Of a stretch of DNA of 64,000 nt, positions 1-64,000 are shown piece by piece; position 1 is the stretch's first letter, and every line of letters starts with the position of its first letter. This stretch comes from Octopus vulgaris. Taxonomy: Eukaryota. The notes beneath the pieces are model-generated. The model made no database searches, was not told where the DNA came from, and saw only the letters and a program-made list of their open reading frames with translations. The position numbers and the translations under genes are program-made. The stretch spans positions 10,974,001 to 11,038,000 of the forward strand of contig OX597839.1 in assembly GCA_951406725.2 (NCBI GenBank), in the 5' to 3' direction.

Positions 1-121
1 ACAAGGCTTTGGTCGGCCCGAGGATATAGTAGAAGACACTTGCCCAGGGGCCACGCAGTGGGAATGAACCCGGAACCATGTGGTTGGTAAACAAGCTACT
101 TACCATACAGCCACTCCTGCG

Positions 122-164
<43 letters not shown>

Positions 165-1029
165 ACAGGATTCTTTCAGTTTCCATGTACCAAATCCACC
201 CACAAGGCCCGAGGCTATAGTAGAAAACACTTGCTGAAGGTGCTACGCAGTGAGACTGGACCCGAAAACCAAGTGGCCGAGGAGCAAGCTCCTTACCACA
301 CAGCCACGCCTGCACCCTATGCCATGGTGTGGTGGAGTGGAATAAATGTAGTATGGGATGTTGTGATGTGGTGTATAATGGTGTAGTGAGGTGGCACCAA
401 TAAAATATATTGTGATGTCTTTCAGATGAGAGACTGACATTTGATTTTAATGAGTTCTCCCCAATATAACTGACTGCTCAACTACACACACACACACACA
501 CACACACATGCATACACACACACACACACAAGCGTACACACATACACCTGCATACACATCCAAACACACACACACACACACAAAGACACACATATACACA
601 CACAAACACAAACATATACACACATGCACATATATACACACAAACACACATGCATGTACACACACACGCACACACACGTACACACCACATGCATACACAC
701 ACACACATATAGACACACAAATACAAACATATACACACATACACGTATATACATACAAACACACGTGCATACACACACACACACGCGCGTGCACACACAC
801 ACACAAGTACCTTCAGTCACACCTCTCCCTCCCTCCTCTCTCTCTCTCTCTCTCTCTTTCTCTCTTTATGTCTGCTGCTGTGGTTGATGGCTGAGTGGGT
901 GACTACCAGGGAAAGGCAGCAGGAGGAGGAAAGGAAGCAGCCCCCACCATCCTTTCCTCCTACCCCCACCCATTACCACCACTACCACAATATGCAGAGA
1001 GAACCCACAGCCATACAACGCCACCTGCC

Positions 1030-1615
1030 GATACCACCACCATCACCACCACTGCCACCATAACCACAACCACCACCACTACCATACCACCACTACCCAT
1101 GTCACTAGCATCATTGAACACTACAACCATCACCACCACCACCACTTTCACAACTGCCACCACCGCCACCACTTTAACTACCACCATGACTGCTGTGACT
1201 ATCACCACTATCACCATCACGACCACTACTATTACCACCACCACTATGACTGCTACAACTATCACCGCCACCATCACAACCACCACACATACCATCATGA
1301 CTGCTACCACCACCACCACCACCACCATCATGATCATCATCATCATTGTCACCACCACTACCAACATAACCACCATCATGATCATCATCATCATTGTCAT
1401 TGTCACCACCACTACCAACATAACCACCACCACCACAACCACCACCACCACCATCAAGACTGCTACAACTATCACCACCACCATCACCACCACCATCACA
1501 GCCACCACCGCTGCACCATGACGACAACCACCACAAATATCATCATGACTGCTACCACCACCACCACCACCACCACCACCACCACCGCTGCCGCCACCAC
1601 CGCCACCACCACTGC
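1030..1615. repeat. Degenerate (ACC/ATC)n trinucleotide array
   Basis: Direct reading; source of the poly-Thr, poly-Val and poly-Gly ORFs. Confidence 0.9.
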
Positions 1616-2240
1616 ACAATTCATGAGATTGCATGCAAATGCATGTATGCAAATGAACGCAACAAAATATGTACATTGACCATCAGATCACAGAAGTCTG
1701 TCTCTTCTCGGTGGATGGCGAGTGTATATATATGACATTAATATTGGTGAGAGTCCTGTAATTGAAATGAGAATTCCCGTGACACATGAAAACATACACA
1801 CACACACATTCATAGACATAGACACGCACTTACGCGTACAGAGGCACGCATGCACGTACACACGAACAGGGATGTGCATGGATATTTAAATGAATACACA
1901 ATATGTATTTAAATGTGGAGATATCTATGCATGCACATGCGTGTACAGACATGTATGTATGCATTATCTTATACTTAAACACACATGCATATATATACAT
2001 ATAAGCATGCATGTGTGTGTGCATGTACGATTATATGCCTGCATGTATGCACTTGTATATGTATATATGTGTGTGTATGTGTGTATATATATATGTATAT
2101 ATATGTATATATTTATATACATACACATGTATATATCTTTATATATATATATATATGTATAATATATATATATATATATGTGTGTATATGTATATATATA
2201 TATATATATATGTATGTATATATATATGTATATATATGTT

Positions 2241-2281
<41 letters not shown>

Positions 2282-2762
2282 GTGTGTATATATACAAGGA
2301 CTAAGAGACACACAGACTATTGGCAAATGCAAGTACACACACTTATAAAGAATATTAAAATATTGTTTTGATATATTCCTGACTTTCATTACACAGAGAA
2401 TCTACATAATTTATGTGTGTGTCTGTGTGTGTGTGCATGTATATATACATGCACATAAACATACATACACACGCACATATATATATATATATACATATGT
2501 ACATATACATATACATATGCGTTTGTTGTTAAAAAGGATTATTTCCTCATACCTAAAGTATTTTAAAGTATTTATGTGTTTGACTAACATCAGCCGCACT
2601 CATCTCTGTGTCTGAAGTAAAGAAACTATTATGAAGGAGAAAATAATCCTGTTTGCCAAAATATAATTTTAGCAGACATTACAAAGACGGATTGAATACA
2701 TTGCGTACAGTTGTGTGTGTGTGTGTGGTGTATATATATATGTGTGTGTGTGTGTGTATTTA

Positions 2763-2817
<55 letters not shown>

Positions 2818-3101
2818 ATATATGTATGTATGTATATATATGTATGTATGTATATAGACACACTCACACATAAGTTTGGTGATGCAAACAGGAAAAAATA
2901 GAACTCAAAACATGAGAGTATACATATTTATTTTATTAATATTTAGTAGAAGCAACAGAGTGGCTCAACAACCAAGAGTTTTTTGCGTTAGCACTTAAAA
3001 AAACTAGTTACAGATCACGGGGTTGTATGTATGTGTGTGTGTGCGTGTGTGTATATATACACACACGCACACACACACACACACACATATATAACTAATT
3101 T

Positions 3102-3175
3102 AGCCGGTTAACTCATTTGGTTAGAGTGTCGTGCTAATAACACAAGTGTCATGGGTTCAAGCCCCATACTGGCCA
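3102..3175 (+). pseudogene. tRNA-Ile(AAT) pseudogene
   Basis: Full-length match to eukaryotic tRNA-Ile (GCCGGTTA..TGGTTAGAG..GTGCTAATAAC..GGTTCAAGCCCC..GGCCA) with several CpG-type transitions; B box TTCAAG instead of TTCGA; lies between microsatellites. Confidence 0.8.
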
Positions 3176-3301
3176 TATTTATCATTATTATGATATATAT
3201 ATATATATATACACACACACATTTATATATATATATGTATATATATATATACATTTATGTATATATATATATACATATAGATATTTGTGTATGTATGTTT
3301 A

Positions 3302-3347
<46 letters not shown>

Positions 3348-3406
3348 TAAATTTATATATATGTATATATATATATATACATTTATGTATATATTATATT
3401 ATTAAA

Positions 3407-3661
3407 GACCCCCTTCGGTCATGAATGACCATGGGATTGCACCTAGAAAGTTACCCTCCTAGACACAAGTCCGGGCAAGGTTGTTTATGGAAGACCAGCA
3501 GTCGCCCATGCATACCAGCCTCCCCTCTCCACGCCACCAGTGTTATCCAAGGGAAAGACAAAGGTCGATACAGCTTGGCACCAGTGACGTCGCAACTCAT
3601 TTCTACAGCTGAGTGAACTGGAGCAACGTGAAATAAAGTGCCTTGCTCAAGAACACAACAC
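3407..3661 (-). mobile_element. Headless SINE fragment (CORE/V-like centre, RTE-like tail)
   Basis: TGTGTTCTTGAGCAAGGCACTTTATTTCACGTTGCTCCAGTTCACTCAGCTG is shared with tRNA-headed copies at ~16165-16335 and 32507-32660. Confidence 0.65.
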
Positions 3662-3748
3662 ATATGCATATATATATATATTGACCATGACTGACTGCTA
3701 AATCCATAAGATTTTTAAAATTCCGTCCTTGCTTCTTTCCTCGTGTTC

Positions 3749-3784
3749 CTTTCTGTTGAAGAGCATAGGCTTGAAACGTAAAAG
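3749..3784 (+). ncRNA. Minimal hammerhead-like motif, CUGUNGA-core family
   Basis: CTTT-CTGTTGA-A-GAGC-ATAG-GCTT-GAA-ACGT-A-AAAG in an element at ~3681-3874 between (TA)n tracts. Confidence 0.6.
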
Positions 3785-3870
3785 ACTTTCTCACCTTCCT
3801 GAGCATCAAACTAATACACCTGCTTGTTGTTTATACACCTGTCTTCGTCTTTTGTTTTTCTGTAAATTTC

Positions 3871-3915
<45 letters not shown>

Positions 3916-4484
3916 GCTGAAGGATTAAAATTAATTAAAGGTGAGGCTATCTTTCCCAGTGCAGAAGCTGGTCGACATGAGTCCAAATACTTGAATGTAC
4001 ATTGGGAGATTGTCTTAGCCTATTTGCCTTCAGATGGTTGATTTCTGTATCTATCATCAGTGTTTTTTGGCAATTTAGAGAAGAGTTTTGAATGTTATTT
4101 CCAGCAAATAGACATACATAGTATGGCCTTTCATTAATTGTAATCCTTCAGCTATCTGATGCTTTGAGGTGGGGTGTGACTTGCAATTGCCTATACTATT
4201 GATTCTGTTATTATCATTTTTAAATTGTTACACTAGATAATAACAGCATTAATGATATCTTTGAATAAGAGAATGCATCTAATATTAATAATATTATTAA
4301 AAACTGATTATTGTATATGCTTATAAATGCAAATATGTATGTATATTTCAGAATATATATATAGGTATTTATGTATATCTATATATGTATGTATATGTAT
4401 ATCTATATATATAAGTATTCAAATGTGTGTATATTTTATTTATTTTATATTTATATTTATTTATAACTTAACATTATGTACTTT

Positions 4485-4613
4485 ATAATCTCTGACGAAG
4501 CCTACAGATAAACCCAAGTACCTCATTTTCATCTACATATCACTTCACTCAACTTGAGTAATAAAGGTAGAATGAGGTATTTTTACCTCTTGGCTGAAAC
4601 AGCTGTAAGTTAT
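4485..4613 (+). ncRNA. Type I hammerhead ribozyme with ~95-nt extended stem II
   Basis: Core CTGACGA (4492-4498); stem II closed by AGCC/GGCT with internal TACCTCATT/AATGAGGTA pairing; GAAA then palindromic stem III ACAGCTGT; GUA site after 4607; stem I ATAA(T)CT/AGTTAT. Confidence 0.75.
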
Positions 4614-5366
4614 TTTCCCAATTTATATTCCTGTTTGTTATTTTATAATAATTACTGGTATCCTTATATATTACTATATTTTATATCTTATATCTTATAT
4701 GTAAAGAATAATATGTTATATGTATATATATTATTGTAATTATCAGTTTAAGTGAATAAATAAATAAGTTAACATAATATAATGTCTAAAAGTTGATGAA
4801 CCACCTATTGATCCCCTCCATTTTCTTATTGTTATATAATATATATACACAAACATGTATCAGTTGCAGCACCATCAGGTTGGCATGGATTGGATGGTTA
4901 GACTGGAGCTGGTAAAGCCAGAAGCTACACTAGGCTCCACTGTCTGTTCTGACATGGTTTCGATGAGTAGATGCTCTTCCTAGTGCCAACCATTCCACTG
5001 ACTGTACTGGGTGCTTTTCATGTGACACTCCACAGAATGTACAAGGTGATTGTATATATATATATTTATACATATATATATAAATATATATGTATGCATA
5101 TATATCTATATCACACCAACCAGACCATCAGATGTTGCTACACATCGCTGGTCACAATATGTTCACATTGTTTTAGCCTTTGAATGACACCACCCCACTG
5201 GCTAAGCGAGCAGGCCAACAGAAGAAAGAGTGGTCCGGGTACAGCAGATCACCACTGCGTGGCACCTTGGGCAAGTGTCTTCTACTATAGCCTCACGCCG
5301 ACCAAAGCCTGTGACCGCGAGTCCGCTGCCCTAACCACTGGGCCATTGCACCTCCACACACACAAG

Positions 5367-5416
<50 letters not shown>

Positions 5417-6916
5417 ATATGTTTGTGTGTCTGTGTTTGTCCCCCCAACATCACTTGACAACCGATGCTGGTGTGTTTACGTCCCCGTAACTTATACATA
5501 TATAGTATGACCGATAGAAAAAGAACTAGGCTTACAAAGAATAGGTCCTGGAGTCGATTTGCTCAACTAAACGCGGTGCTCCAGCATGGCCACAGTATAC
5601 ATATGCACCAGAATATTTATATACATGCATGAATGTATCTATATATGTACATACATATGTACATATATGAATAAAAAAGAAACAAATTCATTAAAAGTTG
5701 TTTTTAAGTTACCGAATATTGTGTCTATATTTGTGACAAGAGCAATCGATACCTTACCTCTGTGACAACTTAGACAACTGTATTTACTTACATGTATCTG
5801 AGAGAGGGCTGGGGGAGCTCCTGGCAGGTTTTGCTATTTATCAAAAGTACAATAAACTACAATGTTATATGAGAATGAGAAAGAAAAGAAAAAGAAAAAG
5901 AGTTGAAATTCAAGGAAAGATTTTGTTTCGCTGCTAAATAGTCTGTTGTGTATTTTTATCTGTGGATAGAAATACTTGTATATGTATGTATGTATGTATG
6001 TATTTGAATGTGTGTGTCTATATGTATGTATGTATGTATGTATGCATTTATGTGTGTGTGTGTATGTATGTATGTATGTATGTATGTATGTATTTGAATG
6101 TGTGTATGTATGTATGTATGCATGTATTTATGTGTGTGTGTATGTATGTGTGTGTATATGTATGGGTGTATGTATGTATGCATTTATGTGTGTGTGTGTA
6201 TGTATGTATGTATGTATGTATGTATTTGAATATGTGTATGTATGTATGTGTGTATATGTATGTATGAGTGTATGTATGTATGTGTGTGTATATGTATGTG
6301 TGTGTATGTATGTATGCATATATGTGTATATGTATGTGTGTGTATGTATGTATGTACGCATGCATGTATTTGAATGTGTGTGCCTGTGTGTGTGTGCCTG
6401 TACACACACACACGTGTGTATATATATAAATATATATATATATATAGAGAGAGAGAGAGGGAGAGAGATAGAGAGAGAGGAAGAGGAAGGCAGACAGAGA
6501 CAAAAGTACACTCTGACAGATAAAGATATGTATATACATACCATACATACACTTATAAAACTAATGTCTGTATATATTAGAGCGAAAGGGGAGAGAAAAG
6601 AGAGAGAGAGAGAGGAGAGGAGTGAGAAAAAGAGAGAGAGGGGGAAGCATCAGTGTATCATATTTACTGTAAATACATTATTGAAAGACAAATTTACTGC
6701 ACTATTCATCCAGAGATAACATCTCTAACCGAAGTGCTTGCTTTGTCTAAAAACACTATATATCAGAGATGAAATCAACTCCAGTAATAACCAACAAGAA
6801 TGTCAGATGCATTTCAGCATCATCGGGCCTTGTCAGTGTCATGTACCCACAACGAGCAACATGCTTAGGTGAGATTTATTGCCCTGAATATAGGAAGACA
6901 GAAAAATATTCACTAG

Positions 6917-7313
6917 TAGGCGTAGGAGTGGCAGTGCGGTAAGTAGCATGCTTATGAACCACATGGTTCCAGGTTCAGTCCCACTGCATGGCATCTTGGG
7001 CAAGCGTCTTCTACTATTTGGGCCGACCAAAGCCTTGTGAGTCGATTTGGTAGACAGAAACTGAAAGAAGCCCATCGTATATATGTATATGTGTGTGTGT
7101 GTGTTTGTGTCTTTGTGTTTGTCCCCCCAACATCGCTTGACAACCGATGCTGGTGTGTTTATGTCCCTGTAACTTAGCAGTTTGGCAAAAGAGACTGATA
7201 GAATAAGTACTAGGGTTACAAAGAATAAGTCCTGGGGTCGATTTGCTTAACTAAAAAGACAGTGCTCCAGCTTGGCCACAGTCAAATGACTGAAACGAGT
7301 AAAGAGTAAAGAG
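6917..7313 (+). mobile_element. SINE family A, full length
   Basis: Same head, core, internal (TG)n and tail as 8464-8882. Confidence 0.85.
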
Positions 7314-7400
7314 TAGTACTGAAAATAGCTTCCCAGCTGAATAAATATCTGTTATAGGCAATAGCCTTTTCACTAGCCGCTGATGAGATTGTGCAGGAAC

Positions 7401-7600
7401 TTGGAAAAGTTTACTGATGAAGCCAATGAGAAGAAATGTGTGAAGTACCAGGAACTGGTGGAAAAGTGCCAGTTCTGCAGCTTGAAAACATATTACGAAC
7501 ATATAGAGGTGGACTGTAGAGGTTTTACAAGATACTTGCACTGCAAAAGGCCTCAATGAAATAGACTATACAGGGGTGTGAAGAAGTGGGCCTTTCAGTA
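7401..7600 (+). mobile_element. Decayed restriction-like endonuclease (REL) C-terminus of an R2/HERO-type non-LTR element
   Basis: Translates LEKFTDEANEKKCVKYQELVEKCQFCSLKTYYEHIEVDCRGF, resembling the EAHERKxxKYxEL...PIEVGCRGF motif. Confidence 0.6.
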
Positions 7601-8463
7601 AGGGGGAAAAGCTGCATAAAATGTACAAAGGGCTAAACATAGAGGGGACAAACAAGGACAGACAAAGGGATTAAGTCGATTATATCGACCTCAGTGTGTA
7701 ACTGGTACTTATTTAATTGACCCTGAAAGGATGAAAAGCAAAGTCGACCTCGGCGGAATTTGAACTCTGAACATAGTGGCAGATGAAATACCATTAAGCA
7801 GTTTGCCTGGCGTGCTAATGTTTCTTATTTCTTTATTGCCCACAAGGGGCTAAACATAGAGGGGACAAATAAGGACAGACAAACGGATTAAGTTGATTAC
7901 ATCGACCCCAGTGTGTAACTGGTACTTAATTTATCGACCCCAAAAGGATGAAAGGCAAAGTCGACCTCGGCAGAATTTGAACTCAGAACATGCGAAATAC
8001 CACTAAGCATTTTGCCTGGCATGCTAACGTTTCTGCCAGCTCGACGCCTTCAGAATCGCTGTTATTTCTAGTGGTCAAGCATCCATCATTGATGAAACCA
8101 GGGAAGGTCAAAATCATGTGATCTAGTGGTCCCGGTACGGAAGATGGCAGGGATTTATCTCCCCACTATTGATCTAAACAAGAGTACATTTTTCACCAAA
8201 AAGCCACTTTGTGAGTTTCCCTTATGGTACATACCACAGTATAGTTTTTTTCTAACAGAACATCTACATTTAAGTGGGGATAAATATCGCCACTTAGTAT
8301 TAATACTGCCTCTGTAGCTAATATATATCTTTCACAAGGCTTTGGTTGGCCTGAGGCTATAGTTTAAGACACTTGCCCAAGGTGCCGCACAGTCAGACCG
8401 AACCCAGAACCATGTAATTGGGAAGCAAGCGTCTTACCACACAGCCACACCTGTGCCTACATA

Positions 8464-8676
8464 CTCTTTACTCTCTTTTACTTGTTTCAGTCATTTGACT
8501 GTGGCCATGCTGGAGCAGCGCCTTTAGTCGAGCAAATCGACCCCGGGACTTATTCTTTGTAAGCCTAGTACTTATTCTGTTGGTCTCTTTTGCCAAACCG
8601 CTAAGTTACGGGGACGTAAACACACATCAGTTGTCAAGCAATGTTGGGGGGGACAAACACAGACACACAAACATAT

Positions 8677-8708
<32 letters not shown>

Positions 8709-8882
8709 GTACATATATACGATGGGTTTCTTTCAGTTTCTGCCTACCAAATCCACTCACAAGGTTTTGGTCGGCCTGAGGCTATAGTAGAAGACACTTG
8801 CCCAAGGTGCCATGCAGTGGGACTGAACCCGGAACCATGTGGTTGGTAAGCAAGCTACTTACCACACAGCCACACCTGTGCC
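8464..8882 (-). mobile_element. SINE family A (CORE-like CCTTGGGCAAGT motif, internal microsatellite, (AAAGAGT)n tail), full length
   Basis: tRNA-like head TGGCTGTGTGGTAAG..GGTTCAGTCCC; near-identical copies throughout the window. Confidence 0.85.
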
Positions 8883-9439
8883 AACATCTAAAATTATATA
8901 TTCTGTCTGTTTACACATATATCTATAAAGGCACTGTATATTCTGTTTGATCTTATATATATCTATGTAGCTACAATGGACACAATATATTCGATCTGAT
9001 AATCCAAGTCTATGGAGATGGTATATATATTCTGCCTGTTTAACTATTTCTATAGAAATAATAGTTATTAAAATGTATATGTAATTCTCATTGCTTTTCA
9101 TCCTTCTGGACTTAACACAATAACATTCCAATGCAGTGCTAGGTTGTTTCTTTTAATGCATCCCCCCGATGTCACAGGAATTATAATATGAGACCAAACT
9201 ACTATTTCATGATTTTGTTTGTATAAAACCCCTAGAAGTGCCTGATAGGTCAGTTAATACTTACCATACTATAGATCTAGTCTTTGATTCTCAAACTCTT
9301 TGATTTTCAATTAATTTTCAATATAATCCAGACCAGGGAAAGGGTTTATTAAAATGTCTCTAGGAAACTTTATGTATGGGCATAGAAAATATTGGTGGTG
9401 ACAAACTAATACATACATAAATACTTGCCAGCCTGCAGG

Positions 9440-9510
<71 letters not shown>

Positions 9511-9513
<3 letters not shown>

Positions 9514-9916
9514 TGTAGGAGTGGCTGTGTGGTAAGTAGTTTACTTACCAACTACATGGTCCTGGGTTCAGTCCCACTGCGTGGCACCTTGGGCAAGTGT
9601 CTTCTACTATAGCATCGGGCCGACCAAAGCCTTGTGGGTGGATTTGGTAGACGGAAACTGAAAGAAGCCTGTCGTATATATGTATATATATATGTATATG
9701 TGTGTGTATGTGTATATGTTTGTCACCCCAACATTGCTTGACAACCGATGCTGGTGTGTTTATGTCCCCGTGACTTAGCTTTTTGGCAAAAGAGACTGAT
9801 AGAATAAGTACTAGGCTTACAAAGAATAAGTCCTGGGGTCAATTTGCTCAACTAAAAGGTGGTGCTCCAGCATGGCCACAGTCAAATGAGGGAAACCAGT
9901 AAAAGAGTAAAAGAGT
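9511..9916 (+). mobile_element. SINE family A, full length
   Basis: Same architecture as 8464-8882. Confidence 0.85.
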
Positions 9917-10259
9917 ATATATATGTTATGTCCTGTTCTTCTTCTTATTTTTATTGTGTTTTATATTTATATTCGTGTAACATCATCTGTTTTTCCGTCC
10001 TTGTTTTCTTATACATTCGATGCTTTCTTCCAAGGAATCTAATGCTCTTAACTTAGTTTTTCCTTGGGGCTGGCCAGATTGGAGCAATCTCAAGATTAAT
10101 CAGCCGAAATTGCGAGGATGATCCAGTTCTTGACAGAAGATAGAAAGCTTCGAATGACCCGTCCTTGTTTTTTCATATCTTCTATCTGGATGTTTTGTTG
10201 TCACTTTTTGTATCACCTAGTTGTCTGGATGTTTTGTGTTCTTGCCCCATTTTGTATTT

Positions 10260-10315
<56 letters not shown>

Positions 10316-10335
10316 GCTGAGTACAATAACACTTT

Positions 10336-10431
<96 letters not shown>

Positions 10432-11610
10432 TATACATACATTTAATATACATATTATTGCTTAGCGTGCCTCTAATTCATGTGTGTGTGTTTGTGAATG
10501 TGTGTGTGTGCGTGTGTACCTATGTATGTATGTATGTATGTATGTATGTATGTATGTATGTATGTATGTATATATATATATATATATATATGCGCACCCA
10601 TATTACAGTGAATACCCCCCACACACACATACACAAACTGAACCAAGTTACCTCCCATAATGCACTATACCTGCTTCTTACCCCCCCCAGCTCCTGCTGA
10701 CTATCCAACCATGTCATCTCACTCTCTCTCTCTCTCTCTCTCTCTTGTCCTACCCCCTGTCAATCCTATCATCATTACTGTTCTTACTACTTTCCCCCCC
10801 TCTCCCCCCCACTCTCTTCCGCATCCCTCCATCTTTCCCCAGACTCATGGCTCATTGTTCATCCACTCTTGAATCAACCCAAATTTTACACTCTACCTCT
10901 CCATCCCTTCAGGTCTTGTTCTTCCCCTTCCACTAAACATGAGTAGCAAAGTAAATGTTTTACAACTGTGATTCTCAAGCATTTTTTTTTTACCTATGGA
11001 CCCCTTTGGTTGCTGTTTTATTATGATGGACTCCCATGGCCATTGGATATTTAAAAACAAGTTTTGAAGATGCTTCTTTCAAAATTCCTATTTTGTTTTT
11101 CACACATTCACTACACAAACCTATAGGTTTGAAATTGCACTCTCTGAGAGGAATATGTTTTAGTGGCTGCAAACATGTTCGACTATTCTTTCATTCTTTT
11201 ACTTGTTTCAGTCATTTGACTGTGGCCATGCTGGAGCACCGCCTTTAGTCGAGCAAATCAACCCCAGGACTTATTCTTTCTAAGCCTAGTACTTATTCTA
11301 TTGGTTCTCTTTCGCCGAACCGCTGAGCATCGCCTTTAGTAGAGCAAATCAACACACAAACACACACACACACACATATATACAGATATACGACGGGCTT
11401 CTTTCAGTTTCCGTCTACCAAATCTACTCACAAGGCTTTTGTCGGCCCGAGGCTATAGTAGAAGACACTTGCCCAAGGTGCCACGCAGTGGGACTGAACC
11501 CGGGACCATGTGGTTGGTAAGCAAGCTACTTACTACACAGCTACTCCTATGTCTATTGCTTAGTTTTTAGCATTGATTTTATTCTTTTTTTGCAATGGCA
11601 ACAACATACG

Positions 11611-11690
11611 TGAGCTTGCCTTGGGACACCTGCGTTACTGTTTGATAGACATACCGCCCCAGTCAAACTCCCCGATCAACACTGTTCTCG
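11611..11690 (-). rRNA. Dispersed ~80-bp 28S rRNA fragment (domain V, P-loop region), pseudogenic
   Basis: + strand TGAGCTTGCCTTGGGACACCTGCGTTAC..TACCGCCCCAGTCAAACTCCCC is the reverse complement of conserved LSU GGGGAGTTTGACTGGGGCGGTA..GTAACGCAGGTGTCC; no other rDNA nearby. Confidence 0.85.
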
Positions 11691-12186
11691 ACATATACAT
11701 ATGACGGGCTTCTTTCAGTTTCCATCAACCAAATCCACTCACAAGGCTTTGGTCGGCCCAAGGCTATAGTAGAAAACACTTGTCCAAGGTGCCATGCAGT
11801 GGGACTGAACCTGGAACCATGTGGTTAGTAAACAAGCTACTTACCACACAGCCACTCCTGCACCTGTTAAGCATTAGAGTAAGAAATCTAGTTGTTTCTT
11901 GCAATATATATGTCTAAAGCAATGGTATGCAACAAGGGTCCATTGGTCCTTGGGGATCTATATTAGATCCTGTTGTTAAAACTTGGTTATACTTCTACAA
12001 TTTACAAAATATTAGAAAAATTTTCTTTTACACAAATCCTAATAATATTTAATTATCTATTATATAAAATCCGTTCTGTCTGTTTGTGTGTGTGTGTCTT
12101 CTAGGATCTCGGGCAACAAAAGACAAAGACAGGTGGTGTACAAAACTAACAGGTGTATTAGTATAACACTCAGGAATAGAAAAAGT

Positions 12187-12222
12187 CTTTTACGTTTCGA
12201 GCCTACGCTCTTCTACAGAAAG
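12187..12222 (-). ncRNA. Minimal hammerhead-like motif, CUGUNGA-core family
   Basis: Minus strand CTTT-CTGTAGA-A-GAGC-GTAG-GCTC-GAA-ACGT-A-AAAG; host element (~12115-12280) is nearly identical to the 46.4-kb copy. Confidence 0.65.
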
Positions 12223-12632
12223 GGACACAGAAAAAACAAGGAGAGAAAAAAAATGTGTGAAGTGGCTAACGATCTATCATATACATACATATATATATAT
12301 ATGTAGTGGCTAACAATCTATCATATATATATATATATGTGTGTGTGTGTTTATACATACTAGCTTTTAAGCAATTGACACTGAATGGGAAGATCTGCAA
12401 ACAGGTCTCTGTCTTGTTTTCGAGAATTTGTTGCAATTGCTTCCTCCAGAGTCGTATCCCAATGATCATCATATTCGTCACAAAAAATCATTTCCATCCA
12501 TCATCTCCTGTCTTGTAGTGTATATATATATATATATAAGTTCAGCAAAATTTAGATTCAGATGAATATGGTACTTAAGTTAGATGCACCAGAACTTTGT
12601 ATGGTATTATTCATATAAATCCATGGGGTGAT

Positions 12633-13057
12633 TATAATCAAAATAAGCAACAAGAATATCTCCAGTAATTTGGTATGATTGTTTCACGCTACATCATTTT
12701 ATTAAATATTGTAAATATTACAACAGTTTTAAAATGTTGAGCAATCATCAGCGATTTATAGAGGATTCCCATTAATACATAATTTTCATATTAATTGATA
12801 ACATTATAGAGAAGGTAGATATATAGACAAAGATGTTGATTTGAATTTTAAGAACATCTTTGTCTATATATCTACCTTCTCTATAATGTTATCGATTAAT
12901 ATGAAAATTATGTATTAATGGGAAACCTCTATAAATGGCTGATGATTGCTCAACATTTTAAAACTGTTGTAATATTTACAATATTTAATAAAATGATGTA
13001 GCATGAAACGATCATACCAAGTTACCGGAGATATTCTTGTTGCTTATTTTGATTATA
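12633..13057. repeat. Long inverted repeat: 205-bp arms, 15-nt spacer
   Basis: 12633-12837 is the reverse complement of 12853-13057 with only a handful of mismatches. Confidence 0.95.
12936..13019 (+). ncRNA. Degenerate type I hammerhead with extended stem II, in the right arm of a 205-bp inverted repeat (mirror copy on - strand at ~12671-12754)
   Basis: TGG-CTGATGA (12939-12945); stem II TGCT/AGCA and CATTTTA/TAAAATG; GAA-ACGATCAT-A-CCA. Stem III looks like a CpG-decayed ACGATCGT palindrome; stem I TGG/CCA. Confidence 0.6.
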
Positions 13058-13274
13058 TATGTATATATATCATCATCATCATCTTCGTTTAGCGTCCGCT
13101 TTCCATGCTGGCATGGGTTGGACGGTTAAACTGGGGTCTGGGAAGCCAGAAGGCTGCACCAGGCCCAGTCTGATCTGGCAATGTTTCTATGGCTGGATGC
13201 CCTTCCTAACGCCAACCACTCCATGAGTGTAGTGGTTGCTTTTTACGTGCCACCGGCACAGTGTGTATATATAA

Positions 13275-13326
<52 letters not shown>

Positions 13327-13543
13327 TATATCCACTTGAGAATTTAGGGAGATGTACATACACAAAAAAATGAACTAAGATTCTTCAAAGAAAATACATA
13401 TATGTGTATGTCTGTGTGTGTGTGTGTGTGTATGTGTGGTAAGTTATGTATATGATATTCTATACATATGTATGTATGTATGTATGTATGAAGATGTGTC
13501 TGTATAGCATTGCCATCATCACTGTTTTAATGTCTTGTTTTAC

Positions 13544-13579
<36 letters not shown>

Positions 13580-14302
13580 GTATACATATACCATAAAAGA
13601 TCAGGAGGTATGAGCGATAAGTATATTTATTTAACCACTTAACATCCTTAAGGTTACACCTGTTTCGCAGCCTTCTTCAGTGTATAATAAATTATGTTTA
13701 CCTGTCTGCATTAATATGCACACTACACATTATACAGTTCAATTGTATATACACAAATGAATGCAGATAAAGAAACATTATGGTTACACCAACAATTCAG
13801 CTCTCCAGGATTTCAGCTGCATAGAACTCTACATTATACTTCTCTGTATTAGATTACCGTGTAGTTTGTTAGCCGAGTTTGTTGGTGGAGCTTTCTGCAA
13901 AAGCCACATGATTCTATGAATCTATATATTACACTTCAAATATGTATATGTATATAATTATGTCGGATGGCTGCAACAAGTAGAAAAGCACTAAATCAGC
14001 TCAGAGAGTAAAGATAATGAATGCTATAATAAAAAACTTAAAAAGCAACGGATAAATGTTCTTGTTGTCAGCTTCAGAACTGGTGAAATAAATTAATGTT
14101 TCGACCAGGAAACTCTTGCTTGTTGTATTTAATAAGAATTGTGGTTTTTATCATACATACATACATATATACATACTTATAAACATACATACATACATAC
14201 GTGCATACATACATGCATACATACATGCATACATACGTACATACATACATACATACAGACAGACATATATACATACAAGCATACATGCATATATACATAC
14301 AT

Positions 14303-14358
<56 letters not shown>

Positions 14359-14385
14359 GTATGTATATATATATATGTGTATATA

Positions 14386-14436
<51 letters not shown>

Positions 14437-14592
14437 ATATGTATGTATATATATATATGTATTTATATATATATGTATACATGTATGTATATATGTATGT
14501 ATAATAAATTAGGGGGTGTGGTTAGTTTAGGGATATCTATTGTTGTGTTGTTTGTTTGTCCGTTTTTACATATTAGAGGATGTATAGGGTTA

Positions 14593-14627
<35 letters not shown>

Positions 14628-15024
14628 TATATATATATATTTATATGTGTGTGTGTGTGTGTGTATGTATGTATATAATATATTAACATTCAGGTGAATA
14701 AGATGCTTAAAGGTAAGATACTAGGTTAGGCCAGAATTAAAATGCATACATGTAATTATGGACGAATACCAAAAGAAACACCTGTAATGAACTGACACCT
14801 ATGTATCGTTTGTTATTTATTTGTTTCATCATCATCATCATCGTTTAATGTCTGTTGTCCATGCTGGCATGGGTGGGTTGGTTTCACTAGGGCTAGTAAG
14901 CTGAGGGGATGCACCGGACTCTAGTCTGACTTGGCATGATTACTATGCCAGGATGCCCTTCCCAATGCCAACCACTCTGAAAGTGCAGGTGCCAATTGTG
15001 CGACACCAGTATCTACCACAACTA

Positions 15025-15256
15025 AGGCCGTGAGCTGGCAGAAACGTTAGCATGTCGGGTGAAATGCTTAGCATTGTTTCGTCTGTCGTTACGTTCTGAG
15101 TTCAAATTCCGCCGAGGTCGACTTTGCCTTTCATCCTTTCGGGGTTGATAAATTAAGTACCAGTTACACACTGGGGTCGATGTAATCGACTTAATCCCTT
15201 TGTCTCTCCTTGTTTGTCCTCTCCATGCTTAGCCCCTTGTGGGTAATAAAGAAATA
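15025..15256 (+). mobile_element. tRNA-derived SINE family B (Meta-domain-like core) with 17-bp TSD
   Basis: TSD AGTATCTACCACAACTA at 15008-15024 and 15257-15273; core GGTCGACTTTGCCTTTCATCCTTTCGGGG..GATAAATTAAGTACCAG. Other copies at ~7633-7823, 7826-8050, 28832-29041, 30961-31191, 35869-36036, 46049-46285 and 61016-61243. Confidence 0.85.
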
Positions 15257-15706
15257 AGTATCTACCACAACTACAATTTTACATGGTTTGATGGATCTTC
15301 TACTCAAGCTCCAATGCTTGAAAGGTACTTTTACACGCCACCGGCACAGGTGCTCATTATGCAACACTGGCACAGGTGCTAACTATGCGACACCAGCACT
15401 GGCCACATTACCTATGTGAAGTCCAACGCTTGAAAGATGACTTTTATGTGCCACCAACATGGGTGCTAGTTACATGACACCAGCACTGGCCACATTACTC
15501 CATCAGGTCCAAGACTCCAAAGGGGATTTTTATGTGCCATTGGCACAGGTGCTAGTTATGTGAAACCGGCATTGGCCTCAACAATAATTTCTTTTAACTT
15601 GACAGGTCTTCTCAAGCATGACATATTGTCAAAGGTCTCAATCACTAGTCATTGTCTCTGTGAGGCCCAATGTTTGAAGATCATGCTTCCCCACCGCGTC
15701 CCATGT

Positions 15707-16011
15707 TGTTGTTTGTTCCTTCTCGAGCCATGCCTGGCTCATAAGGGCTGGTTTCCCGGTTTCTTGGCGTATAGGTTCCCCACCTGGACAGGATGCCGGT
15801 CCGTCGCAGGTGAGCTGCAAGATGCAGGAGGAAAGAGTGAGAGAAAGTTGTGGTGGAAGAGTCAGCAGAAGTTTCGCCATTACCTTCTGCCGGAGCCGCG
15901 CGGAGCTTAGGTGTTTCGCTCATAAACACACACATCGTCTGGTCTGAGATTCGAACCTGCGATCCCTCGACCGCGAGTCTGCTGCTCTAACCACTAGGCC
16001 ATGTGCCTCCG
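15707..16011 (-). mobile_element. tRNA-derived SINE with (AAC)n tail and 12-bp TSD
   Basis: Head TGGCCTAGTGGTTAGAGCAGCAGACTCG..GGTTCGAATC (A and B boxes); TSD CGCGTCCCATGT at 15695-15706 and 16012-16023. Relatives at ~5110-5355, 19968-20252 and 32507-32720. Confidence 0.85.
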
Positions 16012-16815
16012 CGCGTCCCATGTCCTCCAGGTTCTATCTCTTCCACAGGTACCTTCCACAGTTAGAGATTGGTACTTCTTTACACAGCTGTCCTCGTCCA
16101 TATGCATCACATGACTATACCAGTACAGTCGTCTCTCTTGCACACCATATCTGATGCCTTTCTACAGTTTGGCACCTGTGATAATGCAACTCATTTCTAC
16201 AGGTGAGTGAACTGGAGCAACGTGAAATAAAGTGTCTTGCTCATGAACACAACACACAGCCCGGTCCGGGATTCGAACTCACAACCTCATGATTGTAAGC
16301 CCGATGCTCTAACCACTGAGCCATGCACCTTCACTATATATATATATATATATATAAATTAATAAATAAAACATATGCATATATACATACACATATGTAC
16401 GTACCTACCTCTACATGTATATATACATGCATATATGGGTACAGGACACCAAAAAAACGTCGAACACAATGAGAAACGAAAACATAAACGCAAAACCAAG
16501 GAACTGGACATTTTTCTTAAACAATGAAAAAATAGAGTACAGGACAAATAATACAAGTAAAATTCCCCTTCTTCAGTTGCCATGGTTTCATCTACTCTGC
16601 GTTTCGAAGGTGAAGGCGATACGCATCTTCGATAGAAACTTTCCTTCCCGCGAAAAGCAAATTAAATAAAATTTGAGATCTTTTTGCGGAGGGGTAAAAA
16701 TGGTAACAAAAACAGGACAGTACAAAATATAAACAGTAAAAGACAGGACAAGGAGAATAACAAGACAATATATATATATATATATACGTAGAAAAAAATT
16801 TGTTCCACAAGAAGA

Positions 16816-17025
16816 TGGAATAAACATGCTTTAATCACACATTTCACCGTTTGTTTCTGCAGTGGTAACATATGAAAATTGTTGAGATTTCAGTCTCATA
16901 CTAATACATTAATTATTCATAAAATAATTCTATGTATAGGTGAGACTGAAAGCTCAGCTATTTGCAGGTGTTACCACTGCACAGAAGCAAATGGTGTGAT
17001 TTGTAATTAAAGCCTGTTCATTCCA
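16816..17025. repeat. Imperfect ~210-bp fold-back, probably a decayed MITE
   Basis: Nested pairings TGGAATAAACA/TGTTCATTCCA, GCAGTGGTAACA/TGTTACCACTGC, TTTCAGTCTCA/TGAGACTGAAA. Confidence 0.7.
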
Positions 17026-17320
17026 GCTTGCTGTTTCATGAAGTTTTATATAAATTCTATCCACTAATGGAGTTCAACATGCTTATCCGGCTTAAAGGAT
17101 AACCCTGCTGTTTGGTGGCATATGGTAGCCATTAACAGTATAGGGACTTTGAAATACACTGTTATATGGTTATATTGAATAAATAATACACATGGTTCTG
17201 GGTTCATTCCCACTGCATGGCACCTTGGGCAAGTGTCTTCTACTATAGCCTCAGGTCGACCAAAGCCTTGTGAGTGGATTTGGTAGACAGAAACTAAAAA
17301 AGAAACCCGTCGTATATATG

Positions 17321-17351
<31 letters not shown>

Positions 17352-17830
17352 TTGTATGTATATGTTTGTGTGTGTGTGTTTGTCCCCCCAACATCGCTTG
17401 ACAACCGATGCTGGTGTGTTTATGTCCCCCATGACTTAGCAGTTCGGCAAAAGATACTGATAGAATAAGTACTAGGTTTTCAAAGAATAAGGCTTGACTA
17501 AAAGCAGTGCTCCAGCATGGCCACAGTCAAATGACTGAAACGAGTAAAAGAGTAAAAGAGTAAAGATTAAAGTGCTTCAGCCCAGAGCTGCAGCCATGCT
17601 GATAAATACCAGTTCATAGTAACAAAGTTATTTTCTAAATTCTTTATTATTTTTCAAAATTTACTGAAACATGTTTACTGAAATGATTAAAACTGCATTA
17701 AAACTTTTCATTAAAATTTCATGTTAATTTATGTTCCAAACACCAGATTAATAATGACAAAATTGATGAAATTTTTCAGTGTATTTCTTTTGAAATACAC
17801 TTCCTTTGCAGTGTGTTTCAACAGGGTTAA

Positions 17831-18040
17831 CCCTTTAGTGTTTAAACCGGCCAAAATATTCTACCTATTTTATGTTCAAACTAGTCAGATATGGTCATTC
17901 ATAGCTACCTTATTGTGTCATTTTAAAAATAAGCAATCACATCATTGAAATCTCAAAACCATGAAATGATACAAGATTAATTTTACATGGTGTGAATACA
18001 TAAGCTTTACATTCGACAGAATAATCTCAATGCTAAAGAG
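17831..18040. mobile_element. piggyBac-type MITE, older inverted copy of 62843-63063
   Basis: TTAA-CCCTTTAG...CTAAAGAG-TTAA, with internal similarity in reverse orientation. Confidence 0.7.
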
Positions 18041-18595
18041 TTAAAATATTGGTTTTGAATTTTGACTATTTCAGGGGTGCTGAAAAGTCAATTACATCAA
18101 CTCCCAGTGCTCAACTGGTACTTATTTTATCGACCCTGAAAGGATGAAAGGCAAAGTCAACCTTAGTGAAATTTGAACTCAGAACGTAAAGACAGACTAA
18201 ATGCTGCCAAGCATTTCCCCCCAGCATTCTAACAGTTCTTTCAGCTTACCACCTTAGAAAAGGCTAAAAAATATTGACAGTTAATTCCAAATTAGTTTCC
18301 AAAATCTGTAGTGGACTTCAGTTTCTGGGTGATAAGACAGGGTTTTTCCAGCAATGTCGGTGGAGCTATGAGAATTATTGCTCCAAACAAAAACATTAAG
18401 AACAAATAATGAAATATGAAGCTTCATTGATAAAAGATAGACATGTAGACATAGTTTACTAAACTTTTAATATACTGCTTTAATATTAATTTCAATATTT
18501 TCTATATATAAATATGTTAATGTAATAGAAACAATTGTCGGCTTTGTAAGGTGAATTCCACAATTAAAGATCTCATTTTCTCTATAGCTATTTTT

Positions 18596-18633
<38 letters not shown>

Positions 18634-19130
18634 CTCTTTTACTTGTTTCAGTCATTTGACTGTGACCATGCTGGAGCACTGCTTTTAGTCAAGCAAATCT
18701 ACCCCAGGACTTATTTTTTGTAAGCCTAGTACTTATTCTATTGGTTTCTTATGCCGAACCGCTAAGTTACGGGGACGTAAACACACCAACATCGGTTGTC
18801 AAGCGATGTAGGTGGGGACAAACACAGACACAAACATATATCATCATTGTTTAACGTCCGTTTTCCATGCTAGCATGAATTGGACGGTTTTGACTGAGGA
18901 CTGGCAAGCCAGATGGCTGCACCAGACTCCAGTCTTCATTTGGCAGAGTTTCTACAGCTAGATGCCCTTCCTAACGGCAACCACTCCGAGAGTGTAGTGA
19001 GTGCTTTTTACGTGCCACCTGCACGGGGGCCAGTCAGGCGGTACTGGCAATGACCTCGCTCGAATCTTTTTACACGTGCCACCAACACAGGTGCCAGTGA
19101 AGTGACATTGGTAATGATCACGCTCGAATA

Positions 19131-19177
<47 letters not shown>

Positions 19178-19920
19178 CACACACATATATACAACGAGTT
19201 TCTTTCAGTTTCCGTCTACCAAATCCACTCACAAGGATTTGGTTGGCCCGAGGCTATAGTAGAAGACACTTGCCCAAGGTGCCATATATATATATATATA
19301 CATATATATATAAATATGCCATTACCATCATCATCATCTTTTTCCCATCTTGGCATGGGTTGGATAGCTTGACATCTCCACTTTTCTGGTATGGTTTTTA
19401 TGACTGGATGCCCTTCCTAACACCACTCTCGTTGAACAGCATACATATATATAGTCTCTCTCTGTGTCACACACACACACACATATATTCATGCATACAC
19501 ATATATATTTACACACCATATATATATATATATTCATACACATGTAGAATATTATCAAGTAATGGCCAGTTTCATGAGTAGATGATGAAAGACTAGTTGC
19601 ATGGTTGCAGACTTCATGATCCCACGCCAACAGGACTCTCCCAGTGCGAAGGTGGGGAAACTTGCAGGATTAGAAAGCTAAAACTGTCGAAGGCAGATGA
19701 GCTATTTGAGAGCCAACATTCATATCAGTAGGAGGAGATGGGTAGCGCTAGGATTATCAAACCTAGTGAAACGGTAGAATAGAAGTTTCATATTCAATTC
19801 TCTAATTGATCAGTTGGGACCCAGAAGGCCCAGGAGCAAGAGAATTGGAAAACATTGGTAAAAATAATCCAGGTGCACAAATGACAGAAATATAAATGTA
19901 TGTATGTGTTTGTGTGTGTG

Positions 19921-19970
<50 letters not shown>

Positions 19971-20248
19971 GAGGTGCAATGGCCCAGTGGTTAGGGCAGC
20001 GGACTCACGGATTCCCAGACCGGGCGTTGTGAATGTTTATTGAGCGAAAACACCTAAAGGCTCCATGAGGCTGCGGCAGGGGGTGGTGGCGACCCCCGTT
20101 GTACTCTTTCGCCACAACTTTCTCTCACTCTTTCTTCTGTTGGTCTGCCCGCTTAGCCAGCGGGGTGGTGTCATTTGAAGGCTAAAACAATGCGAAGCGC
20201 ATTGTGATCAGCGATGTGTAGCAACATCTGATAGCCTGGTCAGTCACG

Positions 20249-20283
<35 letters not shown>

Positions 20284-21297
20284 ACCCGAATATATATGAA
20301 TGTATGTGTGTGTGTATATATCCAAATATCATCATATGCATTATACGCACCTACAAACACACTCATATATATTTAAGAAACATCTATATACAGATATATA
20401 TATATGTACAATCTACTTATCTGAATATATACACGCACGCACACACATATATATATAAATACATACATATTTATGCATGTATATGTGTGTATACAGAGAT
20501 ATACATACGGCTGTGTGAATGTATATATTATGTACATGTATAATGTTTACACACACACATTCATACATAAAGCTCCGTACCGTCTCTTGATCTCTCTTCT
20601 ATTTCCTTTTATACAACATATTCAGCTGCTCCCTCACTTCATTCTTTCCACTCATCTCTCATTCTGTCACTCAGCTCGAATCCTTCACTCACTCACATAC
20701 ACTCTCTCTCTCTCTCTTATCTCACATTGTATTTATTAACATCTCCTACCCACATTTCCCTTTTCTTTTACTCTCATTCAATTACACTCACTAACTCTTA
20801 TATTTTTCCCTCTTTCTGATTACAACTATTACATTCTGTCTCTCCTTCTCCCTCTACAGCTAAGTATCTGTCTTCCTCTTCTCTACCACTCACTTTATCA
20901 CTCGCACTCAATCTTTCTTCAATATTCGTCCATTTTTTCTCTCTCACTCTCATACTCTTTCTCAAGCATCACTCTTTTCTACAGTATACCGTTTTTCTTA
21001 AATAACACGTTTTACTATGCACACATCTAGATGTAAATAGGCATATACATACGTATATTTACTCAAACATTGAAAGCTACATATTATATAAATATATATA
21101 TATATGGTACTTGACAACACTATCTCTTTTTATTAAGTACTCTTTCTACATTATTATGTCTTTCCATCCATATCTATTAGCTATTGCTCTTTCTATTCGA
21201 CCCATCTAAATCTCCCTCTAAATTAAGTATTACGCTTTCTACACTGACGTCTATTCTCTGTATGAAGTATAATTATTTCTATAAGATCGCTCTGGCT

Positions 21298-21332
<35 letters not shown>

Positions 21333-22184
21333 CATCTTTCTCTTGTCCCCCTCTCTATGAAACATTACGTTTGCTACACGATTTCTCCCGCTCCCCTCTA
21401 TAAAAACGTCCCTATTTCTATACTATCTCTCCTCTCTATTAAGCGCTTAACTCTTTTTACACAATACTCTCGTTCCCTCCATACTATATATATATATATA
21501 TACATATGTAAATACACACACACACACACATATGCATATGTACATACACATATGTATATAAATATATATATTTATATATATGTATGTATGTATTGTTATC
21601 GTTCCTCCACAGTCTATATACGAAACTATTACTCTTTCTATCGACATTATCAACCTCTCTGTAATAAAATAAACCGTCTTTCTTCCAGATCATCTCTTCG
21701 TTATATTAAATAAATATTAAATAAATACCCCTTCCTCTCTCTCTTTCTTGCTACACTAGTTTCCTCTCCGACTATCTTTCATTCCCCCTCTGTATGTATA
21801 TCTACACTATCTCTTATTCCCCTCTCTCTTTATCTATCTATGCCTCTCTCAATCTTCCTCTCCCAGTTACATTTCCTACTCTTTCTTTTACCGACTCCCA
21901 TTGTGTATCTATACTCTTACCCCATCTGTCTCTCGCTCATTCTCTCTCACTCCAGTTAGTTTCCAGCACGTTGAGTTCTCCCACTAGTTTAGTTGGCGTG
22001 TAAAGAAAGAAAGAGACCCCATTTAAACAAGCTTCGAAAGACACTATCTCTCGCAAAAAATACACCACAAATGACAGCAAAGAGAAAGCAAGAGAAGAAA
22101 GAAAGCGAAAGAGACCAAAAACGAAACAAACAAATAGAATAAGTATTGAAGTGTATGTAAAGACGGGGGAGAAATTTTCAGGTG

Positions 22185-22270
22185 CTGCCCGCGGAAGAAC
22201 ATATGTTGAGCTTAATTGCGTTGTGCGGCCATCTTGCCACCACTCTCCGCCATTTGATCAGTCGCTCGCT
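22185..22270 (+). promoter_or_regulatory. Probable core promoter/TSS of the AUTS2-like gene
   Basis: ETS-like GCGGAAG (22191-22197), two YY1-type motifs GCGGCCATCTTG (22225-22236) and CCGCCATTTG (22247-22256), Inr-like TCAGTC (22258-22263). CpG-rich and SINE-free; + strand switches from pyrimidine-rich to purine-rich nearby; ~900 bp upstream of the ATG. Confidence 0.6.
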
Positions 22271-23061
22271 CGCTCGGCCAGGATCTGCTGCTATTAGATG
22301 AGATTTTGCCCGGTTTCTTTACCTACATTTTTATCCACGGATAACCTTACCGGGATTTTACTTTCTAAAGGAGTACTTTTTATTGAAATCGGCCCGAGGG
22401 AATTCATTCTAAATGTCGGGATTTCGGTGTTGCATTCATCGGTTTGAGTGAGTAGTAGAAGAGCGGGAGAGAGAGTGAGAGAGAGTGGGTGAGTGAGTAC
22501 GAAAGAAAGAAAGAAAGGGTGTGAGTGAGTGAGTGAAAGTGAGTGAGTAAGAGAGAGTGAGTGAGAGTGTGAAAGAGAGAGAGATAGACAAACAGCAAAA
22601 AAAAAAAAATACATATATATATATATAAGATCGTGTGAGTGTGAGTGAAAGTGCAAAACGAAAGAAAAAAAGAAAAGCATAAAGGAAAAAAAAAAAAAAG
22701 AAATTGTTCTGTAATTCTCAGCCACTCTTTTATTTCTCGAATTCCTTACACCACCATCTTCGGATTATTATTATTACCAATACTACTACTACCACCAGCA
22801 CCATTATTATTACTACTACTTCTACTACTATTATTATTAATATCATCATCGTCTCCGTTGTTGTTGTGTTGTTCGGTCGGGTTATTCCGGCCGCCTCCGC
22901 CACTCACTCATACTCCACATACACACATTCTATCCGCTGTCTCCTGCCGAAGTATATATATATATATTATATCTATATATATACATACATACACATACAT
23001 ACATCCATATAAATATATATTATATATATAAATACATACACACACATACACAGAAGTAAGT

Positions 23062-23092
23062 TATCATTTTTATTATTTTTTTTTTCCTTCAG
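23062..23092 (+). other. Candidate splice acceptor in the 5' UTR
   Basis: Long T tract then TTCCTTCAG ending at 23092, 83 nt before the ATG. Confidence 0.45.
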
Positions 23093-23175
23093 ATCATCGT
23101 TATTATTATTATTATTATCATCATCATCATCAAATCGTCATCATCATTGTAAAATCCAAAGAAAGTTGAATTTCA

Positions 23176-23480
23176 ATGGAATCGAAGGAGTCTAAGGCCC
23201 AGCAACGCACGCAAAGAAACAGGCGCCGTATGGTGAGAGGTCAGCAGCAACTGCAGGAGAAACAACACCAAGCGGCCCCGATGGCGGCGGCTACGGCGGC
23301 GGCAACGGCGGCGGGAGGCAGCGGCGGCGAGGACGACGATGACGGCGCGGCCGCGGCGGACGACGAGTGTCCAGCCAGAACCAGCAAGGATAGCAATAAT
23401 AGCCACAACAACAACAACAACAATAACAACAGCAACAACAACAACAACAGTAATAATAGCAACAACAATAATAATGCTAA

Positions 23481-23512
<32 letters not shown>

Positions 23513-23673
23513 CCACTACTAATAATAATAATAGTAATAATAATAATAATAAGTCAAAACCGAAACCACCTCCGCCGTCCCAGCGCCGGAGGCGAACCAG
23601 TTCCAATTCATTTGACGAGGATATTATTGATGGATTTGCCATCATCAGCTTCAAAACACTTCAGGATATGGAG
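23176..23673 (+). CDS. AUTS2: First coding exon (166 codons) of an AUTS2/FBRSL1/fibrosin (Drosophila tay) family gene
   Basis: ATG at 23176; basic N-terminus (QRTQRNRRR) and [36 protein letters not shown], matching the recalled human AUTS2 motif [32 protein letters not shown]. Ends at a phase-0 donor GAG|GTAAGG (GT at 23674). GC/CpG-rich relative to the window. The symbol denotes the family ortholog, not a specific paralog. Confidence 0.9.
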
Positions 23674-23971
23674 GTAAGGGAACCTTTCTATATATTTTCT
23701 TTTCATGTGTTGTTGTATGGGTTTAAGTTTGTATATATAATATGGTTTTTTTCCTATATGTTCTCTGTATGTGCTGGGTTTTTGTTTTTGGAAGTTGAGC
23801 TATTTTACTCCCATCGAGGGACCCAAACACACGTGTGTGTATGTATGTGCAATGTGTTTGTTTGTATGTTTGTGCAAAGACTTTTGAATCTGTGTCTGTT
23901 GACGATCATTGTAGTCAACTACTATATCTGTATATTTGTATGTACCTATCTGTGTGTGTATGTATATATAT

Positions 23972-24040
23972 ATACATCTGTACATCACCCCCAATACTTC
24001 TAACATATATATACATATATAACAAAGTGGAGTTGTAAGG

Positions 24041-24123
<83 letters not shown>

Positions 24124-24203
24124 ACATCTGTACATCACCCCCAATACTTCTAACATATATATACATATATAACAAAGTGGAGTTGTAAGGTACATATATA
24201 TAT

Positions 24204-24255
<52 letters not shown>

Positions 24256-24366
24256 CACATATATATATATACATATATATACATATACATATATATACAT
24301 CTGTACATCACCCCCAATACTTCTAACATATATATACATATATAACAAAGTGGAGTTGTAAGGTAT
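23972..24366. repeat. Three tandem copies of a ~70-bp unit separated by variable (TA)n
   Basis: TACATCTGTACATCACCCCCAATACTTCTAAC...AACAAAGTGGAGTTGTAAGGTA at ~23972, ~24123 and ~24296. Confidence 0.9.
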
Positions 24367-25632
24367 ATATATATATATAATACACTTACACCGATCTGAG
24401 TTCATATTTTTGTGGATGTCTGCCTGTACATTTGCTTATCCGAGTGTTTACCTACCTACCTATCTATCTAGCTAGTTAACTATTTAGGTAGACTACATGA
24501 ATACCTAGCCAGCCAATTTGTCCTTTCATTTCATATGCCAGTCAATGGCTATGTAGCTAAACTACCATCCAGTTAGTTACCTAGCCTGCAATGAACCAAT
24601 TTATCTGAGTATATGGCTAGCCAAGTATTCCATCTACCTTATATTAATAGCTAACTAGCTTGGAAGTTGCTGACTAGCACGTTATCTACCATTATTATAT
24701 AAAGAGTTTTGAATAATACCAATTGATCGGTGTATCTGGCTAACTAGTTAGTTAGCTATGCCGCGATTTGTCTAGGTATCTAGCAGGCTTGATGTCTAAC
24801 TATTTAGCATGCTGTCTATCTAATTAGCTAGTCAGTTATCCATTCATCTCAATTATCTATCGATAGCTATCTGCCAATATTATGGAGGGTATCAAACCAA
24901 AGCAGATCATCTCATCAAGCTCTTAGCCTGCTAACTAGCTACCTACCTACCTACCTAGCTAGCTACCTAGCCTACTATCTACCAATTAATCTGGGTATCG
25001 AGCTAGCAGAGTTTTATCCTCCACCTAACAACAGACAACTAGCCTGGTAGCTAGCTTGCAAGACTACTATATGCCAATCTGACAGGGTACCAACTTGGCT
25101 AAGATATCCATTCATCTCGCTTATGTGTGAATCTGAATACATGTCAATTTTCCTGCTTTAAATCTTCACATTTTCTATATCTGTCTGCCCCTCTCTTGTC
25201 TATATAAACACATGTACTTAGATGTGTATATATATGCGGTCGTTTCTTTAATGTATAGCTAGCATACTAAACCACATAATCGTTTATATCTAGGTCTGTG
25301 AGACAGTATGGCGATGTATATATATGTGATATGTGTGTGTATACACGCTAATACACTCGGTTCTGTATATACACAACGCGATAGAAACACTGACAAATAA
25401 CACACAGAGGTATATGTCTGAATATGTGTACGTACACATCACCTATAAGATGTGTGTATATACACAAACACCCATCTATATATATATATTGGTATGGATG
25501 TGTGTGTGTGTATAATGGACGTGAATGTATCCTGTGTATAGCGAATATATTTGTGATATGCATAAAACTCGGTTCCTCTCTCTTTCACATATACACACGT
25601 GCGTATAAAGTGTATAAACATACTTAGATCTG

Positions 25633-25677
<45 letters not shown>

Positions 25678-25976
25678 GATACAGAGAGAGGGAGGATAGT
25701 ATATACGATCTTCTTTTCTCACGCTCCATGTAGTCTCTATGCATATGAATTGGTACGTGTGTGTGTGTATGTATATATATTTATACATACATACGCACAC
25801 TTATATCGATACATGTATATTTATAGATGTATGTTTATTTACATACGTATACTTATGTTCATGTGCGTATATAGATGTGTATGTATTTATATACATATCT
25901 ATAAGTACAAATAACTATAGATGGATATATGTCTATATATAGCTTTATAGATGTATATGTATCTCTCTCTCTCTCA

Positions 25977-26019
<43 letters not shown>

Positions 26020-26055
26020 CTATATATGCCTATCTGAGTATGTGTGTGTATCTGT

Positions 26056-26086
<31 letters not shown>

Positions 26087-26251
26087 CTAGATATGTATAT
26101 ATGTAACTATATGTGTGCGTGTACATATGCTTGTAACTATGTATATATGCATTTGTATACATGCGTATATATAGATACATATGCACATATATGTATGCAC
26201 ACATTTATACACGTATATATATATGCATGTATATGTGAATATATGCATCGA

Positions 26252-26288
<37 letters not shown>

Positions 26289-26315
26289 CTCTATCACCCC
26301 CTCTATCTATACATA

Positions 26316-26352
<37 letters not shown>

Positions 26353-26557
26353 CGTGTTGTAGGATGTGTATTGGCTGACTCGTTACACCGTTGGACAAAA
26401 TGTCTTCTAGGATTTAGGCCCATCTCTTAACGTTCCTGAAGTAAAACTCCACTTAGCTTTTCAACCCGCCAAAATCGATAAAATCGAGTACTGTGGCTTG
26501 TATGTACGACTAAGCCCCTCAAAATTTCACACCATGTGCCTAAATTAAAACCCTAGT

Positions 26558-26589
<32 letters not shown>

Positions 26590-26842
26590 GAGTATAATGT
26601 GTATGAATATGTATATATGTATAGTATAAATGTATGCATACGTATATGTATAGGTATATCTATGTATAATATAAATGTGTGCATATATATATATATATAA
26701 TACACACATGTTGATAATGTATAGGTATATATATATATATATATATATATAAAGTTAATCCAAAGAAGAAAACACAAAAAAACGTGAGGACGTGGAACAA
26801 ATAAAGTATTATTGGACGCTCAGGAAAGAAGGGAAGAAGGAG

Positions 26843-26878
26843 GTTTTAACGTTTCGAGCGGAGCTCTTCGTCGGAAAC
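26843..26878 (-). ncRNA. Minimal hammerhead-like motif, related subfamily
   Basis: Minus strand GTTT-CCGACGA-A-GAGC-TCC-GCTC-GAA-ACGTT-A-AAAC; stem I GTTT/AAAC. Shares the flanking CGCTCAGGAA motif with the CUGUNGA family. Confidence 0.55.
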
Positions 26879-29051
26879 ATAGGAGAAGGGAAGACAGAGG
26901 AAAAAAAATCGCCAACGGTACACACGAGGTCAATACTTACTGGCTTGGGTGTGGGGTTCAAAATTTCTCTTCCCGACTCCATGGCTATAGGATAAATTAA
27001 GTCCAACCGTGCAAGCACCTCAGATAAGACGTCCTCAACCAATTAAAACCTTATTAGTAGTGATCGTAAAGGGACATTGGTAAAAACCTTGTTACATATA
27101 TATATATCTATACCTATAAATATATACACATCAGTCATTAGACTGCGGTCATGCTGGGGCACTTGCCTTGAAGGGTTTAGTCAAACAATTCGAACCCAAT
27201 ACTTTTTCTCTCTCTTTTTTTTTTAAAGCCTGGTACTTATTCTGCCGATCTCTTTTTGATGAACCACTAACTAGGTTTAGGGAACGTAAACAAACCAACA
27301 CCGGTTGTCAAGAGTTGTTGGTAGGGACAAATAGAAACACACACACACACACACACACATAGATGTGCATACATAGCTATATATGATGAGCTTCCTTCAA
27401 TTTCCATCTACTAAATCCACTCACAAGGTTTTACTAGACCTGGAAGGCTGTAGTCGAAGACATTGGCCTAAAGCGCAGCACCGTGGGACTGAACCTGAGA
27501 CTGCATAGTTGGGGGACACGAGGTGAAGGTTTGTTTACATTTACATTTCTGACAATCACTGAGCTACACACATATGGTGACATTTTTGTCATTTCCTTTG
27601 TAAATGACTTTGCTTCATCAGAGAAATCAGAGAGTCTTTATCTGAGAGACAGGTAAAGGTTTAGTAGTGTTGGGATTGACATCCGGCTGTATAAGAACAT
27701 TGCAATGATTTATCCATGTAACTTATACTAGCAAGGCGTATATATATATATATATATATATATGCAAGCACACACACATATAATGCAGGAATGGCAATGT
27801 GCTTAAGAAGTTCATATTGCAATCACTTATTTTGGGTTAAGTCTGGCAGCTTGGGCAAGTGTCTTCAACTTAAGATTCAGACTGATCAAAACCTTGAGTG
27901 AATTTGGTAGACAAACTAAAAGAAGCCTAACACACACGATATACATATACGTATACAGCATCTCAAGACAAAATCCAATGTTGTGGCTTTCTTAAGTATA
28001 TCCACATTAAGTATGACTGACAGATTGCTATTCTAAACTGCTACTGCTTCTGTTGCTAATAATGAAAATAAATGTGTCTCCTTGTCTTCACTGCATAGTG
28101 TCCTTCGTTTCCGATCTTCCATGAAAGCATGTCTGGCCGTGGGGAAATGAAGTAGATTCTTGGAATAGGTGAGGTTTGCTGACAGGAATAACATCTGCCT
28201 GTGGAAAATCTACCTCAATGAATTTTGTTTAACCCATGCAAGCATGGATATGTGGCTGTTAAAATGTTCCTGATGAGATATGTACATATATTCATATCTA
28301 CCTATCTATATGTGTGTCTAGGTATAGCTGTGTTGTTAAGAGCATTGTGCAGCCACCTGGTTTTGGGTTCAATCTCACTTTATGGCACTTTGGACAAGTG
28401 CTTTTCACGATAACCTCTAGCTGACCAAAACCTTATGAGTAGATTTGGTAGATTGAGATTGGAAGAAGATCATTGTGTATGTGTATATATCTTCTATGTT
28501 TTATTTGTTTCAATCATTAGACTGTGGCCATGCTGGGGCACCAGCTTGAAGAATTTTAGTCGAACTAAAGCCTGGTACTTATTCTGTTGGTTTCTTTTGC
28601 AGAACTGCTAAGTTACAAGGATGTGAATACACCACTTTTGGTTGTCAAGCAGTGGTGGGGGACAAACACAGACACAAGGACACAGTTTTAGTTTCCATCT
28701 ACCAAATCCATTCACTTGGTCGACCTGAGGCTATAGTAGAAGACACTTGCCCTAGGTGTCACACAATGGGACTGAACCCAGAACCATGTATTTGGGAAGC
28801 AAACCTCTTACCACACAGCCATGCCTGTGCCTGTTAGCGCGCCGGGCGAAATGCTTAGCGGTATTTCGTCTGTCGTTATGTTCTGAGTTCAAATTCCGCC
28901 GAGGTCAACTTTGCCTTTCATCCTTTTGGGGTCGATAAATTAAGTACCAGTTTCGCACTGGGGGCGATATAATCGACTCAATCCCTTCGTCTGTCCTTGT
29001 TTGTTCCCTCTATGTTTAGCCCCTTCTGGGCAGTGAAGAAATATGTATATG

Positions 29052-29086
<35 letters not shown>

Positions 29087-31278
29087 ATAAATCTGTATTT
29101 CCATCTCCTCCTCTTTAAGTGGAACCGTCATATTGGTACTGTTGTTTGTTGCAGTTGTGCTGTTTGTGATTGAAGAACAAAGAGAAATATTACCTTGCTG
29201 AGGAACAGTTGAGTGTTGGTGAAAGGAAGAGCATCCGCCCATAGAATATGTTTCATTGAGTTGTTTAGCATGTATTGCAATCATGGAAGAGTGTCTGTTA
29301 AAATGATGATGATAATTGAATGTATATATGTGTGTATATATATATATATTTGTGTATATGTACAAAGTTGTAATACTTACATTACCACATAGCAGGATGT
29401 AATAGAAAATAACACAGTTGGGAGGTGAACTTAAACACAGCCATATCTATATCAATTTGAGATGTGCATGTGTGTGTATATGTGTATCTATGCACATATG
29501 TACATATGTTATCATTCAAAACCCACTTTTCCATGTTTGTATGGATGGGATGGAGTTTAATGCAGCAGATTTTTCTGCAGACAAATGTCCCTCATGTCAC
29601 CGACCCTCACCTGTTTCCAAGCAAGGTAATATTTTTTTGCTGCCAGACATGATTTCACAGAATACTGGAAATAGACGACACTCCTTGTGTAATAGTGAAA
29701 CTAACTCACTCACAACTGTCATGCGATGTCAAGACAAGAACACACAAATCTCCACTCACATATACACAATACTCATTTATGCTTGTGTCTCTCTATATAT
29801 ATATATCATCATCGTTTAACGTCCGTTTTCCGTGCTAGCACAGATTGGACAGTTCGACCCGGGTCTGGGAAGCCAGGAGGTTGCACCAGGCTCCAGTCTA
29901 ATCTGGCAGTTTTTCTACAGCTGGATGCCCTTCCTAACGCCGACCACTCCGCGAGTGTAGTGGGTGCTTTTTACGTGCCACCACCACAGGTGCCAGTGGA
30001 GTCTGGCTGTGGCCACGATCGGTTGTCGCTTTTACCGTGCCACCAGCATGGAAGCCAGTCAAGGCGGCACTGGCATCGGCCACGTTCGGATGGTGCTTTT
30101 TACATGCCACCGGCACAGAAGCCAGTCGAGGCAGCGCTGGCATATATATATATATCTTATTTCTTCCATCTTTTTACTTGTTTCAGTTATCAGACTGTGG
30201 TCATGCTGGAGCTCTGCAATGCGTTTTATTTGAACATATCAATCCCAATACTTTTATTCTTCATTCTCTTTTGCTGAACTGCTAAGTTATGGGGGTGTAA
30301 ACAGACCAACACCAGGTGTTAAGCGGTGGTGGAGGACAAACTCATACACAAGGACACATATAAATACATATACATATGTATATACAATAGTCTTCTTTCA
30401 ATTTCCATCTACCAAATTCACTTTGGACAGCCCAAAACTATAGTAGAAGATGTTTGCCAAGGTGCTACCAGTGGGATTGAACCATGAACCATATGGTTAG
30501 GAAGCAAACTTCTTACCACACAGCCATGCCTGCACCTACACACTTATATATGAATGGGTGCAGGTGTGGCTGTGTGGTTAAAAAGCTTGTTTTCCAGTGA
30601 TATGGTCTAGGGGTTCAGTTCTACTGCACAGTACCTTGGGCAAGTATCTTTTGCAATAATCCCCTGGCCAACCGAAGCCTTGTAAATGGACTTGGTAGAT
30701 GGAATTGAAAGAAGCACATTGTGTATGTGTGTGTGTGTGTACATCGTGGCCATACAAGTGATGTTTGTTTACAGTCTTCTGTGAAAAATATCTTTAACCA
30801 TGGGGAAGTATTACCTTGTTGGGAAACAGGTGTAAGTTGGCAACAGGAAAGGCTCCAGGCCATAGAAAATCTGTCTAACAATTTCCGTCTGACTCATGCA
30901 AGCAAGCGGACTTTAATGATGATTATACATGCACACACGCACACACACACATGTATATCTATTTCTTTATTACCCACAAGGAGCTAAACATAGAGGGAAC
31001 AAACAAGGACAGACATAGGTATTAAGTCAATTACATAGACCCCAGTGCGTAACTGGTACTTAATTTATCGACCCCGAAAGGATGAAAAGCAAAGTCGACC
31101 TTGGCGGAATTCAAACTCAGAACGTAGCGGCAGACAAAATACGGCTCCGCATTTTGCCTGGCGTGCTAACATTTCTGCCAGCTCGCTGCCTTATAAAAAT
31201 CAAAATTTTTTTACGGAAAGCAACGATCTCTCTCAGAAACATAAATTGTACCTTTTAATTTCTAAAACAGAAATGCCG

Positions 31279-31332
31279 TTCCCATGCCGGGAATCGAACC
31301 CGGGCCGCCTGGGTGAAAGCCAGGAATCCTGA
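31279..31332 (-). pseudogene. 5'-truncated tRNA-Glu(TTC) fragment
   Basis: Minus strand TCAGGATTCCTGGCTTTCACCCAGGCGGCCCGGGTTCGATTCCCGGCATGGGAA, followed by a genomic-type trailer with TTTT and no CCA. First ~18 nt missing. Confidence 0.85.
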
Positions 31333-32748
31333 TGATACACACATGTATATCATCATCATCACTTAACATCTGTCTTCATGCTGATATAGGTTAAGCTGTT
31401 TGATAGAATCCAACTAGCCAGAGGACCACACGAAGCTCCAGTGTCTGCTTTGGTATAGTTTCACTGACTAGATGTCCTTCCTAATGCCAAATACTTCACA
31501 GGTTGTACTGGGTCCCTTTTTTATGTGACACTATTGGGTTTTGAATGTAACTTGTAAGACAAAAGAAAGAAAAGCCTTCTCAACCGAGCATGGTTGTTGT
31601 CGAAGCAGCGTGGCTTTATGTCAGATGTTGAGAGACTAAGATATGATTGAAGGACAAGAACAAGTGTCTTGTTATAGAAGAAATATGTAGTTTACCTTGT
31701 ATCATAGGAATGAGTATTTCTTCTAGTTTTACATTTCTGAGTTCAAATTCTGTCAAGGTTGACTTTACCTTTCATCCTTTCAGGGGATAAAATTGACTAG
31801 CCCCCTTCCCAAATATTTCAGGCCTTGTACATCATCATCATCATCATTTAACGTCTGTTTTCCATGCTAGCATGGGTTGGACGGTTTGGATTGAGGGCTG
31901 GCGAACCAGTTGGCTGCACCAGGCTCCAGTCTTGATCTGGCAGAGTTTCTACAGCTGGATGCCCTTCCTAACGCCAACCACTCCGAGAGTGTAGTGGGTG
32001 CTTTTTACATGCCACCTGCATGGGGGCCAGTCAGGCAGTACTGGCAATGACCTCGCTCGAATCTTTTTACACGTGCCACCGACACAGGTGCCAGTGAAGC
32101 GACTGCTCTGGTACTTATAGCAGAATTATATGAGACTGTGTGGGAGTAGCTGGAAAGAAGATAAACCAAGATAATATTTCCTTATGGCTAAGCAGGGAAC
32201 TGTCATTGTTTGCATGACATTCGTTTACAACCATCTTAGAAATTATTCATACATGTACCTGGCAAGATTCTTTTGTTTTATATTTATGAAATCCAATCAC
32301 AAGGTCTTGGTCATTTTGGGGCTTTGCCAGGAGCGACTTGCCCAAGATGCTGCAAAATGGAACTGAACCGGAAACCACTTGGTTGGGAGCAAAATGAGCA
32401 AGATTCTTAAATACACTGCCATGCTTGCATCTACTGATACATGCACATGCAGATATATATATATATATGGTCAGTAAATAATGTTGAGAGTATATATATA
32501 TATGTGTGGAGGCACATGGTTTAGTGGTTAGGGTGTCAGCACCACGATCGTAAGATTGTGGTTTCCATCCCTGGACCAGGTGACGCGTTATGTTCTTGAG
32601 CAAAACACTTCATTTCACGTTGCTCCAGTCCACTCAGCTGGCAAAAATAAGTAACGCTGTGATGGACTGGAGAACACATAGCCATAGAAACCGAGAAACC
32701 GGGCCCGTGAGCCTGGCTAGGCTTTAAAAGGGCGCATTTATTATTTAT

Positions 32749-32787
<39 letters not shown>

Positions 32788-33429
32788 ATATAATGTATAT
32801 GTGATACATATGTATTTGTATAGATATGTATATATACATATATAATTATCTTTGGATCTAAACATATGCAATGTGGTCATCATTCTGTGTCTATATATAT
32901 GTGTGTATATGCATATATGTAATACATACATTTTGAAATGTGCTCCACTGGCCACTAGTTGATTTCGGTTAGCTCTTTTGCATTTCATTTATGCAAATTA
33001 GGTAGGTCATATGTGCTGTCCTCATTTTTGTACGTCTCAAGTGTCTCATCAGCTGAAGTAGGAGAACTGCTGTACAGATGAAAATGCCCACAGTTGTCTT
33101 CTTGTCTCCAGACAATTAGGCTTTCTTTTTCCCTTATGGCATATCAGTTTTAATTCCTGAGATTACATTTCTTTATTCGGTGTAGGTTCCAGTTGCCACC
33201 AAAAGACTGCTATGTTTTCTCTGGAAGCATAAATCATCAGCAAGCAGGAGAGCTGCACCAGGTTCCAGTCTGATTTGGTTTGGTTTCTACAGCTGGATGA
33301 CCTTCCTAATGTCAACCACTTTACAGAGTGTGCTGTGTACTTTCTGAGTGGCACGGGTACTTTTACATGGCGTCAGCATGGGTGCTGTTACATAGCACTG
33401 GTGCAGGGGCTTTTTACATGGTAGCAGCA

Positions 33430-34110
33430 CAGGGCTCAGAGATTTATCTTGTATGTGCCACTGGTCACTTGGGGTTATTTAGACTAGCTTATTTTTCTGC
33501 CAGCCATTTGTAGATATGTGTATGCATATATTTGTCCAAAAATGAGGCAATATGCAAATGGAGTGGAGTACTCGATATGATTGGCAAATACCAAAAGCCA
33601 CAAATTCCTCTGAACCAACAAAGCTCAAGCAAGTGCAGGGCTCAGAGATTTAACTTGTATGTGCCACTGGTCACTTGGGGTTATTTAGACTAGCTTATTT
33701 TTCTGCCAGCCATTTATAGATATGTGTCGCTAGAAGCTGGGATCACCAAGCGTAGATTGGCATATTTCAGTCATATTATGCGGAGAGAATCCCTGGAGAA
33801 GGACATCATGCTCGGAATGGTCAGTGGCAAGAGAGGAAGAGGCCGACCAAGAACCCGCTGGCTTGACATCATCAGGAGTGATACCGGAATGGACATGGTC
33901 AGTCTGAAGGAAGCGGCCCAGGATAGAACTGACTGGAGGACACTGATCCAACGAGTGACCGAGAGTCGACTTCGACTGAGCGGATAAAGAGTGAGTATGC
34001 ATATATTTGTCCAAAAATGAGGCAATATGCGTATGGAGTGGAGTGCTCGATATGATTAGCAAATACCAAAAGCCACAAATTCCTCTGAACCAACAAAGCT
34101 CAGGCAAGTG
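33430..34110. repeat. 206-bp tandem duplication; second copy interrupted by the RTE insertion
   Basis: 33430-33635 is repeated as 33636-33727 plus 33997-34110. Confidence 0.9.
33728..33996 (+). mobile_element. 5'-truncated RTE-clade (BovB-like) LINE, ORF C-terminus
   Basis: Uninterrupted RLAYFSHIMRRESLEKDIMLGMVSGKRGRGRPRTRWLD...AQDRTDWR, stop at 33987; inserted in copy 2 of a local tandem duplication. Confidence 0.9.
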
Positions 34111-34444
34111 ATGGATCCTTGCAGTTGTTGTGTGGTGTTCAATATTTTGGAAGAGACAATTCAGAAAAACTTGGGAAAGCAATGGGAAGATGATATAGCA
34201 TAAGAAGAGCATGAATCTAGGGAAGAATGGAAGTTTATTGTGACAAGCTATTTATAAGAACATCTGTTATATGATTGAAAAAAGATGTTTATGTGAAACC
34301 TTGGGCAAGTGTCTCCCATGATAGCTTTGGACTTCTGGTTCAGTTCCACTGGTAAGCACCTTGGCAAGCGTCTTCTACTATAGCCTCAAGTTGTCCAAAG
34401 CCTTGTGAGAGGATTTGGTACATGGAAACTGAAAGAAGCCCATC

Positions 34445-34661
34445 ATATCAAAGAGGAAAAGGATCCCATCAACTTTAAATGGAGTCTGGATAGATTCCTT
34501 CAAGGAATACCAGATAAGCCACTCATAATTGGATATAACTCACCCAACAAAAACTCACTACTCCAATGGACCATAAACAAAACTTGACTTAAACAGGATT
34601 TAGATAATCCTATCAGGTGGTGCTATTAAGTTAGACATGGCCTGGATCAATCTTTGGTCGA

Positions 34662-34663
<2 letters not shown>
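34445..34663 (+). mobile_element. CR1-like LINE 3' end
   Basis: KEEKDPINFKWSLDRFLQGIPDKPLIIGYNSPNKNSLLQW*, resembling the FKxxLDxFLxxIPDxP...NSL C-terminal pattern; ends in (TA)n. Confidence 0.6.
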
Positions 34664-34716
<53 letters not shown>

Positions 34717-35230
34717 GGAAAGAATAAACAGAGTCAAAAGGAAGAGGGAGTACAATTTGACCGCTGTTTAATGACCACTACACATGTTTCGATACAACAT
34801 ATATACAGGCATTGAAAAAACTATGTGTGTATGTTTTTGTCTCCTACCACTGCTTGACAACCAGTGTCGGTGTGTTTATGTCCCCATAATCTAGCAGTTC
34901 AGCAATGAGACTGATAAATTAAGTACCAGACTTAAAGTAAAAGATATAAAAAGATGGATATATATGGGGACATAAACACACCAACACTGGTTGTCAAACA
35001 GTGGTAGGAGACAAACACATAGGTGCAGGAGTGGCTGTGTGGAAAGTAGCTGCTTACTGACCACATATGGTACTGGGTTCAGACCCACTGCATGGCACTT
35101 TGGGTAAGTGTCTTCTACTTCAACCTCGGTCCTACCAAAGCCTTGTGAGTGTCATATTTAATGATAATTATAGTTTTCCTTTTTTTGGTGATACAATGCT
35201 AAACAGCTACCTAATTTAATTATGTGTGTG

Positions 35231-35277
<47 letters not shown>

Positions 35278-35294
35278 ATATATATATATATATG

Positions 35295-35331
<37 letters not shown>

Positions 35332-36117
35332 GCGCGCACACACGTTTCTTTTAACCAAATTCACTCACAAGTTATTGGTCAGGTCCGAGTTTCCGTGCAG
35401 TGGGACTGAACCCGAAACCACGTGGTTGCAAAGCGGTCTTCCTAACCACACAGCCATGCATGCACGTGTATAAGTGTGTGTGTGCGTGCATTACATCGTA
35501 TATATATTATGTGTATGTGTATATGCAATTGTTGCGATTTCGTCTGTTTGCTTCTATATAAGTAGTATAACTCTTTAAGCAGTAATTTAAGTGTTGAATA
35601 TTTGTTGTATGGTATAGTGTCTGGTGTATATATATCCCGTATACACAGATGGGCTTTTGTTGGCTTTGTCAAAGAACAGCTACACTAAATTGAAATATAT
35701 GCATGTAAAGATGTGAATATGCATATGTAAAACATGTAGTTATAAGTACTTATATACATACACACATACATATATATGTATGCTATATAAACATAAATTT
35801 GTAAATATGCGCTTTCACGTACATACATAAAATTTATGTGTGATTGCCTATGTACACATATATACCCTATTTCTTTATTACCCACAAGGGGCTAAACATA
35901 GAGGGGACAAACAAAGATAGACATAGGTATTAAGTCGATTACATCGACTCCAGTGCGTAACTGGTACTTAATTTATCGACCCCCGAAAGGATGAAAGGCA
36001 AAGTCGACCTCGGCGGAATTCGAACTCCGAACGTACCGTCATATAGAGGTTTGTGGTGCAAACAGGAAAATTATATATACATATATAAGTTTTTATTAAT
36101 AATGGGCAGAAGTTTTA

Positions 36118-36161
36118 GTGACTCAGGGTCCGGGAGTTTCGTGTATTGACACTTACCAAAC
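36118..36161 (-). ncRNA. Hammerhead variant (U3-A8 core), 5'-truncated by a (CA)n tract
   Basis: Minus strand GT-TTGGTAA-GTGT-CAAT-ACAC-GAA-ACTC-CCGGACCCT-GAGT-C-AC: perfect stems II and III, GUC site, only 2 bp of stem I left. A more decayed relative lies at ~2957-3010 (-). Confidence 0.55.
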
Positions 36162-36361
36162 ACACACACACACGTATGGGTGTATGTAGATACATACCAC
36201 GCGCACGCGTAATTTTATGCATATATTAATGCATGTGCTAATATAGCTATGTGCATAAACCTGTGTGTATGTAATATACGTGTGTATATTCGTAAATATC
36301 CGTATATACATGTTTGTGTGTGTGTGTATAGATGTATATTTATACAGAAATGTGTGACTAT

Positions 36362-36401
<40 letters not shown>

Positions 36402-36454
36402 TTATACCTAAATGTGTGTATGTATATATATATATATTTATACCTAAATGTGTG

Positions 36455-36501
<47 letters not shown>

Positions 36502-36550
36502 AAACGTTTGTGTGTGTGCATGTATATATATATATATATTTATACCTAAA

Positions 36551-36606
<56 letters not shown>

Positions 36607-36999
36607 AACACACAGATACGCACATATACATTATGTGTATGTTGTTAGCTGTGTTTATATATAGACGTATAAAGAATAATCTATACTCATGCCTACAGAC
36701 ATCGTCTACACATAATAGCTGGTTCGTGCTTTGTAAATGAATGTTCACTCTTGCCATTCAGTTAGTCTCTCTCTCCCAAACCCATCCTCATGTCCTTTTA
36801 TTTTCTGTTTGCCATACACACTCACACACGTACGTGTGTGTTGTGTGTGTTGATGTGTACTTTTGTGAATATATATATAAATATATGCTCGTATATATTT
36901 CTCTATGTGTTTATGAATTATATAAACGTTCGTGTGCGCGAGCATATCCGTCTGTGCGCATATATTTATCTGTGTGTGTGTCTGTGTCTTTATCTATTT

Positions 37000-37585
37000 T
37001 TGTATGAATATTTATCTGTGTGTATGCGTATGTGCGAGTGGGTATATATGTGTATGTGCGTGTGTATATATATACTTATATGCGTGTATATAAATGTCTG
37101 TGTATTTATCTGTGTGTATGCATGTATATTTATGTATGTGTATGTACGAGTGGGTATATATGTGCGTGTGTATATATGTACTTATATGCGTGTATATAAA
37201 TGTTTCTGTATTTATCTCTGTGTGTATGCATGTATATTTATGTATGTATATGTACGAGTGGGTATATATGTGTGTGTGCGTGTGTATATATGTACTTATA
37301 TGCGTGTATATAAATGTGTGTGTGTATTTATCTCTGTGTGAATATTTATCTGTGTATGCATGTATATTTATGTATGTGTATGTGCGAGTGGGTATATATT
37401 TGTATGTATGTGCGTGTGTATATATGTACTTATATGCGTGTATATAAATGTGTCTGTGTATTTATCTCTGTGTGTGAATATTTATCTGTGTGTATGCATG
37501 TATATTTATGTATGTGTATGTACGAGTGGGTATATATTTGTATGTATGTGCGTGTGTATATATGTACGTATATGCGTGTATATGT
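37000..37585. repeat. Minisatellite built from microsatellite-like units (~90-120 bp, marker CGAGTGGGTATA)
   Basis: Marker recurs five times, at ~37035, 37147, 37255, 37385 and 37523. Confidence 0.85.
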
Positions 37586-38075
37586 TAGTTAGTTAGTTAA
37601 TTATATAAATGTGTATATAGACGTGTATAGAGGTATGTGCATATATATGTTTAAATATATGCGTGTATATATAATGTTTACGTTGTGCATGTGTATATAC
37701 AAATATATAGACGTAAGCATAATATTTAATTATATACCCACACGTATACTATGTCTGTATATATATGTCTGGTATATTTTTTGGCCTACTTAGCTTTTCC
37801 CTTCTCGCCCTGTCTCTTACAGAATACTTGCAGTCTCGTGTGTGTGTATGTATGACCTGTATGTACATACAAGCTTTTCTGTAATTGATGTATATAAAAT
37901 ATATAAACACTCTGTATTGTATGTTTCACTTTTACTGTCCTATTTTTCCCCACCCCGTTTTTGTTTCACAGTTTGAAAATACGAAGCACTTTCCGTCTGT
38001 CTACATCTGTCTTTCTGTGTGTGTGTGTGTGTGTATAAATACACACACACACATACATACATATGTATATGTATA

Positions 38076-38144
38076 TCGGTAGTATAGTGGTAAGTGTCCC
38101 CGCCTGTCACGCGGGAGACCGGAGTTCGATTCCCCGCCGGGGAG
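38076..38144 (+). pseudogene. tRNA-Asp(GTC) copy lacking the first 3 nt
   Basis: TCGGTAGTATAGTGGTAAGTGTCCCCGCCTGTCACGCGGGAGACCGGAGTTCGATTCCCCGCCGGGGAG. The 5' TCC is replaced by (TA)n; one T-stem mismatch; A and B boxes retained. Confidence 0.85.
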
Positions 38145-38204
38145 GCATGTTACTTTGAATGGCGGTGCCCCAGCATGGCCACAGCTCGTGAGCTGAAACT
38201 AGAT

Positions 38205-38246
<42 letters not shown>

Positions 38247-38727
38247 CGGACATATATACATTATGTATGCATAGACATATCTGTATTCATGTATACTTAT
38301 AGATGTATGTGTGTATATATATATATATATACACACACACATTATATGCGCGTTTAAGAGACATGCATGTGAATACACACAGGCACACACACACACGTAT
38401 ATAAACATGTGTATATATATGACTTGTGTTATAATGTCAGCATCCTGCTGGGACATGGCACTTGTATGAGTTTCACATCCGTGCTTTTGCTGTTACACAC
38501 ACATCTCACTTATACGTGTGTGTGTGTTTGTTGTGTGTGTCTCGGGAGTGCTGCGGTCCTCCACATCCACCTTGTTTGCTGGCAACAACAGTGGCAAGTG
38601 CTGTAGTATCAACACCCACCATTGTCATCATCAACATAAAACCGTCATCACAAAGAGATCTTATCACTTTGCTGCAGCTGAAAGGGAAAAGGCCTTTTCT
38701 GTTGTTAGAACTACAGAATATAAATAT

Positions 38728-38778
<51 letters not shown>

Positions 38779-39792
38779 TATATGCATCATTGTACGCACG
38801 CACTTACGTCAGTGTTTGTGAATACTCTTAAAATAACACTTATGTGCATGTGTGGTTTTCCATATATATATATATATATATATATATGCTCATACACATT
38901 GTTATATCTTCATATAATACTAAGGCAAAGAAAGAAGACTTATCTAGTATGGTTCAGTCTTACACACACACACACACACACAACAGTGACTCTAACAAGA
39001 TTAATCTTGTTTCTTTGTGTTTATGTATGGGTGTATACACACATTTGGAAACACGTAGGCTAAGAATATATATATATTTGTATGTTTGTGTGTGTGTATA
39101 TATATATACGCACATACGCATACATATATATTGTGTGTATTTGTTTATATATAGTGTGTTTATATATGTGTGTATGTGCATATATATATATGTATATACA
39201 TATATATATTGTGTGCATATATATATATATGTATATACATATATATATTGTGTGTATATATATATACATACATATATATTGTGTGTGTATATATATATAT
39301 ATATTGTGTGTATATATGTATATATACATATAATATATATTGTATGTGTGTGTTTGTGTATGCATATGCGTGTGTATAAGCATATGAATGCTGAATTCTG
39401 TGTGTGTACCATATTTCAATGTGTGTGTGTGTGTTGCATAGACACATATATGTATATACAAGTATCATTATACATTGTACATTTGAATTCTTGTGATATA
39501 TATATATATATATATATATATACACGCACACACACATGTAGTCATACAGGGATTAAAAGACCAGTACCTCTACTTATATACACACAGGTATTCATATGCA
39601 AATAGTCGAATATGTGTGCTTATTACACACACACACACACACATACACATATATAAACATCTACTTGTAAACACATCGTATTACATAAGTACAGATACAC
39701 GCAGCTGCAGAATGTAGACAACACACACCAAAACATACTGACACACACACGTATACTTATAACATTGATCAGACATATAAATACACACACAT

Positions 39793-39829
<37 letters not shown>

Positions 39830-40004
39830 CATACAAACATATATATATATACACATGACATATATATATACACACACACACACACAAAACATGTATATAC
39901 AGACATATATATATACACACACACACACAAAACATGTATATATAGACATATATATATACACACACACAAACATGTATATACATAGACATATATAACACAC
40001 ACAC

Positions 40005-40061
<57 letters not shown>

Positions 40062-40633
40062 CAATGTTTTAAGTATACGTGTGCGTGTGTGTGTATCTCC
40101 GTGTACAGTGTAAATGTTTCTTTAGTGTAAGTGGACGTTCATCAGGGTGTTGAATAAAGTAGGACAAAAGCGATGCTGAGCTCTGAATCCATTTCACTGT
40201 CTATGCTAATTCTAGCCAGCCTCTTTTGTCAGTCGATAAAGCAGTAGCCATCATACCAGCTCTGTGGTTTGCATTCAACATCATTGCCAACAACAGCATC
40301 AAAATTATTATCATTATTATTATTATTATTATTACATCAACATTGGAATTACCGACTGCTTATCATTTTAATCATCTTCGTCTTCGAAAATAGTCCATTA
40401 TCCATCACCATCAAAATCATTACCAGTTTTTGTCATCTGTAACAAAGTCATCATCATTATAATTATGAAATATTGTGTTCTAGATCCCACATTTATTTTG
40501 TGTGTGTAATAATGATGATGTTTCCCTATCTCTCAGCCTACCTATGTCGGTTTCTATCTAGCTGTGTATGTACAAATGTATATTTATGTTACTTTTGGAT
40601 TTATTTATACATGTATGTATGGATGTGTATATA

Positions 40634-40669
<36 letters not shown>

Positions 40670-41003
40670 TATATATGTCTATGTATATACATGTTTGTGT
40701 GTATATATATGTCTATGTATATACATGTGTGTGTGTTTGTGTATATATATATGTCTATGTATATACATGTTTCTGTGTGTGTATATATATGTCTATGTAT
40801 ATACATGTGTGTGTGTGTTTGTGTATATATATATGTCTATGTATATACATGTTTCTGTGTGTGTATATATATGTCTATGTATATACATGTGTGTGTGTAT
40901 ATATATATATATATATGTGTGTCTATGTATATACATGTTTGTGTGTATATATATATATGTGTCTATGTATATACATGTTTGTGTGTATATATATATATGT
41001 GTC

Positions 41004-41053
<50 letters not shown>

Positions 41054-41310
41054 TATGTATATACATGTTTGTGTATGTATATATATGTCTATGTATATAC
41101 ATGTGTGTATCTATATATGTCTGTGTATATATATGTCTATGTGCATATATATATATATGTTTGTATATATATATATATGCGGCAAAGTAATTTATTTTAC
41201 TAAGCCCTTTTATATAATGTAATAATTTGAATTCGCCTTAAATAGTCCCTTTGCATACTGAATACTTGGTGAAATTGATTAATTAATTAATTTTACCCTC
41301 AATTGTTGAA

Positions 41311-41368
<58 letters not shown>

Positions 41369-42002
41369 TTATATGTCTGTATATATATATATAAATTATA
41401 GATATTATTACAATACAATAGTACTATTTTCCAGCAAAATAAAGCACCATAAAGGTAGAGTTATAAATAGGAAATAGTGGCACATATTTCTACCTGTCTT
41501 TCTTAACTGTCTCCCTATCTGTCAATCTTACTATCTATATCACCTTTTGTCTCTTCATGTTCACATCTGTCCACATTCCATTCCATAATTGTTTATGTTC
41601 ACATCTGTCACTCACCCTATATATCTACCTGGCCCTTTCTACACCATTTCTAGCCCTAAAATTTTCCCCTCTAGCAACCTGTATTATCATCATCATCATC
41701 ATCATCCCTGCTTTATTTACTGCTTTTAAGAATAAATGCAACAACTTGCCTTGGACATATTTTTACTCTGTGTACAAACCTACAGACAATCTTTATAAAT
41801 GTTGCTTATGATCTAAGAGAGAGACTGAATATTTATTTATTGACTGAAAGATGGAAGGATAGACAAGAACCTTTCCATCTACATCGAAAATCTTGTTTTA
41901 TATGCAGTTTATCCACAGGCATATGCATGTGTATGTATGCCTCTATGTATATATACATGCATTTGTATATATATGTATATATACATGCCTATATGTATAT
42001 AT

Positions 42003-42181
42003 CAGTACTTTTCAAACTTTTTGCTGAAGCGGAACCCCAAGGAAACATTCCACTGGCTCGAGGATCCCCTGTGCAATAATTTAATTGTCTTATGCACATA
42101 TATCTGCACAGGAGAATTAAAAATTACTGTCGATTTTAGCAGTTTTGTAACTTCTTGCGGAACCCTGGTTGAAAACCACTG
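42003..42181. mobile_element. hAT-type MITE with 8-bp TSD
   Basis: Termini CAGTACTTTTCAA..TTGAAAACCACTG; GTATATAT duplicated at 41995-42002 and 42182-42189. Confidence 0.75.
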
Positions 42182-43190
42182 GTATATATACATGCATTTT
42201 GTGTGTGTGCGTGCGTATAAACGTTACTTCATTTAGTGTTTTCTAATACATCTTCAAAATTTGGTGTAATGTTGATATTTAAAAATAAGTACTGTGCATG
42301 CTTTATTGGACAGTGGTCCTCTTAATTATTTGAGATCAATTACACACACACACACGCACATCTGCTTTCCATGCAGGCATGTGTTCAAGGTTTGCCACTG
42401 TACAAATTTCTTATTGCCTTTCTAAATAGGCAAAAACACTTCATTTTCAATTGTTTGGTGCGGTTTCTTCAACAGGATAACCTTCTTAAAATAAGGACCT
42501 TGGAGTGTACTAGGTATTATCATTTCCTTGACACAACTGAAGTGTCCTTCTCTAACTGCGTGATGCCTCTGTTAATCGCTTTACACACTGTTTTGGGTGC
42601 ATTTTATTAAAGTGCCAGTACTAGGGATGTTGCCTTCTTTGCTGCAAGACTAAAGTCAGCTCTCTACTCAACATTGTCTTAGTACAACAAGGCAAATGTT
42701 TACCAAAAGGGTGGAAAGAAGAGCAGTGATAGGGAGGGAACCAAAATGAGTGTGGGAAAGGAAAAGGAGTATGAAACACAATGGAAGAAAGAAAGACGGT
42801 GATAGGCAGTTACATCTTGGTTGTTGGTGTGGAAGTTGAATCAAGGAAAACAGCCCAAGTGATAGGATGGGAGGAAGAGGAAGTGATAGGGGTTGGACAA
42901 GGTGATAGCAGAGGGAGTAATGGAAGTGATGAATATTGACATGGATGACAGAGAAGGGATTATTCAGAGAGAGAGAGAGAGAGAGAGAGATTAATTCAAG
43001 GAGAGATGTAGGTGATGATGTCAATAAAAAGTGACATGGGGTAGAGAGAGTAATGGTAGTGGGTATTGTATATGGAAAGATTCAAAACTATCTTCTGTTA
43101 TACAGATGGCATAGCACAGACTAGATATAAGGGTAATCAGGAGCTCCAGGGCAGCAGATGGAGATTTAACTGGAAAATATACATGTGTAG

Positions 43191-43262
<72 letters not shown>

Positions 43263-43892
43263 CAGAGGCATTGCTGTGGGGTAAGAAGCTTTCTTCGTAA
43301 CCACATGGTTCCTGGTTCAGTCCCACTGTGTGGCATCTGGAGCAACTGTCTTCTATAGCCTAAGTTACAGTGACATAAATAAACCAACACCAGTTGTCAA
43401 GTGAGCTTCTTTCTGTTTCTGTCTACCAATAGTTCTACTTGCAGGCTTTGGTCAACCCAGGGTTATAGAAGAAATTTGTTCATGGTACTACACTGGGATT
43501 AAACCCAGAGAATCTTACAACACAGCCACACCTGTGCCTGCAGAGGGAGAGAAGTGATGCTGTTTATGAATATTGATAATAGGGCTCAGCACAGACAAAC
43601 CTATACATGTAAATGCGATTTATAAAGTAAATGGGATCTCTGTTGGTTTTGCCAATGAATTTTCACTTATTCAATTAAGAGCTACATGCTCAATGCATTA
43701 GGGTGAAAGTGGCCGAGTATTCCATATGTATGTGTACCCTCATCATAATTCTAAGGTGGAATCAGTATGACCGAGCTGGACATTCTGATTTCGGGTGCAA
43801 TGCAAGTCATAAGCTTCCCCACAGTTTCCGTCACCTGAATTTTACTCGCAAGACTTGGGATTAGAACTGAGACTGTGGTCAAATACACATAT

Positions 43893-44060
43893 ACTGGAGT
43901 GTCATCCCCTAATGTTGCAACCATGTCAGCCCCCTTGGGGCTAAACCCTTTTCCTGCAGGTACTTGATAACACCATAATAACAAATTTTGTTGATTTTCA
44001 AGAGAAGTTGCTACTAGTTACATCTGAAGTCTTCTTTGGGCAGTAAGATGTCAGTTTACC
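43893..44060 (-). mobile_element. Decayed mariner transposase N-terminal fragment
   Basis: Frameshifted GVIKYLQEKGLAP / ADMVATLGDDTP, typical of the mariner HTH region. Confidence 0.55.
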
Positions 44061-44286
44061 TGCTCTTTACTCTTTTACTCGTTTCAGTCGTTTGACTGTG
44101 GCCATGCTGGAGCACCGCCTTTAGTCGAGCAAATCGACCCCAGGACTTATTCTTTGGAAGCCTAGTACTTATTCTATCGGTCTCTTTTGCCGAACTGCTA
44201 AGTTACGGGGACGTAAACACACCAGCATCGGTTGTCAAGCAGTGTTTGGGGGACAAACAGACATACAAACATATACATACATACAT

Positions 44287-44340
<54 letters not shown>

Positions 44341-44414
44341 CTACTCACACACACATCAGCATTGGTTGTCAAGCGATGTTGGGGGGGACAAACAGACATA
44401 CAAACATATACATT

Positions 44415-44467
<53 letters not shown>

Positions 44468-44777
44468 TCACACACACATTAGCATTGGTTGTCAAGCGAT
44501 GTTGGGGGGACAAACAGACATACAAACATATACATACATATATATATATACATACACACACACACACGCATACACTGATTTTCTTATACACATACACACA
44601 GGCTGACATAAATTTAAGCTTGCCCACATGTGTGTATACACGCTTGCCTCCTTTCATATATACACACACTTGTGTACCCCAGTTCAACCGGGTTGCTGTT
44701 ATATCTCCTTCCTTCAGCCTCTTTCTTATAGTAATCCAGACATTTTTTTCTCTCATTCTCCATTCCCCCCCTTATCC

Positions 44778-44813
44778 CTTTCTGTCGAAGAGCATAGGCT
44801 TGAAACGTCAAAG
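44778..44813 (+). ncRNA. Minimal hammerhead-like motif, CUGUNGA-core family
   Basis: CTTT-CTGTCGA-A-GAGC-ATAG-GCTT-GAA-ACGT-C-AAAG: stem I CTTT/AAAG, stem II, palindromic ACGT, GUC site. Confidence 0.65.
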
Positions 44814-45430
44814 ACTGTTCCATTCTTCCTAAGCGTCAAACTGTTTTAATATACCTGTTTGTTGTTCACTCACGTATCTTTGTTTCTTGTTTTCTGTACA
44901 TTTGAAACACTGTGTGAGGTGCGTGTGTGTGTGTGTAAGTATCTATGTAAAAAGTGTTTTTTATTGTTTTTGTTTTTTTCGTGAGGTGGGTATGGTCTAT
45001 GAGTGAGTATCTGGGAACATTCTGGATTGGCAAAGAATTGCTTGTAGTTATGGGTGTGGTAGAGATAGCAGACAGAAAAGTGGTTGGAGAGAGAGAGAGA
45101 GAATTTAGGTGAAGGCTACATTCGGAAAAAAGAAGTGGAGGTATTTTGAAAGAAATGGAGTATTTTTTTTTGTTCTTTTTACTTGTCCCAGGTCAGCGAC
45201 CGCGGAAAGCAGTTAGTCAGTATTAGTATTCGTATATACAGCTTTACACGCGCACCCTTACTTACACACATACACACACTCTTTTATATTATGAATAGTG
45301 ACAGTTATTTATAAGTTTTGGCGTGTTATATCAATTAGGTTGATACATTTTTTATATATGCACTTACGTCATATATATGTATACACATGTAAATACATAT
45401 ACTTGTGTGTGTATGTTGTATGAGTGTATA

Positions 45431-45483
<53 letters not shown>

Positions 45484-45564
45484 AACACACTTTTTACAAT
45501 GTTAAGTGACAGTTGTAAGTTTCACCGCTGAAACTCAATCACTGCTTCTTAACATTCATTTAGA

Positions 45565-45611
<47 letters not shown>

Positions 45612-45696
45612 AGGTCCCGGGTTGAGTCGGGGTTAACCACAGTAAATAAGGTACTCAATACATAGCAGAGTAAATTAATTTATTTTATAGAAGGAC

Positions 45697-45743
45697 CTTC
45701 TACAGGACTAGAACTGTTTCATTCAAATGAAATCATCAGGAAG
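45697..45743 (-). ncRNA. Type I hammerhead ribozyme, mirror copy in the same palindrome
   Basis: Minus strand reads CTTC-CTGATGA-TTTCATTTGAAT-GAAACAG-TTCTAGTC-CTGTA-GAAG; stem I CTTC/GAAG. Confidence 0.8.
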
Positions 45744-45793
45744 CTTCCTGATGATTTCATTTGAATGAAACAGTTCTAGTCCTGTAGAAGCTT
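45741..45793 (+). ncRNA. Type I hammerhead ribozyme, canonical core
   Basis: Stem I AAGCTTC/GAAGCTT; core CTGATGA (45748-45754); weak stem II TTC-ATTT-GAA; GAAA (45767-45770); stem III ACAG/CTGT; GUA cleavage triplet after 45786. Confidence 0.85.
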
Positions 45794-45802
45794 CTTCTAT
45801 AC

Positions 45803-45833
<31 letters not shown>

Positions 45834-46408
45834 CATTACACGCTCACACACACATACGTGTGTAAATCTACTTTTTTGTGACATGGATTCTTAGACGATC
45901 TGTATAATACACACGCACAAACACAATTTGCATACGCACTCACATATGACTTGTACCAGCTTGGAAAGCGAACGACGATGATGATAGGGATACTAATAGG
46001 AATGTATGTATGTGTGTGTGTGTGTGTAATATATATATTATATATGAAAGGCGGCGAGCTGGCAGAAACGTTAGCACGCCGGGCGAAATGCGTAGCCGTA
46101 TTTCGTCTGTCGCTACGTTCTGAGTTCAAATTCCGCCGAGGTCGACTTTGCCTTTCATCCTTTCGGGGGGGGGGGTGATAAATTAAGTACCAGTAACGCA
46201 CTGGGGTCGATGTAATCGACTTAATCCGTGTGTCTGTCCTTGTTTGTCCCCTCTGTGTTTAACCCCTTGTGGGTAGTAAAGAAATATATAATATATATTA
46301 TATATATATAAATATAAAGGGAAAGTTTACGAAAATAAACAAAAGACGAAGACAGGTGGAGTACAAACAAACAAATGTATTAGTATAGCGCTCAGGAATA
46401 GAAAAAGT

Positions 46409-46444
46409 CTTTTACGTTTCGAGCCTACGCTCTTCGACAGAAAG
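46409..46444 (-). ncRNA. Minimal hammerhead-like motif, CUGUNGA-core family
   Basis: Minus strand CTTT-CTGTCGA-A-GAGC-GTAG-GCTC-GAA-ACGT-A-AAAG, inside a ~200-bp element (~46315-46520) flanked by (TA)n. Confidence 0.65.
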
Positions 46445-46517
46445 GGACACAGAAAAAACAAGGAGAGAAAAATATGCGTGTAGGAGCTAACCATCTATCA
46501 TGGCGTCCTGACTTCAG

Positions 46518-46591
<74 letters not shown>

Positions 46592-46600
46592 TGTATGTAT

Positions 46601-46631
<31 letters not shown>

Positions 46632-48152
46632 AACTTACATCTATGATAGCTAGTATGTCTGTTTACTTATTGTGTTCACTTGCGAAACACGTGATACTGT
46701 TTCGGGGAACAGAATGAATCTCACAACATCGATCATCTCTCTCTCTTTCTTTCCCCGCTCTTACGGAGACTGTCTGAGAATTCATTTGCAGGAAAGATAA
46801 AAAGAAATATCCACATTGTGTGTCTTGTGTATGCGTGTGTGTTTGTGGTGGGCTTGCTTTGTGTAAAAAGTAAGTAACCAGCAGTCAGGTATGTATATTG
46901 GCGGCGGAGTGGCGAGGCTGTCATGTGTAGTTTTTTTCTTTTTTTTTCTGGTGGATGAGGGAGAAGCTGTGAGCGTGCGTGTGTGTGATGTTTTGAGTGA
47001 TGTGTTCAGAATATGACCGCTGGAGATGGGATGTGAAGTATCCTCGCTGAAAAGGAAACAATGGTTTTGAAAGGAAACAAAGATACCCGAATATGATGGT
47101 TTTTGTGGATGGTTTTATTTACCGCCTTCTTTGGTTTGTGTCTCGAGTTGGTTTCATTTGATGTCGATGGCTGTAGAAGTAACGCCTCCTCTCCTCTAGA
47201 AGGAGAAAGGGGAAAAAAGGGACCGACTAAACAGTCTATTTCACATTTCTTTTATCGACATTCCAGTGGCACTGAGTCGTTTGACCACCGTCGATGACCT
47301 CCACACCAACTGTGTTCATTTGTAAAACTTCTAAGCTACGCTTGGACAATGGTTCCCAACCATTTTTGCTTATGGACCCCTTTGATTCCTATTTTACTCT
47401 ACTGGACCTCCATAGCTATTTGATGTTAAAAAAAATCTAGTATTCTATAATTAAAATTTTATTATGAATAGTATTAAAAAAATTAGAATATTAAATTGTA
47501 GGCGCAGGCGTGGATGTGTGGTAAGAAGGTTGTTTTCTAACCACATTGTTCCGGGTTCAATCCCACTGTATGGCACTTTGGGTAAATGTATTCTACTATA
47601 GGCTAGGTAGTGATGTACTGAATGATATAGGCAAAACTTCTAAATAAAAGAAAATTTGTCTCTTAATTGGAGAAAGAGAACCAAGAACTCTGCCAAAGAA
47701 CCGTTGTTAGCAAATCTCGCAGTAAAAGGGCAGATAATTAGAAGAAATTAATCAATTTTACAGGAAGTTGAATTTTCATGCTTACAGTGAAAAATGTGAT
47801 GCTTGTTAGTAGCGTGATATAGCTTTAGAGATGTTTCAGTCTTATTATACCTCATTAGCATGTCTTTTCAAAGTTTTCCATCATCGTTGGTTCTTCTACA
47901 GACCCAAACGGACCAAAGCCTTGAGAGTGGATTTGGTTGGTGGAAACTGAAAGAAACCTTGTGTGTGTAAGATATATACGTGTGCGCGTGTTTGTCCCAC
48001 ACCACCGCTTAACTGGTATTGATTTGTTTACGTCCCTTTAAGATAGCAGTTCGTCAAGCTTAAAAATAAGCACAGGGGTCAATTCATTCGACTAAAACCT
48101 TTCCAGAGTTCCAGCATGGCCGCAGTCTAATGAGTTAAACAAGTAAAAGATA

Positions 48153-48330
48153 TTTCGTTTTTGGATTTGGTTTGCAAGATTCTTTATACGAGTTCGTGTG
48201 TTGAAGCATATTCTGTTGTGTCTGGGGAGAGTCATTCTCTTTTAGTGCCTTATTATAAGAAATAAGTGGAAATTTTACCGGTGAGTGTGTTAAATAATAA
48301 GGCACTAAAAGAGAATGACATTCCCCAGAC
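48153..48330. mobile_element. Short insertion with internal inversion and 14-bp TSD, in a SINE tail
   Basis: ACAAGTAAAAGATA duplicated at 48139-48152 and 48331-48344; ~40-bp inverted arms at 48217-48256 and 48294-48333. Confidence 0.7.
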
Positions 48331-49049
48331 ACAAGTAAAAGATAGTAGATGGAGAAAGGAGTACGAAGAATTTTGGTCAATATAATTTGTATAAGTACCT
48401 TACCTTGCCCTTTTAACCCCTCCCACTAAAAGTACAATCTCTTCTGGTACTCACACCTACACGGAAAACAGTCAAACTTCATTCATATCACACCCAACTT
48501 GAAGGATATGCCATAGAGGAAGGATCTAACAAATCACACGACTTGTCAGGAATAGCAGTCAAATTTCCACGAAATCACGTTTTTATTTTCATTTTTAAGG
48601 CACACAAGATACTGTAGGCTTAAACGAACTGTTTTCTGTATATATATAAAAAAACAAAAAAAGCAGCTAGAGTACATTTCACCATAGATCAGTCTGCTCG
48701 CTTGGGACCGATCGGAGCTGTAATTGGTAAGAGTACTTGGTAATCAAAGATATACATACAGTAAGGCAGGATTGTCAAGGCTCGAATTCCGCTGAACCTA
48801 GGACTTAAACAGCAACAAATACTATATACGAGTATGCGTTTGTGATAGAGCTAATTGTATGCATAAGTATCTGCAATTCAAGGAAAGACTCAATAAATTT
48901 GGTAAGTAGAGTAGATTTATATTACAAACTATATATATAACGGGCTTTAGACTATTTCGCTGTATTATAATAGCTCAAGCTATAATATATATCAGCGAAA
49001 TGTACGTTGCAACCCGTAAAATATCGTGCGCTTGTGTATACGTGTTTGT

Positions 49050-49103
49050 ATATCTATCTATCTGTCTGTCTGTCTGTCTGTCTGTCTGTCCATCCATCTA
49101 TTC

Positions 49104-49178
<75 letters not shown>

Positions 49179-49247
49179 CCTCTATCTATCTATCTATCTA
49201 TCTATCATCTATCCCTCTGTCTGTCTGTCTATCTATCTATCTAGCTA

Positions 49248-49281
<34 letters not shown>

Positions 49282-49311
49282 CATCTATCCTTCTATCCAT
49301 CCATCTATCCT

Positions 49312-49373
<62 letters not shown>

Positions 49374-49435
49374 CATCCATCCATCTATCCCTTTATCTAT
49401 CTATCCATCCATCCATCTATCTGTCTATCTATCTA
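49050..49435. repeat. (TATC)n/(TGTC)n tetranucleotide array
   Basis: Direct reading; a second compound (TATC)n/(TC)n array lies at ~53260-53850. Confidence 0.95.
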
Positions 49436-50047
49436 CATACATATATACATGTATGCACACACATACTTGTGTGTTTATGTGAGTGAATTTTCCTTCCTGC
49501 TTGAAGCCGAGGCGAATCCCTTGCCTAAGATAAGCCATGCCACACTCCACCGCCTCTTTTCACTGCATGGCGGTGCTAGTGTTGGCTCAACCTTGGCAAA
49601 AATGATGTAACTACATCAGAATTTCTTCTGGTTTGCTCCCTCTTTTCCAGCAAGCCACCCTCTCTCTGTCTGTCTCTCTGTCTCTCTCTGCCACTGGTTG
49701 GTGGTGCACTCTGCCAGCCGCGCCACTCCATACATTAAGCTTCTGTATTCATTTGCTGCTGCTGCTGCTACTACTACTGTTCTTGTTGCTCGATACTAAT
49801 AGTACTGCCTGTTTCCAAGACAAGCTAAGCTAGACACTTCTCGGCTGTTCTTCCATTCTGGAATAGCTCATTCTATTTATTTATTCATTCCACAACATTT
49901 TCCTTCCTCCCTCTCTCACCAGCGCATAAGAATAATGGCGCACAACTCTTCTCCCCGCCCTTTTCCCCCCTGCCCGGTCGCTGCTCTTTGCTGGCTGCCT
50001 GGTTACATCGTGTGTGTGTGTGTGTGTATGTATATATATATCTTTGT

Positions 50048-50419
50048 TCTTTTACTTGTTTCAGTCATTTAACTGCGGCCATGCTGCAGCACCGCCTTTA
50101 GTCGAGCAAATCGACCCCGGGACTTATTCTTTGTAAGCCCAGTACTTATTCTATCGGTTTCTTTTGCCGAACCGCTAAGTTACGGGGACGTAAACACACC
50201 AGCATCGGGGAAAAACACAGACATACAAACATATACACACACATACATACATATATACGACAGGCTTCTTTCAGTTTCCGTCTACCAAATCCACTCAAGG
50301 CTTTGGTTGGCCCGAGGCTATAGTAGAAGACACTTGCCCAAGGTGCCACGCCGTGGGACTGAACCCGGAACCATGTGGTTGGTAAACAAGCTACTTACCA
50401 CACAGCCACTCCTGCGCCT
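50048..50419 (-). mobile_element. SINE family A, near full length, CpG-rich (young)
   Basis: Same architecture as 8464-8882. Confidence 0.85.
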
Positions 50420-52146
50420 ATATATATATATATATACACACACACACATAAATACATATATATGCACATAATTATATACTACAGGCATATAATATACACG
50501 TGTGTGTGTATATATATCTCCCCCCCTCTCTCTCTCTCTCATATATACGTGTGTGTGTATATTTACACACACACATACCAACGACAACTTACAGCCCTGA
50601 GCCAGCGAAGGAGTCACGATGTAGTTGTTAACCTGGTTGAAATATTAACTAAATTTAAACCTCATTTAAATCACATTCTATCGTCTTATAAAAAAAAAAC
50701 TCTATTAAATTATGTAATCTTATAAGTACACTGTTCCTGACTATAAACAGTGGAATGGTCACGGCTAGAATGTCTCTGATTACAAGCCTACTCAATCAGG
50801 ACAGACTTTGTAGTGATTCTGTCGAGCTCAAGGAACAAGACCTCGTATTTCGGTTGCAGTGAGGAGTTAATCGATTTGAGCGACCTCAATATATGACTGG
50901 TACCTTATTTTATCGATCTTTAACCTTGGTTAGATTTGAACTCAGAACGTAACTGAATAGCTCAAAGGAATTCTTTCTGATCTGAGGTCTGTCGATTTTG
51001 TCAATCCAGTCAATAATAATAATAATAATAATAAGTTTTGTTTTATATTTTAATAATAATGATTTGTAACACAGGCGCGAGGCCACACATTCCCTCCCTT
51101 ACACCTGCCCATCCACCCACTACCCAGGTCGGTAAAATCGATATATCGATCCTCTCAGTACTTAGGAGATACTTTATTTTATCGACCCCCGGAAGGATGA
51201 AAGACAAAATCGATCTGGCTAGTATTTGAACTCAGTTCATTGATAAAGAAAAATAATGATAATAATATAAAGATGATTTTTAAAAAAATATTTGTCAAGG
51301 AGGTAACACAAAGGCAAAACATTTAGGAGTGTACAAAGATTATAGCAATGATGATGATGATAGCTAATTTTGGTACAAGTGCAGCAGTTCTGAGGGTTTA
51401 TCGATAACATCGACCTCAGTTAATGACTGCTACTTTATTTTATCGAACCAGGAAGGCTTAAAAGGTAACGATGATCCCGGCTGAATTTAAATTCAGAATG
51501 TTAAGAGTAATAAAATGGTGTCATTTGTAGCGCACATAAGGGCCAGGAAATGTGTCAGGAAAGGCGGGGCGGGACGTGGGGTGCAGTCGATTTATATCGA
51601 TCCTAGTGCTTGAACGTGATCTATAAGAATGCGTATGTGTGTGGCTGTGGTTAAAGAAGTTTGCTTCCCAACCATGTGGTCTCGGGTTCGGTCCCACTGC
51701 GCGGTACCGTGGACAAGTTGTCTTCTCCTATGGCCCCGGGTTGACCAAAGCTTTGTGAGAAGATTCGGTAGACAGAAACTGAAAGGAGCCCGTCGTGTGT
51801 TTGTTTGTTTGTCCACCTCACTCACCGCTTGACGATCGGTGTTGGTTTGTTTGCGTCCTCCAAAAGAAGGAGATCGATGGAATAAGTAAGTACCGGGCTT
51901 TAAAATAATTACTGGGGTTGATTTGTTAATTCGTTGCTCCAGCATGGCCGCAGAGAAGTAATGTAACAAAGTCAAAGATAAAATAAAAGATTACACATAA
52001 ACACACACACACACACACACACATTATCGATTCCAAAAGAGTGAAATGGTCGTGTCCGACCTTTCTGTGATTTGAACCCAGAACATCTAGTGAATGAATG
52101 AATAAAAGCTGTGCTGAAAAACGAATAAGCATTTAGCTGGTTTGCA

Positions 52147-52210
<64 letters not shown>

Positions 52211-52356
52211 GGGAGAGAGGTTGTGAGAGGTAATGGTGTCAGGTAATGCTGACTAAGTGCTATGGATAGACCATAGTTAAGTTCCAGGTTCGGCGATTAT
52301 GCGAATAAGGGGTCCAACTTAGGTCTTATAACAGCGTGTGTATATATTACGGGAAA

Positions 52357-52403
<47 letters not shown>

Positions 52404-53378
52404 TGTGTGTGCAAGGGTTGATTCGTTCGACTAAAATTCTTCAAGGCAATGCCCCAGCCTGGCCGCAGTCAAACGACTAGTATATGATAATAGACACATC
52501 ACACATATTTGTATGTGTATATATGTGTCTGTATGTGAGCATATATATATATATGCATGCATGCTTATATATGTATGTATGTGTTATTGTAGTGCACCTG
52601 AACACTATACAGCCAGCTCATTATTATATTATATATTTAACCTTTCGAGGTGGTGCCCCATCATGGCCGTAGTCGAATGCCTGAAACAAGAGATAAAAGA
52701 ATTTCTGGTTTCAGTCGTTGGACCGCGGCCATGTGGTAGCAACTTACCCTAGCAGTGATGAATTTCATTTCCTCACGTTTCCTATTTCCTCCCTGTCAGC
52801 TCCTCTCTTTCTCGCAATCTACTCCTACCACCACCACCACCGTTAAAATTTATTGTGTGATGAAGTTTGCTGGAGTGGAGTGGCATAGTGTTGGAGCCTG
52901 CGACCTGTGAAAGCTGTGTCATTTTTATTATTGAGGCCCCTTTGCTTTTTCAGTTAGAGAGCAGCTAGTCTTTTTTCCCTTTTACACGCACACAGCACAG
53001 CTAGCTAAGCACGTCCAACTAACCAGCCAGCCAGCCAGCGATTAAATATAGTGAATAGCTTTCACCAACCACTACCATCCAATGGTGGACTATCGCTGGG
53101 CTGACTTAAATCAATATAGACATAGACTATCAATCAAGCCTCTTCTTTATTTCTGCTCTGTAACCAACCATCTGTCTGCTTATCTAGCTGTCGATCTTTA
53201 TCTCTCTTTCACTTGTCTGTCTAACTGTGAATATCTGTTGTGTTATATCTGTTTGTTTGTCTCTATCTAGTTATCTCTATATCTGTCTATTTAGCTATCT
53301 CTACATCTCTAATCAATCTATGTCTTGTTTTATTTATCTATCTGTCTCTCTATTTGTCAGTCTATCGATCTATCTATC

Positions 53379-53449
<71 letters not shown>

Positions 53450-53576
53450 ATCTATATATATATATATATATCTATCTATCTAATTATCTGTCTCTCTCTC
53501 TCTACTATCTCTCTATCTTATCTATATATCTCTCTCTCTCTATCTATCTAATTATCTGTCTCTCTCTCTCTCTATC

Positions 53577-53641
<65 letters not shown>

Positions 53642-53786
53642 ATCTCTCTCTCTCTCTATCTCATCTATCTTATCTATATATCTATCTATCTGTCTATGTC
53701 TGTCTGTCTGTCTCTCTCTCTCTATCTACCTGTCTCTGTCTGTCTATCTATCTATCTCTGTCTCTCTCTCTCTCTGTCTCTCTCTC

Positions 53787-53847
<61 letters not shown>

Positions 53848-54884
53848 GACTTTCTGTTTACCTGCTTGTCTCTCATCTACATTCAATTATAATTTAATCA
53901 GGGTCCTAGCTACAAATCCTGCCAACAGCTAACTTTCCAGATTATTCTGTGGGGGAGGCGGGGGACCTGAATGTCATACCCTGAAAACAAAAAGCAACAA
54001 GGTTGATTCACCCGTAAAGGAGTGCACCTGAACTGGAAATATTAACTGCTTATTGCGCTAACACCCCCACCCCCACACACACACGTGTGGGTGTGTATAA
54101 ATAAAACACATGCACGCTCAGATATACAGATTTGTATTATGTATATAAGTATGTATGTATAAATACAAAAGGTGTCTATTTCTTAAACATGCCTGAGTGT
54201 GTACGTGTGTGTTAGTATGGATGTTTGTGTTTGGATTATTATTATTATTACCTTTACAAAACAGTCATACTAATGCGATTAGTTAATAACGATAACAATA
54301 AATAAAAATAATACCAACAACAATAATGGTGATGATGATGTTTTTCAATGGAGTCAACCTCCTACCTTACTTTAAAAAAAAAATTATATAGACACACATT
54401 GTCTGTGTGTGTGTGTATGAGAGAGAAGAGTGTGTGAGTCTGATTCGGTTGTGTGTGTAAGCTTGATTTCCTGTTAAAACTAAAGGCAGATATATAGATG
54501 TTTGGCAGAGAGACAGTGGTATTACTGTTTTTTTCTTTCCTTCTCATTTATTTCCATACAAAACAACCATCGCACACACAATCCCCCCCTCTCTCTCTCT
54601 CTCTCCCCATTCTAAACAAGTATGGTATTTGAAAAAATGAATAGACCCCCATCCAAACGACTTTGTTATTGTAATGAATTCTAAGTAGATTCCTGAGTCT
54701 CACAACCGAAAAGAAATAAAATAAACTGTTTTGATTCATTGTAGTATATTGTAGTTTGTTGGTAAATATATATAATTAGGTTACTTTGTGTTTTATGTAT
54801 TTGTGTGTGTATGTGTATATATATTTATTGTGTATATTATAAATATTGTATCTATATATATATTTATAGTGTGTGTTTGTTTGT

Positions 54885-55400
54885 ATGTATAATATACATA
54901 GAATGTATAATATATGTAGTATGTGTATGTATATGTAGTATGCGTGTATGTATATGTATAATATATGTAGTATGTGTGTGTATGTATATGTATAATATAC
55001 GTAGTATGTGTGTGTATGTATATGTAGTATGTGTGTGTATGTATATGTATAATATATGTAGTATGTGTGTATGTATATGTATAATATATGTAGTATGTGT
55101 GTATCTATATGTATAATATATGTAGTATGTGTGTGTATGTATACGTATAATATATGTAGTATGTGTGTGTATGTATATGTATAATATATGTAGTATGTGT
55201 GTATATATATATATATATATGTATAATATATGTAGTATGTGTGTATATATATATATATATGTATAATATATGTAGTATATGTCTATGCATATGTATGATA
55301 TATTTAGTATGTGTTTATGTATATATTTATAATATATGTAGTATGTGTGTATGCATATGTATAATATATCTAGTATGTGTGTATGTATATGTATAATATG
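54885..55400. repeat. ~30-bp minisatellite (TATGTATAATATATGTAGTATGTGTG)
   Basis: Direct reading of tandem units. Confidence 0.9.
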
Positions 55401-55417
55401 TGTGTGTGGTGTGTATG

Positions 55418-55461
<44 letters not shown>

Positions 55462-55734
55462 CGTGTGTATGAATGATATATATTATACATCTATATAGGG
55501 CTACTGGCACTCTATAAGTTATGATGATGGGGTTTCAGTTGATCTGATCAATGGAAAAGCTTGCTTGTGAAGTTAATGTGCAAGTGGCTGAGTGCTCCAC
55601 ACACAGAGATATAGGAGATATCTTACAGATTTTCTACTACATGTATAATTTTGTAACTCCTATTGGCAAACGAAACATGTGTAATAAATAATATCAAACA
55701 TTTTTCCAATCTCCTATTTTGATAGGTGTATATA

Positions 55735-55773
<39 letters not shown>

Positions 55774-56050
55774 TCGAGTGAGGTCGTTGCCAGTGCCGCT
55801 GGACTGGCTCCTGTGCAGGTGGCACATCAAAAACACCACTTGAGCATGGCTGTTGCCAGTACCGCCTGACTGGCACATAAAAGCACCCACTACACTCTCG
55901 GAGTGGTTGGCGTTAGGAAGGGCATCCAGCTGTAGAAACTCTGCCAGATCAGATTGGAACCTGGTGCAGCCATCTGGTTCACCAGTCCTCAGTCAAATCG
56001 TCCAACCCATGCTAGCATGGAAAACAGACGTTAAATGATGATGATGATGA

Positions 56051-56095
<45 letters not shown>

Positions 56096-56449
56096 TTCAA
56101 GTATCCTAAGCCAGGTGCAAAGGAAAGTGACTTGAATGAAGAAATCACTTGCAAAAACATGCATCTGGCCTACAGATGTGCTGCTTCCTCTCTAAGCTTT
56201 TTGCCACTACAACAGTGTCTCCTGTTCTTTCAAGCTGGCTGGTTGTGTGTATATATGTGTGTGTATGTATATTTATGTGTGTGTGTGTGTGTGTATGTAG
56301 ACAGATGTGGCGCAGGCATGGCTTCCCACCCATATGGTTCCAGGTTCAGTCCCATTGCATGACACCTTGAGAAAGTGTTTTCTACTATAGCTTCAGTCCA
56401 ACTAAAACCTTGTGAATGTATTTAGTTGATGGATACTGAAAGAAGGCCA

Positions 56450-56529
<80 letters not shown>

Positions 56530-57761
56530 GTGTTTGTACCCCACCATCATCATCATCGTTTAACGTCCGCTTTCCATGCTAGCATGGGTTGGACGGTTCA
56601 ACTGGGGTCTGGGAGGCTCGAAGGCTGTACCAGGCCAGTCAGATCTAGCAGTGTTTCTACAGCTGGATGCCCTTCCTAACGCCAACCACTCCGTGAGTGT
56701 AGTGGGTGCTTTTTACGTGCCACCGACACAGGTGCCAGACGAGGCTGGCGAATGGCCACGCTCAGATGGTGCTTTTTACGTGCCACCGGCACTGGTATCA
56801 CAACTACAAATTCCATTGATGTTGATCGATTTTGATTTTGATTTTGATTTTCACTTGCCTCATCCGTGTAACTTATTGGCTACAGTAGAAGACACTTGCT
56901 CAAGGTTCTAGGCAGTGGGATTGAAACTAGAACCATGTGGTTGGGAAGCAAGTCATTGCACTGAGGCCATGTTGGGACACATTCACGTCAGCCCTTGTTT
57001 ATTTTAATCTGGTTCTTATTTTCTCGATTCCTTTTTAATATACTGCTTAGTCTCCAGAACATAATGTGATGAAATTTAAACACAGACACAAACATATGTA
57101 AAATTTTGTATCTGTGAAAGATGATATCATAAACCTGACATATAGGTGATATAATAAATAAATATATATCTTTAAATACGTGTGTGTGTGTGTGTGTGTG
57201 TGTATAAGATTTTGTGTAACTTCTTATCTCTCTGTATCTCTGTATTTCATATTGTCTGTAAGATATTGTACATTCATGATATATAGCATAATACATATCT
57301 ATGTATGTATGTAAATGTATTCGTATATATATATATATATGTTTAGCCTATCATTAAACATGATAACCAGTTGATATTGATCTTACCTGACTAGTGGAAT
57401 ATTTTCTTGTCAGCTTATGAGATGTGGTAAATATAAATATGTCTGGTAGACTGAATATGAGAGCCAGAGTAAAAATATACATTGGATTTATGATTTAGTA
57501 AACATGATAGTTTTGATAAATGAGACACAGAAACTAATAATGTGTGTGTATGTGTAATTTTCTGTCTGATATAGTGTGAATACAAATATAATTGTTATGT
57601 AATATGACAAAGTAAATGTTTTTGAGTATGTACCGAAAGTAAATGGTGTATATATATATATATAATGATATATATCTATATATATATCTATATATATATA
57701 TATATATATCTTTATCTTTATCTAGTTTCAGCTCACGAGCTGTGGCCATGCTGGAGCACCG

Positions 57762-57800
<39 letters not shown>

Positions 57801-59165
57801 TGTATGTGTATTTCTCTTGCTTTTCATTCACACACACACACATCTTTATCTTTTATCATTTACTTGTTTCAGTCACGAGACTGTGGCCACGCTGGGGCAC
57901 TGCCTCGAAGAATTTTTTGTTGAATGAATTGACCCCAGGGCTTTTTATTTTGTTTAAGCTTGGTACTTATTGTATCAGTTTTTTAAATTTTATTTTGCCT
58001 AACCACCAATTTATGGGGATGTAAACACACTAACACCAGTTGTTAAACAGTGGTGGGGGACAAAGACAGGCACATGCACATACATATATGACGGGCTTCT
58101 TTCAGCTTCTGTCTACCAAATCCACTCCACAAGGCTTTGGTCAGCCTGAAGCTAGAGTAGAAGACACTTGCCCAAGGTGTCACACAGTGGGACTGAACCT
58201 GGAACTATGTGATTGGGAAGCATGCTTCTTGCCATACTGGGGCACTGCTTGGAGGTTTTAGTTGAACAATTTGATCACAGTATTTTTTAAAAATCCAGTA
58301 CTTATCCTATTGTTCACTTTTGCCAAATTTCTAAGTTACAGTGATGTAAATAAACCAACACCAGTTGTCAAGTGATGGTGGGGGCAAACATAAAGAGCCA
58401 TACACAGACATACACATTCATATATGGGCTTCTTTCAATTTCCATCTACCAAATCCTCTCATAAGGCTTTGGTTGGATCCGGGCTGTAGTAGAAGCCACT
58501 TGCCCAAGGTGCCACGTAATGTGCTGAATCTGAAATCGTGTCATTGGGAAGCAAACTTCTTATCACACCACCATGCCAGCACGTATATATAATCATCATC
58601 ATCATCATTGTTTAACGTCCGCTTTCCATGCTAGCATGGGTTGGACGGTTCAACTGGGGTCTGGGAAGCCAGAAGGCTGCACCAGGCCCAGTCTGATCTG
58701 GCAATGTTTCTACGGCTGGATGCCCTTCCTAACGCCAACCACTCCGTGAGTGTAGTGGGTGCTTTTTACGTGCTAGATGAGGCTGGCAAACGGCCACAAT
58801 CGGATGGTGCTTTTTACGTGCCACCGGCACGGAGGCCATATAATGTATGTATGTGTGTATATGTCATCATAATTGCTTTAACACCTGCTTTTCTATGCTT
58901 ACATGAATCAGACAAAATTTGTTGAAGCAGATTTTTCATGGTCGGTTGCCCTTTCAATTGCCAACCTCCACCTGTTAACAAATGGGGTAATATTTTCAGT
59001 AATCCTTCAAATATGAACAACCCAATGGTCAGACATATTTTCATGGAAAATAGCAAACAAACAACATTGCTCACATAAGAGTGACATTTATTTGCAACAA
59101 GGAGAGAAAAAAATGTGTGTAGTGGCTAACGACCTATCATATATATCTATATATGTATACACACA

Positions 59166-59487
59166 CTAGCACTATACAGCTGCGTGCATGCGCACATACA
59201 TGCGAGTACTGTTCAAATCTCCGACCAATCACATACAGCTAGCTGGTATTCAATTGGCGTATCAAGTCTCGGGCATTTTGATTGGGTTTTGGATAGAGAA
59301 GTCACAAAAAATTCACTTATTGATATTTTTATGGCTTTGCAGGGTGACTAGAGAAATGTAAAGATGTGCACGACCACCCTTGGACGGTTTTGAATGACCA
59401 TAGAAAGTGCAAGCTCTCTAATTGAAAAATTGTGGATTTGTATAAAGGACACACACACAGACATTTTGCCATTTATATATATAGAGA
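59166..59487 (-). mobile_element. Non-autonomous Helitron-like element
   Basis: Minus strand begins TCTCTATATATATAAA and ends CTAG, lying between A and T with no TSD. A similar 5' end occurs at ~12055-12112. Confidence 0.6.
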
Positions 59488-59822
59488 TTAGTATGCAATG
59501 CCAAAACAAGAGAATATGAACACACACACACACACACAACAAGCTTCTTTCTGTTTCTATCTACGAAATCCACTCACAAGGCTATTCTAGAAGATAGATG
59601 TCCAAGGTATCACATGGGATGGAGCCAGCCTACGTATGCATACCTTCCCTTCTTGGGACACAAAACTCTACTTGTGAAGACGTGTTGAGGCAAGTGAGGA
59701 TCAGAATGCAATCCAGATTTTCTAGATTTTAAGTAGGGTGTGTAAGTAAATATATTCAATATCAATAATTCTGTTTGCCTACCATTTGGGGCTAATGTGA
59801 TTGTGGTAGAAACAGCATCTCT

Positions 59823-60228
59823 TCTTTTACTCTTTTTACTCTTTTACTTGTTTCAGTCATTTGACTGCGGCCATGCTGGAGCACTGCCTTTCAGTCGAGC
59901 AAATCGACTCCGGGACTTATTCTTTGTAAGCCCAGTACTTATTCTATCGGTCTCTTTTGCCGAACCGCTAAGTGACGGGGACATAAACACACCAGCATCA
60001 GTTGTCAAGCAATGCTAGGGGGACAAACACACACACACATATATATTTATATATACATATATACGACAGGCTTCTTTCAGTTTCCGTCTACCAATTCCAC
60101 TCACAAGGGTTTGGTCGGCCCGAGGCTATAGTAGAAGACACTTGCCCGAGGTGCCACGCAGTAGGACTGAACCCGAAACCATGTGGTTGGTAAGCAAGCT
60201 ACTTACTACACAGCCACTCCTGCGCCTA
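59823..60228 (-). mobile_element. SINE family A, full length
   Basis: Same architecture. Further full or partial copies at ~1-121, 162-317, 11196-11550, 11703-11865, 17188-17566, 18633-18835, 27135-27510, 28500-28830, 30170-30720, 44064-44270, 51640-51950, 57858-58570 and 63442-63586. Confidence 0.85.
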
Positions 60229-62842
60229 TGTACAATTTTATTTATAATCCTTATCATCCAATAGTAATTTGCTAATTTTATTGATTAGTATGATTATGAT
60301 TGGTAGATTGGCATAATCTGTATTTAGCTGAAGTAACACCTTGTAGTTTTTAGTCATGTCGCTTCATGTTCTGATTTCAAAATCGTTCTATGGTTGGTTG
60401 TCGTTCAATTAAGTATTGATGGGGAGGAGGAATCAATATAATTGACTGACTCCTCTCAACATTTGAGCCATTGTTATAAATAATAACAATAATAATCCTT
60501 TCTACTCTAGGCACGAGACCTGAAATTCATGGGGAGGGGTCTAGTTGATTGCATTGACCCCTGTATTTCACTGGTACTTAATTTATCAACCCTGAAAAGA
60601 CGAAAGGCAAAGTTGGCCTCGGGCGGAAATAATCTAATTTTGGCACAATGCCAGCAGTTTTGCGGTGAAGAGGAAGTCGATTTCATTGACCTCAGTGTTC
60701 AACTGATGTTCAATTTATCAATCCCAAAAGGATAATAGGTAAAGTCAACCTTGCTGGCATCTGAACTCAGAATATAAAGATCCTGATGAAATGTCACTAA
60801 GCATTTTGTCAGGTGTAGTAACAAATAATAGTAATAATAATGATAACAGCCTTTTCTATTTTAGGCACACAGCCTAAAATTTTGCAGGAGGGGACTAGTC
60901 AATTACATTGACACCAGTGATCAACTGCTACTTTATCAACCCCCAAAAGGAAAATAGGCAAAGTTGACATCGGTGTTATTTGAACTCAGAACATAAAATA
61001 GCCAGATGAAATATCTATTTCTTTATTACTCACAAGGGGCTAAACATAGAGGGGACAAACAAGGACACATAGGTATTAAGTCGATTAGATCAACCCCAGT
61101 ACGTAACTGGTACTTATTTAATCGACCCCCTAAAGGATGAAAAGCAAAGTCAACCTCGGCAGAATTTGAACTCAGAACATAACGGCAGACGAAATACTGC
61201 AAAGCATTTCGCCAGCATGCTAACGTTTCTGCCAGCTCGCCACCAGACAAAATACCACTAAACATTTTGTCAGCTGTGATAACAAATAATAATGATGATC
61301 ATGATAATGATTGCCTATTTAGATACAAGGCTAGCAGTTTTAAGTCAGGTGATTAGTTCATTTTATAAACTAACCTCTGCCTTAAAATTGTTGGCTGGTA
61401 CTTATTTTATTAATCTGAGTGGCATGAAAGGCAGAGTGAACCTTGGTAGGATTTGAACTCAGAATGTAAAGAGTTGAAGCAAATACTTACTGTAAGACAT
61501 TTTCTCCAGTTCTCTAATGATTTCTGCTAACTCTTAGTTGCGTGATGTCTCCATCTCCTAACTGTGAGATGTGTAATATGAGCCAGAAAGGGAGCCTCTA
61601 TGAAATGACTTGATCTTTTAGAAATAACAGCCAAATTTCCCATAAATCACATCCTACTGTTTTAGAAACAGGAAAGACACATTGGATACTGTGGTCAATA
61701 CAAAAAAATTTTAATTCTACGGTCATGGTTGGAATGCTTTTGGTCGTAGGTTTACTTGTTAAGGACTAAAGTGGAGCTAAACAACAGCCACAACCAGTTC
61801 CATAAGCTAAAGTCTCTACATGGTTAATCAATGTTAGAAATAGTTAGCAAATTTCCCTCAAATCACACCCTACTATCTTTGAAGAAAGGGGTAGGATCTA
61901 TTGAATTATGTAGTCCCAGGTACACTGTGTCTGAAAGATAAATGTAGATGGATGATCTGAAATGAAATGTCTTTAATCATAGGTTTGCTTGATCAGGACT
62001 GTCCTGGGGCTAAACAACAACAACAACAGCTAATACTACTACCATTATCATCATCATCATCATAATCATCATCTCCACCACCATCACTGCTAGTAGCAAA
62101 TCAACATTGTTTAATCTCTTTGGTCGATAAAATCCGTTGGCAATAAAGACTGAAAAATCAATCAAATGACACGAAATATTTCACTTTTGTGAGTTTGGGA
62201 GATCAATACCTTTGTGTGTGTATGTGTGTGTGTGTGCTTTAAGTGACTATGAGGTGGGAGTTTTTTTTTGTTATTTTATTTGATGGTGATGTTCTGTTGT
62301 TTCTTGTCTGTTTAAAGCAGCCATACCTCACTTAGCCTTCCCCCTTGTCTCTCTCTCTCTTTCTCTCTCACTCTATGTTGCTCTCTCTCTCTCTCTGCAT
62401 GGTTAGTCATGTGTGTCTGTTTTATATTAGTGTTCATATATTTGGTTTTGTTTATATGTTAATATATTTATGTATAGGTGTGCATATGTATGTGTGTGTG
62501 TGTGCTCACATACACACACCCATACACACATCCATATATAGGCATACATACTCATATATGTGAATACACAGACACATATGTAGGCATCTACATGTCTCTC
62601 TTTCCCTTCATTACCACACAGAAGCACATGTTCAAGGTTCTCTTTTTAAGGCAACCAGTCATTTCTTGGGGTCACTTACTGAAAGCAGGTCCTTATTTCA
62701 GAATATTATTTCATTAACCCCCCACCCATCACACACTAATGTACTGATCTACTAAACATTGGAATGGGTAGATGTTTCATTTTCTGTGAATTCCTTAATA
62801 TCAAAGGTATGTAACATTTTCTCTTAGTGTTTTGTAACTTAA

Positions 62843-63063
62843 CCCTTTAGTGTTTGCATTATTCTGCCAAAATTAATCCTTTTTTATCCAAATCGTTTTG
62901 AACTAATCATGCATTATCTTGTAGCTATGAGATTTTGATGAGGTAGCTGTTAATTTTTAAAACAATATTGTAGGGTTGGTGTGAGAGATCAGATCTGGCC
63001 AGTTTGAACATAAAACAGTCAGAATACATCTGGCCGGATATGGCCAGTTTAAATGCTAAAGGG
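62843..63063. mobile_element. piggyBac-type MITE (TTAA TSD)
   Basis: TTAA-CCCTTTAG...CTAAAGGG-TTAA. Confidence 0.8.
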
Positions 63064-64000
63064 TTAAACGTGGGAGTATAAAATTGTCTATAAAATACTG
63101 AAATTATATAGGTAATACTTTGTCTGCGGTGATTGTGTGGTTAACCAAGACGAGATTTGTGTACTCTTTAACCTATTTGCATAAGTTTGTCATGACATGT
63201 CAAAGTCAACTTGTTATCATTAAGAAAAGTCTTCCTGCTCCATTGAAACATCAGTTCTAATGAATTGTGCAAATGTTAGTGTCTGAAGGATTGTGATATT
63301 CACGCTTGCATGGTAGTCAATGGTTCACCAGGAACACCTGTATGCATATGTATGTCTCATCATCATCATCATTGTTTAACATCTGTTTTTCCATGCTCAC
63401 CTGCGTTGAACTGTTTGATAGGAGCTGTCCTGGATCCAATTACTCTTTACTCTTTTACTTGTTTCAGTCATTTGACTGTGGCCATGCTGGAGCACCGTCT
63501 TTAGTCGAGCAAATCGACCTCAGGATTTATTCTTTGTAAGCCTAGTACTTATTCTGCCGGTTCTCTTTCGCCGAACCACTAAGTTACTTAATCCGTTTGT
63601 CTGTCCTTGTTTGTCCCCTCTGTGTAGTAAAGAAACAGGTATTTCGTCTGTCTTTATGTTCTGAGTTCAAATTCTGCAGAGGTCAACTTTACCGTTCATC
63701 CTTTTGGTGGTCAATAAATTAAGTACCAGTTGCATACTGGGTTCGATCTAATTGACTGGCCCCCTCCCTCAAAATTTCGAGCCTTGTGCCTAGAGTAGAA
63801 AACAAAATATGTGTGTGTGTGTGTCTGTTAGCATTGTTGTTTATTTACAAAGTTTTCTCTGCAACCACATGGTTTCTGGCTCAGTAGAACTGGTTGTTAG
63901 GGTTTGTGTGTGTGTGTGATGTTTGACTGAATGTGTACTCCCTTTATTTGGTTTTAAGCAAAGTGTCACCATTTGTAGAAAACAGTGTCATTTGCACTTC

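What the first reader, a model, noticed from the sequence alone, without database searches (positions are those of the whole stretch)
3681..46520. Dispersed set of short hammerhead-ribozyme elements inserted in (TA)n microsatellites
Seen: hammerhead-like motifs at 3749(+), 4485(+), ~12671(-)/12936(+), 12187(-), 26843(-), 36118(-), 44778(+), 45697(-)/45741(+) and 46409(-), plus decayed ones at ~2957(-) and ~13652(-). They fall into several unrelated sequence families that share only the type I fold. They sit in ~150-500-bp segments with no recognisable ORF, mostly abutting (TA)n/(CA)n. Established: type I hammerheads, often minimal with a palindromic stem III that cleaves as a dimer, are hallmarks of Penelope-like element pLTRs and animal non-LTR retrozymes. 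Inference: a diverse, microsatellite-targeting ribozyme-retroelement fauna at roughly one motif per 5-6 kb here. I cannot tell whether these families have been described.
Basis: partly seen in the sequence, partly recalled or inferred. Interest (0 to 1): 0.85.

Follow-up and report, generated by a model that had tools for sequence, protein, structure and literature searches.

The report
Penelope retrotransposon ends carrying hammerhead ribozymes
These scattered hammerhead-shaped sequences belong to seven repeat families, three of which trace to Penelope-like jumping genes that insert into TA repeats (a known arrangement), but the commonest family, likely still mobile, has a fixed change at a normally invariant catalytic base that is predicted to slow or silence RNA cutting.

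Summary
The 13 motifs are real and fall into seven genomic repeat families. Most are not independent ribozyme elements or tandem retrozymes. Three families trace by contiguous sequence to Penelope-like element (PLE) genes. Family A (3753, 12218, 44782, 46440) is Neptune-like, with uninterrupted RT–GIY-YIG frames of 1,009–1,200 codons in pLTR–ORF–pLTR tandems. Families B (45.7 kb) and D (12.8 kb) are Hydra-like. E is a short relative of A; no ORF was found for C, F or G. Fixed 3' ends in (TA)n, 5' truncation, head-to-head inversions and one-sided tails are published PLE hallmarks, and a Hydra PLE with a hammerhead is already in print for an octopus. Density elsewhere in the genome is lower (50 in 800 kb sampled). 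The twist: all 27 hammerheads flanking the long family-A ORFs read CUGU-N-GA (A6→U), and E reads CCGA (U4→C), while the rest of the fold is kept. My searches found no A6U PLE hammerhead, but one key paper was unavailable. Cleavage is untested. The scan earlier reported a U3–A8 PLE hammerhead in another genome.

The parts
2880..3005 (-). Family F remnant, decayed (core replaced by a T run, G12 lost)
   Evidence: boundaries approximate
3681..3874 (+). Family A (older subfamily) pLTR 3' end; core CUGUUGA at 3753, GAAA 3773, predicted cut after A3780; ends in (TA)n
4262..4860 (+). Family C element; canonical CUGACGA at 4492, long hairpin in loop II, GAAA 4596, palindromic ACAGCUGU, weak stem I; no ORF found
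   Evidence: boundaries from blastn, may include repeat flank
12115..12280 (-). Family A pLTR 3' end; core CUGUAGA at 12218, predicted cut after A12191
12538..12845 (-). Family D (Hydra-like PLE) long arm with tail; core CUGAUGA at 12751, stem III decayed
12846..13058 (+). Family D inverted short arm; core CUGAUGA at 12939, stem III partly decayed
13583..13775 (-). Family G remnant; the CUGAUGA box of the family is deleted in this copy, GAAA at 13666 remains
26752..26932 (-). Family E short element (about 190 nt, fixed 5' end, homologous to the A pLTR end); core CCGACGA (U4C) at 26874, GUU triplet
36041..36160 (-). Family F remnant; U3–A8 core with A6G (UUGGUAA at 36159), 4-bp stem III, predicted cut after C36120
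44741..44892 (+). Family A (divergent subfamily) pLTR end; core CUGUCGA at 44782, GUC triplet
45612..45743 (-). Family B (Hydra-like PLE) long arm with tail; core CUGAUGA at 45739, U·U at 10.1–11.1, 4-bp stem III
45744..45811 (+). Family B inverted short arm; core CUGAUGA at 45748; junction at the palindrome AAGCTT
46315..46520 (-). Family A pLTR 3' end between two (TA)n runs; core CUGUCGA at 46440, predicted cut after A46413

Best explanation
The motifs are the hammerheads at the 3' ends of 5'-truncated Penelope-like retrotransposon copies in families A, B and D, and likely also in C, E, F and G, most likely left behind when reverse transcription primed at a cut in (TA)n stopped early. Steps: (1) A tandem pLTR–ORF–pLTR master encodes RT plus GIY-YIG endonuclease (shown for A; pieces shown for B and D). 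(2) The endonuclease would nick (TA)n, and RT would start at a fixed site about 70–200 nt downstream of the hammerhead; the fixed 3' ends are shown, the mechanism is inferred from PMC11167929. (3) Most cDNAs stop within about 100 nt upstream of the hammerhead, so the hammerhead is what nearly every stub keeps (shown for A). (4) Extension from both nicked strands, with two start sites, would give the head-to-head pairs with a one-sided tail at 12.8 kb and 45.7 kb (architecture shown, mechanism inferred). (5) In the master RNA the hammerhead would cut only as a dimer or with the element's protein; solo stubs are predicted to be largely inert. In family A the fixed A6U change, and in E the U4C change, are predicted to slow cutting further, so the fold is likely kept as an attenuated or structural element.
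For: Family A: 30 loci share one 3' end and vary at the 5' end; one runs into RT/GIY-YIG sequence. In 14 fetched regions there are 16 stop-free frames of 587–1,200 codons (a frame of 1,009–1,200 in each), 96.3–99.9% identical to the reference copy over 2.1 kb (12 of 13 at 98.9% or more), with hammerheads 4.4–4.6 kb apart flanking the ORF and a three-unit tandem; Pfam RVT_1 E=1.3e-7. B: locus L375 has RT, a CxCX5C linker and a GIY-YIG domain contiguous with the 3' UTR and hammerhead. D: the same domain order in L242 and L243. (TA)3 directly after the family 3' end: A 26/30, B 18/20, C 21/25, D 28/29, E 27/30, F 11/19, against 7–10% of random positions. Inverted partner: B 16/22 and D 6/29 tailed arms; in all of these the second arm lacks the tail. 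B and D hammerheads follow the published Hydra pattern CUGANGAU…UGAAA. A and E follow the published minimal consensus (extra base after A9, G10.1–C11.1, GAAA-CG-UH) except at one core base. In the A clade, N7 and H17, the positions the consensus leaves free, vary most within the motif (N7 majority 41%, H17 69%), while U6 holds at 87% among 39 tail-selected rows.
Against: No ORF link was found for C (8 extended loci), E (none of 25 unselected copies visibly extends past a boundary about 62 nt upstream of the core), F or G (nearby GIY-YIG hits belonged to separate insertions). Covariation in the A/E alignment is modest: 8 doubly changed cells, 11/500 shuffles as high, mostly one stem I pair (C–G↔G–C/G–U); percent paired is not significant (42/500), and stem II columns were fixed by my search motif. 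Pfam GIY-YIG is below its cut-off (E=0.007). The tail flanking the A hammerhead is as conserved as the core, so selection on the fold within clade A is not proven. No cleavage or expression data.
Confidence: 0.88

Rival explanations
1. Some families (E above all, perhaps C, F, G and the fixed-junction B palindrome) are non-autonomous short elements with their own master copies, mobilised in trans by PLE proteins, rather than random truncations of full-length PLEs.
For: E copies pile up at one 5' boundary and none extends into an ORF. B has an identical AAG|CTT junction in 28 of 28 copies found with the palindromic query and 6 of 16 inverted copies found with a one-arm query.
Against: The 28/28 figure is biased by the query. 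With the one-arm query 10 of 16 junctions differ, and B has ORF-linked copies. A palindrome just upstream of the core could simply be a junction hotspot. Only the top 40 of 407 E candidates were scored.
Confidence: 0.45
2. The elements are dispersed monomers of non-LTR retrozymes (tandem, ORF-free hammerhead repeats that replicate through circular RNA).
For: The genome does hold such an array: a 359-bp tandem unit with a canonical hammerhead in L277. A 2026 preprint derives retrozymes from PLE pLTRs.
Against: No window motif lies in a tandem unit. Three families link to PLE ORFs. One-sided tails and inversions are PLE features.
Confidence: 0.06
3. The family A and E motifs are dead hammerheads: a loss-of-function change was fixed in a master element and the rest of the motif persists only by descent, with no selection on the fold.
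For: A natural A6C variant cleaves at under 0.1 per min and U4C lowers activity in vitro (PMC3088659). Hammerhead mutants did not affect PLE insertion in vitro (PMC11167929). Naiads thrive without canonical hammerheads (PMC8557442). The predicted fold of the young A motif pairs the core's UGUU with AACG, an inactive shape.
Against: Across A/E subfamilies whose flanks differ visibly, stems I–II, GAAA and ACGU stay put while N7, H17 and loop II change, and H17 is G in 1 of 141 clustered motifs. One stem I pair covaries.
Confidence: 0.35
4. The motifs are chance matches in AT-rich repeats.
For: No Rfam hammerhead hit at gathering score; folding z-scores of the short A and E motifs are near zero.
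Against: 5 against 0.075 expected in the window; 40 against 0–3 in 800 kb; position at PLE 3' ends; agreement with published PLE hammerhead alignments.
Confidence: 0.01

Closest known systems
Minimal hammerheads (min-HHR) of metazoan PLE pLTRs (Cervera & De la Peña 2014, PMC4209133)
   Same: Type I fold, short stem I, extra base after A9, G10.1–C11.1, palindromic positions 15.2–16.2, thousands of mostly solo copies, opposite-strand pairs 100–700 bp apart, U3–A8 variant (family F).
   Different: Family A has U at position 6 and family E has C at position 4. None of the 44 alignment rows I saw in part 2 of the supplement has either change (part 1 not read).
Hydra-clade PLEs, including Hydra-1_Obim (Craig et al. 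2021, PMC8557442)
   Same: B and D: CxCX5C linker, no cysteines between GIY and YIG, CxxC and CxH around the conserved E and N, GLYRDD in the RT, (TA)n target, hammerhead pattern CUGANGAU…UGAAA.
   Different: Different families: the listed Hydra-1_oBim hammerhead matches neither B nor D. D has a long hairpin in loop II; B has a frequent head-to-head junction just upstream of the core.
Neptune-clade PLEs (for example Neptune1_Ap in the PMC8557442 alignment)
   Same: Family A: DKG motif, C-terminal GIY-YIG with CCHH, CX4CxxC linker, tandem pLTRs, microsatellite bias. By eye its RT N-terminal blocks are closest to Neptune1_Ap among the rows shown.
   Different: Non-canonical hammerhead core. Clade placement was not tested by a tree.
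Non-LTR retrozymes (preprint 10.64898/2026.07.22.740005)
   Same: Type I hammerhead, no ORF in the local copy, probable PLE ancestry.
   Different: Defined by tandem units; the window's copies are solo or inverted pairs.

Membership tests
Type I minimal hammerhead of PLEs | CUGANGA core box (or U3–A8 covariant) | tested here: met
   Families B, C, D in the window and G, F as family majority; 5 of 13 window motifs have it intact
Type I minimal hammerhead of PLEs | CUGANGA core box in families A and E | tested here: not met
   A has CUGUNGA (27 of 27 ORF-flanking copies); E has CCGACGA in 38 of 48 clustered copies
Type I minimal hammerhead of PLEs | GAAA followed by a palindromic or paired stem III and a UH triplet | tested here: met
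   9 of 13 window motifs; broken in both D copies, 2957 and 13652
Type I minimal hammerhead of PLEs | Covarying stems I and II | tested here: inconclusive
   One clearly covarying stem I pair; 11/500 shuffles as high; stem II constrained by the search motif
Type I minimal hammerhead of PLEs | Self-cleavage as dimer or with protein help | not testable with these tools
   No raw RNA reads were listed
Penelope-like element (EN+) | Single ORF with RT and C-terminal GIY-YIG upstream of the hammerhead | tested here: met
   A; B and D as interrupted frames
Penelope-like element (EN+) | ORF link for families C, E, F, G | tested here: inconclusive
   None found in the loci held; searches scored only the top 40 candidates each
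Penelope-like element (EN+) | Tandem pLTRs, 5' truncation, inverted 5' copy, one-sided tail | tested here: met
   Tandems and truncation in A; inversion plus tail in B and D, one case in C
Neptune clade (family A) | CX2-5CxxC linker and CCHH finger in the endonuclease | tested here: met
   [quoted passage not shown] Shared with Nematis, so not diagnostic alone
Neptune clade (family A) | RT phylogeny | not tested
   No reference sequences were available to the tree tools; resemblance by eye only
Hydra clade (families B, D) | CxCX5C linker, no CCHH, CxxC and CxH around E and N, (TA)n target | tested here: met
   against the definition
Hydra clade (families B, D) | N-terminal RWK and DKT motifs | not tested
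   The N-terminal part was not in the stretches held
Non-LTR retrozyme | At least two tandem hammerhead-bearing units without an ORF | tested here: not met
   No such array in the window

The most novel reading that the evidence does not exclude
The dominant and apparently still active PLE family of this genome transposes with a hammerhead whose A6 is fixed as U, and a short sister family carries U4C instead, while the rest of the fold is kept. The hammerhead fold would then be retained as a deliberately slowed, protein-dependent or non-cutting RNA element, giving a natural test of whether PLE ribozymes need to cleave at all.
Probability: 0.3. Interest if true: 0.6.

Novelty: new variant of a known kind. 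Interest (0 to 1): 0.37.

Why it matters
Whether PLE hammerheads need to cut is open: mutants did not affect insertion in vitro (PMC11167929), and Naiads lack them (PMC8557442). A young family with near-identical intact ORFs and a fixed A6U core, next to canonical-core relatives in the same genome, allows a direct comparison. It also shows that canonical descriptors miss most hammerhead-like copies in this genome: among 54 unselected A/E-type motifs only 5 begin CUGA. The dispersed, microsatellite-embedded pattern itself is ordinary PLE debris.

Tried and rejected
A canonical descriptor with uninterrupted stems found nothing. Rfam found no hammerhead; its e-value list was dominated by microRNA models matching TA/CA repeats. 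A search for PLE ORFs inside the window by tblastn was empty. GIY-YIG hits near C (L110), F (L209), E (L174) and D (L144) were read as separate insertions. Extending C upstream by about 900 nt in 8 loci reached no ORF. The (TA)n-adjacency test for G was uninformative because my terminal motif matched inside the element (6/30). Expression: no RNA holder listed, and only contigs were available, so cut ends and circular junctions could not be looked for. Lünse et al. 2017 on small PLE hammerhead variants was not held, so A6U may be described there. Literature searches for A6U and for CUGUNGA-type words (20 of 34 listed) showed no listed paper on a natural A6U hammerhead. No tree was built. An alternative register that restores CUGA in family A was considered and rejected, since it needs insertions on both sides of stem II.
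Full report
Setting. The window is G000:C26:10974001-11038000 of a 2.8-Gb genome in 227 contigs, rich in TA/CA microsatellites. From size, about 30 large contigs and repeat content I infer an octopus; this is an inference, not a tool result.

Observation. All 13 sites hold a hammerhead-like motif or its remains. A strict canonical scan found none. Rfam found none at gathering score. A minimal-hammerhead descriptor that allows one core change and an extra base after A9 found 5 against 0.075 expected (maximum 2 in 40 shuffles); its loosest form found 9 against 2.9, two of them chance-like. Own-genome searches with seven window queries each filled the tool's scoring limit or came close (36–40 candidates scored; first-look candidates 1643, 36, 1369, 2708, 1017, 105 and 886; a palindromic B query gave 492). 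They define families A (3753, 12218, 44782, 46440), B (45739/45748), C (4492), D (12751/12939), E (26874), F (36159 and about 2990) and G (about 13.7 kb). Family HMMs recover these 13 sites and no others in the window; this is circular for the seed copies.

Family anatomy. A: stem I 4–5 bp, CUGU-N-GA, extra A, GAGC/GCUC, GAAA-CG-UH. E: the same with CCGACGA and a 3-nt loop; its tail aligns with that of A. B and D: canonical core, U·U at the base of stem II, 4-bp or palindromic stem III. C and G: canonical core, long loop II, palindromic ACAGCUGU. F: UUGAUAA (U3–A8) in 10 of 24 scored copies. Several window copies are decayed: both D arms, both F copies, and G, whose core box is deleted.

Link to PLEs. 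One A copy runs 5' into GIY-YIG and RT sequence. A protein search gave 12,683 candidates, 150 scored, with open frames up to 1,200 codons. I fetched 14 regions chosen for long frames. Each has a frame of 1,009–1,200 codons; those printed in full show DKG, YIDD, a CX4CxxC linker and a CCHH-type GIY-YIG. In 11 of 14 regions hammerheads lie on both sides of the ORF, and one region is a three-unit tandem. Over 2.1 kb, 12 of 13 are 98.9–99.9% identical to the reference and one is 96.3%, which suggests recent activity. Pfam: RVT_1 above cut-off, GIY-YIG below it. All 27 hammerheads flanking these ORFs have U6 (26 CUGUUGA, 1 CUGUCGA). D continues upstream into a CxCX5C linker and a Hydra-type endonuclease in two loci, with a GLYRDD RT piece in one. 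B does so in L375, with further pieces in L377 and L386, out of 28 oriented loci. For C, 8 extended loci gave no ORF. E copies stop at a common 5' boundary about 62 nt upstream of the core or shorter (25 unselected copies; larger values come from TA repeats in the query). F and G gave no link.

Insertion pattern. (TA)3 follows the family 3' end in 26/30 (A), 18/20 (B), 21/25 (C), 28/29 (D), 27/30 (E) and 11/19 (F) loci in which the end was found, against 7–10% at random; each set includes the window's own copy, and the G test failed. An inverted partner lies upstream in 16/22 B, 6/29 D, 1/26 C, 1/31 A and 1/31 E tailed arms, and the partner always lacks the tail. These are the structures described for PLEs (PMC8557442, passages). 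The two-start-site explanation of the tail comes from PMC11167929 (parts 1–2 of 4 read).

Abundance. In 80 evenly chosen 10-kb stretches the seven HMMs gave 50 non-overlapping hits (A 25, E 9, B 7, F 7, D 2), 26 in 600 kb of large contigs and 24 in 200 kb of small ones. That extrapolates to the order of 100,000 copies. A generic descriptor gave 40 hits against 0–3 in 8 shuffles and showed further families. The window is richer than average.

Is the fold under selection? In 25 hand-picked diverse A/E motifs, 86% of cells pair; one stem I pair switches C–G↔G–C/G–U; 11 of 500 shuffles reach the 8 doubly changed cells, 42 of 500 the pairing level. This is modest, and stem II was fixed by the search motif. 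Among 39 rows selected by the tail alone (including a few truncated or unrelated ones), N7 and H17 are the most variable motif positions, but the tail is as conserved as the core. Of 54 unselected A/E motifs, 25 begin CUGU, 17 CCGA and 5 CUGA, so canonical relatives exist and the two changes look derived (inference).

Mechanism. Best reading: stubs of target-primed reverse transcription by several PLE families. The hammerhead sits just inside the fixed 3' end, so even the shortest stubs keep it. Solo minimal motifs showed no cleavage and dimers little in PMC4209133 (parts 1–2 of 4 read, supplement part 2 of 3). The anole PLE hammerhead cut only with protein and was dispensable for insertion in vitro. 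A natural A6C cut at under 0.1 per min, and U4C lowers activity in vitro yet supports viroid infection (PMC3088659, passages). A6U and U4C here are therefore predicted to attenuate cutting. The predicted fold of the young A motif pairs UGUU of the core with AACG, an inactive shape (prediction only). The B pair folds into one long hairpin, which would also sequester both ribozymes.

What is known. PLE hammerheads, the U3–A8 and U·U variants and (TA)n targeting are published. Hydra-1_Obim, with a canonical hammerhead and (TA)n preference, is listed for an octopus (PMC8557442 supplement). A 2026 repeat annotation of Octopus vulgaris lists 31 recently active Penelope-like families and has no occurrence of 'ribozyme' or 'hammerhead' in its main text (PMC13282606, passages). 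The retrozyme preprint was read in part 1 of 5. Searches for A6U and for CUGUNGA-type words listed no paper on a natural A6U hammerhead (listings only). Lünse et al. 2017 could not be read, and one supplement file of PMC4209133 was not searchable; either may bear on novelty.

Verdict. A real feature of a known kind: PLE 3' ends with hammerheads. The one possibly new element is the fixed A6U core of a young, abundant, Neptune-like family and the U4C core of its short relative. Cleavage is untested.

Noticed in passing
window 23177-23673 (+): A coding exon from ATG to a GT donor at 23674, with Gln/Ala/Asn runs, ending in DGFAIISFKTLQDME. It matched five proteins, four unnamed and one a hypothetical bivalve protein. 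The motif resembles the first exon of AUTS2/fibrosin-like genes (recalled, untested). If so, the motifs from 26.8 kb on probably lie in its intron.
   Followed up: partly
window 3102-3175 (+) and 38077-38139 (+): Two tRNA-like sequences above the Rfam gathering score, between microsatellites; tRNA genes or SINE heads.
   Followed up: no
L277:3060-4900 (+) and about 2300-2700 (-): Tandem 359-bp unit with a canonical type I hammerhead (6-bp stem I, CCGG loop, GUC), five units on one strand and two on the other: a typical non-LTR retrozyme array elsewhere in the genome.
   Followed up: partly
L110, about 370 nt upstream of the family C query match: A further PLE family with a GIY-YIG frame followed by a U3–A8 hammerhead (UUGAAAA core).
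   Followed up: no
random loci L279, L282, L295, L301, L302, L314, L317, L322, L326, L343, L349, L355: About ten further hammerhead families with canonical or near-canonical cores and palindromic stem III, absent from the window.
   Followed up: no
L357+L358 (G000:C6:117388001-117408000): Head-to-tail array of three near-identical 4.47-kb family-A PLE units plus a truncated one, flanked by long (TA)n.
   Followed up: partly
window, many places (e.g. 17200-19300, 27100-31200, 50000-63800): Several other abundant short interspersed repeat families without hammerheads (self-comparison).
   Followed up: no
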